64,000 nucleotides of DNA, taken from positions 1 to 64,000 of the IMG/VR virus record IMGVR_UViG_3300035212_003113. One strand, 5' to 3'. Shown here in pieces: positions 1 through 64,000 of the stretch. A model generated the notes under the pieces. That model made no database searches. It saw only the letters and a list, made by a program, of their open reading frames with translations, and had not been told where the DNA came from. Position numbers and translations under genes: made by a program. Numbering within the stretch: the first letter of the stretch is position 1; each line of letters begins with the position of its first letter.

Positions 1-29
1 CATTAGACTGCCTTTGCACGGAGGACAAA

Positions 30-494
30 ATGAAACTAGACGTCTGGTCTCTCCTCGATGCTGGTGGCGTCTTTCAATACGGAAGGTACGAGATCAGGAA
101 CAGTAATGGCTTGCTTCACCGGGATGACGGCCCTGCTGCCATCTTTCCTGATGGCACTCAGCTTTGGTACCGGAATGGCTTGCTTCACCGGGATGATGGC
201 CCTGCTGCCATAGAGTCTAATGGTATACGATACTGGTACCGGAATGGCGAGCGTCACCGGGATGACGCCCCTGCTATCATCTGTCCTGATGGTAGTTGTC
301 ATTGGTACCGTGATGGCCAGCGTCACCGGGATGACGGGCCTGCTGCTATCTATCCGGATGGTACTCGGCTTTGGTATCGGCATGGCATGCGTCACCGGGA
401 AGACGGCCCAGCTATCATCTATCCTGATGGTAAGGGGTCTTGGCACCTGAATGGCGCCTATCAACACAAGGTAGGATGGATAAGTGAAACTTGA
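30..494 (+). CDS. HRxDGPA-repeat protein (5 repeats)
   Basis: 23-aa HR(D/E)DGPAxxYPDGxxxWYRNG repeats; N-term MKLDVW-SLLDAGG (lacks the ~5-aa EAISS-type segment of its paralogs). Confidence 0.85.
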   Translation: MKLDVWSLLDAGGVFQYGRYEIRNSNGLLHRDDGPAAIFPDGTQLWYRNGLLHRDDGPAAIESNGIRYWYRNGERHRDDAPAIICPDGSCHWYRDGQRHRDDGPAAIYPDGTRLWYRHGMRHREDGPAIIYPDGKGSWHLNGAYQHKVGWISET

Positions 495-951
495 TGCCTG
501 GGAAGCCATCTCATCCCTCATTGCAGCCGGCGGTGTCTTTCAATACGGAAGGTATCAGATTGTAGATAGTAATGGCGAGCTTCACCGGGAAGACGGACCT
601 GCTGTTGTATATCCACACGGTACTCAGTATTGGTATCGTAGCGACCAGCTACACAGGGATGATGGTCCTGCTATTATCTATCCGGATGGTAGTCAGGAAT
701 GGTACAGGAATGGCAAGCTCCACCGGGACAATGGGCCTGCTGTTGTATATCCAGATGGCACTCAGCATTGGTACCGGAACGACGAGCCTCACCGGGATGA
801 CGGGCCTGCTACCATCTATTCAAATGGCACTCAGAAATGGTACCGGGATGGCAAGCCTCACCGAGAAGACGGGCCTGCTATCATTTATTCAGACGGTACT
901 AAATCCTGGTATTTGAATGGCAAACTCCAGAAATGGCAAAATCCAGAGTAA
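484..951 (+). CDS. HRxDGPA-repeat protein (5 repeats)
   Basis: GTG start, MKLDAWEAISSLIAAGG N-term, 23-aa repeats. Confidence 0.85.
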   Translation: MKLDAWEAISSLIAAGGVFQYGRYQIVDSNGELHREDGPAVVYPHGTQYWYRSDQLHRDDGPAIIYPDGSQEWYRNGKLHRDNGPAVVYPDGTQHWYRNDEPHRDDGPATIYSNGTQKWYRDGKPHREDGPAIIYSDGTKSWYLNGKLQKWQNPE

Positions 952-958
952 AAAATAA

Positions 959-1282
959 ATGAAACTAGATGTCTGGGAAGCAATATCTTCCCTCCTCGAT
1001 GCCGGCGGTAAGTTTCAAGACGATAGGTATGAGGTCCGGGCTAGTAATGGCCATCTCCATCGGGGCGACGGGCCTGCTATCATATATGCAGACGGCACTC
1101 AGGAATGGTACCGGAATGGCGCGCTTCATCGGGGCGACGGCCCTGCGGTCATACTACCTAATGGCACTCAAAGCTGGTACCGGAATGGCCTGCGTCACCG
1201 GGCCGACGGTCCTGCTATCATCTATCCAGATGGTGATCAGGAATGGTACCGGGATGGCAATCGTCACTGGGTAGATAAATGA
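959..1282 (+). CDS. HRxDGPA-repeat protein (3 repeats)
   Basis: shared N-term plus repeats. Confidence 0.85.
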   Translation: MKLDVWEAISSLLDAGGKFQDDRYEVRASNGHLHRGDGPAIIYADGTQEWYRNGALHRGDGPAVILPNGTQSWYRNGLRHRADGPAIIYPDGDQEWYRDGNRHWVDK

Positions 1283-1575
1283 AACTAGAAGTCTGGGAAG
1301 ACATATTCTCCCTCATTGAAGCAGGCGGTACCTTTCAAAACGGAAGGTACGAGCTTACAAATAATAATGGAAAGATTCACCGGGATGGCGGCCCAGCTCT
1401 GATATATCTGGACGGTAGGCGCTATTGGTACCAGAATGGCCTGCGTCACCGGGCCTACGGTCCTGCTCTTACATATCCCGATGGCAGACAGTATTGGTAC
1501 TGGAACGGCGCGCTTGTTGATGAGCGGATCGGGGAGGGTTATCGTCAATCCGGTTCCACCGGGAAGATAAAATGA
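1279..1575 (+). CDS. HRxDGPA-repeat protein (2 repeats)
   Basis: shared N-term plus repeats; ATGA overlap. Confidence 0.85.
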   Translation: MKLEVWEDIFSLIEAGGTFQNGRYELTNNNGKIHRDGGPALIYLDGRRYWYQNGLRHRAYGPALTYPDGRQYWYWNGALVDERIGEGYRQSGSTGKIK

Positions 1576-1967
1576 AACTAGATCTCTGGGAAGCCTTGTC
1601 ATCTATCATCGAAGCAGGTGGTGTCTTTCGAAACGGAATATATGAGATCAGGAATAGTAATGGCATGATTCACCGGGATGACGGACCTGCCATTATATCT
1701 CAAGACGGTAGGCACTATTGGTACCGGGATGGCGTGCTTCATCGGGAAGACGGGCCTGCTATCGCATGTCCAGACGGTACTCAGGAGTGGTACCGGAACG
1801 GTACTATTCATCGGGATGGCGGGCCTGCTCTTATATATCAGGATGGTACTCAGGTTTGGTATCAGAATGATGAGATTCACCGTGATGATGGCCCTGCTAT
1901 TATCCATCCAGATGGCACTGAGATTTGGTGCCAGGATGGCCAGCGTAAACATAAGGCAGGAGACTAG
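1572..1967 (+). CDS. HRxDGPA-repeat protein (4 repeats)
   Basis: shared N-term plus repeats; ATGA overlap. Confidence 0.85.
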   Translation: MKLDLWEALSSIIEAGGVFRNGIYEIRNSNGMIHRDDGPAIISQDGRHYWYRDGVLHREDGPAIACPDGTQEWYRNGTIHRDGGPALIYQDGTQVWYQNDEIHRDDGPAIIHPDGTEIWCQDGQRKHKAGD

Positions 1968-2495
1968 ATGAAACTAGACGTCTGGAAAGCAATATCCTCC
2001 CTCCTCGATGCTGGCGGTAAGTTTGAGCACGGAAGATACCAGATCAGGAACAGTAAGGGCCATCTTCACCGGGAAGACGGGCCTGCTGAGGTATTCCCTG
2101 ACGGCTTCCAATACTGGTACCGGAATGGCGTGCTCCACCGTGATGACGGGCCTGCTGAGGTATTCCCTGACGGTAGGCAATGCTGGTACCGGAATGGCCA
2201 GCTACACCGGGAAGACGGGCCTGCCATTGTAGATCCGGATGGCAGTCATCATTGGTACCGGAATGACAAGATTCATCGGGATGATGGACCAGCTATCATT
2301 CATCCAGATGGTGAACAGCATTGGTACCAGAACGACGAGCCTCACCGGGAAGATGGGCCTGCTGTTATATTTTCAGACGGCAAACAATTTTGGTACCGGA
2401 ATGGCAAGCCTCACCGGGATGATGGACCAGCTATCATCTATCCAGACGGTACTCAGAAATGGTATCTGAATGGCAAACTTCAGAGTAAAAAATAA
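1968..2495 (+). CDS. HRxDGPA-repeat protein (6 repeats)
   Basis: shared N-term plus repeats. Confidence 0.85.
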   Translation: MKLDVWKAISSLLDAGGKFEHGRYQIRNSKGHLHREDGPAEVFPDGFQYWYRNGVLHRDDGPAEVFPDGRQCWYRNGQLHREDGPAIVDPDGSHHWYRNDKIHRDDGPAIIHPDGEQHWYQNDEPHREDGPAVIFSDGKQFWYRNGKPHRDDGPAIIYPDGTQKWYLNGKLQSKK

Positions 2496-2843
2496 ATGAA
2501 ACTAGATCTCTGGGAGGCTATCTCATCTCTCCTCCAAGCCGGAGGTGCCTTTCAACACATGAGGTACGAGATCAGGAATAATCATGGCGGGCTTCACCGG
2601 GATGATGGACCTGCTGTCATATATCCAAATGGCAAGCAGGAGTGGTACCGTAATGGCCAGCTTCACCGGGATGATGGACCTGCCGTCATATATCCAAGTA
2701 GTCAATACTGGTATCGCAATGGCCTGATTCATAGGGATGATGGTCCAGCAATTACATATTCAGATGGTGCTCAGTTCTGGTACCTGAATGGCAAGCGCTT
2801 TGGGGAAGATGAAAATGAAGATCCCGAGGAATACTTCCTGTAA
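2496..2843 (+). CDS. HRxDGPA-repeat protein (3 repeats)
   Basis: shared N-term plus repeats; acidic tail. Confidence 0.85.
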   Translation: MKLDLWEAISSLLQAGGAFQHMRYEIRNNHGGLHRDDGPAVIYPNGKQEWYRNGQLHRDDGPAVIYPSSQYWYRNGLIHRDDGPAITYSDGAQFWYLNGKRFGEDENEDPEEYFL

Positions 2844-2944
2844 GGCAAACTACTCCAGTAATCCACACATGAGGCATGCTGGCACACCATGTCCACAAAA
2901 AAGAAAATACTCACAGGACTGAGAGCTGACACGACGACCCGGCC

Positions 2945-2970
2945 CTAAAGCCGGAGTCCCCCGATCCTGA
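2945..2970 (+). promoter_or_regulatory. CTAAA-N13-GATCCTGA motif copy 1
   Basis: CTAAA gccggagtccccc GATCCTGA aggt CGA; promoter role inferred. Confidence 0.65.
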
Positions 2971-3018
2971 AGGTCGAACCCGCCGCAATCGACCGCATCA
3001 CTAACCAGCAACAATAGG

Positions 3019-3231
3019 ATGGTTATGTACGACGACAACTTTGATCACGACAACTATTGCTTTGCAGATCCAGGTGGTAACTCCGCATTGCGTGCAGCTA
3101 CACGCCGCAATCCACGCAACATCCCTTGCCCGACTTGCAAGGAACCAAACCGCTTGACTCCTGCTGATAAAGCTCGCGGCTATCAGTGCGACTCATGCGC
3201 AGATAGGGATGAACGCGGCGGGGACTACTGA
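3019..3231 (+). CDS. small CxxC-CxxC zinc-ribbon-like protein
   Basis: CPTC...CDSC; paralog of 38141..38323. Confidence 0.7.
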   Translation: MVMYDDNFDHDNYCFADPGGNSALRAATRRNPRNIPCPTCKEPNRLTPADKARGYQCDSCADRDERGGDY

Positions 3232-3274
3232 GTAAGAAATATCTATTCTTGTACAGCACTAACAAGGACGGCAT

Positions 3275-3571
3275 ATGAAACACGTTATTTCTGGCAGCGG
3301 CGCTCATCGTATCGAGTGGGGTTCTGCCATTGGTGAGATGACCGGGTATCGTGGCATTGCACAACTCGAGATTGATGGCAAAGTATTCTGCGCTACCACT
3401 GAATACTGGGCGGGAACCCTGCCACCCTTCTTTGAGATCCGGCCTGTTGCCTATACGGAAGACTATCGAAAAGATGGCATCACTGAGGCTGACCAAAGAA
3501 GTCTAAAGGCTTCGATGGATTTCATTAGCCGCTCTTTCTCTGGTGTATCTAACCACAGCCCGAAAGAATAA
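3275..3571 (+). CDS. hypothetical protein
   Basis: ORF with AAGGA SD. Confidence 0.7.
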   Translation: MKHVISGSGAHRIEWGSAIGEMTGYRGIAQLEIDGKVFCATTEYWAGTLPPFFEIRPVAYTEDYRKDGITEADQRSLKASMDFISRSFSGVSNHSPKE

Positions 3572-3572
3572 A

Positions 3573-3887
3573 ATGATTTCTCTACCATTTCATTCCATCA
3601 GCGAGCGACGCCCTAGCGACGGGCAAGAAGTGGCCTGGATTAGACGTGGAGCGGCATTTGGTTTTGATTCTTTCGAGATTCGCTATGATACCGCAGATTA
3701 TTGCTGGTTTGAACTAGGCGAAGATGGCGAGCACAACGGCACCCAGATCGGCTACAGCGGCGAAGAATCTCTTGAAGGTTGCCGCCTAGAAGTAATGTTC
3801 GGGAATGAAACCGCAGACCCGGAAACTCTCTGGTGTTCCATGGAAGAAATCTGGAAGATTCTTGACACAGAAAATCCGCAGCCGTGA
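3573..3887 (+). CDS. hypothetical protein
   Basis: ORF tiling between neighbours; start at second Met of track ORF. Confidence 0.7.
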   Translation: MISLPFHSISERRPSDGQEVAWIRRGAAFGFDSFEIRYDTADYCWFELGEDGEHNGTQIGYSGEESLEGCRLEVMFGNETADPETLWCSMEEIWKILDTENPQP

Positions 3888-4147
3888 AGCTGGATGACTG
3901 GGAGATGCGGGTCGCATTTGCTAAGGAAGACTGGCCGGAGGTTATTTCTATTATGGAATCTACCTTCGGTATCTCCCTGGTTGGCAGACCTACAAGAATC
4001 AATAGAGGCTTTTCTCAGTACCCAGAGATCTGGATCTGCATGCCACGCGGCGGCGCTGAATACGGTTGGTCAGGCCGATCCGGCTTTACCCAGGGACCGC
4101 TAGGCATTCCGATAGGCGAAGATATACAAATCTTTACCACAAAATAA
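3884..4147 (+). CDS. family A paralog
   Basis: MKLDDWEMRVAFAKEDW...TFG...YGW...GF. Confidence 0.8.
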   Translation: MKLDDWEMRVAFAKEDWPEVISIMESTFGISLVGRPTRINRGFSQYPEIWICMPRGGAEYGWSGRSGFTQGPLGIPIGEDIQIFTTK

Positions 4148-4160
4148 ATCAGGAGCAATC

Positions 4161-4634
4161 ATGCTGAGCAGCCGTACCCTCACGATCATGCGTGGCCTGC
4201 CCGGTAGCGGCAAGAGCCACCTCGCACACGCCCTTGCAAACATTCCCGGAGTTTCTCCCGCTCCGGTCTTCTCCACCGATGATTTCTTCATGGTGGATGG
4301 GGAGTACCGCTTTGACGGCAAGCTCCTCGGCAAACACCATGCGGCTAATCTGGCCCGTGCGGTTGCTGCTATGGATGCAGGAACTTCCCATATTATTATT
4401 GACAATACTAACACGCAGGCTTGGGAAGCCCGCGAGTATGTTCGTAACGCGGAGCGATGTGGATATCGCGTACAGTTTATTGAGCCTGCAACCGCATGGG
4501 CGCGAGATCCTGAAGAGTGTGCCCGCCGCAACTCTCATGGCGTACCGTTGCATGCTATTCGTAGTATGTTGGCCCGCTGGGAGACAGATCTGACTGTCGA
4601 GGCCTGCCTGGCAGCCAAGGCCCCCTGGGAATAA
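4161..4634 (+). CDS. P-loop kinase (AAA_33 / polynucleotide-kinase-like)
   Basis: MRGLPGSGKS Walker A, IIIDNTN, RNSHGVP motifs. Confidence 0.8.
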   Translation: MLSSRTLTIMRGLPGSGKSHLAHALANIPGVSPAPVFSTDDFFMVDGEYRFDGKLLGKHHAANLARAVAAMDAGTSHIIIDNTNTQAWEAREYVRNAERCGYRVQFIEPATAWARDPEECARRNSHGVPLHAIRSMLARWETDLTVEACLAAKAPWE

Positions 4635-4649
4635 TCAAGATAGAAAATC

Positions 4650-5036
4650 ATGAAACTTGATACCTGGGAAACTATTTCTTCAATCATTGAAGCCGGTGGT
4701 GTTTACAAAAACGGGTATTACTGCGTTCGCAACAGCAGGGGCCGGCTTCACCGGGATGACGGACCCGCTGCCATATATCCAGATGGTACTCAGTGTTGGT
4801 ACCAGGATGGCGGGCTTCACCGGGGTGATGGGCCAGCTATTATCTATCCAGATGGTACTCAATACTGGTGCCGGAATGGCAAGCGTCACCGGGATAACGG
4901 ACCAGCTATTATCTATCCAGATGGTACTCAGGAATGGTACAGGGCTGGACAGAGAGTGCCAGCCCCGCCCGCCCTAAAGCCGGACCCGCCCGATCCTGAG
5001 CGGTGCCCCGAACGCCACCAACAAGGAGCAATATGA
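4650..5036 (+). CDS. HRxDGPA-repeat protein (3 repeats)
   Basis: shared N-term plus repeats; C-term reads through motif copy 2. Confidence 0.85.
   Translation: MKLDTWETISSIIEAGGVYKNGYYCVRNSRGRLHRDDGPAAIYPDGTQCWYQDGGLHRGDGPAIIYPDGTQYWCRNGKRHRDNGPAIIYPDGTQEWYRAGQRVPAPPALKPDPPDPERCPERHQQGAI
4974..4999 (+). promoter_or_regulatory. motif copy 2
   Basis: CTAAA gccggacccgccc GATCCTGA. Confidence 0.6.
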
Positions 5037-5221
5037 ACAGCGCCAAGCGAATGTCTGATCTTTTTCTGAACGTCGTACTGATGCATGGCTTCCGCGAGAC
5101 GGATGAGCGCTTTTTCACAGCCTTCAATAACGGGGGCGACTTTGACCCGTTCGCGTTTGATGCCACCTATGACGTACTCATCGAGGACGTGCAGCGCTAT
5201 ATCCTCCCGCAGGAAGCATGA
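5033..5221 (+). CDS. hypothetical protein
   Basis: AAGGAG SD, ATGA overlaps. Confidence 0.65.
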   Translation: MNSAKRMSDLFLNVVLMHGFRETDERFFTAFNNGGDFDPFAFDATYDVLIEDVQRYILPQEA

Positions 5222-5454
5222 TGCTCACCATTATTGCTGCCCTTCTTGCCGGCGCTGTAGTAGGCCGCGTCACGGCAGCCCTGGCCGGAGAAACGATGAT
5301 CTCGAGCTACTGGATCTTCGTCATCGCCTGTCTCTGGCTGTTGGATCGCACGGTTGGTGTGACCATCACAGAGACGTGGCGAAGTGTTCTGGCTGAAAAG
5401 AGGCGCATCCGTGAAGAAGAAAGAGCACGGCACGCACTCGAGGGAGACGTATGA
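5218..5454 (+). CDS. small membrane protein
   Basis: two hydrophobic segments. Confidence 0.6.
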   Translation: MMLTIIAALLAGAVVGRVTAALAGETMISSYWIFVIACLWLLDRTVGVTITETWRSVLAEKRRIREEERARHALEGDV

Positions 5455-5568
5455 CCACACTCGTCCAGCTCACAAAGAATGCGACTCTGTAGTATTCATC
5501 CGAAATTCATAGACAAAGCTGGCCTCGGCACGCTGCCCGCCTATTCCTAATCTACCAAGGAGTCCCCC

Positions 5569-5931
5569 ATGACCGCTGATATCCTGCCTATCCGTGGAAA
5601 AACGCTTACCGATATTACCGGTATCAAGGATGATGACGTCCGCTTTCATTGCGATGATGGTACCGTTTATCGGATGCGCCACCATCAGTCATGCTGCGAG
5701 AGCGTTGGCATCGAGCAGGTCGATGGCGAAATCTCGGATCTTATTGGACCGCCACTCTCTATTGCAGAGGTGGTGTTCAAGGAGCGAGACTCGGAATACG
5801 GCAGCGAAGGCTGGACCTTTTACCGCTTTGCTACGGTCAAAGGCTATGTCACAATCCGCTGGAGCGGCAGCTCTAATGGCTATTACTCCATCCGCGTAGA
5901 CTTTGATCAGGATGATGGTGATGACTACTAG
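5569..5931 (+). CDS. phage-type hypothetical protein
   Basis: CCESV...WTFY...SNGYYS pattern recalled from phage hypotheticals; AAGGAG SD. Confidence 0.75.
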   Translation: MTADILPIRGKTLTDITGIKDDDVRFHCDDGTVYRMRHHQSCCESVGIEQVDGEISDLIGPPLSIAEVVFKERDSEYGSEGWTFYRFATVKGYVTIRWSGSSNGYYSIRVDFDQDDGDDY

Positions 5932-6175
5932 AGGTCAAAAGTTTGTGTCTTTTGTACTGCGCGGGCACGCCCTGCCCGATCAGTATGTGCATGAATCTCG
6001 TACCAGGCTTGTTCTACTTGATGCAGGCGATAGCCATTGGCGAGCTTTCTATAAGGAACGCCGCCTTTGGAACAAGCCGCTATCTGATTGGGACTATGAT
6101 TATCTACGTCCGCTGGGCGTAGCCTTCTCGGACACAGGCGCTGCTATACGCTGGGCTTCTGGCGGGAAGGCATAA
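5921..6175 (+). CDS. hypothetical protein
   Basis: 11-nt overlap with upstream stop. Confidence 0.6.
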   Translation: MTTRGQKFVSFVLRGHALPDQYVHESRTRLVLLDAGDSHWRAFYKERRLWNKPLSDWDYDYLRPLGVAFSDTGAAIRWASGGKA

Positions 6176-6188
6176 GGGGGAATCGCTT

Positions 6189-6383
6189 ATGAGCCATAAT
6201 GAAAAGATGCAGCTTTGGATTCAGGATGCCGGCTGGCGAGGCTGCTGCATTGTCATCGCCCTAGATGAAGCCGCTGCCCGCGCTATGATGGCAGCAGAAA
6301 CCTGGAACTATTCTGCTGATGAGCCGCTGCGCGCTTATGATCTGGATGCCGGTTTCAAGCATGTGAATATCGGCGACCAGTGA
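6189..6383 (+). CDS. hypothetical protein
   Basis: ORF with GGGGG SD. Confidence 0.6.
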   Translation: MSHNEKMQLWIQDAGWRGCCIVIALDEAAARAMMAAETWNYSADEPLRAYDLDAGFKHVNIGDQ

Positions 6384-6476
6384 AGAAGTTTCTTTTCTTT
6401 ATAAACAGTAATAACCTTTGCTGTAAGGTCTACTTGTTAGACAGCCGATATCGGCAGAAAGAACAGGTAGAAGTAA

Positions 6477-6908
6477 ATGAATAAGTTGGAAAAGATTGTT
6501 GAAGGCGGCGTCGTAAAGGTTCGAGTTGTCGGCTCTCCCGGCAAGGCAAGTCATCCACTAATGTCTAGCAATGGACAATTCTTCATAAATGTAGGGGCCG
6601 CAGCCAAGGCCTTTGTCCTTAGCTCAGCAACTATAAACAACGCAATCAAGAGTGGCCGTCCTGTAAAAGGACAAACAATTAGGCTTGCCACTGAGCAAGA
6701 AGTCGACCGGTTTATTGCAGTTAAAATCTCTGCACCAGCTCATTTGCCACCTAGCCCTGCACCAAATAAGCTAGACTTTGCCCCCGGTAAACTCTATGAG
6801 GGTAAGATCGCTGCCGATGGTAGCGTAACACTGACACGCCGCCTTGCAGGTCTTGCAGAAGTGCCAAGGGATATTCTAAATGATATTGAATGGAATACCT
6901 CTGCCTAA
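6477..6908 (+). CDS. hypothetical protein
   Basis: 143-aa ORF. Confidence 0.65.
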   Translation: MNKLEKIVEGGVVKVRVVGSPGKASHPLMSSNGQFFINVGAAAKAFVLSSATINNAIKSGRPVKGQTIRLATEQEVDRFIAVKISAPAHLPPSPAPNKLDFAPGKLYEGKIAADGSVTLTRRLAGLAEVPRDILNDIEWNTSA

Positions 6909-6911
6909 AAA

Positions 6912-7118
6912 ATGAAACTATTTGCTGAATACCTACTGGTAGATAGGGATCGCAAGTTTGTGCTGAGATTTGGCAGCGACACGTCCTCTCATCACATGCT
7001 ACATATGCGGGATGTTTATAGCGTTATCTATAGGCATCTTGCCCCGCTGCACATAGCTGCGGTAGATGTATTAGGTGAGCTGCATGTTCTAGATCTGGAC
7101 CGGCATGAAGCTGATTAG
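6912..7118 (+). CDS. family B paralog
   Basis: MKLFAEY...DVLGEL. Confidence 0.7.
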   Translation: MKLFAEYLLVDRDRKFVLRFGSDTSSHHMLHMRDVYSVIYRHLAPLHIAAVDVLGELHVLDLDRHEAD

Positions 7119-7302
7119 CTTTTATCAGATACGCACCGACAGCGGCTTGCGCTACTCGCAAGTACACGGCTCACATACCCGCGAAGAGGCAATTTTAGAA
7201 TACCATAGACTGCAATGGTTTCAGGATCGTCCGCTGCGACTGTATGAAATAAGCGTGCTAGGCGATGAGCGCGACATAACTCCAGAGGGCTTTAGATCAT
7301 GA
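7105..7302 (+). CDS. family B paralog
   Basis: MKLISFY...SVLGDER; 14-nt overlap. Confidence 0.7.
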   Translation: MKLISFYQIRTDSGLRYSQVHGSHTREEAILEYHRLQWFQDRPLRLYEISVLGDERDITPEGFRS

Positions 7303-7547
7303 GTGTTTGCAATCACCTTCCGGGCACGTTCTGTCACGACTGCTATAGCATTGCCGCTACGCCCCATGCCGATGGCACCCTTTCTACTGGTGCGCTGCCG
7401 CAGTCTACCAGTCCTGCCGAAGCAGATATCCTAAAACAACTACAGGAGCTGCGCGACGAAGTGGAAGAAATCCAGGAAGATTTACGCTACCTGCTATCGC
7501 ATGTGGCACCGGCAGGCAGCCGCCGTCGCTATAAAAAGCGGACATAG
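7299..7547 (+). CDS. hypothetical protein (Cys-rich N-term, coiled coil)
   Basis: ATGA overlap. Confidence 0.6.
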   Translation: MSVCNHLPGTFCHDCYSIAATPHADGTLSTGALPQSTSPAEADILKQLQELRDEVEEIQEDLRYLLSHVAPAGSRRRYKKRT

Positions 7548-7548
7548 T

Positions 7549-7758
7549 ATGAAGCTAATCAGTCACTATCTAGTATACGATAACCGCAATCTCCTGCGAG
7601 GAAGCATTCCACCGGAAAGGTTTACCACGCAAACCCGCGCGCAAATAACCGCATACTTCTTATCCGGTCTAGCCTACTTTGTTCGCAGACGCATGTTGCC
7701 TCTGCGCTTTATTGAGGTTAACGTACTAGGCGACCAGCGCGAGGTAAGTTTAGACTGA
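7549..7758 (+). CDS. family B paralog
   Basis: MKLISHY...NVLGDQR. Confidence 0.7.
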   Translation: MKLISHYLVYDNRNLLRGSIPPERFTTQTRAQITAYFLSGLAYFVRRRMLPLRFIEVNVLGDQREVSLD

Positions 7759-7967
7759 TGGAATCCCCACACGCCAGCAACATAGACTTCATGATAAAAG
7801 CTCTGGAGTCTAATCCAGATAAGAAGTTTATTGTTCTAGAAGGCAGCGGTCCCGGAGATACTCTGCTGATTGTCTGGCGGAGCGCCAACGAACGAGCGCC
7901 CGGACAATACTACGAGATCCGCGTTGCAGAGATCAAAGAAACTGCTTTCATTCAGGTGAGCAAATGA
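7758..7967 (+). CDS. hypothetical protein
   Basis: TGATG overlap. Confidence 0.6.
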   Translation: MESPHASNIDFMIKALESNPDKKFIVLEGSGPGDTLLIVWRSANERAPGQYYEIRVAEIKETAFIQVSK

Positions 7968-8272
7968 AACTGGACGCTTTCGCTTTGCGAAACGCTGTTG
8001 CAAACAAGGACATAAAAACAATCCTTGATTTGTTCGCAGTGCATTTTGAAGACATAGCCCGCCGGAAGGATGAGCAATGGCAAATAAAGATTTGTCCGTG
8101 GGAACCGCTAGGAATGCTGCGACTAAGAACATCTAGCGGATCTTCCTGCTGGAACGGCCTTGATTACTTCAATGACAGTAAGCTTTACTCTCGTAATGGG
8201 ATAAACCTCATTATGTTTGCCCCGGATTTCTGTAGTGAAACTTGTTCTATTGTTACTGGCACAACTAGATGA
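7964..8272 (+). CDS. family A paralog
   Basis: MKLDAFALRNAV...HF...CW. Confidence 0.7.
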   Translation: MKLDAFALRNAVANKDIKTILDLFAVHFEDIARRKDEQWQIKICPWEPLGMLRLRTSSGSSCWNGLDYFNDSKLYSRNGINLIMFAPDFCSETCSIVTGTTR

Positions 8273-8483
8273 CGCCGGCGATAAGACAGGCATGATTGCC
8301 GCCATAGCCCACTACTTTGGTATCCCTCTACCAAACAATGTCCGCGACATGCGCGACAAGGGAGATGCGTGGAGCCTGCTTGTGATTAGCTATGGCAACA
8401 ATTGCTATTATTTTTACGCTAATGGATCGTCTTCAGTTATTGATTTCAAAGCACCGCTAGATAATATAGGTACCATCTTCTAG
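8235..8483 (+). CDS. family A paralog (divergent)
   Basis: GTG MKLV...AHYFGI. Confidence 0.6.
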   Translation: MKLVLLLLAQLDDAGDKTGMIAAIAHYFGIPLPNNVRDMRDKGDAWSLLVISYGNNCYYFYANGSSSVIDFKAPLDNIGTIF

Positions 8484-8485
8484 CC

Positions 8486-8752
8486 ATGAAGCTACTTGAC
8501 CTCCAACTGGACGAAGCATTTGCTGTCCGTGATTATGACGGCATGGTGACGCTAGTTGCGCAGCACCTAAGCATACGGCTCCCAAGAGAGAGGGCGGCTA
8601 TAGATACATCTAGTCCCGGCAACTGGCGCTGGGGCCGAGTGGTTATTTATCAAGATGGCTCCCGCTATATCTATTGCCGTGGTGGTGGCAGTAGAACAAG
8701 TCCTACTGTTTCCATCTTTGATTGCGGAATCATATCAGAGTTGCCAAGATGA
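8486..8752 (+). CDS. family A paralog
   Basis: MKLLDLQLDEAF..RDY...HL. Confidence 0.7.
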   Translation: MKLLDLQLDEAFAVRDYDGMVTLVAQHLSIRLPRERAAIDTSSPGNWRWGRVVIYQDGSRYIYCRGGGSRTSPTVSIFDCGIISELPR

Positions 8753-9039
8753 AGCTAGAGTCGTATGCTATGCGCGAGGCGCTGGAGGCCGGAGATACGG
8801 CCACCGCTGTGCGCGTGCTTGCGACCTACTATGGCTTTCCTGATCCGGTAGAAATACCGATTACCGTAATCGGCAAAAACATGCCGCCTTTTGAAAGAGA
8901 AAGACGCCTGCTATTCTGGTGCGGCGACGACTTCTATGAGTGGAGTTCTGAGTCCGGCTTTGACCGGGGCGTGCATCCTTATTCCCTAGGCAGCGACGTA
9001 GCACCGAGCCGCATAGAAAGCATCATTCTTTGGAAATAG
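8749..9039 (+). CDS. family A paralog
   Basis: MKLESYAMREAL...YYG...YEW...GF. Confidence 0.8.
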   Translation: MKLESYAMREALEAGDTATAVRVLATYYGFPDPVEIPITVIGKNMPPFERERRLLFWCGDDFYEWSSESGFDRGVHPYSLGSDVAPSRIESIILWK

Positions 9040-9099
9040 CATATGCTGGCTACCAGACGCCGCCCGCCCCTTTTGCTATGAATACTCGAGTGACTTGTC

Positions 9100-9660
9100 A
9101 TGAGTAACAGCTTTAAGTTATTTAAAAAAGCCGATAGTGAGACGGCTACCGGCCTGGCTACCTCTGTAGTCAGCAAAGCCCTTCCACATTTTGCTCCGGT
9201 CAATAAAGTAAAAAAGCTAAAGGATTTACTGCGGGTTATATCTAAATTCAAAAAAGGCACAAGCCTCACCATGAATATTCAAGATGAGGATGTGGGAGGA
9301 GCCATTCAGGATGCGATAAGCCTGATTCCAAATCCTGTTGCTCGTTCCTTGTCCACCGGCCTTGCCGTAGGCAGGATGCTGGGTGATGCAGGCGTTGACA
9401 GTGCTATTTCAACGATCATGGATATATCATTCGATAGCGGAGAGCAGCTTGCGCTTGAAGCAATCGGCGACTCTGTTATGCGGGCAGTCGAATCAAAAGA
9501 CAGGGATCATGCCCGTGCTTTACTTGGATCAGCCACCCGAGCAATCCAAGGACTAAAAGACCGGGTAGATGCCCGCACTAGTGGCCCTAAGTTCGAAATG
9601 CTTGTTGCGATTGCAGATCTACAGTCAAAGATACAGCAGGTCTTGTCCAAGCTAAACTAG
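9100..9660 (+). CDS. hypothetical protein, possibly late/virion
   Basis: helical ORF preceded by CTATGAAT. Confidence 0.7.
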   Translation: MSNSFKLFKKADSETATGLATSVVSKALPHFAPVNKVKKLKDLLRVISKFKKGTSLTMNIQDEDVGGAIQDAISLIPNPVARSLSTGLAVGRMLGDAGVDSAISTIMDISFDSGEQLALEAIGDSVMRAVESKDRDHARALLGSATRAIQGLKDRVDARTSGPKFEMLVAIADLQSKIQQVLSKLN

Positions 9661-9727
9661 TCAAACAGCCGATTGGCAAACGCTTTTTATTTATTACTTC
9701 TCTAGTGATCTCAGGGATGGATGGCTC

Positions 9728-10009
9728 ATGAAGCTACAGTCTATCTTAGTAGCTGAACGGCTTGCTTCCAACGATATGCGAGGCGCATGCAATGCCCTGC
9801 TAGCGAACTTCAACCTCAGTGATCTGCCCACAGGTGCAGAAGTAAGAGTAAATCCCAGCGAAGTTCATGGGGATCATATAATTATTTACACTGCTGGGCA
9901 CTGGTACGAGTGGGGCGAGCGCATGGGATTCAGGACTGGACTGTCTTCTAGTTTCAGCCTACCAGCTACCCGTGCTGTAATCTGGTTGCGGAAGAGGAAG
10001 CCGACATGA
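9728..10009 (+). CDS. family A paralog
   Basis: MKLQS...NFNL...YEW...GF. Confidence 0.75.
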   Translation: MKLQSILVAERLASNDMRGACNALLANFNLSDLPTGAEVRVNPSEVHGDHIIIYTAGHWYEWGERMGFRTGLSSSFSLPATRAVIWLRKRKPT

Positions 10010-10109
10010 TGCTGCTTGCTGGATTACTTGGTGTTGTTATTGTTGCTGCGGGCTTTCGAGAGGCTGCCCGCAAGCGGTTCCAAGGCACAGCGATAAAGGT
10101 ATTGCCACC

Positions 10110-10367
10110 ATGAAGCTAGACCGGTCTGCAATCATTCACGCCCTAGAGTCCGGCAACAATACAGGGGCCGTGCAAGTCTTGTTTCACTACTTCCGGCTTG
10201 GAGAAGTACCGGGGGATTTGCAAATAATAAGGCGCGTATCTCCTACTATGGAGATGATTTACTATAATGCGGAGTGGTATGGCTGGACAGCCGCACACGG
10301 CTTTCGCAAAAGCCGACTGCCACAAGTGCAAGATCCCCCGCTAGTACAGATATGGTTTCCGCTATGA
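10110..10367 (+). CDS. family A paralog
   Basis: MKLDRS...HYF...YGW...GF. Confidence 0.8.
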   Translation: MKLDRSAIIHALESGNNTGAVQVLFHYFRLGEVPGDLQIIRRVSPTMEMIYYNAEWYGWTAAHGFRKSRLPQVQDPPLVQIWFPL

Positions 10368-10651
10368 AGCTGGAATCCTATGTACTACAAAACGCTATCT
10401 ATGAAGGGCGGCACGAAGAAGCAGTCCGAGGTCTGCTGCAACATTTTGGCATAAACTTACCGGATGCACAGCTGAACATACAGGCAGCAACCGATTCATG
10501 TTATGGCATTTACGTATGGGTAAGCACTAAGTACTTTGAATGGTACGAGGGTAGCTTTTTCTCTGCAAGCTCTTATGTGAGAGGAACGCCATTGCGCGCA
10601 GAAGTAGTAATCGCAACGGTATGGATACGAAGCAAAAATGAAAATCTCTGA
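10364..10651 (+). CDS. family A paralog
   Basis: MKLESYVLQNAIYEG; close to 11566. Confidence 0.8.
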   Translation: MKLESYVLQNAIYEGRHEEAVRGLLQHFGINLPDAQLNIQAATDSCYGIYVWVSTKYFEWYEGSFFSASSYVRGTPLRAEVVIATVWIRSKNENL

Positions 10652-10832
10652 GTGGGCAGTACAGGATGCAGTAGACAGCGGAGACTTCTCCCGCATACTA
10701 CCCATTCTGATTGAGCATTATGGCGTAGGCAGGATTCCCGACTGGGCTGATCCGCAACACGAGCATCCACTTAGTTGCCGCATATGTCAGATGATCCGCC
10801 CTTGGTTGTTTGCAAAAATGGACAGCAAGTGA
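10638..10832 (+). CDS. family A paralog (short, lacks YxW-GF half)
   Basis: MKISEWAVQDAV...EHYG. Confidence 0.6.
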   Translation: MKISEWAVQDAVDSGDFSRILPILIEHYGVGRIPDWADPQHEHPLSCRICQMIRPWLFAKMDSK

Positions 10833-11083
10833 AACTAGATACCTGGGAAGCCGTATCTTCTCTCCTCGATGCCGGTGGTAAGTTTTTTATCGATAAGTAT
10901 TGCCTTGTAAATGACAAAGGTCACTATCATCGGGAAGACGGCCCAGCTGTCATATATCCTAATGGCGATCAGTTTTGGTTGCGCAACGATAAGCTTCACC
11001 GGGAAGACGGCCCGGCTGTCGTCTATTCAGATGGTAAAAAACATTGGTACCTGGATGGTCGACTCCAGCGGGCAGACAAATGA
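10829..11083 (+). CDS. HRxDGPA-repeat protein (2 repeats)
   Basis: GTG MKLDTWEAVSSLLDAGG. Confidence 0.85.
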   Translation: MKLDTWEAVSSLLDAGGKFFIDKYCLVNDKGHYHREDGPAVIYPNGDQFWLRNDKLHREDGPAVVYSDGKKHWYLDGRLQRADK

Positions 11084-11484
11084 AACTTGATATCTGGGGT
11101 GCAATAGATTCTATCCTTGAAGCTGGTGGAAAGTTTTATCAAGGAAAGTATGTCTTTCTAAATGATAATGGTGAGCTTCACCGGGAAGATGGGCCTGCTG
11201 TTATAGAGCCGGATGGTACTCAGGAGTGGTGCCGAAATAACAAGCTTCATCGTGATGATGGACCTGCTATTATATGCCCTGATGGTAGTCAATATTGGTA
11301 CCAGAATGGTGAGCTTCACCGGGATAAAGGTCCCGCTGTATTGTATCCAGATGGTAGTCAGCTTTGGTACCGGAATGGCGAGATTCATCGGGATGGCGGG
11401 CCTGCTGCCGTTTATCCGGATGGCACTCAGCTTTGGTACCGTAATGGCAAGAAGCGCCGTACCGGGCCGGGCAGCAAAGGATAA
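11080..11484 (+). CDS. HRxDGPA-repeat protein (4 repeats)
   Basis: MKLDIWGAIDSILEAGG. Confidence 0.85.
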   Translation: MKLDIWGAIDSILEAGGKFYQGKYVFLNDNGELHREDGPAVIEPDGTQEWCRNNKLHRDDGPAIICPDGSQYWYQNGELHRDKGPAVLYPDGSQLWYRNGEIHRDGGPAAVYPDGTQLWYRNGKKRRTGPGSKG

Positions 11485-11565
11485 TGCCCTACTTTCTTGA
11501 TGAGCTGATCCTCTCTAAGTAGTACGAGCAAGCAGTCCGCATAGCAGCCCGAGGATTAGGAATAT

Positions 11566-11859
11566 ATGAAGCTGGAATCCTATGTACTGCAAAGCGCCAT
11601 CTACGAAGGCCAGTACGAAGAAGCGGTGCGCCTGCTGCTGCAACATTTCGGCATAAACTTACCAGGTGTGCAGCTCATCATACAGACCGAACATGATATA
11701 GGCTACGGCATTAGGGCTTGGGTTGGCTCAGATCCCTATGAATGGTATGAAGGTAATTTTTATTTTCCTGCGCCTGACTGGAACACTGACCGGGATTACA
11801 GCAGAGTAAAGATCGTAAGCGCTACGGTTTGGAGCAAGTACAAGCTCAAGAACTCATGA
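11566..11859 (+). CDS. family A paralog
   Basis: MKLESYVLQSAIYEG; close to 10364. Confidence 0.8.
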   Translation: MKLESYVLQSAIYEGQYEEAVRLLLQHFGINLPGVQLIIQTEHDIGYGIRAWVGSDPYEWYEGNFYFPAPDWNTDRDYSRVKIVSATVWSKYKLKNS

Positions 11860-11889
11860 TATACAACTTACTGACAGGTCGGGCCGGCC

Positions 11890-11915
11890 CTAAAGCCGGT
11901 GCCGCCCGATCCTGT
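11890..11915 (+). promoter_or_regulatory. motif copy 3
   Basis: CTAAA gccggtgccgccc GATCCTGT aggt CGA. Confidence 0.65.
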
Positions 11916-12023
11916 AGGTCGAGCCGGTCGCCGCCTCCGGTAAATGCAAGTGGCGGAGAGACAGGAACCAAAACCCCTAATGGTTAGGGGCTAGGCGAAT
12001 GTCCATCAGAAAAGGAAGAGCAC

Positions 12024-12440
12024 ATGCTCGTCAAGACGAATACGGTCGCTGTTGCCAATAACGCCAATGCCGATGTTGCGGATCTCCTGCGACGTTTGCA
12101 GGCTGCTGAGGCTGCGGTAGCCGCTGAAAAGGCCCGTGCTGATGCCGCTGAGGCTGCCAAGGCAGCGTCTCGTGGCTACTCGGCAAAGGTTTCGGAGAAG
12201 GGTGCGATCTCCATCTTTGGAGTGAATACCAAGTTCCCGGTTACTCTTTACGCCCCGCACTTCGTGGGGATTGTTCTCGATCTCATCGCTACCGATAAGG
12301 GCGTGGCTTTCCTCCGGGAAAATGCCGACCGCCTCTCGGTAAAGGTGGGCGGTGATTCCCAGGCCGGTACTGATGCTGCCCGTGGGGAAGTCAACCGCCT
12401 CGCTGATCGCTTGGCCGATGTTGTTGCTCGGCTGAAGTGA
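12024..12440 (+). CDS. hypothetical protein, Ala-rich coiled N-term
   Basis: AGGAAG SD, followed by terminator-like hairpin. Confidence 0.8.
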   Translation: MLVKTNTVAVANNANADVADLLRRLQAAEAAVAAEKARADAAEAAKAASRGYSAKVSEKGAISIFGVNTKFPVTLYAPHFVGIVLDLIATDKGVAFLRENADRLSVKVGGDSQAGTDAARGEVNRLADRLADVVARLK

Positions 12441-12451
12441 TCAGGGGGTTT

Positions 12452-12481
12452 GCCCCTTCCCTATAAAAAGGGGCGCTTTTT
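12452..12481 (+). terminator. intrinsic terminator candidate
   Basis: GCCCCTT...AAGGGGC hairpin then T run. Confidence 0.5.
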
Positions 12482-12551
12482 ATCGGCATAGCTTAGTAGC
12501 AAAGCCCCGCATTGTCTGCGGGAGATGCAGGTGCGAGCCCTGCTGCCGGTT
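12482..12551 (+). tRNA. tRNA-like element with aberrant anticodon arm (Asp/Thr-like, possibly pseudo)
   Basis: acceptor ATCGGCA/TGCCGGT, D stem GCTT/AAGC, T arm GCAGG-TGCGAGC-CCTGC; anticodon loop non-canonical. Confidence 0.5.
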
Positions 12552-12572
12552 TCTATTTCACAGGAATAGCAA

Positions 12573-12788
12573 ATGAACAACCGCACAATCTATGAGCGCC
12601 TACATAGCCATGCCGTTGCCAACTATAGCAATGGAGGCTGGGATTACTTTGTAGAGTGCTGCGGGTTCGATGACTTCTGCCGTATTGCTGACAGGCATAA
12701 CTGGCAGACCTATGAAGCTGCTCTCCAACACTACCAGCACATTTACTGCACTCTCGACTCTGTTCGTCAAGACATCAAAGCGGCATAA
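12573..12788 (+). CDS. hypothetical protein
   Basis: ORF with SD. Confidence 0.65.
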   Translation: MNNRTIYERLHSHAVANYSNGGWDYFVECCGFDDFCRIADRHNWQTYEAALQHYQHIYCTLDSVRQDIKAA

Positions 12789-12797
12789 GGAGCGAGC

Positions 12798-13001
12798 ATG
12801 AAAGTTTGGGTTGTCGAGGAAGGCGCGGACTATGAAGGAGCCAGTGTCCGTGCGATCTGCTCTTCAAGGGAGTCCGCCCGTCGTATCGCTGGCGAGATGT
12901 TTGCCGCTTTGGATCCGCACGGCAAGATCCAGGTAGACGCAGATCATTGGAGAAATTGGTTGCGACGACTTAGCGTAACCGAGCACGAAGTGGTAGATTG
13001 A
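12798..13001 (+). CDS. hypothetical protein
   Basis: MKVWVV...YEG; resembles 19162. Confidence 0.65.
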   Translation: MKVWVVEEGADYEGASVRAICSSRESARRIAGEMFAALDPHGKIQVDADHWRNWLRRLSVTEHEVVD

Positions 13002-13008
13002 GGTAGCA

Positions 13009-13377
13009 ATGAAGCTAAGCACCGCCGCTATTATTCCTACGATTATTCGCTACGCTGCCGTATACGTTCACTCCCGCTTTGACCCGGCTGACACCGCTGC
13101 GTTTGCTGCGGCATCTAATCCCCGGCTCTGGAAGCGCACCTCTAAATCCCGCCTAAAGAAAATGATGGCTGACAACGGGCTGTCGCTTGCCGGCCTCGCT
13201 GCGGACGACCTGACGTGGGCCAGCGAGTGGGATGACATATTAGATCCGCAACTACTTACCGAGGATTGCTATTGCCGGCATTTCATTAATGATGTACTGA
13301 ACGACGGGCTAGATCCACTAGTGATCACAGATCCTACCGATAGCAAAATTCTCCGCATCTTTTGGCACGCGGATTGA
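13009..13377 (+). CDS. hypothetical protein (MKL start)
   Basis: GAGG SD. Confidence 0.7.
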   Translation: MKLSTAAIIPTIIRYAAVYVHSRFDPADTAAFAAASNPRLWKRTSKSRLKKMMADNGLSLAGLAADDLTWASEWDDILDPQLLTEDCYCRHFINDVLNDGLDPLVITDPTDSKILRIFWHAD

Positions 13378-13386
13378 AAGGCATTT

Positions 13387-13770
13387 GTGTCGCTCACTAT
13401 TGAACAGGCTGATGCTGCTATTCGTGAAGCCTTCTACAACATGGAAGAGTACGTCGAATATATCTTTAATGACTTTTGGTTTAGTGAGGCAAATCGTGTT
13501 CGCAAGGAATACGGTTATTCTCTTTTGAACAATAAGCAGGATTATATCTTCTCTCGCGAGGGCAATGGACTTTACGTACACCATAATTTTGTTTTTGATT
13601 TTGGTGGAAAGGATAATCTCGCCCTCTCCTTTGCCCTAGGTCGCCCCTACTTCCTCGCCGCCTTCGCCTTCGCGCTGCAACATAGCGGTATTGAAAAGCT
13701 CAAGGAAGACACTTGTGCGGGCAAGGTTGTAGAGATTGACGGTCGTAAGTATAAGCTGATTGCTGTCTGA
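13387..13770 (+). CDS. hypothetical protein
   Basis: 127-aa ORF. Confidence 0.7.
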   Translation: MSLTIEQADAAIREAFYNMEEYVEYIFNDFWFSEANRVRKEYGYSLLNNKQDYIFSREGNGLYVHHNFVFDFGGKDNLALSFALGRPYFLAAFAFALQHSGIEKLKEDTCAGKVVEIDGRKYKLIAV

Positions 13771-13806
13771 ACATCCAGCAAAACCCACGACCCCGCCGGA
13801 GTGCCC

Positions 13807-14076
13807 GTGAAGCTGGCTGACTACGAGATTCGAGAAGCGCTATCCCGTAAAGATTGGTCCGCTGCTGTTGCCGCCCTCGCACGCCATTACGGGGTAGACA
13901 TGCCGCCTGAGTATAGGATGGACGTAATGCGCGGCGGGTCCTACGTGAAGACTTTCCAAGTAAAGATCTTTTCGCCCCATTGGATATATGCTTGGTGCGA
14001 GGAAAAAGGACTCCACTGCTGGGAGCGCCAGCACTCTCCCGTAGAACGGACATCAGCAGACATCTGGATTCGCTAG
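13807..14076 (+). CDS. family A paralog
   Basis: GTG MKLADYEIREALSRKDW...HYG...YAW. Confidence 0.8.
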   Translation: MKLADYEIREALSRKDWSAAVAALARHYGVDMPPEYRMDVMRGGSYVKTFQVKIFSPHWIYAWCEEKGLHCWERQHSPVERTSADIWIR

Positions 14077-14091
14077 CAGAGCGCCCCGGCC

Positions 14092-14117
14092 CTAAAGCCG
14101 GCGGCTCCCGATCCTGA
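14092..14117 (+). promoter_or_regulatory. motif copy 4
   Basis: CTAAA gccggcggctccc GATCCTGA ccgt CGA. Confidence 0.65.
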
Positions 14118-14155
14118 CCGTCGAACCGCCCCGCACCGCTAACCCCGGAGTGCTT

Positions 14156-14572
14156 GTGAAACTTTCCAATATTCCGCATGTGCGCGCTGACGCTATTGAC
14201 GCTGCTCTCACCAACTTCTTTGCCGCTAATGATCTGAAGCCGCTCGCCCTTGGCAAGCGCCGCCTCAAGAACCTTGTGCATTGGCTGGAATGGGAGAACA
14301 AGCGGATTGCTAGCATGAACGAGCAACGCCGTCAGCAAGGCTGGGTAAACTTCATTGAGCGCACCTCCGCAGAGAATCAAGCTATTTTTCTCAGGTGGAG
14401 CACCCAGGATGATGGCATGTGGATCGAGACTAGCAAGTGGACCAATCTTGTCGCACTTGACTCCCTGCGCCTTAGCCCTCTTGTGCGCGCTACTGTCTCG
14501 CAAGCCAGCTCTTTCAAAGTGCGAGTCTACAATACCACCGGGCGCTGCACCTATTTTCTCTGGAAGCTTTGA
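14156..14572 (+). CDS. hypothetical protein (MKL start)
   Basis: GGAG SD, GTG start. Confidence 0.7.
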   Translation: MKLSNIPHVRADAIDAALTNFFAANDLKPLALGKRRLKNLVHWLEWENKRIASMNEQRRQQGWVNFIERTSAENQAIFLRWSTQDDGMWIETSKWTNLVALDSLRLSPLVRATVSQASSFKVRVYNTTGRCTYFLWKL

Positions 14573-14624
14573 GGTCTGCCGCTTTTAATCGGGCGCCTCT
14601 AAGAGCCACTTTTGAAAGGAACCT

Positions 14625-15332
14625 ATGAAGAAGACGCAAATTGCTCGTGAGCTTGTTGCCATTGCAAATGAACTTGATGCCGCCGGCAACACCGCAGCGG
14701 CCGATAAGGTTGATGCCGTTCTAGAGCAAACGGCGGCAGAGCCAGACGCTAAACAGCTTGTTGCCTCAGCTATCGAAGGCGCAGAAAAATCCGGTTATCT
14801 TGCGAATATTCTTGATCAGCGCAATCCATCTTCACCAAACCGACTCGGATCTTTCTTTGTAGAAGATCAAAGCGCCAGTAGCCTAAAGTCTGCCAACTGG
14901 AAGCCCTACTCGCACAAAGACATCATCCCTCCTGCAAAGGGCTACGTCGCAGATATTCCTGGCACAGTAGGAATGATAGGTCTCAACACGCTCCCGCCTG
15001 ACATGATTATTACTGCCTCAGATCCAAAGGGAACCCATGGCACTAAAGGTGGCGGCTACTCAGTGGAGGTTCCTCTGGACCCCTCTAAGTTGCCGCAGGC
15101 GTCACAGACCACCGCGATAATTGGGCCTGGTCAGAATAAAGAAGATCCTCTTGCTCTCTGGACGATTTTTCCCGGCACGCCTTTTGAGGGCGTTATTGTA
15201 GGCACTCACGAGCTGTCGCCCATCCAGGCAAAGAATCCCGAGAAGTTTGACACTAGCACCGGCTCGTTTCAGCTTACTGTACAGGAAGCACTCGATCAGG
15301 GATTCAAGTATGGCAAGGTTGCCCTAAAGTGA
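14625..15332 (+). CDS. leader-family protein (LDxxG...AD), putative virion cargo
   Basis: MKKTQIARELVAIANELDAAGNTAAADKVDAVL. Confidence 0.75.
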   Translation: MKKTQIARELVAIANELDAAGNTAAADKVDAVLEQTAAEPDAKQLVASAIEGAEKSGYLANILDQRNPSSPNRLGSFFVEDQSASSLKSANWKPYSHKDIIPPAKGYVADIPGTVGMIGLNTLPPDMIITASDPKGTHGTKGGGYSVEVPLDPSKLPQASQTTAIIGPGQNKEDPLALWTIFPGTPFEGVIVGTHELSPIQAKNPEKFDTSTGSFQLTVQEALDQGFKYGKVALK

Positions 15333-15495
15333 AACCATCAGCGGTTGAGTGTGGAATCCGCGCCTACGAAAAACACCACGGTTTATACCGGCACGAAAGA
15401 GTAGGCAGTTTGCCCGTCTGTAAAAAACGGGCAGCTTTTCTATCTGTTGTAAAGAAGGTTGTAGATCGGTAACGAGAAGTTGTAGAAATAGATAT

Positions 15496-15572
15496 GGGCA
15501 ATGGGACTGCTGAGGGTGGTCGCCTGATTTGCACTCAGGATATTCAGCTCGGTGCAAATCCGAGATTGTCCA
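15496..15572 (+). tRNA. tRNA-Ala(UGC)
   Basis: cloverleaf, CCTGA-TTTGCAC-TCAGG, G3:U70 and A73 alanine determinants; no encoded CCA. Confidence 0.85.
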
Positions 15573-15587
15573 CAAATATTGATTAGT

Positions 15588-15618
15588 AAAAAAGCCAGAG
15601 AAATCTGGCTTTTATTTT
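15588..15618. terminator. bidirectional terminator candidate
   Basis: AAAAGCCAGA-GAAA-TCTGGCTTTT with A/T tracts. Confidence 0.65.
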
Positions 15619-16136
15619 TACTTGCGTTTGCCGCCGTATCTTCCGGTACCCGTCAAGTAGTGATGTTCCTCGTGGCAATTAGGACAAAGTATTTGCAAGT
15701 TACTCACAGCGTTGTTTGATCTGTCGTGATCAATGTGATGAACATGCAAGACTTCTTTGTGCTCGCAGTATCCGCAGACCGCGCATTTATTGTCCTGCAC
15801 TCTGAATGCCACCTCTCTGTACGAAGAGGTCTGTCCGGTATAGTGCTCCGGCCATATCTCGCTGTGCCCGTTCTCCTGGCGCTTGAAAAGCCCTTGATGT
15901 TCTATTGAGCAAAAATAGAGGCCGGACTTGCTCGTCTTATGGGCTTTACGCAGTAGCGGAGTTTGGCACCAGGCACAGGCGCAAGATAGCAGCTTCTTTG
16001 GTTTGTTCTTGTTGCTATATACTGTGCCACAGGATTGGCAGCAGAACTTTGCCCGGCCACGCTTGACGTCTGCTTTTCTGGCAGAGAATACGCCGCCGCA
16101 GTTCAAACATACCTGGTCTACATTAGAGTTGTTCAT
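15618..16136 (-). CDS. HNH endonuclease with Cys-rich N-term
   Basis: HVHHIDHDRSNN...NLQILCPNCH; CxxC repeats. Confidence 0.85.
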   Translation of the reverse strand: MNNSNVDQVCLNCGGVFSARKADVKRGRAKFCCQSCGTVYSNKNKPKKLLSCACAWCQTPLLRKAHKTSKSGLYFCSIEHQGLFKRQENGHSEIWPEHYTGQTSSYREVAFRVQDNKCAVCGYCEHKEVLHVHHIDHDRSNNAVSNLQILCPNCHEEHHYLTGTGRYGGKRK

Positions 16137-16686
16137 TTTGTCTTTCGGCAACAAGATGGTGAATGGAGTGGCAGCGCGGACATAGCATCTCTAGGTTAGA
16201 GATATGGTTATTGTCCCTATTGCTGTCTTTATGATGAACCTGTAGTATGGCAGGGTATTTGTCATATCCGCATTTGCTGCATTTAGGTTCTAGAGATTCC
16301 TTTGCGGTTTTGCGATAACTGGTTCTGGTATCAGGGTCGACCCGCTCTACATAAGTTCCATCAACTTTGTGCTTGCCATAGTGATCCGGCCATATGGCTT
16401 TGATGCCGTGCTCTAGCTGTTGCCCTTTGTCTCTGTGATCCTTGCAGCAGAATCTCAAGCCGCTCTTTGCCTCAGAGAATTTCTTTCTGAAGAATTCCAC
16501 TCCGCAATATGCGCATGTAGCATTAGGAGGTTGCTCGCCTGTGGACTTTGGTTTTCGATCTAACGCTAGACAGTCGCGGGAACAATACTTGCCACCGCCG
16601 CGTGCAACGTCCTTGGCTTTTGCCTTGAAGTGCGCCTTGCAATAAACGCACTCTCTATCTAGCAGCGGTGCTTTGTAACGTGGCAT
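16123..16686 (-). CDS. HNH endonuclease with Cys-rich N-term
   Basis: QVHHKDSNRDNN...NLEMLCPRCH; start at MPRYK. Confidence 0.85.
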   Translation of the reverse strand: MPRYKAPLLDRECVYCKAHFKAKAKDVARGGGKYCSRDCLALDRKPKSTGEQPPNATCAYCGVEFFRKKFSEAKSGLRFCCKDHRDKGQQLEHGIKAIWPDHYGKHKVDGTYVERVDPDTRTSYRKTAKESLEPKCSKCGYDKYPAILQVHHKDSNRDNNHISNLEMLCPRCHSIHHLVAERQNEQL

Positions 16687-16718
16687 AAAAAACCTTTTAC
16701 AAAACTTACACCCACCCA

Positions 16719-16816
16719 TGCCCGTTCTCGCGCTACTTGCCGTAGCTGGGAGAGCCGCCTTGAAAGAGTCCGGCAAGGGATTCTCCTCGGTCCCGGTTCG
16801 ATTCCGGGGCGGGCAG
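16719..16816 (+). ncRNA. atypical tRNA-like RNA
   Basis: TGCCCGT/GCGGGCA acceptor, CCCGG-TTCGATT-CCGGG T arm; interior not a standard cloverleaf. Confidence 0.45.
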
Positions 16817-16843
16817 ACAGTGCCTCAACCAAGGAACTGAGCG

Positions 16844-17122
16844 ATGAATTCGCATCACGTTAAAATGATAGCTGCATTTGAGAGCCAAGATGCAGATGCA
16901 GTGTGTGATATCATTCACGAACATTTCGGACTGAGCCACACCGAGACTCAGACATCCATCAACCGTAGTCGTTTACTCAAGAGGAGTGAAGTTGGGCTCT
17001 TTAAAGATGGCCAATTGTACTCATGGAACTACGACGGGTTTAGTCATCTGGAGCTAGAACCAAATCCAGAAGACGACACCGACATGGCGCGATGCGTCTT
17101 GCTTATCAAGGAGATAGCGTAA
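16844..17122 (+). CDS. family A paralog without MKL start
   Basis: MNSHHVKMIAAF...EHFGL...YSW...GF. Confidence 0.75.
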   Translation: MNSHHVKMIAAFESQDADAVCDIIHEHFGLSHTETQTSINRSRLLKRSEVGLFKDGQLYSWNYDGFSHLELEPNPEDDTDMARCVLLIKEIA

Positions 17123-17186
17123 AATATCCCTGTTCTTCTTGCGGAGTTAAAAGACCAAAAGCATGGCATACGACCGCTGATGGCAC

Positions 17187-17672
17187 TTGCATACGGGCGT
17201 GAGCTTTGCAGTATACGGAGGAATACATATGTACCGCAGCATTGCTGTCATGCCTCTCCAGCCATGGATGATGTATTACGTGGACGAAGAGGACGGTAGG
17301 GAGGAGAATCGCTATCCTCCGTACCAACCTATCATGCACCGCGACGGCTGGTTCTGGGATCGTATTGCCAAGCGCGAATGGTACGAGTACAGCGGCCAAG
17401 CTTTCCTGATCAGCAATAACGGCGGGCAATTTCGCTACGAGTTAGGGCTGGCAAACACCCGCGTTCTTTCTGCTCGTGAGGTGCGCGCTTACCAGGAGAT
17501 CTTGCGTACCCGGCCGCCCAAGGCAATTCGCGTAAGAATTCAAGAGGCGCTTGCGAGCGATGCTGAGGTAAAGTTTTTGGCAGGTATTCGCAGGGACGCG
17601 CTACGCATCAGCCGCAGATTCCGGTTGCGGCTACAACAGGCGCGAGCCGCATCACAGTCAAATAACTCGTGA
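17187..17672 (+). CDS. hypothetical protein (start uncertain)
   Basis: 161-aa ORF. Confidence 0.55.
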   Translation: MHTGVSFAVYGGIHMYRSIAVMPLQPWMMYYVDEEDGREENRYPPYQPIMHRDGWFWDRIAKREWYEYSGQAFLISNNGGQFRYELGLANTRVLSAREVRAYQEILRTRPPKAIRVRIQEALASDAEVKFLAGIRRDALRISRRFRLRLQQARAASQSNNS

Positions 17673-17679
17673 GGTGAAC

Positions 17680-17865
17680 ATGGATAGCGATGACATTGTG
17701 CCGTTTTTGATCGGGAGCCTTCTCACTACACTAGCTGCTCTCGCAATTATCGTGGGCGCCATAGAAGCAACTAAGGCCGATACACTGGAGAGAGCCTGTG
17801 GGGCTTGCGAACCCAAAGGAAAAATTTGCGGGGAGTATGTCTGCACGCAACACGGCTGGGAGTAA
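17680..17865 (+). CDS. small membrane protein with Cys-rich tail
   Basis: GAGGTG SD, hydrophobic helix. Confidence 0.6.
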   Translation: MDSDDIVPFLIGSLLTTLAALAIIVGAIEATKADTLERACGACEPKGKICGEYVCTQHGWE

Positions 17866-17887
17866 TCGGTAGCAGGACCGCCCGGCC

Positions 17888-17913
17888 CTAAAGGCGGCCC
17901 GGCCCGATCCTGA
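17888..17913 (+). promoter_or_regulatory. motif copy 5
   Basis: CTAAA ggcggcccggccc GATCCTGA. Confidence 0.65.
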
Positions 17914-17929
17914 AGCGGCGAAGGACGAC

Positions 17930-18229
17930 GTGAAACTCGAAACAGGGGAAATGATACTGCTGTTTGGCGAAGGCCGATACGAGGTAATCATCGGGAGGAT
18001 TGCCGAGCACTTCGACTTAGCCATCCCCGCTGATCCAGTAATAAGCGTTATGGATAGCCATCGTAGCGACTACGCCTTGCAAGACGATGACAAAGAAGGA
18101 GTGTTGGCCGCCCAGATATGGGGGACGTTCTTAGTGTTCGAGTGGTCCACCCTGTACGGCTTTCGATCAGTAAGCCGAGCTGCATACTTCTGCGATCCGA
18201 AGCTAGGCCTGTACAGAGTATATAAGTAG
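17930..18229 (+). CDS. family A paralog
   Basis: MKLETGEM...EHFDL...FEW...GF. Confidence 0.75.
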   Translation: MKLETGEMILLFGEGRYEVIIGRIAEHFDLAIPADPVISVMDSHRSDYALQDDDKEGVLAAQIWGTFLVFEWSTLYGFRSVSRAAYFCDPKLGLYRVYK

Positions 18230-18387
18230 GGATTTCATAGCAAGCAGTAGTCCGGCACTGTAATAAACATATGCGAGCACGGATACAGGTCTTATGTCGT
18301 CAAGGATATGGGCAAGCACAATCCAAAATTCGTCGGAGAAGAGTTTGAAAAGTTTGTAGAATGGTGTAAGGATTTATCAGAAGTTTT

Positions 18388-18465
18388 CCGCTGTTAGCTA
18401 AATTGGTGACGGCAGCCCGCTCATAACGGGAAGATATGTAGGTTCGAGTCCTACACAGCGGACCA
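18388..18465 (+). tRNA. tRNA(CAU), probably Ile2
   Basis: cloverleaf, CTCATAA loop, encoded CCA, C4:G69 and C29:G41, directly upstream of tilS. Confidence 0.85.
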
Positions 18466-18468
18466 TTG

Positions 18469-18499
18469 CGCCCTCCCCGGCCAATAACCGGGGAGGGCT
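18469..18499 (+). other. GC-rich hairpin between tRNA and tilS
   Basis: GCCCTCCCCGG-CCAATAA-CCGGGGAGGGC. Confidence 0.55.
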
Positions 18500-18506
18500 A
18501 TTTACA

Positions 18507-19139
18507 ATGATTAAATTCAAGCTTAAAATTCCTTTAGATGTTACCGTCGCTTGCAGCGGAGGCGTTGACAGCATGGCGGTACTTCATTTTCTTTCACAAA
18601 GAAAAACCAGACCTAGGGTTGCCTACATGCACCACGGCACGGAGCACGGAGAGGAAGCTTACCAGTTTGTCAAGCAGTATTGCGCCGACAACAATCTAGA
18701 GCTGTCTGTTGGCAACTTGCTTAGGGACAGGCAGCGCGACGAGTCACCAGAAGAATTCTGGAGAATTCAACGCTATGCCTTTCTTCACGGTATCCCCGGA
18801 ACAGTTGTCATGGCGCATCATCTCGATGATAATATGGAATCATGGCTGCTCAGCGCACTGCATGGCAAGCCCTCCGTAATGCCGATCCGAAACAGGAACG
18901 TCATCCGGCCATTTATGATGACCAAGAAATCTGAATTAATGGATTGGTGCTGCCGCCATAGCGTGCCATATGTCCACGACAAGAGTAATGAAGATACTAA
19001 GTACGCCAGGAATAGAATTCGTAATAACATTATTCCAGAGGCACTTGCGGTAAACCCAGGATTGCACAAGGTAGTTGGCAAGCTCGTGGCGGCGCAATAT
19101 GCCAAAGAGGCCGAGAGCGGCAGTGTGCTGCCCGCGTAA
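18507..19139 (+). CDS. tilS: tRNA(Ile)-lysidine synthase, minimal catalytic form
   Basis: SGGVDS PP-loop, AHHLDD, DxSN...YxRNRIR. Confidence 0.85.
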   Translation: MIKFKLKIPLDVTVACSGGVDSMAVLHFLSQRKTRPRVAYMHHGTEHGEEAYQFVKQYCADNNLELSVGNLLRDRQRDESPEEFWRIQRYAFLHGIPGTVVMAHHLDDNMESWLLSALHGKPSVMPIRNRNVIRPFMMTKKSELMDWCCRHSVPYVHDKSNEDTKYARNRIRNNIIPEALAVNPGLHKVVGKLVAAQYAKEAESGSVLPA

Positions 19140-19161
19140 CAAGACACAAGGACCCACCCGT

Positions 19162-19422
19162 ATGAAAGTCTACGCAGTAATGCACGGCTGCCTCTACGAG
19201 GGCGGCGATTTACATTCCGTTCACGCTAGCCGAGAGTCGGCGCTCGTTGCCGTGACCTCCCTGTTGAAAGAGGAGGCGGACCAGCTAGCGGCTTACCGGG
19301 CGGAGGATTCGTGGTGGAACGACCCCTGCCTTGAATTCAGCAAAGTGAAAGAGGGCTTCTGGAAAAATAACGGCGGCTATATTTCTATTGTAGAGCATGA
19401 GCTGCTCGGCGCAAGGTCTTAG
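19162..19422 (+). CDS. hypothetical protein
   Basis: MKVYAV...YEG; resembles 12798. Confidence 0.65.
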   Translation: MKVYAVMHGCLYEGGDLHSVHASRESALVAVTSLLKEEADQLAAYRAEDSWWNDPCLEFSKVKEGFWKNNGGYISIVEHELLGARS

Positions 19423-19502
19423 CCGGCTGTAATAAATGTTCCGTTGTCTATCAAAGTGTCCGGTCTTTTGGGGCACTTGTTTAGATATTTAGGAGCATTA
19501 CA

Positions 19503-20234
19503 ATGAGCTATAAGAAGTTTGCGCAGGATCTATACGCGGTTGCCAGCCAGTTGGATGCGCTTGGAAAGCGTGGACTTGCAGACCGGGTTGACGGCATTGC
19601 AAATAAAATAATTTCCTCGGCAGCCCCAAGGGCAGTTAGTGATGAGCTGCGTCAACATCTAGTTGATAGTTTTCTGAAGTTATTTCCTAATGGCAGTGAC
19701 AAGCAGTTTTCTAAGTATCTGGAAGACATAGGCATGAAAAATTCGGGCCTTGGAGATACTCGGCCGGGCAGAATGGGTATTTCTATTCCCGAAGAAATAA
19801 AGATGTCAGAAATGCTGCAAGAGAAAAGACTTCGAGCAAAGATGAGCCCTTCGCCATCTATAGCAGGCGCTGTCTCTAAGGTGAAGCCATCTCCAGCCGG
19901 CATCGGCCATATGCCAAAGGGAAAAGCGGCTGCGATTATTGCAGCAGTAGGCGTAGCGGCTGCGGCCATAGCTGGTTACTTTATGCAGAGCTCCAATGAT
20001 AGCGAGCGTCTTGACACAGAGATGCAGGCACTCAAGGCAATGGTAGAAAGAGCGGCCGACAAGGATGATGCCGCTGTTAATCGCATCGCGGATTACGGGC
20101 TTTTGAAAGTAAAAGATATTCGCGGCAAGATAGGCAAAGAGCCTGGTTACGAAGCTGCGCCAGAGCAAATGCAGGCGCTAAGATCACTAGAAAAAGCACT
20201 TGTGGAGATCAAAGACGATATCGCCATGGACTGA
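19503..20234 (+). CDS. leader-family protein with one hydrophobic segment
   Basis: MSYKKFAQDLYAVASQLDALGKRGLADRVDGI. Confidence 0.75.
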   Translation: MSYKKFAQDLYAVASQLDALGKRGLADRVDGIANKIISSAAPRAVSDELRQHLVDSFLKLFPNGSDKQFSKYLEDIGMKNSGLGDTRPGRMGISIPEEIKMSEMLQEKRLRAKMSPSPSIAGAVSKVKPSPAGIGHMPKGKAAAIIAAVGVAAAAIAGYFMQSSNDSERLDTEMQALKAMVERAADKDDAAVNRIADYGLLKVKDIRGKIGKEPGYEAAPEQMQALRSLEKALVEIKDDIAMD

Positions 20235-20253
20235 TTGCAGTGGCCATAATGAT

Positions 20254-20285
20254 AAAAAGAGAGGCGCGTTGCGCCTCTTTTATTT
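20254..20285. terminator. bidirectional terminator between convergent genes
   Basis: AAAAGAGAGGCGC-GTT-GCGCCTCTTTT. Confidence 0.7.
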
Positions 20286-21308
20286 CTTCCGTCTTAGTGT
20301 TCGTCCCATCTTTGCCGATCTCTGATCGAACAGGTCTTGCATTTCTTGGGGCAGGGCTCCTCGCACCGCGCCAATTGCATTCATCATATTGGCAACGCCA
20401 TCTAGCTCTTTTCGGTTCAGCTCCCCTGCGTATTCTTTTTCATACATATCGAGGCCCAGCTGAGCTTTGCTGAGGTTCCTGATTACATCATCAGCGTTTT
20501 GTGAATTCATGGCCGCCTCAAGCCATCCCCAAATCTGATCGGTAAGTGTCTCGTCATGCGTACCAATTGCCTTCTGGACCCAGCCGGCGCCGAAAGACCC
20601 GAGAGAGGGAAAGGCTTTGACTAGTAAGGTTCCGACTGCAACCCCTAGCGCCCCTGCTAGAGCAACGCCAGCGGCTCCTGCTGCGCCAGCACCGGCCAGA
20701 GTGCCTTTGGCTGCGGCAAGTCCAGCACCTGCCATCTCGGTGGCCTTGGCGCCTGCTGCCCAGCCGCCTATAGCCCCTGCTACGCCGCCAGTCTCTCCTC
20801 CCAATTCATAGCCGATCTGCTCGCCAACCATACTGCCCGCCAGCCCTCCGGCGGCGCCCGGTAATCGGCCAACAAGCCCTCTTGCCGTAGCTGCTCCCGG
20901 ACCTGACATCAGCCGCTTGGCTGCTTCTCCAGCAAGCATTTCCCCGCCAACTGCTCCCGCATTTCCTGCTAGGTTGGCATTCCATTCTTTCTCTGAGTGC
21001 GACGAGCCAGATTGATCGCCGACTATCCCTCCTGCTACTGCGCCTGCTATGCCACCAACTATGCCTGCGGCAGTTGGTATGCGCGTGCGTGCTTTGCTAG
21101 GATTTATAATTTTAGTACGGGTCTTGGCTCCACTGGCTCCCTTTGACCCAGCGCTCCATGTCCTTGTCTTTATCTTGGTCTCTTTTGCTACTGAGACGAG
21201 CACTTCTTCTAGGATTGCGTCGCAAGCGTCTGCCGCTTTTTCTAGACCTGCGGCATCTAAGTCTGCCGCTACGATGCGAATATCTTCCATTATTTTCTTA
21301 ATTGACAT
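20280..21308 (-). CDS. leader-family protein with glycine-zipper region
   Basis: MSIKKIMEDIRIVAADLDAAGLEKAADACDAI; GxxxG arrays. Confidence 0.75.
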   Translation of the reverse strand: MSIKKIMEDIRIVAADLDAAGLEKAADACDAILEEVLVSVAKETKIKTRTWSAGSKGASGAKTRTKIINPSKARTRIPTAAGIVGGIAGAVAGGIVGDQSGSSHSEKEWNANLAGNAGAVGGEMLAGEAAKRLMSGPGAATARGLVGRLPGAAGGLAGSMVGEQIGYELGGETGGVAGAIGGWAAGAKATEMAGAGLAAAKGTLAGAGAAGAAGVALAGALGVAVGTLLVKAFPSLGSFGAGWVQKAIGTHDETLTDQIWGWLEAAMNSQNADDVIRNLSKAQLGLDMYEKEYAGELNRKELDGVANMMNAIGAVRGALPQEMQDLFDQRSAKMGRTLRRKK

Positions 21309-21353
21309 GGTCGCTCCCTTGATAGACTCGTGATTATTATTAGCGAGAAAGAC

Positions 21354-21566
21354 ATGAAACTGTGGACCGGCAACTACCAGATACAGGATCGGTACGGGCG
21401 CGTACTATATAGATTTGAAGATTCCACGCTTCAGACAATGCAGGAATATATGGACGCTTTTACAGCAGGCTACTCGCATGTGCTGCCTCTCCGTCTCCTG
21501 GCTGAAGATGCTCTAGGCGAGTTAGTAGAGATTAGTCGGCGAGAGGACTGTGATGAAACTGCGTGA
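21354..21566 (+). CDS. family B paralog
   Basis: MKLWTGNY...DALGEL. Confidence 0.65.
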   Translation: MKLWTGNYQIQDRYGRVLYRFEDSTLQTMQEYMDAFTAGYSHVLPLRLLAEDALGELVEISRREDCDETA

Positions 21567-21873
21567 CGGGGCCATCCGGCTAGTCCTTGAAGACTGGGTT
21601 TCTGGGTCAGAAGGGCGTGTGTATGCCCTTCGCTCTGATCACATGACCTATTGGTACGGCAGGGCTATTTACATAGTCATGCAGAATCATGAGCGAGTTG
21701 GCGTTAGCTTTGCTGCTCGTAATACCGGAATAGGTTTGCCTGCATTTTGGCCCGATCCGTACGCGCTAAGCGTTGACAATCTGCGGCAATTAGATGCGGA
21801 TATTGCGGCTTGCCGGCATGAAGAAATAGTTTCAATTCTTATTGCCTTCAAGAAAGAGGTGTGCGCCCAATGA
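21553..21873 (+). CDS. hypothetical protein (MKL start)
   Basis: 14-nt overlap. Confidence 0.65.
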   Translation: MKLRDGAIRLVLEDWVSGSEGRVYALRSDHMTYWYGRAIYIVMQNHERVGVSFAARNTGIGLPAFWPDPYALSVDNLRQLDADIAACRHEEIVSILIAFKKEVCAQ

Positions 21874-22085
21874 AACTCTCATGCTCTTCTTGCGGGCCGA
21901 TTGAGGCTTGTAACTGCACTGTGTCATATGCTGAGTATCTGCGACTGGTTCATCTGCTGACTAGGCTGAAAGACTGGGTTGACTATCCTACTCCGCCAGA
22001 GCTAATAGACGAGCTGCATCGCGCTATCAGCGAAGCGGATGTGCCGTGGACGCCTGCTGTACAGGAAGGCGGCAATGAAACTTAG
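21870..22085 (+). CDS. hypothetical protein (MKL start)
   Basis: ATGA overlap. Confidence 0.6.
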   Translation: MKLSCSSCGPIEACNCTVSYAEYLRLVHLLTRLKDWVDYPTPPELIDELHRAISEADVPWTPAVQEGGNET

Positions 22086-22386
22086 TAGAGTAGAGATCGA
22101 GATTGCAGTCGGAGAGGGGGATTGGGCCGGTGTGCTCGGTGCGTTTTCACGGCACTTTGGCGTGCCAGCAATCGGGGATATGACTACACGTCCTTCAATA
22201 TACAAGCGCAGTCAGGCGTCGCTGTACCTGCCCACTCCTCGCAATCTCGCTGCGATTATTTATATAAGGTGTGGAGGGCGGGAGTACAGATCGGATTTCA
22301 TGGGCATCTACGATCTCGATGCCTTGCCCGGTACGCCTGACTCATTTGTAATTGTGCAGCTGGTCGATAAGCATGAAACTGAGTAG
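22075..22386 (+). CDS. family A paralog
   Basis: MKLSRVEIEIAVGEGDW...RHFG. Confidence 0.75.
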   Translation: MKLSRVEIEIAVGEGDWAGVLGAFSRHFGVPAIGDMTTRPSIYKRSQASLYLPTPRNLAAIIYIRCGGREYRSDFMGIYDLDALPGTPDSFVIVQLVDKHETE

Positions 22387-22498
22387 TAGCTGTGACTACG
22401 AGGTTCTTACTGCGCGCCTGAGCCACTTCTATGTCCATCCGTACACGATATTGCACTGGCACGCCAACCCCGACACGTCCCAGTCCTAGGAAATCATC

Positions 22499-23074
22499 AT
22501 GACCCAGGTGAGCTTTTCGTGCCGCATTTGCGGGGCTTTTGTATCAAGGCCTGATCGCAGTAGATCCGGCGGCTGTTGTTCGCCGAAGTGCTCTGCGCAT
22601 ATTCGTCATGCCGCTGCCGTAAGCCGCAATAGATTTGCCGCAATGTGCACAAGCCCAGATCCCGTAGACAGCAAGATAAATCTGGCTCCAGATTGCAGTG
22701 CCATTGATGCGCTACCAGTCCTGACCCAGGAAGATCTCTGGATCTTCCTGCTGCATATCGCAGCCACCTGCTGTACCGCTAGGCAGGCGGAGTGCATCCG
22801 GTTGCATTTTGGTTCTGGCTTGACCCAGAGGGAGATCGCCAATGAGATCGGTCTGAATCAGTCTACGGTTGCTCATTCGCTATATGGCATCAAGCTAACT
22901 TCCAATCGGGAGCAAGATGCAAAAAATCAAGGAAAGTATTATGGCGGCGCCATAAGGAGCATCAGGAAGCAGCTGCTTGATAAGTCAAAGCAAGAACAGC
23001 TACAGGCTTTGCTGACCCGCGCCGGTACGCTAGTAGAGCGCCCCGGCCCTAAAGCCGGGCCGCCCCGATCCTGA
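22499..23074 (+). CDS. Cys-rich N-term plus sigma-70 region 4-like HTH protein
   Basis: TARQAECIRLHFGSGLTQREIANEIGLNQSTV. Confidence 0.7.
   Translation: MTQVSFSCRICGAFVSRPDRSRSGGCCSPKCSAHIRHAAAVSRNRFAAMCTSPDPVDSKINLAPDCSAIDALPVLTQEDLWIFLLHIAATCCTARQAECIRLHFGSGLTQREIANEIGLNQSTVAHSLYGIKLTSNREQDAKNQGKYYGGAIRSIRKQLLDKSKQEQLQALLTRAGTLVERPGPKAGPPRS
23049..23074 (+). promoter_or_regulatory. motif copy 6
   Basis: CTAAA gccgggccgcccc GATCCTGA agga CGA. Confidence 0.65.
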
Positions 23075-23105
23075 AGGACGACCCCGAACCACGGCAAAGG
23101 ATGTT

Positions 23106-23522
23106 ATGAAGATCAAGGATGCTTCGGTTTTCGCTAATCGTGAATCTATTCTTCAGGCCCTCAAGGAGCACTCATTTCCCCACGTTCGAGTATATTACTG
23201 CGGTAGTGGCGACAGCGGTGGTATTGAAGAAATCGAAGTAGAAGGCATGAAGGGGGACGGCCCGGAAGTTAAATTCATTCACAGTAAGACTGCCTGGGAC
23301 CGCGCCCGAGAGAGCTGGAATGAATCTATTGTAGAAGAGTCGATGCCGCTTGCAAAAGCAATCGAGCAGCATTGCTACGACCTGATCGAGCGCGAGCATG
23401 GTGGCTGGGAAAATAATGACGGCGGCAGCGGCGAGTTCATCTTTGATACCGAAAACGGCAAGATCAACTGGACGCATAACGAGTATTATACCGAGCAAAA
23501 AACCAGTGAGCACGAGGTCTGA
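23106..23522 (+). CDS. conserved hypothetical (DUF6878-like, from recall)
   Basis: GSGDSGGIE...GWENNDGGSGEF; usual partner of the next gene. Confidence 0.7.
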   Translation: MKIKDASVFANRESILQALKEHSFPHVRVYYCGSGDSGGIEEIEVEGMKGDGPEVKFIHSKTAWDRARESWNESIVEESMPLAKAIEQHCYDLIEREHGGWENNDGGSGEFIFDTENGKINWTHNEYYTEQKTSEHEV

Positions 23523-23871
23523 TGTGCATACCATTCATCATGCTGAAAACTCTGCACGCATCTTTGGCGGCGCTGCTGAGGATTATCAAGCCATTCATGA
23601 CTGGCTCGATGAGACGAAGATCGCGTATTGCGACTTCCGGCATCGCGCCCTGCGCCACCATTCTTTTGGAGTGTTTGAGGCCGAGCGAGTATTTGGCAAG
23701 TCTATCGTGAATAGCGAAGGGCGCAAGGTACCCGTGCGTTATATTGCAGAACAACACATCAAAGAAGATTGCGGCGGCCGTGTTCCTACTATTGAGGATT
23801 GGCTTAAGCATATGCAGCCGCAGGCTTGGATGACGCGCGGCTATAAGATTGATGCCCCTGCTAAGGAGTGA
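23522..23871 (+). CDS. conserved hypothetical (DUF6915-like, from recall)
   Basis: HHAENSAR.FGG...IHDWLD...RHRALRHH...EQHIKEDCG. Confidence 0.75.
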
Positions 23872-24512
23872 TAATGAGACGCCAGCAAACAGTTTGGGTG
23901 TGCCGTAAAACAGGAAGGGTCTTCTTGGATCGCGCAGAGTTTCAAGAGCATCTGCTTGCCCGCCGCGAGACCCAGCAGTACGAGCGCCGTCGTTCCCGTA
24001 TCATTGCTGCGGGCGATGAGTTTGCAGCTAACTGCGAGACCATCGCGGAGCTAGAGGCCTGGCTAAATAATAGCTCTTTCTTCCTGGACTTTGCCCTCCT
24101 GAATGATCCTGGCGCCAACTCAACGCTGACTGACTTTAGCTTTAGCGATATCTATGCTGGCAATTGCAGCAACTCGCACTCTGCGCCCCGTGGCCGCAGC
24201 ACAAACTGGTGGGGGCGTGGAGAAGCGGGCGAAGAGGGAGTGCCGCGCAGCTATCCCGGTATCTCTTGCAATATCCACTTCAAGGGCGATATTAAGTCAG
24301 AGGAGCATTGGGGCTGCCGGGCCACCGACTTCTTGAAAGCTATTGGCATTTGCACCGGCACAGGCGGAGGCGGGTCTCCCACTTACCGCTACGGCTGTAC
24401 CATCTGGGCGCAGCACTTTCCCAAGCTGTTTCGCAATCTGGCTGCCGCGGCAGTCGCTCGGAGCATTGGCATTGAAGCTACTGGCATTAGCGTGAGCACG
24501 TATGAAGCTTGA
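23868..24512 (+). CDS. hypothetical protein
   Basis: 214-aa ORF, GTGA overlap. Confidence 0.7.
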   Translation: MIMRRQQTVWVCRKTGRVFLDRAEFQEHLLARRETQQYERRRSRIIAAGDEFAANCETIAELEAWLNNSSFFLDFALLNDPGANSTLTDFSFSDIYAGNCSNSHSAPRGRSTNWWGRGEAGEEGVPRSYPGISCNIHFKGDIKSEEHWGCRATDFLKAIGICTGTGGGGSPTYRYGCTIWAQHFPKLFRNLAAAAVARSIGIEATGISVSTYEA

Positions 24513-24786
24513 CTTGAAAACAACCATTACCCACGGCAATCCTCAGCAGTTACAGGCCGTCATCCAGAAAGAATTTGGGGCCGATCTGCCTATCAAATTG
24601 CTGGAGGATTTCACCTGTAAGCCAGAAGCAGCAGTAGTGTTCCGCTGTAGCAACGGGCAGGTGACTGGCATTGTTCGCAGTCCAGGAGTGATTACTCGCG
24701 GGATCAGAGATGTGGCCAATAATATTAAAGCAATCTTTTACTGGCGAGAAGGCGGCAGCCTACAAGCAAAGATGCTGCAAGATTAA
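24502..24786 (+). CDS. family A-like paralog (divergent)
   Basis: MKLDL...KEFG; 11-nt overlap. Confidence 0.6.
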   Translation: MKLDLKTTITHGNPQQLQAVIQKEFGADLPIKLLEDFTCKPEAAVVFRCSNGQVTGIVRSPGVITRGIRDVANNIKAIFYWREGGSLQAKMLQD

Positions 24787-25058
24787 CGGGGTTTGTTGAC
24801 GTTGACTAGGCGTCGCAACTCTGATATCATTGCATACAGCTCAGCCGGGATAGTTATCTGCTTGGATATTATTATTTGCATGCCCGTATCAAAATGCTTC
24901 AGAGCCTCGCTGACTGCGGCCACCCAGTCGGGATGGCGCTGATCTGGGTTGCCGGCTGACTTAGTCAGGGATTCGATAATCGAATCAATCCGGTCGGCTG
25001 CTGCGTATTCGCCAGCTGCGTCTAGCTCGTTGGCCAGTGAAGAAAGTTTTTTAATCAT
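24783..25058 (-). CDS. leader-family protein (short)
   Basis: MIKKLSSLANELDAAGEYAAADRIDSII. Confidence 0.75.
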   Translation of the reverse strand: MIKKLSSLANELDAAGEYAAADRIDSIIESLTKSAGNPDQRHPDWVAAVSEALKHFDTGMQIIISKQITIPAELYAMISELRRLVNVNKPR

Positions 25059-25124
25059 GCGTGGTCACCTGTTTTATTTTGGATTGATTTAATAGGTGGA
25101 CGATTCCACAGATGATGGCGCCTT

Positions 25125-25212
25125 GGGAAAATGGCCGAGTGGCTTAAGGCACCGGATTACTAACCCGGCGTACCGCAAGGTACCGTGAGTTCGACTCTCA
25201 CTTTTCCCGCCA
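25125..25212 (+). tRNA. tRNA-Ser with ACU anticodon
   Basis: GGGAAAA/TTTTCCC acceptor, TT-ACT-AA loop, long variable arm, G73, encoded CCA. Confidence 0.8.
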
Positions 25213-25285
25213 TTGTATTGCTATCCAACGCGCTTTTTACTGGTACGGCATCTAGCAATTCTCCTGGATTAGCGGAGGAGATGCC

Positions 25286-26689
25286 ATGAAGATTGCAAAA
25301 GACTTGTTAAAGATTGCGCATGAGCTGGACGAGAGCGGACTGTATGATCTGGCGGATAGCATAGATTCGCTGGCTGTTAAGCTGGCTTTTGATTTAAACG
25401 AGCAAAAAAAACAGCAGTTAGCTGATCTTGCTAAAAGAGATATGTCCCAGATAAAGCCGCCTCTGCCAAAAAATTTAGATATTGGTCCAGAGATCAAGGA
25501 CTTTCCGGCAGAGCAAGGCAGGCCCAGAACTCCTAGCGACTGGTCTGAATCGGCGCAGAAGGCGGAGAGAGAGATCCATAAAGAGAGGATGAAGCTCGAC
25601 AAGAAGCTGAGGGCAGAGTTTGATAAAGAGCTTCGTAAATCTCCTGGCTGGGAAAAGGCCAATGCAGCTCAACGCAAAGAAATTATCGAGGCCGCCAAAG
25701 CTCGCGTAAGAGGCGCAATGGCGAATCTCCAAGAGGGCGCCCGGTCCGTAGGAGAAGCAGCAGGCAAGGCAAAAGCCTACAGAGCTGACCCAAGCAACTC
25801 TTGGAAGACAGGTCTTAAGGGTGCTAAGCCCGGAATGGTATCTGGTCTTCTTGGCGGCGCAGTAGGCACTCACGCTGGCGCAACTATAGGCGAGGCTATA
25901 GGCGGAGATACAGGAAAGCTGGTAGGCGGGATTGTAGGCGGCGTAGCAGGCGCAACAGTCGCTGGAACGCCTGTGGGCAAAGCCCTCCTCGCAGGTTGGG
26001 TAATAGGTACCGCTATAAATGAAGCTGGGCTGGGAGACGCGATCCAGCAAGCTTTGTCAGCCAAAGAAGATGCTTCAGCTGAAGCTGGCCAGCTCAAAGA
26101 CATGATTGAGATATTTGACAAGACTGCCAAGATCATCGACCACCCTGCTACGCCTATGGAGACCAAGGTCAAAAAATACCTCAATATAGAGAATCTGATA
26201 AACAACATCATAAAGCATCCGGCTGCATTGCCCGTGCTAGGTCAAGACGGAGTAGAGAAGTTCAGAGGATTGAAGGCAAAAATGGACGCAGATGTAGCTG
26301 CCGCTGCCTCGTCTGCGCCGGCAGTAATGGAGATAACGACTGAAGAACTGGCTGCTGCCAAGGCACCTCGAAAAGTAGCACCTTCTCCTGCCATTCGTCA
26401 GCTTCAAGTCAACCTAAACAAGCTTAACGAAGCAGGCAAGACGCCTCTGCCCGCCAAGCTAGTAGAAGACGGTCTGGTTGGCAAGTATACTCGTGGAGCA
26501 ATAAGCGCCTTCGATCCCGCTAGCGGCGGTCGCGTAACCCGCGATCTACTCAAACGCGTATCAGATGCAGCTGCTAATGCTGGCAGTGTCGAAAGTGATG
26601 TCGCTCCCGATGCAGCACCACCGATGTCCGTAGCAGCACCATTCATACCAAACACTCCTATGATGCAAGGCAGGCAAGCAATGCCATGA
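25286..26689 (+). CDS. leader-family protein: glycine zipper plus putative peptidoglycan-binding domain
   Basis: MKIAKDLLKIAHELDESGLYDLADSIDSL; IRQLQxxLN...EDGLVGKYTRGAI. Confidence 0.75.
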   Translation: MKIAKDLLKIAHELDESGLYDLADSIDSLAVKLAFDLNEQKKQQLADLAKRDMSQIKPPLPKNLDIGPEIKDFPAEQGRPRTPSDWSESAQKAEREIHKERMKLDKKLRAEFDKELRKSPGWEKANAAQRKEIIEAAKARVRGAMANLQEGARSVGEAAGKAKAYRADPSNSWKTGLKGAKPGMVSGLLGGAVGTHAGATIGEAIGGDTGKLVGGIVGGVAGATVAGTPVGKALLAGWVIGTAINEAGLGDAIQQALSAKEDASAEAGQLKDMIEIFDKTAKIIDHPATPMETKVKKYLNIENLINNIIKHPAALPVLGQDGVEKFRGLKAKMDADVAAAASSAPAVMEITTEELAAAKAPRKVAPSPAIRQLQVNLNKLNEAGKTPLPAKLVEDGLVGKYTRGAISAFDPASGGRVTRDLLKRVSDAAANAGSVESDVAPDAAPPMSVAAPFIPNTPMMQGRQAMP

Positions 26690-26708
26690 TGCGTGGACAT
26701 TTTCATTG

Positions 26709-26739
26709 AAAAAAGACCGGAGGCAACTCCGGTTTTTTT
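26709..26739 (+). terminator. intrinsic terminator
   Basis: ACCGGAG-GCAA-CTCCGGT then T run. Confidence 0.7.
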
Positions 26740-26766
26740 ATGTAAACTTTCTTCAAAGGAAATCTT

Positions 26767-27084
26767 GTGAGCGCCGAAGAGACTTGCCCATCTTGTGGGC
26801 GGACAGACCACGCGGCATACATGTGCTGGCGCGTCGGACGCCTGATTAATCTCTCCGCTGCCGAGGCTAATCAGGAGTACGCTATGCCAGTGGACAAGGA
26901 AGCGGCCCCTGCTTCGATTATCCAAGACAGCAGCTTGATACAGCGCATGAAAGAGCTGCAATCAGATAATGATCGTCTGCGCCGTGCCCTGCTGAATATC
27001 TCAGAATTTTGTGTAGCGTGTCCTGATACTGCGCATTTTGCCGCCCGTATTCTGGATGGCAGTGCGCGCCCAGAAAAGGAATAA
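26767..27084 (+). CDS. hypothetical protein
   Basis: AAGGA SD, GTG start. Confidence 0.6.
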   Translation: MSAEETCPSCGRTDHAAYMCWRVGRLINLSAAEANQEYAMPVDKEAAPASIIQDSSLIQRMKELQSDNDRLRRALLNISEFCVACPDTAHFAARILDGSARPEKE

Positions 27085-27086
27085 GC

Positions 27087-27599
27087 ATGACGCCGCTACT
27101 ACTGCTTGACTTTGACGGCGTATTGAATGCTCTGCTTGACAGGTGCGACTCCCCTAATCCCGATTGGCCGGACTGGGAAAAGTCTACAGCAGACGGCTTT
27201 ACTCTTTGGACAAGCAGGATCATGGCAGCGGCTGTCTCGTCAATCGCAGAGACACACTGGCTGACTACCTGGAACGAGGACGACAAAGCAAATACGCTGC
27301 TGTCACCACTGCTAGGCGTCGGCCCTTTTCCCGTGGCTGCGGCACCGCTTAACTATCCCGAGCGCGATGAGCTATGGAAGCCACGCGCTGTAGCTGCGGC
27401 CCTAAAGACTGGCCGGCCGGTTGTGTGGCTTGATGATGACTGTGAATTGCTGTGGGAGGAATGGCTGAAGGCCGCGCCCGAGTGGAAGCACGAGGGTACA
27501 AGCAATCTGCTCAAGCTTGCGCCCGACCATACGGTTGGCTTGACTGCCCAGCATCTGCGAGCCGTAAAGGATTGGCTGAGCGTTCATGAAGCTACATGA
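27087..27599 (+). CDS. HAD-superfamily phosphatase (RNA-repair-associated type)
   Basis: LLLDFDGVLN, WLTTW, VWLDD motifs. Confidence 0.8.
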   Translation: MTPLLLLDFDGVLNALLDRCDSPNPDWPDWEKSTADGFTLWTSRIMAAAVSSIAETHWLTTWNEDDKANTLLSPLLGVGPFPVAAAPLNYPERDELWKPRAVAAALKTGRPVVWLDDDCELLWEEWLKAAPEWKHEGTSNLLKLAPDHTVGLTAQHLRAVKDWLSVHEAT

Positions 27600-27855
27600 C
27601 TGGGTCATATGCGAAGCGCTGCGAGCGGGCGACTGGCTTGCGGCAGTCAACGAGGTTGCCGACCTGTTCGAGTTACCTAGATTTACTGCTAACCTTGATG
27701 CCATCAAAGGCATGAGGGTGAATATAGTTGGCGACAGCCTTCAGCAGATTCGCATAGGATTAAATGGCGAGCTATACATGTGGCAGCCAGGCATTACCAA
27801 GATGCGTAGTACCGCCATTGTCGGTCCATGGATAGTTATTTGGGCGCGCGGGTAA
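27586..27855 (+). CDS. family A paralog
   Basis: MKLHDWVICEALRAGDW; close to 27862. Confidence 0.8.
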   Translation: MKLHDWVICEALRAGDWLAAVNEVADLFELPRFTANLDAIKGMRVNIVGDSLQQIRIGLNGELYMWQPGITKMRSTAIVGPWIVIWARG

Positions 27856-27861
27856 ACCAGC

Positions 27862-28152
27862 ATGAAGTTGCACGACTGGGTTATACAGGAAGCTATAAGG
27901 AGCGGCGATATACTTGCCGCTGTGAACACGGCTGCTTTTGTACTAGGGTTGCCGCAGTATGCGCCGGATGATCCAGCTATACTCTCAATGGTTATCACTG
28001 GCAAGTTTTACTCTACTGTCCCTGAGCAAATTAGAATAGCTCACGGGGGCCTGGCATACACTTGGATTGCGGGTGAATCTCGTGCTCGTCCGTGGACCGA
28101 TACAGGTGGCACTCGCATAAGAATATGGACTGATCATTATGAAGTTAAATGA
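27862..28152 (+). CDS. family A paralog
   Basis: MKLHDWVIQEAIRSGD. Confidence 0.8.
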   Translation: MKLHDWVIQEAIRSGDILAAVNTAAFVLGLPQYAPDDPAILSMVITGKFYSTVPEQIRIAHGGLAYTWIAGESRARPWTDTGGTRIRIWTDHYEVK

Positions 28153-28498
28153 GTGGGACATTCGTGAACGCATCAGGGTCAATGTAAGCGAAGGCGAGAT
28201 CGCCATCTCTTCTATATGGGTATCGGTAGCAACAGACTCTCTGATTATTGTAGATATAGACTGCAAGAGCAAGTACCCGGTTATTGGCCCCGTGTCTTCG
28301 AATGAAATATTTCTTATCGCAAACGAAGAGACCTTGTTCGCCCGCAACAGCGACAACCCAACAATCATAGGCCTTGAGTTGCCCGATGGCTTTAGAATAG
28401 GTCCAGTAGAAAGCGGCAGGTATTCAGTGGAACTGTTTTGCCACAGAAGCGATGCGCGCGAGCAAGGACCTTCTGTTCTTATCTGGGAGCCCGCTTGA
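28139..28498 (+). CDS. hypothetical protein (family C-like start)
   Basis: MKLNEWDIRE; 14-nt overlap. Confidence 0.65.
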   Translation: MKLNEWDIRERIRVNVSEGEIAISSIWVSVATDSLIIVDIDCKSKYPVIGPVSSNEIFLIANEETLFARNSDNPTIIGLELPDGFRIGPVESGRYSVELFCHRSDAREQGPSVLIWEPA

Positions 28499-28815
28499 AG
28501 CTTGTGAGATGGGAGCTCAAAGAGTTGCTGAATGATTATGCTCGTGCTGCGGGCACTCGCAATTCCATGTACAAAATGTCTGGAATAGATTACTGGGCAG
28601 GGACCGCGCTTATAGCCGCCATGCATGCTGATGAGCCCATAGGGGTACAATTCTTTATCGGTGGCTATGCAATTGCTACGCCACACTACTGGCCAGATAT
28701 GGGCAAGCTCAGCCTACAGTTTTTGCTGGACACAGATAAAAAGATTGCATGCACCTATGACCGCTATTACCGCCAAGCGATCAGCGAACTACACAATAGC
28801 ACACGGCAACTATGA
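28495..28815 (+). CDS. hypothetical protein (MKL start, TTG)
   Basis: MKLVRWELKE; TTGA overlap. Confidence 0.6.
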   Translation: MKLVRWELKELLNDYARAAGTRNSMYKMSGIDYWAGTALIAAMHADEPIGVQFFIGGYAIATPHYWPDMGKLSLQFLLDTDKKIACTYDRYYRQAISELHNSTRQL

Positions 28816-29099
28816 AGCTAGATTATTACGAGATAACAGCCGCTCTTGCCGCCGGCAACTACGGCCAAGCTGTAGATATTCTTCTTGCGCATTTTGGCGA
28901 GAACTATAATCACTTGGCTTTTCAGATTGCCACTTGGTCGCGCGGGCCGACTTTTCCGCATTACTCTGTGCGCATATCTTATTATGATGGGAAGGAGCTA
29001 TCATGGAATGCCAAGACAGGCTTTGCCAAGGGAGCTTCATATGAACACATGCGCTCGATCAACAACGGCCTATTGGGCAGAGTAGTTATCTTAGCATGA
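28812..29099 (+). CDS. family A paralog
   Basis: MKLDYYEI...AHFG...SW...GF. Confidence 0.8.
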   Translation: MKLDYYEITAALAAGNYGQAVDILLAHFGENYNHLAFQIATWSRGPTFPHYSVRISYYDGKELSWNAKTGFAKGASYEHMRSINNGLLGRVVILA

Positions 29100-29386
29100 A
29101 GCTGGACTCTTATCTGATGCTGTGCGCTATGAAGGCCTGCGACTATATTGCTGCTGGCGATATAATGGCGGAGTACTTTAGTGTGCCAGAGATTGCGCGG
29201 ATAACCTCCACACTAAGTCCTGCTATTGGCAGGCTAGGTGCGAACGACACGCTTGAACACATGGCGTGTGTTACGTATCAAAATGTATCATACTATTGGT
29301 ACAACACAATAGGCTTCATTGGACCAAAACAAACAGTAGCCCGCCCTCAGTATTACCAAGCCTTTGACATCTGGGTGAAAGCATGA
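29096..29386 (+). CDS. family A paralog
   Basis: MKLDSYLM...YYW...GF. Confidence 0.8.
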   Translation: MKLDSYLMLCAMKACDYIAAGDIMAEYFSVPEIARITSTLSPAIGRLGANDTLEHMACVTYQNVSYYWYNTIGFIGPKQTVARPQYYQAFDIWVKA

Positions 29387-29634
29387 AGCTGGCCGCTGCG
29401 GAAATGTTTCTCGCTTTTGAAACCGAAGACTGGGCGAGGGCAATCAAGGTCATGTCAGAATATTTTGGCAAACCATTCGGCACTATCGCTAATGTTGGCC
29501 TGACAAAAGCTACCGTCGCACCTCTGGAAGTTAATATTATTCTTGATGGCAATCGCTATGTCTGGGAAGAATACGATGGGTTTTGGAGCAGGCCATCAGT
29601 ACCCGGCAGCTATGTCAGGATATTCGCTAGATGA
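29383..29634 (+). CDS. family A paralog
   Basis: MKLAAAEM...EDW...YFG...YVW...GF. Confidence 0.8.
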   Translation: MKLAAAEMFLAFETEDWARAIKVMSEYFGKPFGTIANVGLTKATVAPLEVNIILDGNRYVWEEYDGFWSRPSVPGSYVRIFAR

Positions 29635-29942
29635 AGCTGGACCATTACTGTATCAGTGAAGCATTCGAGCGCGAGGATTGGCCAGCGGCCATTGCAGCCC
29701 TCACTGCGCACTTTAATATCCCTATGCCAGCGGACTATCGGTTGTATCTGCTGCGTCACAATGGCTTCCAGCCGGAGATAGAGATCAATCACGGTAATCG
29801 CATCTACTCCTGGCGCAAGTCACTAGGCTTTGAAAGCTGGCCCAAATGGCGTAAGCTTTATCCCGAGAACAGCATCGTTGTAGATATTTATGCGCCGCCC
29901 GCAGAGGCCGCCGGGCCTAAAGCCGGGTCGCCCCGATCCTGA
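29631..29942 (+). CDS. family A paralog
   Basis: MKLDHY...EDW...HF...YSW...GF. Confidence 0.8.
   Translation: MKLDHYCISEAFEREDWPAAIAALTAHFNIPMPADYRLYLLRHNGFQPEIEINHGNRIYSWRKSLGFESWPKWRKLYPENSIVVDIYAPPAEAAGPKAGSPRS
29917..29942 (+). promoter_or_regulatory. motif copy 7
   Basis: CTAAA gccgggtcgcccc GATCCTGA accc CGA. Confidence 0.65.
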
Positions 29943-29963
29943 ACCCCGAACGCCGGAGGCACC

Positions 29964-30257
29964 ATGAAGCTACACAACTTCGGTATGCGTATTGCTTTTA
30001 GCGAGCGCAATTACCCGCTTGCAGTAAGACTGCTTGCCGGACACTTCGGGCTGGACGCAGAAGAAATCCGCCCAGAAGATATTAAGGTATTTTTTTCGCG
30101 CAGCGTATCAGAGGTTGCCATACATAAAGATGGCGCAACATATAGATGGTGGATAGGATCGGCAGGAAGCGTGAGAACTTATTTCGCTAGCACGGTTGCA
30201 TCTAGTCCAGGCACTCGTTCGCCTATTGCGGCGGTCATTACCGTGCCAGCGGAATAG
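29964..30257 (+). CDS. family A paralog
   Basis: MKLHNFGM...GHFGL...YRW. Confidence 0.8.
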   Translation: MKLHNFGMRIAFSERNYPLAVRLLAGHFGLDAEEIRPEDIKVFFSRSVSEVAIHKDGATYRWWIGSAGSVRTYFASTVASSPGTRSPIAAVITVPAE

Positions 30258-30258
30258 C

Positions 30259-30561
30259 ATGAAACTAGAGTCATACGCTTTTGTCGAAGCCATGGGTGCT
30301 GCCGATAGGCATTACGCACTGCGCCTCGTACTCGATCACTTTGGCCTAGGTCATCGCATAGGCGAAGCACTCCAGGCAAAACAGTTTCATACGGACGGGC
30401 ATCCGCAGCCGCAGCTAGTGGTTTACTTTGTAAACTCAGCTTTCATTACCTGTAGGGGCGGGCTTTTCCGTGATTCAAATTATGCGCCGCGGGGTCATCC
30501 CGACTGGGCAGACTTCAGTAAGTGCCCTATAAAATCTGTTAGGTTCTTGTTCAAGTACTAG
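30259..30561 (+). CDS. family A paralog
   Basis: MKLESYAF...DHFGL. Confidence 0.75.
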   Translation: MKLESYAFVEAMGAADRHYALRLVLDHFGLGHRIGEALQAKQFHTDGHPQPQLVVYFVNSAFITCRGGLFRDSNYAPRGHPDWADFSKCPIKSVRFLFKY

Positions 30562-30614
30562 GCGCGAAGCTACATAGCTACGGACGACCACCTTTTTAAA
30601 GTCTGGATAAGAGG

Positions 30615-30873
30615 ATGAAATTCGACCACTATCAAATGCTGGAAGCTTTCCAGCAGGCTGACACAGCAAAGGCCTGCGCAAATCTTACAAGACCATTTCT
30701 GTCTAAGCATTCAAGATCTGTTCATCGAGATTCATCCTACCAGTTTTCATGGGTACAAGATTCATATCTGGGATGGGCCAGGATATTATACCTGGTCGCC
30801 GACAACCGGCTTCTGTAAGTCTTTTTCCAAGTTTGATCGCAGAACATCTTGCGCCATTACTCTAAGGATATGA
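30615..30873 (+). pseudogene. frameshifted family A paralog
   Basis: removing one A at 30680-30682 gives CAILQDHFCL...YYTWSPTTGF. Confidence 0.7.
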
Positions 30874-30874
30874 G

Positions 30875-30952
30875 ATGAAGCTCCATCATTACAAGATGCT
30901 ACAAGTCTTTCGGGCCAGAGACGCCGCGGCTTGCTATGCAATCTTTTTGTGA
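30875..30952 (+). pseudogene. truncated family A remnant (25 aa)
   Basis: MKLHHYKMLQVFRARDAAACYAIFL*. Confidence 0.6.
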
Positions 30953-31032
30953 AAGGAAATTTTCCTCCGCACTTTCCACATGTCTTCATTTGCCCTCCGA
31001 TGTAACTTACATTACGAGTAAGACGTTTATAC

Positions 31033-31107
31033 GGCTCGTCTGACGGAATTCAGTGGCGGCTCTTCTAAAGCTGCATCAGGTAGGTTCGACTCCTACACGG
31101 GCTGCCA
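31033..31107 (+). tRNA. tRNA-Arg(UCU)
   Basis: CGGCT-CTTCTAA-AGCTG arm, GTAGG-TTCGACT-CCTAC, encoded CCA; weak D arm. Confidence 0.8.
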
Positions 31108-31322
31108 ACGAGGTTCGGTGTTCTTCCTATAAGAAATCAAAACACCACTTTTCGAACAAGCGCTTGCGGGCGCTTAACCGATAGCGCCAGTAACAATTCT
31201 AGAAAAAGTTACTGATCGCGAAAAGGGCTAGACCCTTCGGAAGCGGGAGCACTACCCGCGGTTTTATCGGGCGATGGCCGTAGCCTACCAGGAGTGCCGG
31301 CCGCTTTTTAATTGGAGCAACA

Positions 31323-31607
31323 TTGAAGCTCGACGAATACGAGATAGAGGCAGCGCTGCGTGCTGGTGACTGGCGACGCGCCGCCGATTGCTTAATCCGT
31401 CACTTTGATATAGTGGATGTTCTCCCGCCGCTAAATACATTTTCGTTTAAAGCAATTGATTGGACCTCTTGGTCCTTGTCAATTTATTATGGCACCACTG
31501 CTTGGCACTGGGATGATTTTGCTGGGTTTTATGCAGAGGACTTGGCAGAACCTAGCGCACCTAAAGCGACTATAACCTATTGCGAAGAATATCCCTGTGA
31601 AGATTGA
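31323..31607 (+). CDS. family A paralog
   Basis: MKLDEYEI...GDW...RHFDI; close to 31597. Confidence 0.8.
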   Translation: MKLDEYEIEAALRAGDWRRAADCLIRHFDIVDVLPPLNTFSFKAIDWTSWSLSIYYGTTAWHWDDFAGFYAEDLAEPSAPKATITYCEEYPCED

Positions 31608-31878
31608 AAACTACGAAATGCTGGAAGCGATACGCGCTCGTGACTGGCGGGCCGCGGTTTATTGCTTGATGCGTCACTTTGACATAATAGACCGGCTCCC
31701 GCCGCTAGATACTTTTAATGTACAGAGGTATGGCTCATTGCACGCGCCCCGGAGCATGACACTTTATTATAGGCGTACTGTTTGGCGCTGGGATGAGCTT
31801 TCTAGTTTTTATACATACTACGTGGATGAGGCTAGGTACAGTCCTCATGTCGCTCTAGAGTACTGCGATGAAGATTAG
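31597..31878 (+). CDS. family A paralog
   Basis: MKIENYEM...RDW...RHFDI. Confidence 0.8.
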   Translation: MKIENYEMLEAIRARDWRAAVYCLMRHFDIIDRLPPLDTFNVQRYGSLHAPRSMTLYYRRTVWRWDELSSFYTYYVDEARYSPHVALEYCDED

Positions 31879-32173
31879 AGAGTGGGAAATCAGGGAGCAC
31901 TTGCAAGAAGTTATTGGCGAATACGATGATGCTTTTGATAGATTGGACCCTGGCGGCATACTATATGCCTGGGTCGTTAAGCCTGGATTTAGAATATACC
32001 AGTTCGGTGAAAAGATAAGCATCGGCGGGTCAGTCATTAATACTGACTACTTCTCTCCTAATCTTGCCAAGATTACACAAAGCTCATTAGAGCTGGCGTA
32101 CCGTATGCTTGAGGATTCAGATGATGACGAAGGAACAACCAACCCTTATGTTGTTAAGAGGTTATTTTCTTAG
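31868..32173 (+). CDS. family C paralog
   Basis: WVVKPGFRIYQ...YF.P.LAKIT; matches 47327. Confidence 0.75.
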   Translation: MKIREWEIREHLQEVIGEYDDAFDRLDPGGILYAWVVKPGFRIYQFGEKISIGGSVINTDYFSPNLAKITQSSLELAYRMLEDSDDDEGTTNPYVVKRLFS

Positions 32174-32185
32174 CGCGGGCCGGGC

Positions 32186-32211
32186 CTAAAACCGGACGCG
32201 CCCGATCCTGT
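32186..32211 (+). promoter_or_regulatory. motif copy 8
   Basis: CTAAA accggacgcgccc GATCCTGT gcgg CGA. Confidence 0.65.
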
Positions 32212-32255
32212 GCGGCGACGGTCCCCGCCGCTATTTTAAATAGGACGCCTTCGCA

Positions 32256-32594
32256 ATGAAGCTAGATTCTTATGAGATAAAGAGCGCCATGATGGATGCT
32301 CGTTGGGACGAAGCAGCGATGGTCCTAGACCGGCACTTCGGACTCTCTGGGCTGGTGGCTGCGCTTGTTGCGAGGAACTCGCGCTTTCGTCTGTCCGCCG
32401 ATGGCGACGTCGCGGACTATGTAGTGATAGCCTATGTCAAGGGATGCGCAGAGAAAGCGGTCGGCTCCAAATCTTATTATTATGGCTGGAACAATGAAGA
32501 TGAATTTAAATGCTGGGGATGCACTACGAAGGAGTCCAAAATCATCTTCTATGCACCGCGAGATCTTTATATCAAGATAGGCATGATAGTATGA
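32256..32594 (+). CDS. family A paralog
   Basis: MKLDSYEI...RHFGL...YGW. Confidence 0.8.
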   Translation: MKLDSYEIKSAMMDARWDEAAMVLDRHFGLSGLVAALVARNSRFRLSADGDVADYVVIAYVKGCAEKAVGSKSYYYGWNNEDEFKCWGCTTKESKIIFYAPRDLYIKIGMIV

Positions 32595-32878
32595 AGCTAG
32601 ACAGCTACCTGATGCTCGAAGCCGTGCGAGAACGGAATGCATCCGCAATCATAAACATTTTTTCGCAGCGTTTCCCGGAGATTGATGCGCGTCGCGATAT
32701 GGACTGGCGCTGGGTGCGCGCTCCTTGGCAGATCGTAGAGGTCCGCCTCAAGACTCCTAGTGGCAGCTTTTGCTGGGATGATTTCCAGTTCATAGTAGAT
32801 CGCGGCGTTTTTTCTTTTGACGGCTCGCACAAAATATTAGTTCGAGATGATGTTTACGTAAAGGAACCTGCGCTATGA
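32591..32878 (+). CDS. family A paralog
   Basis: MKLDSYLMLEAV...FCW. Confidence 0.75.
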   Translation: MKLDSYLMLEAVRERNASAIINIFSQRFPEIDARRDMDWRWVRAPWQIVEVRLKTPSGSFCWDDFQFIVDRGVFSFDGSHKILVRDDVYVKEPAL

Positions 32879-33273
32879 AGCTTTATCGTGCACAGCGTAT
32901 TATTGCTGCGGCTGAACGCGACGCTATTCTTGGTATCTCTTCTTCCTATGAGCTGGGCGGCATTGAGAGCTTTACCGGACTGGACGTTGGCAGGCTGAAC
33001 ATCCTACTGGCAGCCGGTCATGCTGATCCATTCGAGCGCCATAATGATGGTCCTAGTATTGATGAATTTGCAAAATTTCTTACGGCGCACCCCCGTTTCA
33101 CAGCGCATGGGTACGCAGTCGGTCCAGATCGTTATGACTACCGGTTGTCAATTGAAGGCGTAGAGCTGAAGGCGCAGCCTACGGACGAGGAGCGCTCTGC
33201 TTTTGATGCGTTGTTTTATCAGGCAGATGAGCGTATGTGCAGCAACAAAGGGCTGTATTGCTGGTACGACTGA
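32875..33273 (+). CDS. phage-type hypothetical protein (MKL start)
   Basis: ATGA overlap; ends YCWYD. Confidence 0.7.
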   Translation: MKLYRAQRIIAAAERDAILGISSSYELGGIESFTGLDVGRLNILLAAGHADPFERHNDGPSIDEFAKFLTAHPRFTAHGYAVGPDRYDYRLSIEGVELKAQPTDEERSAFDALFYQADERMCSNKGLYCWYD

Positions 33274-33435
33274 TGGTCGCGCCGCTTTCGTGCGAGCCAT
33301 CCTCGGGCAACAGCGGGCGGTGGCAGTGGCTTGCATGATGTCGTCTAAACCAAACCCACCTTACCTCACTGCCGTTCTTGCCAACCCTACCTTGTTCCCA
33401 TCGCCCGACGACGTCGTGGCCGCACTGGAGAATGT

Positions 33436-33642
33436 ATGAGCAAACCGCTGACAGATTTTCAACGCCGCGTCGTCTTGGACAAGTACGAGCCGGACAGCGA
33501 CGTCGTCGGTATGGCGCTTGTTGCCGCCCTTGACCGCCTTGACTTCTTGGAGCGTAAGTTTATTGCAGCAGACAAGGTGGTCGATGCCGTGCGTACCATC
33601 GCGCCCTTGGTCGCCGCCGCCTATGACGAAGTGAAGCCATGA
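33436..33642 (+). CDS. hypothetical protein
   Basis: GGAG SD. Confidence 0.55.
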   Translation: MSKPLTDFQRRVVLDKYEPDSDVVGMALVAALDRLDFLERKFIAADKVVDAVRTIAPLVAAAYDEVKP

Positions 33643-33983
33643 GCAATCAAAAAATCCAATCGGCCCTCGACGCGGCAGGGACCGCCGCAGACTACTCGGC
33701 CAGAGCGACGTACCAGAGAGGCTACGAAGCCGGATGCGCCGTTAACTCTAGCACTGATATGACGGCAGACCTCAGTCGTACTATCGACTCCCTCACGCTC
33801 CAGCTTGAATCTGCACACAGAGAGGCTGAGCGCCTACGTACTGCCTGCGAGAAAATTCTGTCCTGGAGCACGATAGACACGGCTATCCTGCTATCTAACC
33901 CGCCTCAGAACGCAGCCTTGGTTAACGCACAAAGCGTGCTGCGCTCCGCACTTGTACGTGACAATTCTAATGATTCGCGATAA
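33639..33983 (+). CDS. hypothetical coiled-coil protein
   Basis: ATGA overlap. Confidence 0.6.
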   Translation: MSNQKIQSALDAAGTAADYSARATYQRGYEAGCAVNSSTDMTADLSRTIDSLTLQLESAHREAERLRTACEKILSWSTIDTAILLSNPPQNAALVNAQSVLRSALVRDNSNDSR

Positions 33984-34008
33984 GAATCGTACGCAGTCCC
34001 CGCCGGGC

Positions 34009-34034
34009 CTAAAGCCGGCCCCCGCCGATCCTGA
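34009..34034 (+). promoter_or_regulatory. motif copy 9
   Basis: CTAAA gccggcccccgcc GATCCTGA aggc CGA. Confidence 0.65.
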
Positions 34035-34064
34035 AGGCCGAACCCCGAACCCGGAGTGAGTACG

Positions 34065-34313
34065 ATGGATATCAAGTTTGTTTCTAGCCTGTCGCAGAGG
34101 ATTGGCCAGTCTGACAAAAATGCGTGGCAGATCGCAGGCAACTACCTGGATGCTGCGCCAAGCCGTGAGGCCGCTCTTTGCGCAGCCATTAGCGATCTTG
34201 TAAACGGCGTACTGCCCGATGTGCTCGTTGCTGATGGCACTGCACTTCCTGCGAAGGAAATTCTTTTCTTTATCTCTAGCCGCCCGACGAGTCGCAATGA
34301 ACCCAACGTTTAA
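34065..34313 (+). CDS. hypothetical protein
   Basis: GGAG SD after motif. Confidence 0.65.
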   Translation: MDIKFVSSLSQRIGQSDKNAWQIAGNYLDAAPSREAALCAAISDLVNGVLPDVLVADGTALPAKEILFFISSRPTSRNEPNV

Positions 34314-34500
34314 GAATCCAGATGGCATGGTAATTGATCGCGAGGCGGTAATCAATCTGGTGCAGATGCACAGCCTGATTAAACTAATCGCAACTTATGA
34401 AGATCCGCTTACGCCAGAGGGAGATGCAGGTCTTGCACAGTCCAGCATGAATGCTCTTGTAAAAGAGATTGAAGAAAACGTTCCCCGTGGGGAAGCATAA
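34297..34500 (+). CDS. hypothetical protein
   Basis: 67-aa ORF. Confidence 0.55.
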   Translation: MNPTFKNPDGMVIDREAVINLVQMHSLIKLIATYEDPLTPEGDAGLAQSSMNALVKEIEENVPRGEA

Positions 34501-34516
34501 AGGAAAGGAGTCAGGT

Positions 34517-35012
34517 ATGCGCTATACCGCTTTTGTAGGGCCTCGCTGAGTCGCTTGCTACTCAGTTTCGTGATGATTCTCTGCAACACCAGGTTGTTGC
34601 TTTTGCAATTCGAGGCGGCACCGTTTTGGGGTTCGGTGTAAATCAGCGGCGTTATTCTCGCGGCAGCTCGGTCTTCCGCCAGTCAATGCACGCTGAGATG
34701 GACCTGATTCGCAAGCTCGGTGATCGTACTGCCGGCGCCAAGATTTATATTTATCGTTTCAACAATGCAGACGGACCGCAATCCCGGTGCAATAAGAATG
34801 GTCGTCCGTGCATGCTGTGTCAGCACGCGCTTAAGGAGACGGGTGTGTCGCGTGTTGTTTACGTGAATGACGACGGGATTGTCAGCACGCTCAAGCCTCG
34901 TGACATGGTTGCTTTGATTGGGCATCCGACCGAGATCACGCGCCACTTCCTGAATAGGTATTCCGGCAACCACCACGGCAGGTTTGTTGCGCAGGATTTC
35001 CTTGCGGGATAG
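34517..35012 (+). CDS. zinc-dependent (cytidine/dCMP-type) deaminase with apparent frameshift near start
   Basis: HAE...PCMLC motifs; SD plus ATG at 34517 joins main frame only if one G of GTAGGGC (34538) is skipped. Confidence 0.75.
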
Positions 35013-35029
35013 CAGGTGTAATATGCAGC

Positions 35030-35548
35030 ATGCATATGCTGCTAGCTATGTTACTTGCAATCATGCCGCCTGCTAAGAGGGATGCGGCGATCCGCGAAGT
35101 ACACGGACAAGTAGAATTGCCGCACAGATTGTTTCTTGGCGACAGTCATGCTGTGGCGTTTGAGCGACTTTCCAAAGAGCATGGCTGCATATATATTTCT
35201 GTGCGACCACGAGCATTTTGGATTATAGAATGCAACGCAGGAAAGATAAGAGCTCTTGGACAATATGGAGTAGGGCTACTGCAATATGAAGAATACGATA
35301 GCGATCCTGCTGCGTTTATTGGGACGGTTTGCGGCGGGGATGAACACTGCTCTAGAAGCCGTAGATTTATTCTACTGGTGCCGGGCTGGCACCGTTGTAC
35401 AAAGACAACGGTCAAGCACCCGCGAAACGCAGTAGCCGAATACGATGCAACCACTCGCAGATTAATGTATCAAGAATGGATGCAATGGGATCTTGGAACA
35501 GATTTTTTAGATGCTTATCAACGTGATGAGTTTTGGAGCGGGAAGTGA
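35030..35548 (+). CDS. hypothetical protein
   Basis: 172-aa ORF, hydrophobic N-term. Confidence 0.6.
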   Translation: MHMLLAMLLAIMPPAKRDAAIREVHGQVELPHRLFLGDSHAVAFERLSKEHGCIYISVRPRAFWIIECNAGKIRALGQYGVGLLQYEEYDSDPAAFIGTVCGGDEHCSRSRRFILLVPGWHRCTKTTVKHPRNAVAEYDATTRRLMYQEWMQWDLGTDFLDAYQRDEFWSGK

Positions 35549-35618
35549 TCATCCTGCGCAGTCTGCGTGCCTCCTGTAAAAAGGCGCGGTAGTTTTCGGA
35601 CCTGCATAAAACCGATGA

Positions 35619-35704
35619 GCCCTGATGGTGGAATGGTTTACACAGCAGATTTAAAATCTGTCGCTCGCAAGAGTTTGTCGGTTCGAGTCCGACTCGGGGC
35701 ACCA
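35619..35704 (+). tRNA. tRNA-Leu(UAA)
   Basis: GCAGA-TTTAAAA-TCTGT, long variable arm, encoded CCA. Confidence 0.9.
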
Positions 35705-35812
35705 ACAGCAGGCTGAATGCTATTATGTAGATTGATCGCCTACATAAAAAAGCCAGCGCGGCTCTAGGCAGTAGAGATGCGGGCTCCCCTCGCAACAACA
35801 TGGGGAGGTTGC

Positions 35813-35886
35813 TGGGGAATCGTCCAATGGCAGGACAACGGATTCTGATTCCGTTTATCTAGGTTCGAGTCCTAGTTCCCCAACCA
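35813..35886 (+). tRNA. tRNA-Gln(CUG)
   Basis: U1:A72, ACGGA-TTCTGAT-TCCGT, encoded CCA. Confidence 0.9.
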
Positions 35887-36016
35887 TGATGGCGTCTGGA
35901 CGGTCCACAGGGATGCAGGCTCGAGAGTCCGGCATAATCCTGATAGCGGATGCAAGTCGGTCACACGGGTTCGCTGCTCCCGGTAAAAGCAGCTTTCTTT
36001 TTTACACGGAGTTAGT

Positions 36017-36253
36017 ATGCCAGTTGAAGCTAGCAAGTCGGCAATCGTTTTCTCTGGTGAAGATGGCGTTCGCCTTTTCCGCATGGCCACGATTGTCAGG
36101 GGCATGAAGCTGGAAATGGTGGGCATGCGCCTCACTGCCAAGGCTCCTTCTTGCTTCACTATCGCCCGCCGCGAGTTCGGATTGAAGGGAAACAAGGCAA
36201 AGATCCTTGCAGATATGACTGCGCTTTATGAGGCTGCAAAGACAGGGGCCTGA
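36017..36253 (+). CDS. hypothetical protein
   Basis: GGAG SD. Confidence 0.7.
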   Translation: MPVEASKSAIVFSGEDGVRLFRMATIVRGMKLEMVGMRLTAKAPSCFTIARREFGLKGNKAKILADMTALYEAAKTGA

Positions 36254-36277
36254 TAATTCTGTCAGGTCGCGCCGGGC

Positions 36278-36303
36278 CTAAAGCCCGGTGCCCCCGATCC
36301 TGA
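36278..36303 (+). promoter_or_regulatory. motif copy 10
   Basis: CTAAA gcccggtgccccc GATCCTGA agcc CGA. Confidence 0.65.
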
Positions 36304-36331
36304 AGCCCGAACCGCAACCCCGGAGTAAAAC

Positions 36332-36658
36332 ATGGACCGCATTGATGCCAAGCACCCTCTTGCTGCTGTCGCTCGCCGTGCTTTCCCCGGCTATAAAGGG
36401 CGTAAGTTTCGTGTAGTCGTTTCTGATCGCCCGCGCCGTCTCGCCTCTTACTGGGATGGCGGGAGCCGAGACACTTTTGTTGTTGTGCAGGACGGTCGAA
36501 CAATCTCCCCTCCTACCTGGGGACCGTTTGGTCGTGAGGGCGCGCCTGACTTTGCTCCGGTGTCTGGAGCAATTCTGATCGAGCATTCTGTATTCATGGG
36601 CAAAGATGCTGGCTGTACCATTTACTTGCATCCTGAAGATTCGAAGTTGTTCTCATAG
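36332..36658 (+). CDS. hypothetical protein
   Basis: GGAG SD after motif. Confidence 0.75.
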   Translation: MDRIDAKHPLAAVARRAFPGYKGRKFRVVVSDRPRRLASYWDGGSRDTFVVVQDGRTISPPTWGPFGREGAPDFAPVSGAILIEHSVFMGKDAGCTIYLHPEDSKLFS

Positions 36659-36769
36659 AACATAATATATTTGTGGGCCTCGGGTGGCTAGTTGTCACGA
36701 ACGATCTTATAAATCGCCTAAGCAGGAGGCAGTATCCTGGGGGGGCCTACCACTTCTGTGAGGATTTAA

Positions 36770-37030
36770 ATGGCGAGCAAACATTTCGTAATCTTTGATC
36801 GTCAACTGACGCGCAACAAGTCGTTTGAATTGCAGCTGTCATACTTTTCTCTTTCCAGTAGTCTGTTTGAGGCACGCCTGAAGTGGACTGTGCGCACACA
36901 TCACGCTGGGCCAGAGTTTCGCCTAGAGATACTTGGCTTTTATTTTGGCTTCGGCATCTATGATCATCGTCATTGGGATCATGATGCGAATGACTGGGCA
37001 AAGCCTGTTGCCGAAAAGGATGCAGCTTGA
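36770..37030 (+). CDS. hypothetical protein
   Basis: GAGG SD. Confidence 0.65.
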   Translation: MASKHFVIFDRQLTRNKSFELQLSYFSLSSSLFEARLKWTVRTHHAGPEFRLEILGFYFGFGIYDHRHWDHDANDWAKPVAEKDAA

Positions 37031-37245
37031 AAACATTAAATATCTCCAGCCGCAACTTAATTGCCCGCTTTCGTGATGCCTTTGATAATCTAGCTGAATG
37101 CGACGAGGACCTCATGGTCTTTCGCGCAACCTTCACAGAAGAAGAGTGGCGCCGATTTGTTAACCATGCTGCCGGGTTCATTACCTCATCTCTTTGGCTT
37201 TCAGAGGAAAGGCTGAATGCCGACGGCATAAAAGATGAAAATTAA
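37027..37245 (+). CDS. hypothetical protein
   Basis: TTGA overlap. Confidence 0.55.
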   Translation: MKTLNISSRNLIARFRDAFDNLAECDEDLMVFRATFTEEEWRRFVNHAAGFITSSLWLSEERLNADGIKDEN

Positions 37246-37639
37246 AGACTGGTTTGCACGCGAAGATATCTTCAAGGTAAATGCCGCAATCTCACATACC
37301 GAGGACCGCTGGCCGAATCTAGACCGGGTAATGGCGGCTCTAGAAAGCTTTCCTAGAACATCTGTATCCAAATCGGGCGCGTCTATTTTCATGGGATGGC
37401 GAAGCCTTTCGCATGAGTGGATATATCATCATGGCGTTTGCATTACGGATAGTCGCAATGGTAAAGGCCGTTATGGCTTTCATGATTGCAGCATAGAGGA
37501 TATCCCTCGACTACGGCTTGTGCCAGTCTACAATGTAGGTGACATTCCAGAGTCGGCTGCATTTCTTGATGTGCTAGAGTCAGCCGGAATAAAGCGAGTA
37601 GATATTGGTTGCGTAATGGTAAACCCTAAGATAAAATAA
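37235..37639 (+). CDS. hypothetical protein (MKI start)
   Basis: 11-nt overlap. Confidence 0.65.
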   Translation: MKIKDWFAREDIFKVNAAISHTEDRWPNLDRVMAALESFPRTSVSKSGASIFMGWRSLSHEWIYHHGVCITDSRNGKGRYGFHDCSIEDIPRLRLVPVYNVGDIPESAAFLDVLESAGIKRVDIGCVMVNPKIK

Positions 37640-37721
37640 AAACAGGAGTGCGGATGTGGTGGATTGCAGTTGCACTAGTTGGGATTGAGATAGTTATAGC
37701 CATGTTGTTTCCGAGGCAGCA

Positions 37722-38033
37722 ATGAAGCCCTTGCCGTGTCATTATTGTGGCAACCGCGATGTACAATACATTGAAGTTCAGCCGGACTATGAATTTAGCT
37801 TCGGGCCCGGTGGCTTTTCAGAGTTCCATATTACCTGTACACAGTGTGGTCTACGGGGCGGGTCTGCTTCGCTGCGAGACGTTCCAAGACCACGCGTAAC
37901 CAGCAAGTACAGGGTTAATACTTGGATGGGTACGTTTCCTGTAGAAGACTATGAACCGCAGGATACTGACGCAGAAATCCGGCGGATTGCTATTGAGAAA
38001 TGGAATGCGATGCCTGCCCGCTATGGCAGGTGA
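37722..38033 (+). CDS. Lar-like (restriction alleviation) zinc protein
   Basis: PCHYCG...ITCTQCG...AIEKWN pattern of the Lar family. Confidence 0.6.
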   Translation: MKPLPCHYCGNRDVQYIEVQPDYEFSFGPGGFSEFHITCTQCGLRGGSASLRDVPRPRVTSKYRVNTWMGTFPVEDYEPQDTDAEIRRIAIEKWNAMPARYGR

Positions 38034-38041
38034 AGCCGCCC

Positions 38042-38067
38042 CTAAAGCCCGCCCCCGCCGATCCTGC
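38042..38067 (+). promoter_or_regulatory. motif copy 11
   Basis: CTAAA gcccgcccccgcc GATCCTGC tgac CGA. Confidence 0.6.
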
Positions 38068-38140
38068 TGACCGAGCCCCGCAGCATCGCGGCGCTGTCCG
38101 TAAACAAGTAAACGCAAAAGCTAGCAAAGGATACTTCTTC

Positions 38141-38323
38141 TTGGCCAAGGTTAATTTTCTCGAGCTTGATGACGACGGTTTCTTTCCCCAGGATCGCCCC
38201 CGCTTCCGGGTGAAGGCGCCCAAGCGCAATATGCCGTGTACCTGCTGTGGTACGCCAAACCGCCTGACTGATGCCGAGTACACTACGGGCATCTCTTGTG
38301 AAGAGTGCGAGGAAGATGGATGA
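38141..38323 (+). CDS. small zinc-ribbon-like protein (start uncertain)
   Basis: RNMPCTCCGTPNRLT...CEEC; paralog of 3019. Confidence 0.6.
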   Translation: MAKVNFLELDDDGFFPQDRPRFRVKAPKRNMPCTCCGTPNRLTDAEYTTGISCEECEEDG

Positions 38324-38526
38324 GACCTCTCTCTGATCGCCTGAGCTACTGTGAGCCCGGTGAAGACGGCAGCGGCATTACCGTTACGGTAACTGTTGCA
38401 GAAGCAATTGAGCGACAGCGTGCGGCCTTGGCTGCCTCCAAGGTGGCTCGTCCTGGCTTTCAGTATGAGAGTGATGAGCAAGCTCTGGAAGATTTTATTA
38501 CCATTCATTGGGCATGGTGGGAGTGA
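38320..38526 (+). CDS. hypothetical protein
   Basis: ATGA overlap. Confidence 0.65.
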   Translation: MRPLSDRLSYCEPGEDGSGITVTVTVAEAIERQRAALAASKVARPGFQYESDEQALEDFITIHWAWWE

Positions 38527-38528
38527 TT

Positions 38529-38696
38529 ATGCGAATACTGGTAGGTGCTGCGTTGTTGCTTAGCGGCTGCGTTGATGAGCAGCAGGCAGCTGCCTGCTCT
38601 GCCGCTTGCGCTCCCTATCTCGTTTTGTCTAGCGACTATCAAGGCAAGTGCCTGTGTGATATGCGCTGCAAGCAGGTTGAGTCCGGAAGCAAATGA
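38529..38696 (+). CDS. small Cys-rich lipoprotein-like protein
   Basis: MRILVGAALLLSGC lipobox-like. Confidence 0.55.
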   Translation: MRILVGAALLLSGCVDEQQAAACSAACAPYLVLSSDYQGKCLCDMRCKQVESGSK

Positions 38697-38908
38697 AGTT
38701 ATATCGATATTATATAACTGGCATTTCATCTCCTGGTGGCAAGAAAGGCCTAAGCACAATTCCCTTTGACGAACTTTGCAGCTGCATTCGTATGCTGGCT
38801 AGCAAGCACGATCCCGAGCAGCTCCTGCGAGACGCCGGCAATCTGCTGCCTGGCCAGTATATGTATGCGCAGAACGTCGGCTGGATAATCTGCCTTTCTA
38901 TTTGCTAG
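38693..38908 (+). CDS. hypothetical protein (MKL start)
   Basis: ATGA overlap. Confidence 0.6.
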   Translation: MKLYRYYITGISSPGGKKGLSTIPFDELCSCIRMLASKHDPEQLLRDAGNLLPGQYMYAQNVGWIICLSIC

Positions 38909-38914
38909 GGATAT

Positions 38915-39202
38915 ATGAAGCTCGATCACGCGGAAATGAGCATTGCAATTGCTGCTTCTGACTGGGAGGCGGTTAAGCGATTGATGCTCAAGTACTCTGG
39001 CATGAAGCATTTGTCTCACACTAAAACATTTCCAGATATTATATGGGATGACAATGATAATCGTGCAATCGTCTGCGCGTCTGATTGGCAGAGGGTTGTG
39101 CGCTGGAGTAGTGATCACGGCTTTATTAGCACAGGCTATGCGTGGACTTATACTGCGTTTCAAATCCGCATCGGCAAGAAGTGGTGGGATACAAACGCAT
39201 GA
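38915..39202 (+). CDS. family A paralog
   Basis: MKLDHAEM...SDW...RW...GF. Confidence 0.8.
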   Translation: MKLDHAEMSIAIAASDWEAVKRLMLKYSGMKHLSHTKTFPDIIWDDNDNRAIVCASDWQRVVRWSSDHGFISTGYAWTYTAFQIRIGKKWWDTNA

Positions 39203-39498
39203 AGCTAGATGAGGCCGAGATCCGACTTGCACTGGATGCGAGAGATATTCGCGCTGCCGCAGGCGTTATCCTGCGACACTTCTCTATAGATGCCGACTTG
39301 CGTCGCTATGTCATCTCGAGCAAGGAAGGTGTCGGAATAAGCATGATGCCTAGCGAGCCAGTGCTGGCGATCTATTTTTTAGAAGGCGGCTTTGCGCTGT
39401 GGTCCGCCGATGATGGCTTTGTGCGGGATGAAACCAAATACACCTACATGTTCAAAGGCCATATAAGGCTAGAGGAGAGCTATGGCGACAATGTCTAG
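39199..39498 (+). CDS. family A paralog
   Basis: MKLDEAEI...RHF...LW...GF. Confidence 0.8.
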   Translation: MKLDEAEIRLALDARDIRAAAGVILRHFSIDADLRRYVISSKEGVGISMMPSEPVLAIYFLEGGFALWSADDGFVRDETKYTYMFKGHIRLEESYGDNV

Positions 39499-39763
39499 CG
39501 CTGAGACGCGCCCGCGCTTCTCTCACGACTGCGACCGGTGTTGCTTCACGGGCCATTACACTGCAGAAGGCAGGGAAGTAGATGGCTGGTTTTGCGCAGG
39601 CGCTGTTCTAGGTGGATCTATTATTTTGCGGTACGGGGATGACCCGCCTGACTATAGCAGTATCCCTCTTGTCGTAGCAATGAATTGTATTGATGATCAC
39701 CTAGATTCATACCGCCGCGTTCTAGCTGATTATAATAAGATGAGGCAGACGCCCCGGCCCTAA
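39491..39763 (+). CDS. hypothetical protein
   Basis: PRFSHDCDRC; stop is the TAA of motif copy 12. Confidence 0.65.
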   Translation: MSSAETRPRFSHDCDRCCFTGHYTAEGREVDGWFCAGAVLGGSIILRYGDDPPDYSSIPLVVAMNCIDDHLDSYRRVLADYNKMRQTPRP

Positions 39764-39785
39764 AGCCGGGGACCGCCGATCCTGA
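39760..39785 (+). promoter_or_regulatory. motif copy 12
   Basis: CTAAA gccggggaccgcc GATCCTGA aggc CGA. Confidence 0.65.
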
Positions 39786-39812
39786 AGGCCGAACCCCCGA
39801 CCCGGAGACGCA

Positions 39813-39980
39813 ATGAAGCGCAGTATTACTCTAGTTATTGATTTCGAGCTTGATGTAGATGACGAGCACGAGTCACAGGCCATCAAGGATGCTATGGTTG
39901 ATTTCTACACTGATCAGGCATCGCTCACTGCTTATGATTCGCCAGTAACAGACTTCAATGTAACGGCAACTATTAACTAA
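39813..39980 (+). CDS. small acidic hypothetical protein (55 aa, not in ORF track)
   Basis: GGAG SD after motif; MKRSITLVIDFELD. Confidence 0.55.
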   Translation: MKRSITLVIDFELDVDDEHESQAIKDAMVDFYTDQASLTAYDSPVTDFNVTATIN

Positions 39981-40138
39981 AAGGATTGCCATGCTCACAG
40001 CAATGCTTGCCATTCTTCTGCACGCATTTAGCCCCGTCCTTGCGAATGCTCTGCGTGTAAGGGAACCGCATATCGTTTGCTATCAGATTGGCGATAATCA
40101 GTACAGCTGTGATGCTTACTGGGAATAAAGGAAATAGC

Positions 40139-40402
40139 ATGGCAAAATATACAGCAAGTCGTATTCGAGATATTTCTGGACTCGGTACAAAAATCCTTTG
40201 GGAGCTGTGCCCGCCCCTTGATGGCAGCGCTTATGTCATCACATCGGCAGTAGTTGTGCCGTTCACTGGTCCAGAGACATACGTATTCCCTGCTACGCCT
40301 ACTGGAGAGATTGTAAGCTGGGAAGAGCTGAAGGGCTCGTACCGAGGCGGACTCTCAGCGGAAGAAGCTATTATAGGTGCTGGCTACAAGCCAGTAGAAT
40401 AA
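40139..40402 (+). CDS. hypothetical protein
   Basis: AAGGA SD. Confidence 0.7.
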   Translation: MAKYTASRIRDISGLGTKILWELCPPLDGSAYVITSAVVVPFTGPETYVFPATPTGEIVSWEELKGSYRGGLSAEEAIIGAGYKPVE

Positions 40403-40413
40403 CGGAGAACGCA

Positions 40414-40602
40414 ATGGAAGGCACTGCCGACAAGCAACTGGAAGCAGCAAATAAAAAGATTGAGCTGTTGGAAAGCCAAGTGGATAGACTGAAGGAAGTA
40501 ATTCTTCAGATCGCATGGGAGCTGGATATGCGAACAAAGCATACCTATATCACGAAGAAGGAAGAGGAATTTCTTCAGAAGCGCAATCGTCCTAGCAAGT
40601 GA
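40414..40602 (+). CDS. small coiled-coil protein
   Basis: GGAG SD. Confidence 0.55.
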   Translation: MEGTADKQLEAANKKIELLESQVDRLKEVILQIAWELDMRTKHTYITKKEEEFLQKRNRPSK

Positions 40603-40635
40603 TTCATCAGTCTAAGCGGACACGGCGCGTCGGCC

Positions 40636-40661
40636 CTAAACCCCGCACCGCCCGATCCCGA
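40636..40661 (+). promoter_or_regulatory. motif copy 13 (variant)
   Basis: CTAAA ccccgcaccgccc GATCCCGA. Confidence 0.6.
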
Positions 40662-40707
40662 ACGGCGGCGACCCCGCCACGCAGAATACCTAACCAGGAG
40701 CATAGTA

Positions 40708-41139
40708 ATGGTTCAGAGCATTGGTGGTCTTTCTCCTATTGAACTCGTTGCCCTCTCGCGTCTCAAGGCTGACGACGCACGGGATGCCGTGTCGCCAGGC
40801 AATCATGTTGTCGACTTCACTGTCCGAGTTCAGGGTGCCGTGAAGATCGGCGAAGATACCGAGAAGGCACCTACCGCCCGCCTTCCTCATCTTGCGGTCA
40901 TGGCACTCTTTATCCAGCGTATGGGCTTCCAGCGTGAGGCAGCGACGTCCGTGCTGCTTAGTTGTATGCATGATGCAATCGCCATGGACAAGAATGCTCG
41001 CGATACGCTGCTGGAAAATTTTCCAGAGATTGCTACTTGCGAGGAGAGCCTGCGCACTATGATGGCCAGCCTTCCTCCTATCCGTGAGCGTGGCCATGTC
41101 ACGGTCAAGCTGGCCGTGCAGCAGGTTGATCCTGCATGA
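40708..41139 (+). CDS. hypothetical protein
   Basis: AGGAG SD after motif. Confidence 0.8.
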   Translation: MVQSIGGLSPIELVALSRLKADDARDAVSPGNHVVDFTVRVQGAVKIGEDTEKAPTARLPHLAVMALFIQRMGFQREAATSVLLSCMHDAIAMDKNARDTLLENFPEIATCEESLRTMMASLPPIRERGHVTVKLAVQQVDPA

Positions 41140-41438
41140 GATATATGGATACGAAGTTCTGCGAGGCGTGCGATCAGGACTATGATTGGGCTGCGCCCGA
41201 ATGTCCTGGTTGCGCTTCTCGCAGGGCTTGGGAAGAGCAAGCGGTCAAACTGCGAGCGCTGCGAAAGGCCGCGCTCAGCGCTCTATCTGAGCTTGCCATC
41301 TTGCCAAGCTACCTTGATGCGCCAGATACCGACTGGCCTAATCTTGGATTAAAGGTGCTTGCCAAAGGTCATCGCAAAGCTCATGCCGAACTTGCAGAGG
41401 CGCTAGCTGCGTTCGATGCCCCGGCTGATAAGGAGTAG
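41136..41438 (+). CDS. hypothetical protein
   Basis: ATGA overlap. Confidence 0.6.
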   Translation: MRYMDTKFCEACDQDYDWAAPECPGCASRRAWEEQAVKLRALRKAALSALSELAILPSYLDAPDTDWPNLGLKVLAKGHRKAHAELAEALAAFDAPADKE

Positions 41439-41439
41439 C

Positions 41440-41772
41440 ATGGGAAAATTTACTCCGGGCCCATGGCAAGTGCACACCGACAAGGCAGAAGACGGCACGC
41501 CTTATATCCAAGTCTATCAGCGCCATCCCGATGGTTTTCATATAACCATCTGTACAATGGGCTGTAGCGACGGTGAAGCCTGGGGCGGTTATGTCGGCGA
41601 GGAAGAAGACGCTCGCCTTATTGCTGCCGCCCCTGCTCTGCTGCGAGCATGCAAGTCTACCCTGAGCGATCTAGAGGATCGCATTTTGGATGTGGATTCT
41701 CCCGGCACGCGACAAACCATGCAGGCAGAAATAAATTATCTTCGGCGAGTAATTGCTGAGGCAGAGGGCTAG
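41440..41772 (+). CDS. phage-type hypothetical protein
   Basis: FTPGPW...ARLIAAAPALL pattern common in phages. Confidence 0.75.
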   Translation: MGKFTPGPWQVHTDKAEDGTPYIQVYQRHPDGFHITICTMGCSDGEAWGGYVGEEEDARLIAAAPALLRACKSTLSDLEDRILDVDSPGTRQTMQAEINYLRRVIAEAEG

Positions 41773-41775
41773 CGC

Positions 41776-42057
41776 TTGAAGCTTGAATCCTACTTGATGC
41801 GCGAGGCTTTCCGGCAGAGCAATTGGGATTCTGCGACGCGCATGTTATGCCGAGCTGTTGGGCTTTCTGAGGAGGCGGTCTTAGGTATAATTAAGAAGCC
41901 GTTCGTAGATGATGCCCGAGGGCCAGACGAGAGCATATCCATAATCATTGGTGGAACCTATGCCTACTGGGATTCTTCCGAAGGCTTTGGACTTATATCT
42001 TTTCAGAAAAACGTACAGGGCCCCTCGATAAGGATATATAGGCGTGAAGCTGATTAA
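41776..42057 (+). CDS. family A paralog
   Basis: MKLESYLMREAF..SNW...YW...GF. Confidence 0.8.
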   Translation: MKLESYLMREAFRQSNWDSATRMLCRAVGLSEEAVLGIIKKPFVDDARGPDESISIIIGGTYAYWDSSEGFGLISFQKNVQGPSIRIYRREAD

Positions 42058-42337
42058 CGCAGAAATGATTATTGCAATCGGCGCAGAAGACTGGCATCGC
42101 GCATACGGCATCATGTGCCGGCATTTCCGCACAGAAGAGCAAATCGACCCGCGCATATATGTTAATGAGTCTTTTGCAAATGATCCGCATGTTGTACTAT
42201 TTCAGAACAACATGTCGTACAAGTGGTATCGCGGCATTGGTTTTCTTGAAGATGCGTATCATGCCCCAGAGAGAAGCGCCTCGATGTACATCAGAGTGCC
42301 GCGTAAAAAGCTGTGCACAGCGGGAGGTTGCAATTGA
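42044..42337 (+). CDS. family A paralog
   Basis: MKLINAEM...EDW...RHF...YKW...GF. Confidence 0.8.
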   Translation: MKLINAEMIIAIGAEDWHRAYGIMCRHFRTEEQIDPRIYVNESFANDPHVVLFQNNMSYKWYRGIGFLEDAYHAPERSASMYIRVPRKKLCTAGGCN

Positions 42338-42549
42338 AGAGTCGGGAAGAAATCATTTTTAGTATGTGCATGACCACAGATCATTCTTTTGGCCTAGTGG
42401 CCGATGATCCAGGTCAGTTCGGCACCCTGTCGCCGGCTGAGCGCCGTGCCATTTGGGATAATATGTCGCAGCTATATGATCATCATGTCGCGCCTCTCGT
42501 TGCAGAGATCGATACGCTGCGAGCAAGCATTGGTCGCAATGATGCCTGA
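42334..42549 (+). CDS. hypothetical protein (start uncertain)
   Basis: TTGA overlap. Confidence 0.55.
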   Translation: MKSREEIIFSMCMTTDHSFGLVADDPGQFGTLSPAERRAIWDNMSQLYDHHVAPLVAEIDTLRASIGRNDA

Positions 42550-42597
42550 ATAGTCTGAATTCATCAGGCACCGGCCAGCTGCTAGGCGGCGCCGGGC

Positions 42598-42623
42598 CTA
42601 AAGCCGGGCCGGGCCGATCCTGA
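42598..42623 (+). promoter_or_regulatory. motif copy 14
   Basis: CTAAA gccgggccgggcc GATCCTGA gcgg CGA. Confidence 0.65.
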
Positions 42624-42644
42624 GCGGCGACCGGCGGCCACCAC

Positions 42645-42737
42645 GGAGAACGCAGCGAGGCTGCTATACTGGGTCGTACCCAGCGTTCTCCTCTACGGCT
42701 TGCACCGGGTCGGAAGTGCAAGTCTCTTAACCCGACC
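42645..42737 (+). ncRNA. structured 5' leader candidate (three-way junction plus pseudoknot)
   Basis: GGAGAAC/GTTCTCC, GCAGC/GCTGC, CTGGGT/ACCCAG, CTTGCAC/GTGCAAG, GGTCGG/CCGACC. Confidence 0.45.
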
Positions 42738-42775
42738 GTCTATGACGCAGAGTAACACTAACCAAGGATAGTCAG

Positions 42776-43939
42776 ATGGATATCTCGCAGCTTGTTGATT
42801 TCGACGCACTTCTCCCGAACACCCAGGCCCGCCTGCTTACTGGCGACGCTGGTCTCGGCAAGTCGAGTATTGTGCGAATGATCGCTCAGAAGCGCGGCAT
42901 GCGGGTTGTCGACCTCCGTCTCTCGGAGCTTGAGCCCGCCGATCTTGTCGGTATGCCTTTCGTCGATAAGCTGGCGGACGGCACTGCTGTTACCCGCTAC
43001 GCTGCCCCGACGTGGTGGTACGATCTCGAGAACGCTGTTCTCTTCCTCGACGAGATCGACCGTGCTCGCGAGGACATGCAGCCTCTCGCCATGCAGCTGA
43101 CTCTCGACCGTCGTGCCGGTGGTCGCAACCTTCCCGACAGCACCATCGTGTTCGCTGCCGGTAACGGTCTGAAGTACCAGACTGCCACGCTTGACCAGGC
43201 GCTCTGCAATCGTTTTGCGATTGTCGACTTTACTCCGACCGCTTCGGAGTGGGTCAGCTGGGCCAGCGATCCTGCCAACGGCGTTCACTCTGCCGTTGTT
43301 CAGTTCATCACGCAACACAAGAATCTTCTGGATATTCCAGAGGGTAAGCGCGGCGTGCCGAACGAGCCTGTTACGAGCCGTCGTAGCTGGACGTTCCTCG
43401 GTCGTACCCTCATGAATCGCGAGGATACCCGCGAGTCGCTGCCAGAGGTTGCTGGTCGTGATAACCGTCTGATGGTTTACTCCGCGCCATTCATCGGCGA
43501 GGTTGCAGCCAACACGTTCTCTAGCTGGGTTCGTGATAACTTCAAGCCGCTGGATATCATGGATATCTTCAACGGCAAGCTGAAGAGCCCCAAGGGCTTC
43601 CAGCTGACGCAGGTTATCCAGGCTCTGCGCGATGTCATGGAGGTGATGAACCGCGATGACATCAAGGACGAGCAGCGTATCAATGCTGCCCTGTTCTACA
43701 GCCGCATGGGTCACGAGCCATTCTCGGCCTTCTTCGAGGCGCTTGATGATCGCCACGGTGATATCATCAACAAGAGCGCCGACCTGAAGGCTGCCGTCCG
43801 TGCCCTGCTTGATGCGAAGGCTAAGATCTACGCCAAGCCAGAGGCTGCTGCCGCTGATGCGACCGCTGCTACGGCCGACGCGACTACGGCTGACGCTAGC
43901 GATGCGGCCAAGAAGGGTCGCAAGAAGAAGAGCGTCTGA
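42776..43939 (+). CDS. MoxR-like AAA+ ATPase
   Basis: GDAGLGKS Walker A, VLFLDE Walker B, AAGN, adjacent vWA gene. Confidence 0.85.
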   Translation: MDISQLVDFDALLPNTQARLLTGDAGLGKSSIVRMIAQKRGMRVVDLRLSELEPADLVGMPFVDKLADGTAVTRYAAPTWWYDLENAVLFLDEIDRAREDMQPLAMQLTLDRRAGGRNLPDSTIVFAAGNGLKYQTATLDQALCNRFAIVDFTPTASEWVSWASDPANGVHSAVVQFITQHKNLLDIPEGKRGVPNEPVTSRRSWTFLGRTLMNREDTRESLPEVAGRDNRLMVYSAPFIGEVAANTFSSWVRDNFKPLDIMDIFNGKLKSPKGFQLTQVIQALRDVMEVMNRDDIKDEQRINAALFYSRMGHEPFSAFFEALDDRHGDIINKSADLKAAVRALLDAKAKIYAKPEAAAADATAATADATTADASDAAKKGRKKKSV

Positions 43940-43962
43940 TCTAATTGGTACCAGGCATATAC

Positions 43963-43990
43963 TGAATACCGGTCAGGTCGCCGGTATTCA
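43963..43990 (+). other. intercistronic hairpin
   Basis: TGAATACCGG/CCGGTATTCA 10-bp stem. Confidence 0.55.
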
Positions 43991-44020
43991 GATTTACTAA
44001 ACCCTTAACCAAGGAAGATT

Positions 44021-45187
44021 ATGACCTCGCTACTTAATCTCAAGTCACTCTCTACCGGCGAAATTGTAGAGATGACTGACCAAGAGCCGTTCATCGCTTA
44101 CTTCTTTCACCAGTCTTCAATTATCGAAGACGAAGAAATGAAGTTTGCTGCCGGCGTCTTTGTCAAGCACGGCAAGCCAACGCTGCTCATGAACCCGAAG
44201 ATGATGAACTCATTCTCGGTCCGTGAAAAGATTGGCGTTATCGTGCACGAGTATCTGCACGTGGCACTGAGCCACTGCACTACTCGTCTTACCATGGAGC
44301 CTGATCGCCGCAGGACGGAGAACATTGCCAAGGACATGGCAATCAATCAGCTCATCACAGATCCCCAGCATGGCAACTGGGATCTGCCCGAGGGTTGTAT
44401 CTCCCATACCGATCCGCGCTTCAACTTCCCTGCCGGTCTTTCTGCGGAAGAGTATTATGCTCTGATGAAGCAGAAGTTCACCGAGCAGGAGGTCGCCGAT
44501 CAGTTCGGCGATGGCATGGACGATCACTCCGGTTGGTCGGAGGAAGATGACACCACAGGCACGCGAGTTGTGAAGGAAATGGCTCGCCGCTACCTGATGG
44601 GTCGTAACGCTGACCGTGGCCGCACGCTTAAGGCCGGTAGCATGGCCGATTCAATGATTGAAGAAATTCTTTCGGTTGAATCGCATGATATCGACTGGCG
44701 AGCCAAGGCCCGCATGTGGATGGCTCGTATCGCAGACCCTAAGCGCCGCCTCACTTGGAAGCGCTTCAGCAAGCGGTACGGGTTCCCGTTCCAGGGCGAG
44801 AAGACAACTGTCAAGAATAAGATTCTTGCTATTGTCGATACCTCTGGCTCGATGAGCGATTCATATCTCGCTCACATCGGCGGTCAGCTTAACCTGATGA
44901 CGCGCATCATGCAAATTGATGTCGTCTTCTGCGATGCAGATGTTCACGGGAAGATTAAGAAGTTTCGCCCCTCGGCGCAGCTTGCCTTCCCTGGTCGTGG
45001 CGGCACGGACATGCAGCCCGGCTTTGATCTTGCTATCGCAGATGGTTATCGTGGCGTGGTATGCTTTACTGACGGCTACCTGTACCGCGAACCGACCTGT
45101 CCGATTACTACGCTCTGGGTTGTCGTAAACAACGATGGCTTCAAGGCGCCCTTTGGTGATGTTGTCAATGTGAAGTGGAAGGATTGA
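44021..45187 (+). CDS. metallopeptidase-like (HExxH) plus vWA-domain protein (DUF2201-type)
   Basis: HEYLH; DTSGSMS MIDAS, GGTD, FTDG. Confidence 0.85.
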   Translation: MTSLLNLKSLSTGEIVEMTDQEPFIAYFFHQSSIIEDEEMKFAAGVFVKHGKPTLLMNPKMMNSFSVREKIGVIVHEYLHVALSHCTTRLTMEPDRRRTENIAKDMAINQLITDPQHGNWDLPEGCISHTDPRFNFPAGLSAEEYYALMKQKFTEQEVADQFGDGMDDHSGWSEEDDTTGTRVVKEMARRYLMGRNADRGRTLKAGSMADSMIEEILSVESHDIDWRAKARMWMARIADPKRRLTWKRFSKRYGFPFQGEKTTVKNKILAIVDTSGSMSDSYLAHIGGQLNLMTRIMQIDVVFCDADVHGKIKKFRPSAQLAFPGRGGTDMQPGFDLAIADGYRGVVCFTDGYLYREPTCPITTLWVVVNNDGFKAPFGDVVNVKWKD

Positions 45188-45189
45188 AT

Positions 45190-45432
45190 ATGACTCTCTA
45201 TGGTATCATTCGTGAAATGCTCGCTCGTGGTGAACTGACAACAGCGCCAACCTACCATGCCCAAATGGGCAGCGGAGAGGCGCTTGTTTATAACGGCCAG
45301 CCCGTTCGGGTATTTACTGAAGTCAATACGCTGCGCGGCCTCGTGCCGCCTGAGAAGGTGATTGACTTTGATCGGCTTACTGATGTGCTCTGTGATCACG
45401 ACTTTAATGTGATTACGCACGCAGTCAGCTGA
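45190..45432 (+). CDS. hypothetical protein
   Basis: follows vWA gene, precedes terminator. Confidence 0.6.
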   Translation: MTLYGIIREMLARGELTTAPTYHAQMGSGEALVYNGQPVRVFTEVNTLRGLVPPEKVIDFDRLTDVLCDHDFNVITHAVS

Positions 45433-45439
45433 TCCTCGC

Positions 45440-45475
45440 GGGGAGGGCGGGTTGCTCCGCCCTCCCCTTTTTTAT
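45440..45475 (+). terminator. intrinsic terminator
   Basis: GGGAGGGCGG...CCGCCCTCCC then T run. Confidence 0.75.
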
Positions 45476-45488
45476 ATTAGGAGCCCGG

Positions 45489-45842
45489 ATGAAGCTATTA
45501 GATCAGGTTTTTAAAGTATATCCGCCAGCTGACTGGGCTGAACATTTGCCGCTACCGATGCCGCCATTATGGAGGGAAGCGACCGAAGACATTGCTACTG
45601 ACGAGATAGAAGTAGTCAACTGGAATTGCGGCTACCTGATGGTTGCCAAGTATTCGGCAGAAGATGCCGAGGAGCCATTTGTAAGCTACCGGGAGGCTAG
45701 CCCGCCTACGTCAGTAAGGATAACCTTTAAAGAGAATGTGCCCTGCGCTACTAAAAAGATTTTCAGCGAGAGCTTCTCTGGACGCACCATGCCTCACTCT
45801 TGTGGCTGCTGCATCACTCTATTTTACCCAGGAACAAAATGA
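45489..45842 (+). CDS. hypothetical protein (MKL start)
   Basis: AGGAG SD. Confidence 0.65.
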   Translation: MKLLDQVFKVYPPADWAEHLPLPMPPLWREATEDIATDEIEVVNWNCGYLMVAKYSAEDAEEPFVSYREASPPTSVRITFKENVPCATKKIFSESFSGRTMPHSCGCCITLFYPGTK

Positions 45843-46954
45843 AGATTTTTGAGAAGTCCAATAACGATCTCGGTTCTATTTATATCGTCTACGAGTCGCC
45901 TGTCAAGAACGAAGACCCACATCTGAAAGGTATGTCGCACCTGCTTGAGCACATGATCTGCTGCTCGCTGGACGATGTAGAGGAGCGGCTTGATCAGCAC
46001 TGCTTGACGTATAATGCTTATACCGGTGGTGATGAAGTAGTATTCTATCTGTCCGGCCTGAGCAGCGAGCTGGCCAAGTTCCGTGAGCTTTTCTTCGAGC
46101 GCATCCTGAGCTACCGTCCTACGCTGGAGCACTTCAACAAGGAAAAGAATATCGTCTTGCAGGAGTATGACGATGCCTATAGCGAGAGTGGCTTCTCCAG
46201 CTTTGCTAATTATTCAAGCGTTCGCTTTGGTTATGTAGGTCCGATTGGCGTTCGCTCTGCAATCGAGAGCGTAACGTTCGAGCAGATTTGTGATCTGCAT
46301 GCACGGGCTTTCTCGCGGCCATCAAAGGTTATCGTTGTAGACCAGAATGACGTAGATGTACAGACCGATTTTGCGGACACTAGCGCCTCGTCGTATACCG
46401 GTTATAAGCACGTTAATCACGAAGCACCAGTTGTGCCTAGCAGCATTAATGTTCTGAGCGCTTCGCCGCTACTGCCGTTGGACGGGGTATATCACCTGCA
46501 TATCGTTCAGTCTGTTCTGGGATACGGCCTTAAGAGCCCGCTTTATCAGGAGCTGCGCGAGAAGGCTTCGCTCTGTTATTGGGTATCTGCGGGTGGCTAT
46601 AAGATGAACGACGATCATATTATGGTCGTATCTACGTCTACGAAAGATACAAATGTGGCTCGCATCAAGGAATTGACACTGGACGTTCTCTCGAATCCCG
46701 AGCGCCATCTTACCCGTGATCGATTTGACATGATGATGCAGAATCGCCGCATCGCTAATAAGATTGCCGAGCAGAACCTTGCTGCTCATGCATACCGCAA
46801 GCATCTGAATTCGGCAAACGAGCGGGTGTCATTCCTGAAGAACATTGACAGGATTACTTATGAGTCTACGCTTGATTACTTCAACCGGAACCTGAATCCG
46901 CGCAACGTCGCATGGGAGCAGGTAGATGACCGAGATGTCCGTCAGATGAGCTGA
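45839..46954 (+). CDS. M16 family (insulinase-like) zinc peptidase
   Basis: HLLEH inverted motif, YNAYT, EKNIVLQE, LYQELREK..LCY. Confidence 0.85.
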   Translation: MKIFEKSNNDLGSIYIVYESPVKNEDPHLKGMSHLLEHMICCSLDDVEERLDQHCLTYNAYTGGDEVVFYLSGLSSELAKFRELFFERILSYRPTLEHFNKEKNIVLQEYDDAYSESGFSSFANYSSVRFGYVGPIGVRSAIESVTFEQICDLHARAFSRPSKVIVVDQNDVDVQTDFADTSASSYTGYKHVNHEAPVVPSSINVLSASPLLPLDGVYHLHIVQSVLGYGLKSPLYQELREKASLCYWVSAGGYKMNDDHIMVVSTSTKDTNVARIKELTLDVLSNPERHLTRDRFDMMMQNRRIANKIAEQNLAAHAYRKHLNSANERVSFLKNIDRITYESTLDYFNRNLNPRNVAWEQVDDRDVRQMS

Positions 46955-46960
46955 TGAGCG

Positions 46961-46999
46961 ACCAGTAGAGAAGAGGCTATCTACTTCTTCTCTACTGGT
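46961..46999. terminator. 14-bp hairpin after peptidase gene
   Basis: ACCAGTAGAGAAGA/TCTTCTCTACTGGT; no clear T tract. Confidence 0.5.
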
Positions 47000-47025
47000 T
47001 ATCTGGATTGCTTAGTGGAACGGCA

Positions 47026-47337
47026 ATGAAATTAGATCACTTCGAAGCACGCAGTCATGCGCTAGAGCAGTTCGGGCGTCCTGCGTTTGAATGTACTGCG
47101 TGGACTGCGTGGCGGCCATCCCGCAATGATTGTGGCATAGAGCTAATCCTGCGGCCTGATGGCCTGTTCTGCTTCGGCATAAATGGTAATCGCGGCTTTG
47201 CTTTTCGTGCCGATTATAGCAAGCTAACGGCTGCAAATCTCCGGAGTATTGCCTGGAGCACCGGCTTTAGTTGGACGGTGGCGGATGAGCTGGCCAGTAA
47301 GTTTGGCTGCGTAGTGGACCCGACCCGTGAAGCTTAG
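47026..47337 (+). CDS. family C-like protein
   Basis: MKLDHFE...DYSKLT. Confidence 0.6.
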   Translation: MKLDHFEARSHALEQFGRPAFECTAWTAWRPSRNDCGIELILRPDGLFCFGINGNRGFAFRADYSKLTAANLRSIAWSTGFSWTVADELASKFGCVVDPTREA

Positions 47338-47638
47338 AGACTGGGAGACGACGCAGCTCCTCACCGCCTTACTAGGAGCAGAGGAAGACGCCTATCTCGG
47401 AATAGCCAGCAGCAGCTTGAATGTGCGCAAGTGGATTGTGCGTCCTGGTTTCACGATCTATCAGAAAGGCGACGAGATCTGCATAGGGGTAGATGGCCTG
47501 CTAGGCAGTTACTTTGTACCCAGTCTGGATAAGATTACGGCAGAATCTATCGCAAAGGTTGGCCGAATGATAATAGATGCCTCTCTTGATGATGACGGCT
47601 GGGGTGATCCGCTTATCGCAGAGCGAGCTTTTACCTAG
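47327..47638 (+). CDS. family C paralog
   Basis: WIVRPGFTIYQ...YF.P.LDKIT; matches 31868. Confidence 0.75.
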   Translation: MKLRDWETTQLLTALLGAEEDAYLGIASSSLNVRKWIVRPGFTIYQKGDEICIGVDGLLGSYFVPSLDKITAESIAKVGRMIIDASLDDDGWGDPLIAERAFT

Positions 47639-47646
47639 TAGGGCAG

Positions 47647-47958
47647 ATGAAACTAGAATCATATGAAATGCGACAAGCATTCCTTGCCAACGACATAGCT
47701 GCTGTCATAAGTACCGCGGAAAAGGTTTTTCAAATTACTGCTCCGGCAAGCGCAAAGGCAAATGCAGCTATCTACACTGGTACTATCTTTAATTACGCGA
47801 TTGATATCTTCCTAGACAATGGCATACGAAGAATGCGTTATGTTTGGTATGAGTACGAGGGCTTCTTCTCTGTCAGGGTACCAGGACTTCTTGCATCCGC
47901 CGCCTACCGCAATACTCCTCTTATAAGAATCTGGCGAAAAACTGATGAAGCTGCTTGA
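47647..47958 (+). CDS. family A paralog
   Basis: MKLESYEMRQAF...YVW...GF. Confidence 0.8.
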   Translation: MKLESYEMRQAFLANDIAAVISTAEKVFQITAPASAKANAAIYTGTIFNYAIDIFLDNGIRRMRYVWYEYEGFFSVRVPGLLASAAYRNTPLIRIWRKTDEAA

Positions 47959-48235
47959 CTTCCAAATCCGGTCGGCACTTGCTGAGCACTCATGGGATGA
48001 GGCTGCTCGCTTACTAGCCGGCGCATTCGCAGAAAAATTCCCACAATTTAATTGTGAGAGCGCAATAGATGGTGCAAGCTTCTGCACTACGCCTAACGCT
48101 GGCAAGCTGCTCGAGGTACAGATCCGGTACCGACATGATGTTATCTTTTGGCAGAATGGCAAGACGGGATTCTACCACTATCCTGTTAACTATGTCACGC
48201 CCATGGTACTGATATTCGCGCCTGGCTGCCTATAG
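47945..48235 (+). CDS. family A paralog
   Basis: MKLLDFQI...SW...FW...GF. Confidence 0.8.
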   Translation: MKLLDFQIRSALAEHSWDEAARLLAGAFAEKFPQFNCESAIDGASFCTTPNAGKLLEVQIRYRHDVIFWQNGKTGFYHYPVNYVTPMVLIFAPGCL

Positions 48236-48236
48236 G

Positions 48237-48491
48237 CTAGCGCTTCTTCTCGCTTATCTTAAGCAGGATGTATGTTCCTATGATGCTGCCAACTACACTG
48301 AACGGCAGCATGCGATTATCGCCTACATATGCCAGGGTAATCCCTGAGTTAACCAGGCCCAATAGGCCGCTTGATAGCGCAGCCTTTATAGCATCGCCTT
48401 CGCCTATACGCCGAATGGTGTATGCCCATACTGCATTGGCGGCACAACTTAGAACAAGAATTCCGACGGCTTTGAGGCACAGCATTGACAT
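48237..48491 (-). CDS. small multi-pass membrane protein
   Basis: three hydrophobic segments; start at MSMLC. Confidence 0.6.
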   Translation of the reverse strand: MSMLCLKAVGILVLSCAANAVWAYTIRRIGEGDAIKAALSSGLLGLVNSGITLAYVGDNRMLPFSVVGSIIGTYILLKISEKKR

Positions 48492-48529
48492 TGTAAATTC
48501 CAGCGATAGAGAATGGGATCGGTGTCTGC

Positions 48530-48817
48530 ATGAAGCTAGACGACTATCGGATGCGACAACTATTGAATGCTGGAGAGTGGCAAGATGCACTTAGGCTGCT
48601 GGCAGAAGTTCATTCGCTTCCTGAGCTAGACTATCCGCTAAAAATCAATTTTATAGAGGCGGATGAACCCGATGATTTTGGCATCAGCCTTTATCATGCC
48701 GGCTACTATTATGACTGGGTTGCTGATAGCGGTGGCTTCTGGGGTCCGTGGCCAGCCAACATTCCGGTAGGCTCGCATGGCATATGCCGATTGCCCGCAG
48801 GCTGGAAGAAGGAATAA
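48530..48817 (+). CDS. family A paralog
   Basis: MKLDDYRM...EW...YDW...GF. Confidence 0.8.
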   Translation: MKLDDYRMRQLLNAGEWQDALRLLAEVHSLPELDYPLKINFIEADEPDDFGISLYHAGYYYDWVADSGGFWGPWPANIPVGSHGICRLPAGWKKE

Positions 48818-48819
48818 CC

Positions 48820-49227
48820 ATGAGCACGCTATTCAATCCTGAATGGGCAAAACGCAACGGCGAATGGGTGCTTGCATCCGCGCAACATATCGGCAAAGTG
48901 GCAGTACAGATTGCGCGAGACTACAGCTGGGCAGTATTCGGCATTGCGGATGGCGGGCAGGTAGCAGGCGGGACTGTGTCAGATTACATAGAAGCTTTTG
49001 CTGCGGCAGAAGCAGTCATGGGCTATAAGTACCTGCTTGATCCAGAATACGAAATGGATGCCGGCTGTCGCTGCGGTTCTTGTACCAGTCCTACTGGCAG
49101 GTGGATTGTATCTAATCGTGCAGATACGGTAGAAGAATATTTTAACAGCGAGGGCGAGGCAGTCGCCTGGATATTGGAGCAACATGGGTCCGCACTACCT
49201 GATGCAAGCCGGCGGGGTGATGAGTGA
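48820..49227 (+). CDS. hypothetical protein
   Basis: AAGGA SD. Confidence 0.6.
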   Translation: MSTLFNPEWAKRNGEWVLASAQHIGKVAVQIARDYSWAVFGIADGGQVAGGTVSDYIEAFAAAEAVMGYKYLLDPEYEMDAGCRCGSCTSPTGRWIVSNRADTVEEYFNSEGEAVAWILEQHGSALPDASRRGDE

Positions 49228-49906
49228 AGAAAAAATACTTATTGCCGCATCTGACAACAGGTACAGCCATGTTCCGTACGCAGACCTGCATCGCGTTGCC
49301 GTCAGGAGCGAAACAGTACCTGTCGGATCAGTAGAGTTTGTCCGGCGCTACGCAGAGATAAATGATGTTGTTCTGCCGCAGCTACCTACCTATCCTGCCG
49401 CACTAAACCATTATCTAGGTCGGCTAGTATGGCGCTGTCGGTATGCTGACGTACCAGCGGATGCCTTTTGCAAACCACTGCGAACAAAACTTTTTACCGG
49501 CGGCATCCGCTCTACCATTACGGAGACTGTGCCTGACGAAGAGATCGTCTTGGCAGCAGAATCCGTAGCATTTGATGCAGAGTTTCGATACTACATATTA
49601 GACGGCAGGATTATTGGCCACTCCAGGTATGACGCCGGAGATGAGCCGGCTGAGCCTGATCCGGCAGTGGTGCAGGCAATGGTTCGTGATTATGCCGATG
49701 CCCCTTGCGGGTATGCGCTTGATGTAGGTATTTGCGGCGGCAAGACGCTGCTCGTAGAGGTAAACGACGGCTGGTCTATTGGCTACTACCGCTGGGGCGA
49801 CATGAAGCCGCGAGCCTACATGGATCTGATCTCTGCTCGCTGGCAGGAAATACTTGCCGAGCAGACGGGGGCGGTCGGGCCTAAAACCGCCGGGTCGCGA
49901 TCATGA
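49220..49906 (+). CDS. ATP-grasp domain protein (DUF4343-type)
   Basis: FCKP..KLFTG, EFRYYI, YALDVG, LVEVND. Confidence 0.75.
   Translation: MSEEKILIAASDNRYSHVPYADLHRVAVRSETVPVGSVEFVRRYAEINDVVLPQLPTYPAALNHYLGRLVWRCRYADVPADAFCKPLRTKLFTGGIRSTITETVPDEEIVLAAESVAFDAEFRYYILDGRIIGHSRYDAGDEPAEPDPAVVQAMVRDYADAPCGYALDVGICGGKTLLVEVNDGWSIGYYRWGDMKPRAYMDLISARWQEILAEQTGAVGPKTAGSRS
49881..49906 (+). promoter_or_regulatory. motif copy 15 (variant)
   Basis: CTAAA accgccgggtcgc GATCATGA. Confidence 0.55.
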
Positions 49907-49922
49907 TGCGCCGAGGTTGCCA

Positions 49923-50228
49923 TTGAAGCTGCTGAGCTATGCTATCAAGTCTGCCATAGACGAGGCGCGCTGGGAAGATTCCTTGCAATTGCTGCTCAAC
50001 AGCTTTGGCCTAGAGCTGCCGTCTGCCACAAGGATAAGAGTACTAGGCGTCATATTCAATGACCCGGATATTCGCATGTGCGCGCATGATAGCATGTATG
50101 GCTGGAATCCGCACTCTGGAGCAATGCTCCTTTATAAAACAAGGCTGAAAATTTCACCTTATGCAGACATAACAGTCAAAAGCAGCGTGCCAATAATCTA
50201 TGGAACTCCACAACTTTGGAATCGCTGA
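49923..50228 (+). CDS. family A paralog
   Basis: TTG MKLLSYAI...RW...FGL...YGW. Confidence 0.75.
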   Translation: MKLLSYAIKSAIDEARWEDSLQLLLNSFGLELPSATRIRVLGVIFNDPDIRMCAHDSMYGWNPHSGAMLLYKTRLKISPYADITVKSSVPIIYGTPQLWNR

Positions 50229-50360
50229 AGCCCTAGGCGAAAGTCGCTGGACAGACTGCATGCCGGGCTTAAAGAAGCCTGTTGGTTTGAAACTGGCGAA
50301 ACCACATTATTATCCAGATCTCACGAGCTATACTCTGCTTATGTGTTCCTTAAGTAAAAT

Positions 50361-50621
50361 ATGAAGCTCGATAATTATCAAATGCTTGAGGCATTTCACG
50401 AAGAGAACTGGCGGAGCGCCATAGCTATGCTGAGGCAGCACTTCTGTCTGGAATCGCCCCCGCATCTTTGCTACGAGGTGCTAGAGCACGAACACCATGC
50501 TGAGTGCGTAGAGATCAGACAGGATAACGTGATCTATTATTGGCATGAATGCGATGGGTTTACGAATTCACGCAAGCTACCGACAACGAATGCAACGCTT
50601 ATATATTGCAGGCCGCCGTAG
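50361..50621 (+). CDS. family A paralog
   Basis: MKLDNYQM...NW...HF...YYW...GF. Confidence 0.8.
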   Translation: MKLDNYQMLEAFHEENWRSAIAMLRQHFCLESPPHLCYEVLEHEHHAECVEIRQDNVIYYWHECDGFTNSRKLPTTNATLIYCRPP

Positions 50622-50675
50622 AGTAAGTAACAGCAACAGTTTGGTGCGCGTACTATTGCGAACCAGCGAGGTAAT

Positions 50676-51050
50676 GTGATGACAGCAGAGGACATTAAAA
50701 GCGCAGATTTGTGCCCTGTTACAGTTACGGAAGAAGCTCTGCTGCAATTCCGGGCAGCCTATTCTGCGGACCCAGGTCCCGATGTCTTTGGCATTAGGAT
50801 CGGCGTAAAGGGCGGTGGTTGCTCTGGATTCATGCACAATCTTGAGTTCATCAAACGGGCGGATGTCGACCCGGAAGAAGATTCCATTTATCTTGTGGGC
50901 GGGCTACACTTTGTAATCGACTGCTTCAGCGAGCCGTATTTAAAAGGCACTACGGTTGACTATCTGCGCACACTACAAGAAAGCGGCTTCAAGTTCCGTT
51001 CTGACGAGATCCGGCGCACATGTGGTTGCGGCGCTTCTTTTTCCAAGTGA
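50676..51050 (+). CDS. iscA: HesB/IscA-family Fe-S cluster assembly protein
   Basis: GVKGGGCSG and CGCGASF motifs. Confidence 0.9.
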   Translation: MMTAEDIKSADLCPVTVTEEALLQFRAAYSADPGPDVFGIRIGVKGGGCSGFMHNLEFIKRADVDPEEDSIYLVGGLHFVIDCFSEPYLKGTTVDYLRTLQESGFKFRSDEIRRTCGCGASFSK

Positions 51051-51346
51051 AGCTGGCATCGTATCTCATGCGAGAAGCCTTTGATGCCCAAGACTGGGAC
51101 AGTGTAATTTCTATTTTAATAGATCATTTCGGCTTACAAAGCGCAACACAACTAATCCAATCTTCGGCGCCTAAACTAGGTACTGGTTACTGGGACACTG
51201 CATTTATCTACATGGGCAAATCGAAATACTGCTGGAATTCCTATTGTGGCTTTTATCGCGGTATTGTATTTAATAGCTCAGGCCTTGACGCATTCGTGTG
51301 TATTGCCAAGGGGATAGGCGACGTCCCTCACACGGTTAGCAAATGA
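51047..51346 (+). CDS. family A paralog
   Basis: GTG MKLASYLM...DW...HFGL...YCW...GF. Confidence 0.8.
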   Translation: MKLASYLMREAFDAQDWDSVISILIDHFGLQSATQLIQSSAPKLGTGYWDTAFIYMGKSKYCWNSYCGFYRGIVFNSSGLDAFVCIAKGIGDVPHTVSK

Positions 51347-51627
51347 AGCTAGCATCTTATGCGATAGCCGATGCTATTGAGAGAAGAGACTGGCTAGGCG
51401 CAGCGAGATGCCTCGCAGATCATTTTGGCATAACTGGCTCTCTCCCGCCTCTTGAGCAGATAAAGCTAAAGGTGGATTGCGATACGGGCAACGTATGCTG
51501 CATGAGTATATCAGTTGGGCATCGCATCTATTATTGGGAAGAGGGCGGATGCTTTGAGGGCGGCCTCCTGCGCTACCCACGAGAAGTTCCTAGCATTTTT
51601 ATAGAGTGCCGCAATGAAAATACTTGA
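51343..51627 (+). CDS. family A paralog
   Basis: MKLASYAI...DW...HFGI...YYW. Confidence 0.8.
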   Translation: MKLASYAIADAIERRDWLGAARCLADHFGITGSLPPLEQIKLKVDCDTGNVCCMSISVGHRIYYWEEGGCFEGGLLRYPREVPSIFIECRNENT

Positions 51628-51880
51628 CTATGCTGTAGCAGATGCACTCTCCCGCAGGTCATGGCAGGAAGCTCTGCGAATACTGTTTCTTAATTTTAAT
51701 CTCGATCCTAACGGTGCCTCTTCTATTTTCATAGAAGAGTATGTCGCCAGGCGCCCTAGTGTGGCCTACCACGACGGCAATCGCATTTACTCGTGGACAG
51801 AGGGCTTTGGCTGGAAATGTTCTGATGGATGGACCAGTGGTCGACCGCGAGCATGGATCAAGATACCGAAAACCAAATGA
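51614..51880 (+). CDS. family A paralog
   Basis: MKILDYAV...SW...YSW...GF. Confidence 0.8.
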   Translation: MKILDYAVADALSRRSWQEALRILFLNFNLDPNGASSIFIEEYVARRPSVAYHDGNRIYSWTEGFGWKCSDGWTSGRPRAWIKIPKTK

Positions 51881-52176
51881 AACTCAACCATTACCGGATG
51901 ATTTGCGCGTTCGAGAGCAAAGACTGGAAAAGTGCTGTCGCGATCCTAGTGGATCAGTTCAAGCTTACAGGCATTAGCCAGGTACAGCTAGAGCATTATC
52001 CTGTTGTTCGTTTTCCAGGTTACCGAGAAATATTTCTTACTTTGCCTGGTCATCAGGGCTATTCTTGGATGCCAGAGGATTCTTTCATCAGTGAGATCTG
52101 TGGACCGGTTACCTGCCCCACGGTCAGCCTATGGTACCCGTCATCAGTAAGGCATAGTGAGGTTCTAGATCTTTGA
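51877..52176 (+). CDS. family A paralog
   Basis: MKLNHYRM...DW...YSW. Confidence 0.8.
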   Translation: MKLNHYRMICAFESKDWKSAVAILVDQFKLTGISQVQLEHYPVVRFPGYREIFLTLPGHQGYSWMPEDSFISEICGPVTCPTVSLWYPSSVRHSEVLDL

Positions 52177-52196
52177 AGTGAGGGATTTGATTAGTC

Positions 52197-52838
52197 ATGG
52201 GAAAAAAGAAGTACACCGATATCTATATCGCTGAAGACAGTAATGGTCTTATTCGCATATCTTGCGAGCGCGACAATTCGCTAGCCAATGCCCGCTGGCG
52301 CAGTACTAAGGCCGTGACTATTTATGGACGCGGCAACAGTTGGGCTGGCAGCTGTCGCATGACCAAGTCCGCTCGCAAGGAGTACTACAGAGCAGGCTTG
52401 ACCCGTTCGATTGATACAGGCAGGTCCGTCTACATGGACGGCGCTATATGTGCATTTGCACAAGGACTTGTGCGACTAGAAGAACTAGGAAGTGGAAAAG
52501 CCGATTTGCCGCGCAGTGCCGATCTTTGTCTAGGAACATGGAATGATGACAATGGCAATGTGAATCTAGTAGTTAGGTACCGCGGCATCCTTGCAAAAGC
52601 GCTAACTGGTCCGCCAGACTATCCTTCCAATACTTATACTCTGATGCTCGCTGTGTACTGCGGTGGCAAGCTGAACAAGATGGTGCAACTAAAGCATCGC
52701 GCTCATAACAAGCAGGTCGCAGAGATCGCTGGCATTATAGATGAGGTGGCAGATGGCAGAAGAAAACGTAACAGTCGAAGACGTGGCGCTTCAGGAAGCC
52801 GTGCGAGTTCTGCGGCTAATCGCCGAACAGGGCGGTGA
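52197..52838 (+). CDS. hypothetical basic protein
   Basis: 213-aa ORF. Confidence 0.6.
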   Translation: MGKKKYTDIYIAEDSNGLIRISCERDNSLANARWRSTKAVTIYGRGNSWAGSCRMTKSARKEYYRAGLTRSIDTGRSVYMDGAICAFAQGLVRLEELGSGKADLPRSADLCLGTWNDDNGNVNLVVRYRGILAKALTGPPDYPSNTYTLMLAVYCGGKLNKMVQLKHRAHNKQVAEIAGIIDEVADGRRKRNSRRRGASGSRASSAANRRTGR

Positions 52839-53009
52839 CATAGTTGAGCCGTGGTCGACAGAGATGGCTCGGCTAGCCCTGTCGACAATTTTGCCCATTG
52901 GCAAATAGCGATTCGTTGGTACACTTGCCTTCTATGTAAAGCTTCCAGACTGCTTCTAATATTAGTTGTATAAAAAGACTGATATCAGAAAGATGCACCT
53001 GGAGGCGCC

Positions 53010-56000
53010 ATGACTATGATTTTTGATCCGGTAATGCTAGATCCCATGCCAGGAGACCGGTCTGGCGGACCTGCCTATGCCAGCGGCAGCATTGGCAATA
53101 TGCTGTATACTGCGGCTATGGCTGGTAGCGATGGCAACCTAATTGGCGTTACGCATAACCTAGCGCCCGCCACCTCTGCTGTAGCGGCCTCGCTAAGCAT
53201 TGACGGCATGACCTACCGCGCCCGCAACGCTGGAGTGGGCGGCAACTCTATAACGGTTCAACACAGCTCTGCGGCCATTGCAGCAATTGCAGCAGGCGCC
53301 ACCATAGGCGGCATCGCTTATACCGCAATAAGCTCTGGCGCTGCTGGTAATAATATATCAGTAACCGCATCGCTAGGCTCTGCTGCTGTTGCCGGCACCG
53401 CCACCCTAAATAGAAGCATTCCTTCTCTGGGAGTAGATTGGCCATTCACCATCACTGATAAGCCGGCTTACTATGGCGTACCAACAACTGTTCGCCTCAT
53501 GGGCAGCAGCATAGAGACGCCCTCTGCCGCTCTGCCTGCAACTGGCGTGAACGATCCGTATTTCGCAAATACTCCGATACTGGTTCGGGCCGGGTCAACG
53601 TCCACCGTAATTAACAACAATACCTTTCGCGATTCCAGCACCAATGCGCTGACAGTTTCTAGAACAGGAAACGTACAGCAGGGTACCTTCTCTCCGCATA
53701 CAAAGCCCGATGGATACTGGAGCACTTTCTTTAGCTCGAGTAGCGACTATATGTCGGTCACAGATAATGTGGCCTTCACGTTTACTGGCGACTTTACAAT
53801 TGAAGCCTGGATCAGTCCTACTGTTGCTGCATCTCAGTCGATAGTATCCCACTGGCAATCAGGCCTGGCCACCGGTTGCTCTTTTGCTCTTCATCTAACG
53901 GCAACGAATGCTCTTCGCTTTTCGTACGGGATTGGGCCGACTAACCTTGCCATTGAGAGCGCGGCCTCCGCAATAACCCTCAATCAGTGGAGCCATGTTG
54001 CGGTCTCACGCAGCGGAACATCTCTCATGATGTTCGTAAATGGTCAGCTAGTTAACAGCACCACGGCATCAGGGTCTCTTAACAATTGCCCTAACCCACT
54101 GTATATTGGAACCACAACAACCGATTTTTTTAGAGGATATATTTCGAACCTGCGCCTTGTCAAAGGCACTGCTGTCTACACTGGCGCCTTTAGTGTACCG
54201 ACGTCTCCTTTGACTGCTGTCTCAGGCACCTCGCTACTGACCTGCCAGAGCAACAACGTATTTGATCGATCAAGCAATGGATTTACGATTACGGCATCTT
54301 ATGCCAAGGTATTGCCAATCGGTCCTTTCGCTAGCCCAGAGTACACTGTCGCCACTAATGGCGCCAGCGCGTACTTTGATGGAGTTGGTGATCTGGCTGC
54401 CATATCAGATAACAATGCATTTACCCTATCTGGCAACTTCACAATTGAGGCATGGATCTACGCCGATCTATCAACGGGTGCGGCAGCAGAGCAGACTATT
54501 GCTGCTCATTGGCTAAGTGCTTCTGCGATTGCATCTTCGTTCATCCTTGCCACTACCTCTACAACGGGCGTTAAGTTCACGTACGCAGTCGGATCAACTA
54601 CTGCAACGCTAACTGGTGCTGCTGGCTCGCTGCGCTCAAGCGCATGGAACCATGTGGCAGTAACTCGCTCAAGCGGCAGCATACGCCTTTTTGCCAATGG
54701 CAGACAGGTTGCTTCCGGTTTTAGCGCATCGGCACTTAACAATAGCACAAGCAACCTGACCCTTGGCTACAGGACCTCGACAGAGACCTTTTATCTAAAA
54801 GGCTACGTGAGCGATTTCCGTGTGATAAATGGCTCTGCTGCTTATACTGCTGCCTTCGCTGTGCCGACAGCTCCTCTTACTGTTGCTCCCTCGACTGCTC
54901 TGCTGCTTAGCTTTGCAAACGCAGAGATACAGAATCTGGGCGGTTTATCAAATATTGAAACAGCTGGTAGCACAATTTCGTGGTCTATTGGTAATAAGTA
55001 CAACTCAAAGAGCGTCTACTTTGACGGCGTTGGAGATTACCTATCGATTGGCCCCGTAAACAATCCGCACCTTGCGATTGGCACGGCAGACTTTACAATT
55101 GAGGCGTGGATTTATAGAACTGCTGGTGGCAGCGGATTCCCGGCCCTATATGCTAACTATGGCGGATCCCGTAGCGGTGCCCACCTACTTAGAATAATAG
55201 GACCCACAAATAAAGCCGCATTCTATGTCTACCCGTCGACTGATGTCGTAACCTCTACCTCAGACATTGCCCTAAATACATGGACGCATATTGCTGTCTC
55301 AAGGTCTGGCTCTAACACGTACCTATATGTCAATGGTGTACTTGAGGCTTCTTCGACTACAGCTTATACTCTGACGTCAGACCCATTGCACCCAGCAACC
55401 TCTGGTGGCTACTGGCAATCAGCTGCCATAGAGCCTAATGGTTACTTCACAGGGCGTATTGAAGACTTGCGAGTGACGGTCGGTGTCGCGCGATACGAGG
55501 GTGCTACCTCTGTTACGCGTGAGCTTAGCGGCAGCACAGAAATTGTTCGCTTCCCAAATAATACAAGCGTCAACCAGATTCTAGCAGTAGTTGGAGATGG
55601 CGGCACCAATGTATCATCGCGGGTAAGCATTAGTGCTACGCCAAGCACAGCGACTCTATCGTTCACTGATCCTGCATCAAACCCAGGAGCAACGACATCT
55701 GGCGGATCTTCTGCGGCTCCTCTGTCAGTGGCAGTCACCGGCAGCGACATAAGCATAACTCTGTCGGCATCAGGTTCGACGTCAGCCGAGGTTTGCACTC
55801 TGCTGACAAATACTGCTAGCACTGCTGCTCTTGTCTCTGCTACTCCCTCTGTCGAGTCAGCAAGCGCTGCTGCTAAGACATTCCTGTCTGGTGGCGTCAA
55901 CGCAAGTGCAGGAGTCCTCGCAGCCTCGGCAAGTGGCGACGCAGTATCCATATCCGTACCGGTCGGCACAACAAATGTTGAACTCAAATCCTTCCTAGAG

Positions 56001-56300
56001 GGCGTAGAGAGCATTGCTGGTGCCAGCGGCATCATAGACCTTGTCGATCCAGCTGGTAGCGCTCCAGTATCAAGCGGACCTCTTGGTCTAGCTGGAGGCG
56101 CAGACCAGGTGCCAGGAGTTCTAGGAATTGCTGTAGTAGGAAATGCAGTATCTGTATCGGTTCCTGCCGGCACAGTTTCGGCAGACCTGGTAACGGCACT
56201 TAATGCGAACGCGCCATTTGCTGCGCTGGCGGTTGCTTCGGCATCGGATGCAGATCCGGTCGAAACAACTGGTACGGTTACGCTATCTGGCGGCCAGTGA
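53010..56300 (+). CDS. large Ala/Ser/Thr-rich protein with three LamG (ConA-like) domains, putative virion appendage
   Basis: three xFTIEAW...WxHxAVxRSxG modules; GGAGG SD. Confidence 0.8.
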   Translation: MTMIFDPVMLDPMPGDRSGGPAYASGSIGNMLYTAAMAGSDGNLIGVTHNLAPATSAVAASLSIDGMTYRARNAGVGGNSITVQHSSAAIAAIAAGATIGGIAYTAISSGAAGNNISVTASLGSAAVAGTATLNRSIPSLGVDWPFTITDKPAYYGVPTTVRLMGSSIETPSAALPATGVNDPYFANTPILVRAGSTSTVINNNTFRDSSTNALTVSRTGNVQQGTFSPHTKPDGYWSTFFSSSSDYMSVTDNVAFTFTGDFTIEAWISPTVAASQSIVSHWQSGLATGCSFALHLTATNALRFSYGIGPTNLAIESAASAITLNQWSHVAVSRSGTSLMMFVNGQLVNSTTASGSLNNCPNPLYIGTTTTDFFRGYISNLRLVKGTAVYTGAFSVPTSPLTAVSGTSLLTCQSNNVFDRSSNGFTITASYAKVLPIGPFASPEYTVATNGASAYFDGVGDLAAISDNNAFTLSGNFTIEAWIYADLSTGAAAEQTIAAHWLSASAIASSFILATTSTTGVKFTYAVGSTTATLTGAAGSLRSSAWNHVAVTRSSGSIRLFANGRQVASGFSASALNNSTSNLTLGYRTSTETFYLKGYVSDFRVINGSAAYTAAFAVPTAPLTVAPSTALLLSFANAEIQNLGGLSNIETAGSTISWSIGNKYNSKSVYFDGVGDYLSIGPVNNPHLAIGTADFTIEAWIYRTAGGSGFPALYANYGGSRSGAHLLRIIGPTNKAAFYVYPSTDVVTSTSDIALNTWTHIAVSRSGSNTYLYVNGVLEASSTTAYTLTSDPLHPATSGGYWQSAAIEPNGYFTGRIEDLRVTVGVARYEGATSVTRELSGSTEIVRFPNNTSVNQILAVVGDGGTNVSSRVSISATPSTATLSFTDPASNPGATTSGGSSAAPLSVAVTGSDISITLSASGSTSAEVCTLLTNTASTAALVSATPSVESASAAAKTFLSGGVNASAGVLAASASGDAVSISVPVGTTNVELKSFLEGVESIAGASGIIDLVDPAGSAPVSSGPLGLAGGADQVPGVLGIAVVGNAVSVSVPAGTVSADLVTALNANAPFAALAVASASDADPVETTGTVTLSGGQ

Positions 56301-56315
56301 AGCCAAGCTGATTAC

Positions 56316-56350
56316 TAAAAGGCGGCGGCTAGTCCGCCGCCTTTTTATTT
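56316..56350 (+). terminator. intrinsic terminator
   Basis: AAAAGGCGGCGG-CTAGT-CCGCCGCCTTTTT. Confidence 0.75.
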
Positions 56351-56372
56351 GCACTTGGCAGCGGGGGCGGCC

Positions 56373-56398
56373 CTAAAGCCGGACCCGCCCGATCCCGT
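56373..56398 (+). promoter_or_regulatory. motif copy 16 (variant)
   Basis: CTAAA gccggacccgccc GATCCCGT gtgg CGA. Confidence 0.6.
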
Positions 56399-56432
56399 GT
56401 GGCGACCGCCGCGCCCTATGCCGGAGCCTATT

Positions 56433-56696
56433 GTGAAACTACTTGATTATGAGATAGGCGAAGCTGCGACCGCAGGCTCTACTTTGGACATGGTGCGCAT
56501 AGCTGCGCGATACATGGGCCTTAATGCTAATGCCGCCAGTCTAGAAGTTAAAAGAAGCAGATACTTAATAGACCTGCGGGATTGGACAAGGATAGAGATT
56601 CCCTGCGGAGATACCATCCATATACTTTATACAGATGGATTCATTCGCAGAATAAAAAACGATGGCTGTGTCTCTGCTCTTATATCTGGGTGGTAA
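56433..56696 (+). CDS. family A paralog (divergent)
   Basis: GTG MKLLDYEIGEAA...YMGL. Confidence 0.7.
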   Translation: MKLLDYEIGEAATAGSTLDMVRIAARYMGLNANAASLEVKRSRYLIDLRDWTRIEIPCGDTIHILYTDGFIRRIKNDGCVSALISGW

Positions 56697-57070
56697 AAAC
56701 TATATGAACAATCATCCTGGTTGGACACGGGACGGACGATGTGTAGTCTGCGACACCCGAGAAGCGCGGATACCATGCACTTTCTTGAGCGACGAAAAGC
56801 AACAGCCTCAAGAGATGGAGCATGCAGATGACTGCCCGTGGTGGAGCGACTGGCACGCCTGCTCTTGCGGTGCGCTCGACTCAGGAGGATGAGCATGCCT
56901 TCGTAACCAGCGCAGCACCATTTTCTGATTGGTGTCGCCTAGTAGATTACGAGGGCATCATACAAGAAGGACCTGTCTGGGAATATTGGTGGGACGTTCC
57001 CGGCTGGTACTGCGGACTGTCATTTGAGTGGTAAGACTAACTAGCCGCCGAAGTGCTGCTAGGGAAATAA

Positions 57071-57340
57071 ATGAAATTCTGGCAGTATGAAATACTAGAT
57101 CGCTATCCAACATTTGATGGATGGATAGCCGAGTTTACTGAGGCAGCTACGCGAGGAGCCAGGTATCGGGCTCGCTATAGCAAGCCGGGGTTAGGTGCAA
57201 TATATCTTTTCTTTTCAGAAGATATGTCGCTCATCGACTGCTCTGGAACCCTGGACTTTTATTTTCAGATTGGGCCACAAGAATTAAAATGGGATCTTGA
57301 TTTCATACTAGGATCTTCACAGGTGAAGCGTTGGCACTAG
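57071..57340 (+). CDS. hypothetical protein (MKF start)
   Basis: 89-aa ORF. Confidence 0.6.
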   Translation: MKFWQYEILDRYPTFDGWIAEFTEAATRGARYRARYSKPGLGAIYLFFSEDMSLIDCSGTLDFYFQIGPQELKWDLDFILGSSQVKRWH

Positions 57341-57546
57341 ATATCAGGACAAGAAAGCGCAAAGGCTATACACCCAGTCCCGGTGATGTATTCCTTGACG
57401 ATAACGACGACCGCTATCTGCTTGCATTAGATGCTGCCGGCGGGCGCTTGGCAATATCTCTAGACACCTGGTTAGCGCTGCCCGCCAGCGAGATCAAACC
57501 TAAAGTATCTCTTGACGCAATTCTTATTCTGACGGAAGAGGATTGA
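57331..57546 (+). CDS. hypothetical protein
   Basis: AGGTG SD. Confidence 0.55.
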   Translation: MALDIRTRKRKGYTPSPGDVFLDDNDDRYLLALDAAGGRLAISLDTWLALPASEIKPKVSLDAILILTEED

Positions 57547-57770
57547 TGCAAACCTTTGGACAGTCTTCTGCTCCTGCTGCTAGGACCAGCATACATTCAT
57601 TCGACAAAGAGATTGTCATAGCCATATGGGATGACTATACTTATTATCACATAGATGATCGCGGCAAAACAACCATAGGCACAATGACGGCGCGCATGAT
57701 CCATGTCCTGCAATCTCTATTGGGCAATACTTCTCCGCTACACAACGCAGTTCTTTCGAGGGACAAATGA
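57543..57770 (+). CDS. hypothetical protein
   Basis: tiles with neighbours. Confidence 0.5.
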   Translation: MMQTFGQSSAPAARTSIHSFDKEIVIAIWDDYTYYHIDDRGKTTIGTMTARMIHVLQSLLGNTSPLHNAVLSRDK

Positions 57771-57921
57771 GCACTCTTGCTGGTCTATTCTTCGTTGCAT
57801 TTATCCTGATCGGAGTGATCAGTATAGTATCCATTCCTTTCTTCATGATATACACACTAGATGATGACCTGTCAGATGACGACCCCTTTGCAGACGAACT
57901 TGAGCAAGATCGGAGCAGCGA

Positions 57922-58245
57922 TTGAGTGAATTCATTAATGAGAACGACGGATTTTATGATGGCGAAGATGAGAAGGCCATCCTGGCTTCAATCGCAAGCA
58001 GCGAGCCTCATGTAGGATGCACCGTGCGCTTTGCCCCCGACTCTTTCTTTGCCAAGCGCGGGGGCCAGCTGCTGGCAACGGTAACAGGCGTTATAGAGCC
58101 GAGTGACGGTGATCGCGGACAGATAAATGTAAAGTGTTTGCCTGGAACGGATTGCTATCTGTCGCCTGGTGAAAGCGAAGTGTTCCCGTTGCTAGGCTGG
58201 GAAAAGACACTCGAGATTGTACAGCCTGCAAAGGAGAGCGAATGA
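57922..58245 (+). CDS. hypothetical protein
   Basis: GGAG SD. Confidence 0.65.
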   Translation: MSEFINENDGFYDGEDEKAILASIASSEPHVGCTVRFAPDSFFAKRGGQLLATVTGVIEPSDGDRGQINVKCLPGTDCYLSPGESEVFPLLGWEKTLEIVQPAKESE

Positions 58246-58511
58246 TTTATCTTGCACTTGTACCCAGCGTACCTGACTTTGGATGGGTTCTTGATTTCGG
58301 CGATAGCAGGGTACGACCTGCGCCAACTTGGTATTCTGCGGAGCACAGCCAGCTTGTTGTCAGCAGCACAGATATGTCGCGCCTACCACGAGAACATATC
58401 GCCATGATCGAGCACTATGAGGCCGCAATGATTGCCCATATTGCCGAGTGCGAAAGTGCCCGGCATATGCGCCCGTTTGTATGTTCTGAATCTCCGGAAG
58501 CGTGCTCATGA
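58242..58511 (+). CDS. hypothetical protein
   Basis: ATGA overlap. Confidence 0.6.
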   Translation: MIYLALVPSVPDFGWVLDFGDSRVRPAPTWYSAEHSQLVVSSTDMSRLPREHIAMIEHYEAAMIAHIAECESARHMRPFVCSESPEACS

Positions 58512-58684
58512 ATTTGTTACGAGCGGTTTCTCTTGTTGAAGGAGACGCAGAGGCTGAGAGCGAGGAAGAGGTTGTTTCTGCCTGGCAATATCTGCATGAT
58601 AGCGGAGCCGCATACAGCCTGCAAGGCTGGTATGGACGTACTGCAATCTACCTATTGCAGCGTGGCGTTATCAGGGGTCAGTGA
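58508..58684 (+). CDS. small hypothetical protein
   Basis: AWQYLHDSG...LQGWYGRTA pattern. Confidence 0.65.
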   Translation: MNLLRAVSLVEGDAEAESEEEVVSAWQYLHDSGAAYSLQGWYGRTAIYLLQRGVIRGQ

Positions 58685-59468
58685 GTTCGTATTCTGCAAA
58701 ATCTATGAGCACCGGTTGCCCGCCTCTAGACATCAGGTTCTCTTCGTGAAGATCGTTCCATGACACGCCATTCTCTAGGAGATCGCACAGCGCTTGCCTG
58801 ATATCTTCGCCGACCTCATCGCAGAGGTGTACATGTCGACTGCTTGCAGGTATGCTTTTTGCGCCTGCTATTCTAGTGACTGCCAGGTTGGCCAAATGCC
58901 TTGCGGTATCGACATGGGTACCGGCCGTAGTACGCACCACCTCTTCTGCTATACGCTGTACGCACTCGCCGTCATATGTCTCTGGTATACCGCGGGCTGC
59001 TAGCCGTTGGGCTACACAGCGTACTACGCTGTCTGCTAGCAGATTGCTGCTCGCCATCTGATAAAGACTGGATGCAATCATATGAAGAAAAGGCTCATTG
59101 TTTAGGCATGCCCGCTGCTCTTTCTTGCTTCTGTTGCATAGCGGAGCAAACAACCGCTCTGAAGCCGCTGGGCTGAGTGGCTCTAATGCTTCCATTAGCA
59201 CATAGCCACCGTGACCCACGAGCCAATCTGCTTCGTATATGTCTGGCAGGATGGCGGCCGCGAATGGACTTATTGTGCTTTTTATACTTTGTATTTTTCT
59301 AGTAGCCCGCAACTCTTGATCTGCAACAGACCTGCCTATTATTTTTAGCGCTGCCGGCGAGTCGTGCCATGAAGCGGCATATACCTTTCCATGCGCGCCT
59401 TCTCCTAGCACAGCACCGGCACCAGTTCTGCTTATGATCTCTTGATCGTTATACCGAGGGCTGTCCAT
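58671..59468 (-). CDS. protein-kinase-like (ePK/APH fold) protein
   Basis: LGEGAHGKVY, ALKII, DLHEENLM, LIDF. Confidence 0.7.
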   Translation of the reverse strand: MDSPRYNDQEIISRTGAGAVLGEGAHGKVYAASWHDSPAALKIIGRSVADQELRATRKIQSIKSTISPFAAAILPDIYEADWLVGHGGYVLMEALEPLSPAASERLFAPLCNRSKKEQRACLNNEPFLHMIASSLYQMASSNLLADSVVRCVAQRLAARGIPETYDGECVQRIAEEVVRTTAGTHVDTARHLANLAVTRIAGAKSIPASSRHVHLCDEVGEDIRQALCDLLENGVSWNDLHEENLMSRGGQPVLIDFAEYELTDP

Positions 59469-59492
59469 GGAGTCTTGTACAACCGGGCGGGC

Positions 59493-59518
59493 CTAAAGCC
59501 CGCGTCGCTCGATCCTGA
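59493..59518 (+). promoter_or_regulatory. motif copy 17
   Basis: CTAAA gcccgcgtcgctc GATCCTGA agcc CGA. Confidence 0.65.
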
Positions 59519-59549
59519 AGCCCGAAAACGAACTGTAGGAGAACCTTTT

Positions 59550-59927
59550 ATGGGACTTGATCAAAATGCTTATTACTGCAAGCCGCAAAGCATCGGGACA
59601 GCAGTCGTAGACTTCGGGCAGCCCGAGGATGCAAAAGATTTCTTTTACTGGCGCAAGCACCCAAACCTTCAGGGTTGGATGCGTCGGCTTTATGAAGCCA
59701 AGGGCGGCAAAGAGGAATTCAATTGCGTTCCTGTCCTGCTGACTGAGGCCGATCTTTCTGAGCTTGAACTGGATATCTTACGCGGCGCTCTGCCGCATAC
59801 CAATGGTTTCTTTTTTGGTTCATCCCGCAACGACGAAGACGAACAAGAGCGGGATCTTCAATTCATTCGACAGGCGCGTGAGCTGATCGTAAATGGCAGC
59901 GCTGTTTTTTATTCTTCTTGGTGGTGA
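59550..59927 (+). CDS. conserved phage hypothetical protein
   Basis: MGLDQ...YWRKHPNLQGWM...FFFG...YSSWW. Confidence 0.8.
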   Translation: MGLDQNAYYCKPQSIGTAVVDFGQPEDAKDFFYWRKHPNLQGWMRRLYEAKGGKEEFNCVPVLLTEADLSELELDILRGALPHTNGFFFGSSRNDEDEQERDLQFIRQARELIVNGSAVFYSSWW

Positions 59928-60082
59928 TATGATTCGTAGCATTTTTATTATCTGTATTCTTTCTGTTGCCTGTGGTCAAGTGCAGGAGCCAGCTCCTCGG
60001 CAGAGCCCAATCCCCGAAGTAAAGGTGATCGAGTCAGAGGTGGTTATCACCTACCTTTCGTCAAAATGAAACCGGAGGCCGT

Positions 60083-60739
60083 GTGAAGATATTTCATATT
60101 TCTGATACGCACGGCTCAGGCTTCTGGGATACGCCGCTAGGAGCAGACATCGATGTTGTTGTTCATAGCGGCGATGCCTTTCCTAACTCTACTCGTGGTC
60201 ATGTTGCAACCGAGCAGGTATATCAGTCCGGCTGGCTTAAACAGTTTGTAGAACCAATACGGACATGGTTGAATGGTCGCCCATTCATTTATGTACCGGG
60301 TAATCATGACTATATCGAGTTTGCAGACTTCCTACCTGCGCACCGAATTGATACAGACCCTATTCATGTGGCAGGCAAGTCCTGGCGAGGATTTCGCCAG
60401 ATACCATGGATTCGCGGGGAGTGGGCGGGTGAAATACATGCGCCAGACATGCAGGATATAATCGAAAGCATCTTCGACTGCGATAGTTCACTCTCTGCCC
60501 CAGAGGGCGACGTACTGGTGTGTCACTCTCCACCCGCCGGTGTATTTGATGCCAGCCCTAATGGCCTTTTCCATTACGGTATCAGCGCACTGAGCAATGC
60601 CCTTCAATATAGGAACCACGCTTTCAAGGCTGTGCTTTTCGGTCACGTACACCAGGAAAAGTACTGCCAGATGCGAAGGATGGGTATTATATTTAGCAAT
60701 GCCGCAGACAATCCTGGCGGCACCGTGGAGCTGCCTTGA
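60083..60739 (+). CDS. calcineurin-like metallophosphoesterase
   Basis: SDTH, SGD, GNHD, HSPP, GHVH. Confidence 0.85.
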   Translation: MKIFHISDTHGSGFWDTPLGADIDVVVHSGDAFPNSTRGHVATEQVYQSGWLKQFVEPIRTWLNGRPFIYVPGNHDYIEFADFLPAHRIDTDPIHVAGKSWRGFRQIPWIRGEWAGEIHAPDMQDIIESIFDCDSSLSAPEGDVLVCHSPPAGVFDASPNGLFHYGISALSNALQYRNHAFKAVLFGHVHQEKYCQMRRMGIIFSNAADNPGGTVELP

Positions 60740-61293
60740 AGCTTTCTGCTGCCGCTGCCCTAGTTGGAATTCCTGATGACTTCAGGCCAGCTAAGATAGG
60801 AGATCCATATAATTATCGTACCAAGATATTTGTACGCAATCGAGAATACATAAGAATCTTCTTACTGCAAGACGGCTCACTTTATTCAAAAGAATATGGC
60901 TACATGGCCAAGACTGATGGCGGGCGACTGACCCCAGACAGCTCTGTATCCAGAGGGCCGGCTATCCTAGTGTACTATCAGGATGGCTCCCCTTCTTCGC
61001 AGGCGTGGGCACGCGAGGGCGAGATTCATCGTGACAGCAGCAATGGTCCAGCACTGGTAAAGTATCACAAAGATGGAGATATGTATTCTGCTGAGTATCG
61101 GAATGGCGGGCGACTGCATCGTCCAAGGAAGCGAGGACCGGCTCTTTATTATGAGCGCGGCAGCGGTGATATTTACTTTGGCTTTTGGGAGGATGGCATC
61201 TGCATTGCAGAGTTCGAAGGGCCAATCCTAAAAGATTATGATCAGCCATTAGAGTTTTTTGAATCTAGTTATAAGAAAGTGCGGAGAAGTTAA
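60736..61293 (+). CDS. family D: MKL start plus divergent HRxxGPA repeats
   Basis: HRDSSNGPA, HRPRKRGPA. Confidence 0.7.
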   Translation: MKLSAAAALVGIPDDFRPAKIGDPYNYRTKIFVRNREYIRIFLLQDGSLYSKEYGYMAKTDGGRLTPDSSVSRGPAILVYYQDGSPSSQAWAREGEIHRDSSNGPALVKYHKDGDMYSAEYRNGGRLHRPRKRGPALYYERGSGDIYFGFWEDGICIAEFEGPILKDYDQPLEFFESSYKKVRRS

Positions 61294-61526
61294 TGAAGAA
61301 CGATATCCTTGGAATTGCACTACTTGCTGCTACGGCAGTTAACATTGCTATGTTTTTTGCCATCGCTGTTCCAGCGCTCGGTCTAGACGATGACGAAGAG
61401 AAGCCTGATCCGCCTGTGCCAGAGTTCAATTACACTGAGTCCCAGGTCCATTTTCTGCGGCGTGTGACAGATCCGGTAGAGACCGGCGGTTTGCAATGCT
61501 CCCGTTCTTATGCCTGTGAACCTTGA
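61293..61526 (+). CDS. small membrane-anchored protein
   Basis: N-terminal hydrophobic helix. Confidence 0.55.
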   Translation: MKNDILGIALLAATAVNIAMFFAIAVPALGLDDDEEKPDPPVPEFNYTESQVHFLRRVTDPVETGGLQCSRSYACEP

Positions 61527-61888
61527 TCGGGTTTTTCCGCAACTGCGCGCACCCAGACCTTTTCCGGCATCTCTGCGATGTTAGGCTCGTAGTATTCTTC
61601 TTCCTGATCAAACCGGATCTCATATCCGGTTGCAGTACCCATTTCTGCGCGTAGCTTGGCCTTGGCCTGCTCTTTGGCAACCGTAACTCCGCGATCTACA
61701 TCGCTGCCTTGGATATCTGCATAGCCTACTGCTGCCACCTCGCCCGCTTTTAATCCTGCGTTTGGGCTGGCAATCCAGTCTGGCTTGTCCTGAGCCAGGC
61801 GCATAATAACGCCATCCAAGGCACTGGCGGCTTCAGTATGGCCGCGCTCGTCCAGAAAGTTTGCGATTTTTATCAGGTCTTTTAGCAT
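61508..61888 (-). CDS. leader-family protein
   Basis: MLKDLIKIANFLDERGHTEAASALDGVI. Confidence 0.75.
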   Translation of the reverse strand: MLKDLIKIANFLDERGHTEAASALDGVIMRLAQDKPDWIASPNAGLKAGEVAAVGYADIQGSDVDRGVTVAKEQAKAKLRAEMGTATGYEIRFDQEEEYYEPNIAEMPEKVWVRAVAEKPDQGSQA

Positions 61889-61927
61889 AGCATCCTCGCT
61901 CCATATCCAATAAATTCATAGTAAGAC

Positions 61928-62227
61928 ATGAAGCTGAACCTGGCCAGAATCATACTTGATGCGCCCGAAGGCTGGGCGGTGCGTAACATCGGCAGGCAGC
62001 TAATCCTACTAAGTCCTCATGGTAAACATCCGAACTGCGAAATAGTTTTTACACTGCGAAAAGATGGATCTTTAATCTATAAAGACTACTACGAAAACGG
62101 CATCTTCCACCGCGAAGACGGCCCAGCAGTAACTGTATATAGCGAGTGCGGTAATACTGCAGAAGAGCTTTTCTACTGTCAGGGAAAGCTGTTAAACAGA
62201 AAGTGCTACAAGGATGAAGCTGAATAA
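61928..62227 (+). CDS. family D paralog
   Basis: MKLNLA...PEGW...HREDGPA. Confidence 0.75.
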   Translation: MKLNLARIILDAPEGWAVRNIGRQLILLSPHGKHPNCEIVFTLRKDGSLIYKDYYENGIFHREDGPAVTVYSECGNTAEELFYCQGKLLNRKCYKDEAE

Positions 62228-62528
62228 AGCGGCGGTGATTGCCGGACTACCTGACGGCTGGGAGCTGCAATACGATGGCGATATCATTTTGTATCAGATG
62301 GGAGACGCAGCAGTACAGCATGAATTCAGCGGCAACAACTTAATCAGTATTTCACATTTCCTAGAAGGAGAGCTGCACCGCGACCCTGTCAACGGGCCAG
62401 CTTATATTTGGTGGGTCGGCGATCAGGTTTATGAGAAATACTTTTTTGCTGGACTGCCTGCTGCCAGTCCCGCTGGCCACTACGGCGTGGTAAAAAAAGA
62501 TGACGGCAGCGTGCTACTTACTTACTAG
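62214..62528 (+). CDS. family D paralog
   Basis: MKLNKA...PDGW...HRDPVNGPA. Confidence 0.75.
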   Translation: MKLNKAAVIAGLPDGWELQYDGDIILYQMGDAAVQHEFSGNNLISISHFLEGELHRDPVNGPAYIWWVGDQVYEKYFFAGLPAASPAGHYGVVKKDDGSVLLTY

Positions 62529-62540
62529 AGCTGGCCGGAC

Positions 62541-62566
62541 CTAAAGACCGGTCGGGCCGATCCTGA
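62541..62566 (+). promoter_or_regulatory. motif copy 18
   Basis: CTAAA gaccggtcgggcc GATCCTGA. Confidence 0.6.
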
Positions 62567-62576
62567 CGGAGCGAAG

Positions 62577-62960
62577 ATGCAAAAACTAGACGAGGTACTA
62601 GACGCCTTGCGGGCAGAACGTGCCGATAACGACCGGCTTATCCGGGCGCTAGACAAGTCAGAGGCATATGCTGCCGACTGTGCACAGCAGTGTGGAGACC
62701 TGGCAGAAGGCGTAGCGAAGGCACTAGGTATGGGCTATGTCCTTGTTGTGCCAGATGATGTCCGTATAATTGAGCGGGCAACCACTACTGTGACACAACT
62801 GCGTAACGCTACCGCCCTACTCGCAGAGGCGCTAGGTCAACTAGAGACTCACTCCGGCTTTAGTGCTTATAGCAGAATTCATTCTATGGCCGGAGAAAAG
62901 CTGGCCGCCCGTATACATTGCTTTCTCGGAGAACTAGATGCGAGCAGAATCAAGGACTGA
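62577..62960 (+). CDS. hypothetical coiled-coil protein
   Basis: first ORF after motif copy 18. Confidence 0.6.
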   Translation: MQKLDEVLDALRAERADNDRLIRALDKSEAYAADCAQQCGDLAEGVAKALGMGYVLVVPDDVRIIERATTTVTQLRNATALLAEALGQLETHSGFSAYSRIHSMAGEKLAARIHCFLGELDASRIKD

Positions 62961-63456
62961 GCGCTATCGACGCAAGCTGCCTACGGCAGACCTATTGCCC
63001 GTGGAGGTAACTAGCGTCAACTTCCGCTGCGAAGAGAATATCGCTTACCTCATCCGTGCAGCAGCTTGCTTTGGCGCATCAGCCGTAAATGTAATCGGCT
63101 CCTGTCCTCCTCCCGGATTACTGCGTGAACTTTCGGGCACTACTTCGGACTTAGTTACGATTCGTAATTTTTCCTCGCCTGGAGACTTCCTGCAATTCTG
63201 CCGCGACAACAATAGGAGAATTGTCTGCGCGGAGCTGGCAAATGATGCCACAAGCTTGCATGACTATGCCTTTGACCATAGCGCAATCACCTGTATTGTT
63301 ATTGGTCACGAGCAGCTGGGCGTTCCAGTTGACATCCTGCATCACGGCGACGTAGTGCAGATCCCAATGCCAGGCTTTGGCTACTCGCTTAATGCTGCTC
63401 AGTCCGGTAATATCATGCTTTACGAATATGCGAAACAGTTCGCGCGGAGTTGCTAA
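62938..63456 (+). CDS. SpoU/TrmH-family RNA 2'-O-methyltransferase
   Basis: ENIAYLIRAAACFG, VIGHEQLGV, IPM.G...SLNAAQS. Confidence 0.85.
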   Translation: MRAESRTERYRRKLPTADLLPVEVTSVNFRCEENIAYLIRAAACFGASAVNVIGSCPPPGLLRELSGTTSDLVTIRNFSSPGDFLQFCRDNNRRIVCAELANDATSLHDYAFDHSAITCIVIGHEQLGVPVDILHHGDVVQIPMPGFGYSLNAAQSGNIMLYEYAKQFARSC

Positions 63457-64000
63457 TGGTTGGCTTTCATGAATCTCTCGCTGCAACACAAGCATATCTC
63501 CGCGAAGGAGGTTCGCTAGAAAGGTTTGAGAGCGAGCATGGTATTGCCGGCAAGAGCGACGGACAGCACCTCATTCTGGATTATGACCAGATCACTGTCA
63601 AGTGGACCGAGCCTTATGCCTATGCCTGTCGTGGCCTTGTGCTCGATGCGGTTACGTTTGACGTGATTGCTGCGCCAATCAAAAAGTTTTTCAACGCGGG
63701 CGAGCACTATGCAGATACTATCGACTGGAGTTCTGCCACGGTCTTTGAAAAGATTGATGGCACAATGGTCAACCGTTGGTGGAGTCCGCATACCGAACGT
63801 TTTGAATATAGTACCCGGTTTCAGTTGCCGGCTGGCCTAGAAAGCTCTGCCGTTAATTCCGGCATGATGAAGTGGGGCGATATGATTCGCCGATGCATGG
63901 CATCGCTTGACACGGCGTTTTTAGAGTCTCAGCCAAAGGACGAGACTTGGACTTTCGAGGTATGCTCGCCGCATAATATGGTTGTTGTGCGACATGCTGC
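63456..64000 (+). CDS. T4 Rnl1-like RNA ligase (partial, runs off window; absent from ORF track)
   Basis: own translation: MVGFHES...CRGLVLD...KKFFNAGE...IDW...EKIDG. Confidence 0.85.
   Translation, partial: MVGFHESLAATQAYLREGGSLERFESEHGIAGKSDGQHLILDYDQITVKWTEPYAYACRGLVLDAVTFDVIAAPIKKFFNAGEHYADTIDWSSATVFEKIDGTMVNRWWSPHTERFEYSTRFQLPAGLESSAVNSGMMKWGDMIRRCMASLDTAFLESQPKDETWTFEVCSPHNMVVVRHA

Follow-up and report, generated by a model that had tools for sequence, protein, structure and literature searches.

Why would a bacteriophage carry ten versions of one short repeat protein, seven of them side by side? The genes lie in the window, which covers the first 64,000 nucleotides of a lake-water genome in IMG/VR, that of a tailed phage of 371,675 bp (372 kb). 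The original prediction read them as a repertoire of binders in which near-identical units are shuffled between genes and hypervariable positions diversify within a constant framework. Together the ten genes make up a multigene family, specific to this lineage and still changing, whose products are small and soluble; the repeat framework is under strong purifying selection and the few free positions evolve close to neutrally.

Organisation of the repeat genes

Scanning the complete genome in six frames for the motif identified 37 HRxxGPA units, with 5, 5, 3, 2, 4, 6 and 3 in the seven adjacent paralogues (g1 to g7) and 3, 2 and 4 in three outlying genes (o1 to o3), exactly as counted originally. 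All ten ORFs were confirmed on the + strand with unchanged coordinates, and no alternative genetic code was applied in translating them. Matches between paralogues have E-values of 1e-28 to 1e-62 at 54–73% identity, well beyond chance. The N-terminal cap MKLDxWEAISSLLxAGGxF, described as common to all, is indeed present in 10 of 10, although the g1 copy lacks EAIS. Similarly, the predicted unit length of 69 nt (23 codons) holds for 36 units but not for one unit of 66 nt (22 codons) in g7 (2643–2708). The HR motifs are exactly 23 residues apart in 26 of 27 intervals, and Tandem Repeats Finder reports a period of 69 in every repeat gene with 71–83% matches.

The array begins with g1 (30–494; 154 aa, five units, cap four residues short), which has a GGAGG ribosome-binding site and whose first 98 nt fall within the genome's 127-bp terminal repeat. 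The GTG start of g2 (484–951; 155 aa, five units) overlaps the end of g1, and the C-terminal halves of g2 and g6 are 73% identical. After g3 (959–1282; 107 aa, three units) follow g4 (1279–1575; 98 aa, two units, one reading HRAYGPA) and g5 (1572–1967; 131 aa, four units), each joined to the gene before it by an ATGA overlap. The longest member is g6 (1968–2495; 175 aa, six units), the protein used for folding, and g7 (2496–2843; 115 aa, three units, one of 22 residues, and an acidic tail) closes the array. Junctions are abutting or overlapping (ATGA, TAAATG, TAGATG). The array comprises exactly seven genes; the gene upstream across the terminal repeat is DUF7447-like and not a paralogue. Among the outliers, o1 (4650–5036; 128 aa, three units, Pro-rich tail) lies directly 3' of an AAA_33 kinase gene (4161–4634), and o2 (10829–11083; 84 aa, two units, GTG start) is linked by an ATGA overlap to o3 (11080–11484; 134 aa, four units). 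The array neighbours are small genes without known function, the AAA_33 kinase, DUF7447 and DUF7448. A search of 50,697 deposited phage records with nucleotides 1–6000 gave no match, and an Rfam scan of the window returned nothing beyond tRNAs.

The array is followed by an intergenic element (2939–2983, +) consisting of the hairpin CCGGC-CCTAAA-GCCGG and then CCGATCCTG, which closes the g1–g7 unit and precedes the gene at 3019. A further copy (4968–5012, +) overlaps the 3' end of o1 and precedes the gene starting at 5033; the Pro-rich tail of o1 is an in-frame reading of this element at 4973. A matching element is found at genome position 371030, upstream of the DUF7447-like gene preceding g1. 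The element is strand-specific, with 20 copies on + and 0 on −, has a folding z of −2.7 and is conserved at the equivalent place after the array of the related contig L018. As the array genes abut or overlap and sit between two copies of the element, they probably form one transcript, and co-transcription probably extends to the upstream DUF7447-like gene. Scans of positions 1–5200 for sigma-70 promoters and intrinsic terminators gave counts at shuffle level, and none of the RNA runs contained array sequence.

Predicted fold of the repeat proteins

The unit consensus is WYRNGxLHRDDGPAxIYPDGTQx, with the register W1 Y2 R3 N4 G5 x6 through to T21 Q22 x23. An AlphaFold2 model of the g6 protein (pLDDT 96.9, pTM 0.87) shows an N-terminal helix and a ribbon of beta-hairpins, in which each unit is predicted to form a MORN-like hairpin and the units together an elongated single-layer sheet. 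By this model, an amphipathic helix (residues 2–14) and a degenerate first hairpin would cap the sheet, 2–6 units of 23 residues would make up the MORN-like ribbon, and a terminal half unit (WYxNGK) would close it. The invariant H-R-x-D-G-P-A is placed in the long inter-strand loop, and this motif together with W/Y/I residues makes up the modelled framework.

The top Foldseek matches of the g6 model are MORN1, junctophilin, radial-spoke proteins and MORN4 (E 3e-6 upward), and VIA-align gives Z scores of 8.4–9.1 over ~147 residues for MORN1 and RSP proteins. These best structural matches belong to the MORN proteins (TbMORN1/TgMORN1/PfMORN1, junctophilins, MORN4, RSP1/RSP10; PF02493), with which the phage proteins share a 23-residue period, one hairpin per unit, an elongated twisted single-layer sheet, and an N-G turn followed by H three residues on (NGxxH). 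Defined by structure, the MORN repeat includes GxG, a conserved G at position 10 and YEGEW (PMC7725318). The phage units, however, lack all three and instead carry the signature WYxNGxLHRxDGPA with an invariant H-R...P-A loop, and the two loops differ in length by two residues. They are further set apart by being phage-encoded, by their small size (84–175 aa), by their own helical cap and by the absence of a Pfam MORN match, with none of the ten proteins reported by PF02493 at E up to 0.1. A family profile searched against all PDB sequences found no match.

The resemblance to junctophilin and MORN1 recalls the classical view of MORN repeats as membrane or lipid targeting modules. For the phage proteins this is highly improbable, as MORN lipid binding has been re-evaluated and not confirmed, with the repeats described as protein-protein interaction modules (PMC7725318), and the ten proteins are mildly acidic to neutral (pI 5.1–6.9, one 8.9) with no hydrophobic segment. 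MORN1 proteins also form tail-to-tail dimers through their C-terminal repeats (PMC7725318), and the overlapping starts and stops of the phage genes suggest fixed production ratios. Both would suit translationally coupled paralogues that self-assemble as homo- or hetero-oligomers into an intracellular structure, which is considered unlikely. A homodimer prediction for g6 scored 0.00, but was run without controls and counts neither for nor against.

Two further structural matches lie outside the MORN proteins. The CPAP/SAS-4 G-box (TCP10_C; Z 7.5–8.2) has a comparable open single-layer sheet and binds a proline-rich peptide along it, but differs in repeat length and motif and belongs to a eukaryotic centriole protein. 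Matches to Tcp10_C are sub-threshold, and the likeness is probably that of an analogous fold only. A baseplate chain of phage PhiTE (Z 6.4) is an example of the single-layer beta sheets found in phage baseplates, and could suggest virion-associated proteins (decoration, fibre or baseplate accessory) in which the number of units sets the length. A ConA-like lectin protein, with cyanophage counterparts annotated as structural, is encoded in the same window (53010–56300). However, a Z of 6.4 falls in a range that the tool calls common, and the array lies among small accessory genes ~50 kb from the lectin gene. No relative has a structural annotation, and the homologue gp09 of Celeribacter phage P12053L sits in an early/replication module, between thyX/endonuclease and primase genes. 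A place in the virion is thus improbable.

Variability and selection within the unit

The prediction of variable residues in a constant framework holds in that few positions are free, but it had placed them in the residues before WY and after PA and had missed position 6, one of the main ones along with 23 and 21. Ranked in bits, variability is highest at position 6 (3.1) and 23 (3.0), followed by 21 (2.4), 15 (2.1), 17 (1.9) and 7 (1.9), whereas H8, R9, P13, A14 and G20 are invariant in all units. Positions 6, 21 and 23 are therefore free to vary, with 7, 15 and 17 less so. The residues directly after PA, thought to be variable, are mainly a conservative choice of I, V, A or L. Going by the DSSP assignment of the model, positions 15 and 23 would sit side by side across strands, and R3 would be the pairing partner of position 6 beside the N-G turn.

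Across 20 independent close unit pairs, dN/dS is 0.96 at positions 6, 21 and 23, 0.85 at all six positions and 0.17 in the framework. The diversifying selection expected of a binder repertoire is not borne out, as dN/dS does not exceed 1 at the free positions, and the lack of a non-synonymous excess there gives no sign of an arms race. Overall pN/pS is 0.40–0.45 with synonymous sites saturated. Per-column pN/pS over all unit pairs was dropped as a selection test due to this saturation (pS ~0.55), which also makes the all-pairs values unreliable where they exceed 1, at positions 6, 7 and 21.

The same positions are variable in 584 database homologue units (Spearman 0.88), and the same variability profile is found in four independent arrays (0.71–0.82). 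This indicates that the pattern belongs to the fold and not to this array, and together with the dN/dS values it means that "hypervariable" was an overstatement. A diversity-generating retroelement was also considered as the origin of the variation and was ruled out, as the 371,675-bp genome has no reverse transcriptase match (PF00078), while control genomes were detected.

The units are also far from near-identical, as they had been called. Pairwise nucleotide identity averages 68% (range 49–90%), and the longest exact match between genes of this genome is 28 nt. The unit tree cuts across gene boundaries, the nearest neighbour of a unit lying in the same gene for 6 of 36 units (permutation p 0.14), which, with units of only 69 nt, is weak either way.

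Relatives of the repeat family

Matches to the HRxDGPA repeat in BFVD, at 36–50% identity, include Mimivirus R871, Powai lake megavirus, Megavirus, Marseillevirus LCMAC101, Orpheovirus and the Agrobacterium jumbo phage Atu_ph07, bearing out the initial impression that this repeat occurs in hypothetical proteins of large viruses. The nearest Atlas clusters consist mainly of tailed-phage proteins, one of them named DUF6745. At the DUF6745 (PF20530) cut-off of 27 bits, six of the ten proteins pass (28.6–42.2) and four fall below (19.2–26.6), with only positions ~59–100 of 206 covered, matched repeatedly. By these profile matches, the ten proteins share the repeat part of DUF6745 and not the whole domain. 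The repeat family itself is already known, as part of DUF6745 and from large viruses whose proteins are functionally uncharacterised. This phage differs from those relatives in its seven-gene array and in the MKLDxWEAISSLL cap, which was detected in no more than five further protein clusters; four of these could be traced to contigs, all short. Literature searches on DUF6745, or on MORN with jumbo, huge or mega phages, found nothing on this repeat family.

One BFVD neighbour, from Pithovirus (E 2e-5), is annotated "Antitoxin". This raises the possibility of antitoxin-type proteins related to YwqK/MORN_2, each paralogue binding and blocking a different abortive-infection or polymorphic toxin of the host, much as orphan immunity arrays do. 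Immunity islands typically hold divergent small binders in tandem arrays, and YwqK/MORN_2 proteins are small binding proteins, often arrayed, with a related hairpin repeat (WYxNGK...). In two of the phage proteins, MORN_2 (PF07661) matches the C-terminal half unit with 15.6 and 22.1 bits. In addition, o1 adjoins the AAA_33 kinase, which has a match to Zeta_toxin, and the two genes are neighbours in contig L016 as well. However, neither MORN_2 match reaches the gathering score of 29.6, and an NCBIfam scan of the repeat proteins found no YwqK model match and nothing meaningful, as did a PADLOC scan. The Zeta_toxin score of 17 is below the cut-off of 22.3 and covers the P-loop only, and no toxin domain or partner toxin gene adjoins the seven-gene array. 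An antitoxin role is consequently regarded as unlikely.

Change among related phage contigs

Orthologue groups were recovered in related phage contigs with a cap tree as well as with synteny. Unit numbers across these groups are 5 vs 2, 3 vs 2 vs 5, 3 vs 2 vs 3, 6 vs 3 and 4 vs 5, so the variable repeat number noted originally applies to orthologues as well as paralogues. The g1 orthologue L018_a has the same cap deletion with 2 units vs 5, and the g7 orthologue L018_c has the same tail with 2 units vs 3. The g3 gene has orthologues in L016_c/P0122 and P0121, the g5 cap is similar to the L018_b cap, with the starts of the two matching exactly over 26 nt, and P0067, a relative of g6, has 3 units vs 6. 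For the outliers, o3 has 4 units vs 5 in L019_b at the syntenic position, and the o2 orthologue L019_x is frameshifted.

Several of these genes carry traces of how they changed. L018_b contains a perfect 168-nt unit duplication; L018_a and L018_o, paralogues 3.2 kb apart, share a 99-nt identical tract with flanks of 63% and 32% identity; and L016_c is chimeric, its 5' part being that of g3 and its 3' part that of o1. Going by these sequence comparisons, the family evolves through gene duplication and through the addition or loss of whole 69-nt units, with occasional gene conversion between paralogues and the formation of chimeras from them. The proposed shuffling between genes is hence seen in related contigs, in the 99-nt tract and the chimera, whereas within this genome exact matches between genes do not exceed 28 nt. 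A river metagenome contig has 6 changes within 20 nt in the second unit of g4, at a depth of 2.4 where errors are possible, and no exact match of ≥14 nt in this genome could serve as donor of this patch.

The freely differing copy and unit numbers between related phages, the frameshift in L019_x and the near-neutral free positions would be compatible with by-products of slippage or unequal recombination, that is, "junk" genes with little or no function. This is very unlikely given the framework dN/dS of 0.17 and the ten intact reading frames maintained despite saturated synonymous sites. Several paralogues also have orthologues in related phages and must therefore have been kept long, and contigs with zero differences span most of the array in two more lake metagenome runs (2020 and 2024, from two studies).

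Putative role of the repeat proteins

The reading of the ten genes as accessory and probably co-transcribed, and of their products as protein-binding scaffolds, is given about an even chance, by analogy with structurally similar proteins. In MORN4, junctophilin and the CPAP G-box, a partner's peptide or helix is held along the sheet, and the ten proteins would by analogy bind in this way. In the infected cell they would probably serve as a set of adaptors or inhibitors that bind proteins, with differing lengths and surfaces that would allow different host or phage partners. A non-structural accessory role is suggested by the small accessory genes around the array and the replication surroundings of P12053L gp09. 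Fusion of the repeat in relatives to RING fingers and other N-terminal domains argues for a binding module.

Amoebal giant viruses have expanded repeat-protein gene families of the ankyrin, MORN, FNIP and LRR types (PMC5753266). These resemble the phage family in their clustered paralogues, location in the accessory part of the genome, variable unit number and presumed protein-protein interaction with host factors. They differ in that this phage has a bacterial host, far smaller proteins and no F-box or effector domains.

Further arrays of the repeat, larger ones among them, occur in giant viruses, in a 402-kb huge phage (49 matches across ~23 kb), in a 146-kb huge-phage fragment (40 matches) and in the mobilisation region of a Janthinobacterium element, where seven repeat genes lie between a MobC-like and a relaxase-like gene. 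Among HRxDGPA arrays the cap is particular to each lineage and unit number varies. The presence of arrays in phages as well as on a mobilisable element suggests a role within the newly invaded cell. It is possible, though doubtful, that they are a general repertoire of invading genetic elements, one undescribed in the literature searched. If so, each paralogue would bind a different protein of the cell just entered, serving takeover or counter-defence, and the arrays would be a prokaryotic counterpart of the giant-virus ankyrin and MORN expansions. The phage family itself brings bacteriophages under a pattern known from giant viruses, whereby very large viral genomes grow partly via expansion of repeat-protein families.

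The locus is also a convenient natural system for repeat-gene evolution in viruses, combining unit gain and loss, conversion and chimeras. Its confidently modelled hairpin scaffold is very small, at 23 residues per unit with about three free positions and a natural range of 2–6 units, and may be of interest to protein engineers.

Layout of the repeat genes

The repeat array is real, and the original prediction described it largely correctly. Ten plus-strand ORFs carry the 37 predicted units, with seven adjacent paralogues, g1 (30–494, 5 units), g2 (484–951, 5), g3 (959–1282, 3), g4 (1279–1575, 2), g5 (1572–1967, 4), g6 (1968–2495, 6), and g7 (2496–2843, 3), and three outliers, o1 (4650–5036, 3), o2 (10829–11083, 2), and o3 (11080–11484, 4). 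Successive HR motifs lie exactly 23 codons from one another except at one 22-codon unit in g7, and Tandem Repeats Finder gives a period of 69 in all repeat genes. Paralogues match one another at E 1e-28 to 1e-62. The common N-terminal cap, MKLDxWEAISSLLxAGGxF, is found as predicted in all ten, although that of g1 is four residues short. Two of the ten start with GTG, and neighbouring genes abut or overlap by 4–11 nt. Read across the terminal repeat of the genome, the gene upstream of g1 is DUF7447-like, which limits the array to exactly seven members. Other long ORFs, whether antisense or in another frame, only mirror the repeat.

A gene for an AAA_33 P-loop kinase (4161–4634) lies directly upstream of o1, and this adjacency of kinase and repeat gene is conserved in the related contig L016. 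The P-loop part of the kinase gives sub-threshold matches to Zeta_toxin and to PADLOC CARF_PDDEXK_AAA.

Fold and family assignment

From an alignment of 50 paralogue and homologue sequences, AlphaFold2 modelled the six-unit protein g6 with a pLDDT of 96.9 and a pTM of 0.87. In this model a helix at residues 2–14 and two short cap strands precede strictly periodic short strands. Foldseek placed MORN1 of Trypanosoma, Toxoplasma, and Plasmodium on top (E from 3e-6), then junctophilin-2, radial-spoke proteins, MORN4, and the SET7/9 N-domain. A second structural aligner scored MORN1 and RSP proteins at Z 8.4–9.1 over ~147 residues and the CPAP G-box at a Z of about 8. MORN repeats, when defined by structure, have a 23-residue period, a hairpin ribbon, and the GxG, G10, and YEGEW motifs (PMC7725318). 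The phage unit shares the period and, in the predicted model, the ribbon but lacks all three motifs. No Pfam MORN match was reported for the repeat proteins and their MORN_2 scores fall below threshold, while DUF6745 exceeds the Pfam cut-off in six of ten, over only about positions 59–100 of its 206-position profile. Given the shared period and ribbon, the missing motifs, and the partial DUF6745 match, the phage repeat is MORN-like, of the DUF6745 type, and not a canonical MORN protein. The array is an expanded repeat-protein family of a large virus, of a kind already known.

Variable positions and selection

With the unit numbered from W1 to x23, positions H8, R9, P13, A14, and G20 are invariant, and positions 6, 23, 21, 15, 17, and 7 vary most. 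This profile matches that of 584 units in database homologues (Spearman 0.88) and recurs in four independent arrays, from three other phages and one bacterial mobile element (0.71–0.82), and is therefore a property of the fold. From the DSSP pattern of the predicted model, positions 15 and 23 would be expected to be cross-strand neighbours, and position 6 to pair with R3 at the N-G turn.

Over all unit pairs pN/pS is 0.40–0.45; per-column values are unreliable because synonymous sites are saturated (pS about 0.55). dN/dS was instead taken from 20 independent pairs of close units from the phage genome and related contigs. It is 0.17 outside the six free positions, which together give 0.85, while positions 6, 21, and 23 alone give 0.96. 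Strong constraint thus acts on the framework while the free positions drift approximately neutrally, and these pairs hold no signal of positive selection at the free positions. The constant framework that had been predicted is upheld, but the accompanying hypervariable positions are about neutral. Near-neutral expansion of the family, a rival to the functional reading favoured below, agrees with the drift of the free positions, but the constraint elsewhere speaks against it. An origin of the variation in a DGR is ruled out, as the phage genome contains no reverse transcriptase.

Evolution in related phages

The units had been described as near-identical and open to shuffling between genes. In the phage genome, however, they are old: their nucleotide identity averages only 68% (49–90%), and the longest exact match is 28 nt across genes and 29 nt within one gene. 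The cap family was found in only five other protein clusters (P0026, P0067, and P0121–P0123), of which P0026 and P0122 trace to short metagenome contigs syntenic with the window. Six orthologue groups emerge from the cap tree, a cap deletion and tails held in common, and synteny (suffixes mark repeat genes on related contigs): g1 with L018_a (5 vs. 2 units), g3 with L016_c and P0121 (3 vs. 2 vs. 5), g7 with L018_c and L016_b (3 vs. 2 vs. 3), g6 with P0067 (6 vs. 3), o1 with L014_o and L018_o, and o2 with L019_x. The phage genome has seven array genes where L018 has three, each array followed by the same zinc-ribbon gene.

L018_b contains a perfect 168-nt stretch equal to 2.4 identical units. 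L018_a and L018_o, 3.2 kb apart, share an identical 99-nt tract whose flanks are 63% and 32% identical, and L016_c joins the 5' part of g3 to the 3' part of o1. These are recent events in relatives, so unit turnover and exchange between paralogues are real in the lineage. Exchange between genes thus holds for the lineage, on the evidence of the tract and the chimera, but not as a recent event in the phage genome itself. Contigs from two further lake samples, covering 269–1571 and 1575–3421 in one and 1–2469 in the other, span the greater part of the array and show zero differences. One low-depth river metagenome contig carries six changes in 20 nt (1442–1461) in the second unit of g4, altering LRHRAYG to QRHRNDG, nearer the consensus; no donor for this patch (at least 14 nt) exists in the phage genome. 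In the o2 orthologue (L019 7053–7441) a frameshift follows the first unit and later units lie in another frame, a pattern compatible with a pseudogene, a programmed shift, or an assembly error.

The phage and an intergenic element

The window comprises bases 1–64000 of an IMG/VR record of 371,675 bp, rated 100% complete. A 127-bp repeat at both ends (1–127 and 371549–371675) includes the ribosome-binding site and first 98 nt of g1, and a contig from another lake sample continues unbroken past position 1 for 529 nt upstream, the pattern that a circular or concatemeric assembly would give. Sampled words of the phage DNA are 83–100% present in five lake-water metagenome runs from different studies, identifying the source as a freshwater huge tailed phage; smaller shares are present in river, wastewater, and freshwater runs. 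The window has ~51% GC, mainly small and mainly plus-strand genes, and five scattered tRNA genes. It also encodes a PP-loop ATPase, a MoxR-type AAA protein with a VWA partner, an M16 peptidase, and a ConA-like lectin protein. ARAGORN calls a tRNA-Ser at 25125–25212 whose ACT anticodon places an unusual A in the wobble position, and Rfam confirms a tRNA there.

A conserved intergenic element consists of the hairpin CCGGC-CCTAAA-GCCGG, 5–9 nt, and then CCGATCCTG, and stands 20–60 nt upstream of a GGAG site and start codon. Strict copies number 20 on the plus strand and 0 on the minus strand of the genome. They lie at 2939–2983, 4968–5012, 11884–11928, 14086, 23043, 29916, 34003, 39754, and 42597 in the window, with further plus-strand copies at genome 69–115 kb and 362–371 kb; the majority fall in the stretch that runs from 362 kb through the genome ends to 43 kb. 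The element accounts for a depth peak and loose contig ends at 2933–2981. It matches no Rfam family, and recurs in L018, where it likewise follows the array, and in L019. Its probable role is to delimit operons of the accessory arm, as a phage promoter or 5'-leader signal. Copies at genome 371030 and window 2939 flank the DUF7447-like gene and g1–g7, and within the array sigma-70 promoter and terminator signals do not exceed the chance level. This arrangement points to a single transcript with translational coupling.

The Pro-rich tail of o1 (PAPPALKPDPPDPE...) is an in-frame translation of the element (4968–5036), and the next gene starts at 5033, overlapping the o1 stop. Similar tails end L016_c, L014_o, and L018_o.

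Occurrence in other elements

The repeat is very common, with 7,732 of 8,000 scored candidates matching at E ≤0.001. Many homologues carry other N-terminal domains (DUF7666, zinc-finger-like) or C-terminal RING fingers. That the repeat is familiar from large-virus proteins is borne out by BFVD matches at 36–50% identity in uncultured tailed phages, Agrobacterium phage Atu_ph07, and the giant viruses Powai lake megavirus, Mimivirus (R871), Megavirus, Marseillevirus, Harvfovirus, Hyperionvirus, and Orpheovirus. Tailed-phage proteins make up most of the closest Atlas clusters, and a search of 50,697 deposited phage records found the repeat in just two, Atu_ph07 and Celeribacter phage P12053L.

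Arrays of the same kind reach a larger size in other elements than in the window. A 402,383-bp IMG/VR phage record (L026/L027) has 49 matches to g6, mostly within ~23 kb (about 87–110 kb) on one strand, a 145,656-bp phage fragment (L023, 0–32 kb) has 40, and a third phage record (L022) has six, in six adjacent genes. Each array has its own cap, such as MITxxTLxxLxAC..GVEPTPEV in one and MNPVVDxxGTQRWY in another, with 2–12 units per gene. In Janthinobacterium sp. (GCA_051380715.1, L034 4471–7851) seven adjacent genes with 4-nt overlaps carry 5, 5, 4, 5, 4, 3, and 3 units, a common cap, MKNGRYEE, and a basic tail ending KRSKI. This array has the same architecture as that of the window but lies on a mobilisable element, with a MobC/NikA-like gene on one side and a relaxase-like gene (444 aa) on the other. 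A 29%-GC bacterium (L035–L037, contigs of 0.4–2 Mb) has at least 25 adjacent paralogues of 116–156 aa, in each of which one FYFKNGxLHREAGPA unit is accompanied by a conserved tail ending KKxKI; two further members, P0070 and a neighbour of 200 aa, have several units. Both bacteria share the basic C-terminal tail, which the phage genes lack. The literature search found no published description of such arrays.

Distant relatives occur in adjacent small genes at 61928–62227 and 62214–62528, with one degenerate unit each (YYENGIFHREDGPA; GELHRDPVNGPA), and in a 387-aa protein at genome 340–341 kb (L012 1477–2640, minus strand) with 2–3 C-terminal units after an uncharacterised N-terminal domain. 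None of the three has a Pfam match.

Possible functions

The repeat genes have an accessory, non-structural setting, and the P12053L homologue sits in an early/replication module. A sequencing-run search found no RNA runs containing the phage sequence. Solved proteins of MORN-like fold hold partner peptides or helices along the sheet. MORN repeats are considered protein-protein modules (PMC7725318), and RING finger fusions to the repeat are seen in relatives. With the non-structural setting, these analogies favour a reading in which the ten proteins would be a panel of intracellular protein-binding adaptors or inhibitors, a statement whose chances, taken whole, are about even. Rival roles, each much less likely, are as virion parts, to be set against the non-structural setting, and as antitoxin-like neutralisers, a self-assembling scaffold, or lipid-binding proteins.

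A second family of nine small proteins (64–102 aa) is interleaved with o2 and o3, encoded at 3884–4147, 7964–8272, 8486–8752, 8749–9039, 9728–10009, 10110–10367, 10364–10651, 10638–10832, and 11566–11859. It has no Pfam match, and its consensus is MKLxxxAxxxAxxxGDxxxAVxxLxxHFGxxxP...YEW....GF...W. Its proteins begin with an MKL(D/E) helix similar to the repeat-family cap, and orthologues are present in L019.

Follow-up and report, generated by a model that had tools for sequence, protein, structure and literature searches.

The stretch analysed here, hereafter the window, comprises bases 1-64000 (64 kb) of IMGVR_UViG_3300035212_003113, a contig of 371,675 bp from a phage whose genome was also recovered in independent assemblies. 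It appears to be a fast-evolving, hyperplastic early-gene region of an uncultivated freshwater jumbo phage of ~372 kb, to which no close relative was found among sequenced phages. Of its 146 + strand genes, 62 start with M-K-L (35 in family A, 11 in family B and 16 others), and members of these small-gene families are interspersed, as a first-pass annotation of the window had described, with unrelated single-copy genes (AAA ATPase, DUF2201, M16 peptidase, ATP-grasp, PP-loop protein and tRNAs). The heavy expansion attributed in that annotation to several families holds for family A, with ~40 intact copies of ~95 aa each that make up 17% of the window, and, to a medium degree, for family B, with 10 MORN-repeat genes, whereas the remaining groups have only 2-3 members. 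The family genes are placed as follows.

30..2843, + strand: family B array of 7 tandem MORN-repeat genes, all starting MKL(D/E)xWE, with the repeat HRxDGPA in 23-aa / 69-nt units, 2-6 per gene
3884..4147, + strand: family A gene
4650..5036, + strand: family B gene
7964..9039, + strand: family A array of 4 genes (7964, 8235, 8486, 8749)
9728..10832, + strand: family A array (9728, 10110, 10364, 10638) with a 35-aa ORF in between
10829..11484, + strand: two family B genes (10829-11083, 11080-11484)
11566..11859, + strand: family A gene, closest paralog 10364
13807..14076, + strand: family A gene
16844..17122, + strand: family A gene with a rare non-MKL start (MNSHHVKM...)
17930..18229, + strand: family A gene with a GTG start (VKL)
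22075..22386, + strand: family A gene missed by the gene caller
27586..28152, + strand: two family A genes
28139..28815, + strand: two MKL/LKL genes of other small families, like family A in the N-terminal helix only
28812..30561, + strand: family A array of 6 genes, split by motif copy 7
30615..30949, + strand: decayed family A, a frameshifted copy (30615-30870) and a 25-aa N-terminal remnant (30875-30949)
31323..31878, + strand: two family A genes
32256..32878, + strand: two family A genes
38915..39498, + strand: two family A genes
41776..42337, + strand: two family A genes, with TTG and GTG starts
47026..47638, + strand: two MKL/VKL genes of other small families, like family A in the N-terminal helix only
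47647..48817, + strand: three family A genes (47647, 47945, 48530) with a minus-strand ORF between
49923..50621, + strand: two family A genes (49923, 50361)
51047..52176, + strand: family A array of 4 genes (51047, 51343, 51614, 51877)
56433..56696, + strand: divergent family A gene with a VKL start
60736..62528, + strand: MKL/LKL genes 60736, 61928 and 62214 of small families, weakly linked to family B by blastp clustering

Family A is predicted to adopt an alpha2-beta5 fold (model pLDDT 91), in which helix 1 begins at residue 2 (pLDDT >90) and is packed into the domain; the model had no match in PDB or BFVD at E <= 0.001, and the modelled fold may be new. Its relatives fall in 306 public clusters, with 115 of 133 short matches beginning MKL, and M1, K2, L3 and W61 are conserved at 90% or more against a mean column identity of 12%. 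Public members throughout the family keep the MKL start, which is therefore no local scar. Mean identity among the copies is ~20% and the closest paralogs (11566 and 10364) share 57% of amino acids and 75% of DNA, the mark of old, very divergent copies rather than recent amplifications. Freshly duplicated members, which had been noted alongside decaying ones, are thus not in evidence in either family, the best pair in family B being 70% identical, while decay is apparent at 30615-30949. A single family A member scores just under the Pfam SUKH-1 threshold, a Pfam SUKH match was obtained for only 1 of 134 family members, and every protein language-model neighbour is a SUKH protein of ~90 aa; the family A model had no structural match, and a relationship with SUKH immunity proteins is no more than a lead. 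Family B has a MORN fold (Foldseek E 2e-6) and is similar to YwqK-type MORN_2 proteins. The families proved mutually unrelated, as had been claimed: the folds of A and B differ and their likeness is confined to residues 1-9 (hhalign), other MKL families match family A only across residues 1-12 to 1-21, and the ~16 further MKL genes are unrelated except for the N-terminal helix MKL(D/E)x(W/Y)E.

At the DNA level, RTGAARCT has 70 matches in the window against 9.5 expected, 62 of them on the + strand. Called gene starts account for 53, three more begin uncalled family ORFs (7549, 10829, 22075) and one begins the remnant at 30875, in agreement with the shared 5' junction that had been described; the accompanying claim that the genes overlap the upstream stop applies to only 31 of 61 MKL genes (20 via ATGA). 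Six others abut the upstream stop, and for the remainder it lies 4 to >1000 nt away. The Shine-Dalgarno is weaker at MKL genes (-4.26 vs -5.17 kcal, p = 0.02), which, in combination with the ATGA or abutting stop-start chains, suggests translational coupling of chained MKL genes. Synonymous choice in codons 2-3 mostly follows genome usage, with the exception of CTA before GAN (15/31 vs 25%, p = 0.005), so that there is little to suggest that identical DNA is itself under selection. Rather than a bare 8-nt junction site, RTGAARCT encodes the beginning of a conserved N-terminal helix that is kept across the public clusters of the family.

The second recurrent element is a two-box motif, CCTAAA-N13-GATCCTG, present in 18 copies in the window. 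The search pattern CCTAAAG-N11-CGATCCT, allowing <=2 mismatches, gave 18 matches against 0.14 expected, every one on the + strand, and a profile made from 62 copies recovered the identical 18 (E <= 5e-6) with no significant minus-strand copy in the window.

2932..2978, + strand: motif copy 1, in a GC-rich imperfect palindrome
4964..5004, + strand: motif copy 2
11874..11922, + strand: motif copy 3
14076..14125, + strand: motif copy 4
17873..17916, + strand: motif copy 5
23033..23081, + strand: motif copy 6, its internal TGA ending the upstream ORF 22499-23074
29902..29950, + strand: motif copy 7, its internal TGA ending the family A gene 29631-29942
32171..32218, + strand: motif copy 8, with a terminator-like hairpin after it (32212-32231)
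33994..34042, + strand: motif copy 9
36262..36311, + strand: motif copy 10, head of the 36332 module; in another context in relative L002
38026..38073, + strand: motif copy 11
39750..39793, + strand: motif copy 12
40621..40667, + strand: motif copy 13, head of the 40708 module; in the sister clade this module follows the M16 gene
42583..42630, + strand: motif copy 14, head of a conserved AAA ATPase / DUF2201 / M16 peptidase block (42776-46954)
49867..49911, + strand: motif copy 15, degenerate; ORF 49184-49906 terminates within it
56363..56405, + strand: motif copy 16
59481..59526, + strand: motif copy 17
62526..62569, + strand: motif copy 18

The first-pass annotation had placed a fixed motif about every 3.5 kb ahead of runs of + strand genes. 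The mean spacing is indeed 3.5 kb, but with a range of 0.9-7.3 kb it is not periodic, and while 14 of the 18 copies have the next + strand start 37-90 nt downstream, 3 of the 18 motif-headed units are without any MKL gene; there are 2-22 genes per copy. Elsewhere in the contig, exact matches occur only at 359-372 kb and 64-120 kb, adjoining the window. The 62 copies have in common only the two boxes at fixed spacing, a further block 3' of GATCCTG is semi-conserved, and six copies form a tandem run, 60-80 nt apart, in a non-coding stretch. All 18 window copies are intergenic or at gene ends on the coding strand, usually beginning directly after the upstream stop codon and ~40-90 nt before a Shine-Dalgarno and the next start, a layout that points to a promoter-type transcription-unit boundary. 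Since neither sigma-70-type promoters nor intrinsic terminators show enrichment in the window, another signal must drive these genes; to our knowledge, the CCTAAA and GATCCTG boxes fit no known promoter consensus.

Comparison with relatives at ~83-95% nucleotide identity supports a modular, plastic region, with changes of order, breakpoints at motif edges and gain or loss of genes at start codons. Core-gene order differs between the window and its sister clade, in keeping with the expectation that order would vary among relatives. The [motif-40708] and [motif-36332] modules lie in new contexts in relatives, DNA homology beginning at the motif 5' edge, and lineages 95% identical in DNA differ by two large indels (885 nt and ~1.9 kb), both ending at the motif 5' edge. 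Thus module-level breakpoints fall at this edge in 4 of 4 independent events, with the motif on ~3 of 40 gene junctions. Each variant arrangement was found again in independent assemblies and so is not a misassembly. Four single-gene indels were gene-precise, two of them with RTGAAR on both flanks. The expectation that gain and loss would begin at MKL starts was matched in part: 6 of 8 indel boundaries are at MK(L) starts vs ~45% expected, which is not significant, and 2 of the 4 gene-level indels have non-MKL boundaries. As the indel cassettes are MKL genes themselves, finding their boundaries at MKL starts is to some extent circular, and statistically the pattern cannot be told apart from gene-precise indels that selection has filtered. 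Over 20 kb, independent assemblies of this phage show 100% identity; shuffling is therefore slow, and the rapid copy-number change implied by an accordion-like library is not visible.

The best explanation, which we hold with slightly better than even confidence, combines a promoter-type motif, lineage-specific expansions of small proteins and general recombination among the region's own repeats. The small tally of events, only four with a motif and four gene-level indels, counts against it. The motif would be a phage-specific promoter-type regulatory cassette with invariant CCTAAA and GATCCTG boxes 13 nt apart, and where it lies, as it usually does, in a GC-rich imperfect palindrome, it may unite an attenuating hairpin with a promoter; the six tandem copies are like an early-promoter cluster. 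The units that it delimits would have been filled by expansion of family A, MORN family B and smaller families, and A, B and at least four smaller unrelated families would all begin with one N-terminal helix, M-K-L-(D/E)-x-(W/Y)-E. The region would then evolve via homology- or microhomology-driven recombination, in which motif copies probably serve as the sites of exchange by which entire promoter-plus-gene modules are moved, as the comparison with relatives indicates, and repeated 5' gene ends would permit gene-precise gain and loss of single cassettes, a route that is consistent with the data though not proven. A dedicated integron-like enzyme would not be needed. The families may well supply diversified early host-takeover or counter-defence proteins, a role as conjectural as that of the host-interaction effectors proposed in the first-pass annotation.

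An alternative that deserves some weight, though we think it rather less probable, is an ordinary architecture in which the motif is an early promoter, MKL is an important N-terminal helix and their co-occurrence is coincidental to rapid gene turnover, indels being seen at gene boundaries because others are lethal or lost. The family-wide MKL start, the confident modelling of helix 1 as integral to the fold, the genome-like usage of codons 2-3, the non-significant excess of indel boundaries at MK(L) starts (which are ~45% of junctions) and the absence of strain-level variation all accord with it. It does not readily account for the four module-level events at so rare a junction type, nor for unrelated folds (alpha2-beta5, MORN and others) with the same first 9-20 residues, for which structure alone seems insufficient, nor for Leu at position 3 in 16 of 31 MK-starting genes outside the families. 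The shared helix could instead be a leader or targeting peptide that brings its proteins to a common destination, partner, chaperone or protease, by analogy with the capsid-targeting sequence of T4 internal proteins (packaging and injection). Shared 9-20 N-terminal residues on at least five unrelated protein bodies would suit such a role, as would the standing of the helix as the best-conserved part of family A and the consensus h-x-E-A at residues 8-11, which presumably resembles the T4-type prohead protease cleavage motif; we nevertheless regard it as doubtful, given that the helix is confidently modelled as packed into the domain with no detachable tail and that the genes lie in an apparent early region far from recognisable head genes.

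For the motif itself, action in RNA is conceivable, as a U-tract-less attenuator or terminator, a processing site such as those that RNase III cuts between T7 early genes, or an antitermination site. Its strict confinement to the coding strand right after upstream stop codons, the semi-conserved block 3' of GATCCTG and the long hairpin with CCTAAAG in the loop that GC-rich copies can form are compatible with this, these copies folding more strongly than shuffles (-21.0 vs -16.8 kcal) and the GATCCTG box pairing with the upstream flank in 29 of 62 copies. Yet 13 AT-spacer copies form no hairpin and retain both boxes at fixed spacing, a pairing test of each copy's own arms against those of other copies gave no copy-specific covariation (p = 0.14-0.5), RNAalifold returned no consensus structure for the copies and Rfam no match, and the six tandem non-coding copies fit promoters or protein-binding sites better, leaving an RNA role unlikely. 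Least probable by far is the integron-like model of the first-pass annotation, in which a recombinase encoded elsewhere inserts and excises promoterless MKL cassettes at RTGAARCT. The gene-precise indels, two with RTGAAR on either side, and the differing order among relatives would agree with it, and one sister lineage carries an IS607-type serine recombinase with TnpB; this element, however, is a self-contained insertion that is missing from the window and from L026. As that annotation had itself remarked, no integrase is visible, and the 64 kb hold no other site-specific recombinase, no attC-like palindrome or recombination site per cassette (the motif occurring once per 2-22 genes) and many promoters in place of a single Pc-type one. 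The supposed site is moreover coding sequence with protein-level conservation in 306 clusters, and half of the gene-level indels have non-MKL boundaries.

Contrary to the suggestion that no such system had been described, the promoter-bounded shuffling is of the kind known from T4-like phages, with PeSL-type cassettes and ordinary unequal recombination in paralog arrays as the closest known system. PeSLs are promoter-early stem-loop regulatory cassettes, ~50 of which are repeated between genes of each genome, mainly in hyperplastic regions 5' of ORFans; they consist of an upstream stop, promoter boxes that flank or overlap a stem-loop, a Shine-Dalgarno and a start, and breakpoints of insertions, deletions and replacements between relatives are located in them (Arbiol et al. 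2010, PMC2839356; Comeau et al. 2014, PMC4122927). The motif shares this anatomy, the concentration of intergenic cassettes in a hyperplastic region and the breakpoints, but its boxes (CCTAAA-N13-GATCCTG) do not follow the sigma-70 consensus, the spacing is 13 nt and not 17, the stem-loop is optional and without covariation, and it is a putative promoter in an uncultivated 372-kb phage without close sequenced phage relatives. In polyimmunity loci, SUKH and other immunity proteins that are only distantly related are encoded in tandem (Zhang et al. 2012, PMC3482391); the window resembles these loci in its long arrays of small, highly divergent paralogs among which unrelated small families are scattered, in content that varies among relatives, in probable co-transcription, and in the SUKH leads for family A and the YwqK-type MORN_2 likeness of family B; it departs from them in the near absence of Pfam SUKH matches (1/134), the lack of a structural match and of toxin genes nearby, and its place in the genome of a lytic-type phage instead of a bacterial chromosome. 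Integron arrays likewise hold small same-strand genes, mostly unassigned, with gene-precise gain and loss, but intI, attI and attC are lacking here, and the recurrent sequence is at the 5' coding end, unlike the 3' palindromic site of integrons. In Bacillus phage G, ~35 zinc-ribbon copies represent a lineage-specific expansion in a jumbo phage (Iyer et al. 2021, PMC7824862), and in the window, too, a single small-protein family has reached dozens of copies within the genome of a giant virus. These copies are old (~20% mean identity) and their N-terminus is common to unrelated families, unlike such expansions and the poxvirus 'genomic accordions', in which a small-protein family is amplified in a giant viral genome. 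In T4-type IP loci, the capsid-targeting sequence serves a few late proteins as a packaging signal and is cleaved; these loci too are hyperplastic loci of unrelated small proteins with a common ~10-residue N-terminal peptide starting MK, the cassettes diverging 3' of a common 5' module, whereas here ~60 genes per 64 kb lie in an apparent early region, with the helix predicted to be in a folded domain. Short conserved coding segments on otherwise unrelated modules are also found in polymorphic toxins, where VENN in CdiA and PxxxxDPxGL in Rhs precede the C-terminal toxin domain, and in Borrelia erp/mlp paralogs, with their upstream homology box plus leader. Such segments offer homology for cassette replacement, putatively so in the window, where, unlike toxin junctions, the segment makes up the initial 3-20 codons of small genes that stand alone.

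Our findings support the earlier reading of this region as a modular, shuffled gene library and argue against the integron-like mechanism that the first-pass annotation had attached to it. New here are a two-box motif, CCTAAA-N13-GATCCTG, the size and fold of a family of small proteins of about 95 residues beginning Met-Lys-Leu (MKL; family A), and an N-terminal helix common to unrelated folds. The DNA comes from a large freshwater phage that is uncultivated. Its window region is gene-dense, one-directional and composed mostly of tiny genes, with 146 of the 157 genes called by codon usage on the plus strand. The window corresponds to bases 1-64000 of the source contig (IMGVR_UViG_3300035212_003113; 371,675 bp), to which it is 100% identical at matching coordinates. 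This genome was independently assembled from an ENA sample (371,689 bp, beginning elsewhere on the map), from a Logan run and from additional JGI samples, and six other assemblies of the phage are 99.9-100% identical to the window over up to 20 kb, an identity that is uninformative on strain-level variation. Among 50,697 deposited phage genomes, megablast found no close relatives and tblastn matches were below 30% identity.

A search for CCTAAAG-N11-CGATCCT with up to two mismatches returned 18 matches in the window, all on the plus strand, against 0.14 expected. A profile built from 62 copies, drawn from the window, other parts of the same genome and relatives, recovered the same 18 (E <= 5e-6) and nothing significant on the minus strand; across these 62 copies only CCTAAA and GATCCTG, separated by 13 nt, are invariant. 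The mean spacing of 3.5 kb agrees with the interval first given, but single intervals range from 0.9 to 7.3 kb, so the motif is not periodic. The stop codon of the upstream gene lies directly 5' of the motif or within it (in three cases it is the TGA of GATCCTGA itself), and in 14 of 18 copies the next plus-strand start follows 37-90 nt 3' of the motif, often preceded by GGAG. Elsewhere in the genome, exact matches occur only at 359-372 kb and 64-120 kb, flanking the window. Given the strand bias, the position between a stop and a Shine-Dalgarno site or start, the fixed box spacing and a cluster of tandem copies bordering the region, the motif is probably a promoter class. That cluster, at locus L013 of the source contig (L013:2614-4632, about 361.6-363.7 kb, just 5' of the window on the circular map), packs some 14 copies into 2 kb that appear to be non-coding, including six tandem copies at 4294-4632 that are 59-81 nt apart with AT-rich spacers and no hairpin; it looks like an early-promoter cluster or a binding-site array. 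Neither sigma-70-type promoters (19 found, 18.4 expected) nor intrinsic terminators (20 found, 17.2 expected) are enriched in the window. The GATCCT box retains A2 and T6 of a -10 hexamer, and its 13-nt distance to the upstream box may recall activator-dependent phage promoters. A candidate factor for these unusual boxes, judged by its sequence, is the 191-aa protein encoded at 22499-23074 (+), which has a sigma-70 region-4-like helix-turn-helix (Pfam E 2e-6) and weak PHROG sigma-factor matches; it is 80% conserved in related phages of a sister clade, and its ORF terminates inside motif copy 6. Three further ORFs (33958-34059, 38000-38323 and 3019-3231) clustered together solely through read-through of the motif (...GLKPAPADP...); at least the first two are probably not genes, and 38000-38323 is called as one in public annotation.

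Most motif copies are embedded in a GC-rich imperfect palindrome. The GC-rich copies fold at -21.0 kcal against -16.8 kcal for shuffles, and GATCCTG pairs with an upstream CAGG(A)TC in 29 of the 62. A conserved RNA structure was considered and found no support: RNAalifold found no consensus structure among the copies, an arm-swap covariation test showed that the arms of a copy pair no better with each other than with those of other copies (p = 0.14-0.5), and Rfam gave no family match for the motif. As the 13 AT-spacer copies are also hairpin-free, we regard the hairpin as a property of the consensus and not as a demonstrated structure. Two other hairpins lie 3' of genes in the window: a perfect one of about 13 bp at 46960-47000, immediately downstream of the M16 peptidase gene and at a place taken by a motif copy in the sister clade, and a strong 12-bp GC stem with a T-run at 45440-45467, downstream of gene 45190-45432.

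The sister clade, recovered from IMG/VR and JGI metagenomes (loci L002, L026, L027 and L028) and extended with contigs L031-L036 by exact-protein matches, provides a record of rearrangement. Its core proteins are 64-98% identical to those of the window, its family A genes only 30-45% identical to any window copy. It comprises four sub-lineages, and each arrangement recurs in independent assemblies. The prediction that gene order would vary between relatives was borne out, in that core-gene order differs between the window and the sister clade and two modules stand in new contexts. The module formed by a motif and gene 40708 lies between genes 40414 and 41136 in the window; in the sister clade it immediately follows the gene for the M16 peptidase. 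The homologue of gene 36770 precedes the motif-36332 module in L002 and follows it in the window; in both modules DNA homology starts 5-15 nt before CCTAAA. Sister lineages at 95% DNA identity in turn show two large indels, one of 885 nt and the other of about 1.9 kb, and each ends at the 5' edge of a motif copy. The 885-nt insert has a degenerate motif on its other side, and its genes adjoin another motif copy in L002. Since only about 3 of 40 gene junctions bear a motif, the placement of all four module-level events at motifs is improbable by chance (roughly 3e-5, a rough figure).

Events of the single-gene type between relatives number four, all of them gene-precise:

L026, insertion of 257 nt, ending exactly at the ATG of an MKL gene
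L002, family A gene missing from L028, extending from 3 nt past the upstream stop to the next ATG
L026, extra family A gene, between two RTGAARCT starts
L028, insertion of 774 nt with two genes, flanked by ATGAAA and GTGAAG

Six of the eight boundaries of these indels fall at MK(L) starts. The proposal that gene gain and loss begin at MKL starts matches these boundaries; an excess over what gene-precise, selection-filtered indels would give is not seen, because the cassettes are themselves MKL genes and MKL starts make up about 45% of junctions. The relatives carry other mobile or variable content as well. One sister lineage has acquired an IS607-like pair, encoding a 417-aa TnpB/Cas12f-like protein and a serine resolvase, which is found neither in the window nor in L026; its locations are:

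L031:19400-20816 (-) and L033:12643-14059 (-), IS607-like pair, right after a shortened homologue of window 52197-52838

A minus-strand cluster of four genes (glycosyltransferase-like, DUF2827) in the sister clade, at L031:2367-6413 (-) and L032:886-4935 (-), has no counterpart in the window, and a module with a staphylococcal-nuclease-like gene occupies three different places depending on the lineage.

The sequence RTGAARCT occurs 70 times in the window against 9.5 expected. Of its 62 plus-strand sites, 53 lie at called starts, three at the starts of uncalled family ORFs and one at the head of a remnant, and 62 of the 146 plus-strand genes begin M-K-L when GTG and TTG starts and TTR leucine codons are counted. 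That unrelated families share a 5' end was thus correctly recognized, families A and B (the latter MORN-repeat MKL proteins) being alike only at residues 1-9. The sharing of RTGAARCT also stands, its extent of 8 nt less so, as in several families the common part is longer and corresponds to an N-terminal helix. Overlap with the upstream stop is likewise common (31 of 61 overlap, 20 of 61 as ATGA, and 6 abut) and not universal as first described, and the claim of freshly duplicated members is not supported, since identity between the best paralog pairs reaches only 57% (family A) and 70% (family B).

Several observations bear on what maintains these starts. MKL genes overlap or abut the preceding stop more often than other genes, an ATGA overlap by itself dictating that codon 2 begins with A, and they have weaker Shine-Dalgarno complementarity (-4.26 vs -5.17 kcal; p = 0.02). 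Their Lys and Leu codons at positions 2-3 follow genome usage, so selection for DNA identity as such is not seen at the junction, apart from an excess of CTA before GAN (15 of 31 vs 25%; p = 0.005). Leu nevertheless occupies position 3 in 16 of 31 MK-starting genes outside the families, far above its overall frequency. A role for 'ambush' stops in both other frames, by which translation of whatever gene lies upstream would be ended, was rejected, as they occur at 35% of MKL starts and 29% elsewhere (p = 0.47), leaving only the trivial ATGA. We conclude that MKL is kept at the protein or translation level.

Family A comprises 39 called genes by clustering and iterated profile search, to which an all-reading-frame segment search added two intact members, 22075 and 51614; the interval 30615-30949 holds one frameshifted and one truncated copy. 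In total, about 40 intact copies fill 17% of the window. An exhaustive profile search found at least 306 public clusters (50% identity), almost all of about 90 aa and aligned from residue 1, and 115 of 133 short public matches start MKL. In an alignment of 134 sequences, M1, K2, L3 and W61 are at least 90% conserved at a mean column identity of 12%, which makes the first three residues the most conserved feature of the family. The AlphaFold model is confident (pLDDT 91, pTM 0.80) and places five strands after two helices; Foldseek searches of the PDB and of predicted viral structures (BFVD) gave nothing at E <= 0.001. Family A is accordingly a large, previously unannotated family with a confidently predicted fold that lacks a structural match, and it readily suggests itself as a candidate for diversified roles in host interaction or counter-defence.

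Membership of the SUKH (SMI1/KNR4) superfamily was considered for family A. In the language-model comparison every neighbour is a SUKH protein of about 90 aa (score 0.92), with 157-163 shared features, under the guide value of 170. In Pfam scans of 36 and of 134 members, a single one in each set matched SUKH-1, its 23.5 bits falling short of the 25.4 cut-off, and apart from this one sub-threshold match, Pfam, the profile search of PDB sequences (empty) and Foldseek against the PDB and BFVD were negative. SUKH is therefore a lead and not a classification. The beta-half of the family (profile positions ~40-87) also repeatedly matches Ig_7 repeats of giant CHU_C / type IX secretion proteins (public proteins P0016, P0024 and P0112; 2115 aa, 14 stretches, E 5e-22), reflecting either distant kinship of the beta module or a common Y-x-W...G-F repeat pattern; as the phage uses strong Shine-Dalgarno sites, we set this match to giant Bacteroidota proteins aside as a clue to the host.

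Family B has 10 members, each with two to six 23-residue HRxDGPA repeats (a DNA period of 69 nt). It scores 38.7 and 42.2 bits against Pfam DUF6745 (cut-off 27). Its predicted structure (pLDDT 92) finds MORN1 structures at E 2e-6, and its Atlas neighbours are DUF6745 phage clusters, similar proteins being common in phages. These results place it with the MORN-repeat / DUF6745 phage proteins, with a predicted beta-hairpin solenoid fold. Where these genes lie, how small and diversified they are, and their likeness to immunity-protein families lead us to infer that both families are early host-takeover or counter-defence proteins.

The likeness between families A and B, confined to residues 1-9 (MKLDxWE), recurs more widely. 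When the 16 MKL genes outside both families were compared with family A by profile, they matched over residues 1-12 to 1-21 only, or not at all, so that at least four small families, in addition to A and B, have an N-terminal segment in common (1-9 up to 1-21), a helix of the form M-K-L-(D/E)-x-(W/Y)-E-h. One N-terminal helix on several unrelated folds is unusual and makes coupling, targeting and recombination directly testable. T4 internal proteins carry a common N-terminal capsid-targeting peptide, which the prohead protease removes, and they are packaged in the phage head. The occurrence here of unrelated small proteins that begin alike within a hyperplastic locus may recall them, and the helix is possibly such a leader peptide, as the same residues head otherwise unrelated proteins; mildly against cleavage and head packaging, the family A model packs the helix into the domain. 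A broader reading, in which MKL(D/E)x(W/Y)E would be a 'cassette adaptor' that serves at once as stop-start coupling signal, as partner or destination helix and as homology for body swapping, strikes us as improbable. If true, the region would be a phage diversity library of immunity-like counter-defence proteins, family A a new and very divergent SUKH-like fold, and the whole an analogue of polymorphic toxin/immunity systems that is organised at the 5' end and spread by promoter cassettes.

With respect to mechanism, integrons are defined by a tyrosine integrase (intI) with attI, an attC imperfect palindrome at the 3' end of each cassette and a single Pc promoter that serves cassettes lacking promoters of their own. 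In the window, no integrase or recombinase domain was found among scanned ORFs of at least 115 aa, the only recurrent palindromic motif appears once per 2-22 genes and upstream of genes, and RTGAARCT, unlike attC, is a coding 5' end; every defining integron feature tested fails. What we favor is shuffling that would proceed by general recombination at repeated promoter cassettes and also through repeated gene 5' ends, where the recurring MKL starts may incidentally provide microhomology. The first-pass annotation recognized no described system of this kind, yet promoter-bounded shuffling is already known in principle from the PeSLs of T4-like phages, composite promoter/stem-loop cassettes that number about 50 per genome, lie in hyperplastic regions upstream of ORFans, between the upstream stop and the downstream Shine-Dalgarno site, and act as exchange points (PMC2839356, PMC4122927). 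The motif resembles them in its many same-strand intergenic copies, its stop-to-Shine-Dalgarno placement, the limitation of its exact matches to this and neighbouring regions and the indel and replacement breakpoints at its 5' edge (two translocated modules and two large indels, four events only). It differs in its boxes (CCTAAA/GATCCTG with a 13-nt spacer, where PeSLs have host sigma-70 consensus -35/-10 boxes and a spacer of about 17 nt), in that the hairpin is optional, and in that the phage is unrelated; the PeSL class also includes demonstrated promoter/terminator activity and mini-circles that arise by exchange between cassettes. PeSL-type shuffling, described in cultured coliphages and vibriophages of the T4-like kind, would thereby extend to a clade of uncultivated 372-kb phages from freshwater that is unrelated to them, and its different promoter-like signal suggests a general route for accessory-gene turnover in large phages. 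For the long arrays of very divergent small paralogs, the comparison is polyimmunity loci (PMC3482391), which they resemble; jumbo phages, too, have large lineage-specific expansions (PMC7824862).

Beyond the small families, domain matches in the window include a MoxR-type AAA ATPase, a DUF2201 protein, an M16 peptidase, an R2K ATP-grasp protein, a PP-loop protein, an HNH endonuclease, a metallophosphatase, a SpoU methylase and the small sigma-70 region-4-like protein. A third set with an N-terminal module, proteins of 91-467 aa with no Pfam or PHROG matches, has a segment of about 35 residues, (I/L)Ax(E/D)LDxAG, in common:

14625-15332 (+), member of the (I/L)Ax(E/D)LDxAG set
19503-20234 (+), member of the set
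25286-26689 (+), member of the set
20280-21308 (-), member of the set
24783-25058 (-), member of the set
61508-61888 (-), member of the set

Five tRNA genes are present, four of them confirmed by Rfam; these include a tRNA-Ser at 25125-25212, to which ARAGORN assigns ACT, an unusual anticodon. For the tRNA-Thr at 12482-12551 there is an ARAGORN call only, its Rfam score staying below the gathering value. Amid the small-gene region sits a gene at 53010-56300 (+) with internal DNA repeats (53790 / 55089), whose 1096-aa product contains Laminin_G_3 (concanavalin-like) domains, three in number, and is similar in PHROGs to large proteins of other phages that belong to the virion or are associated with the baseplate.
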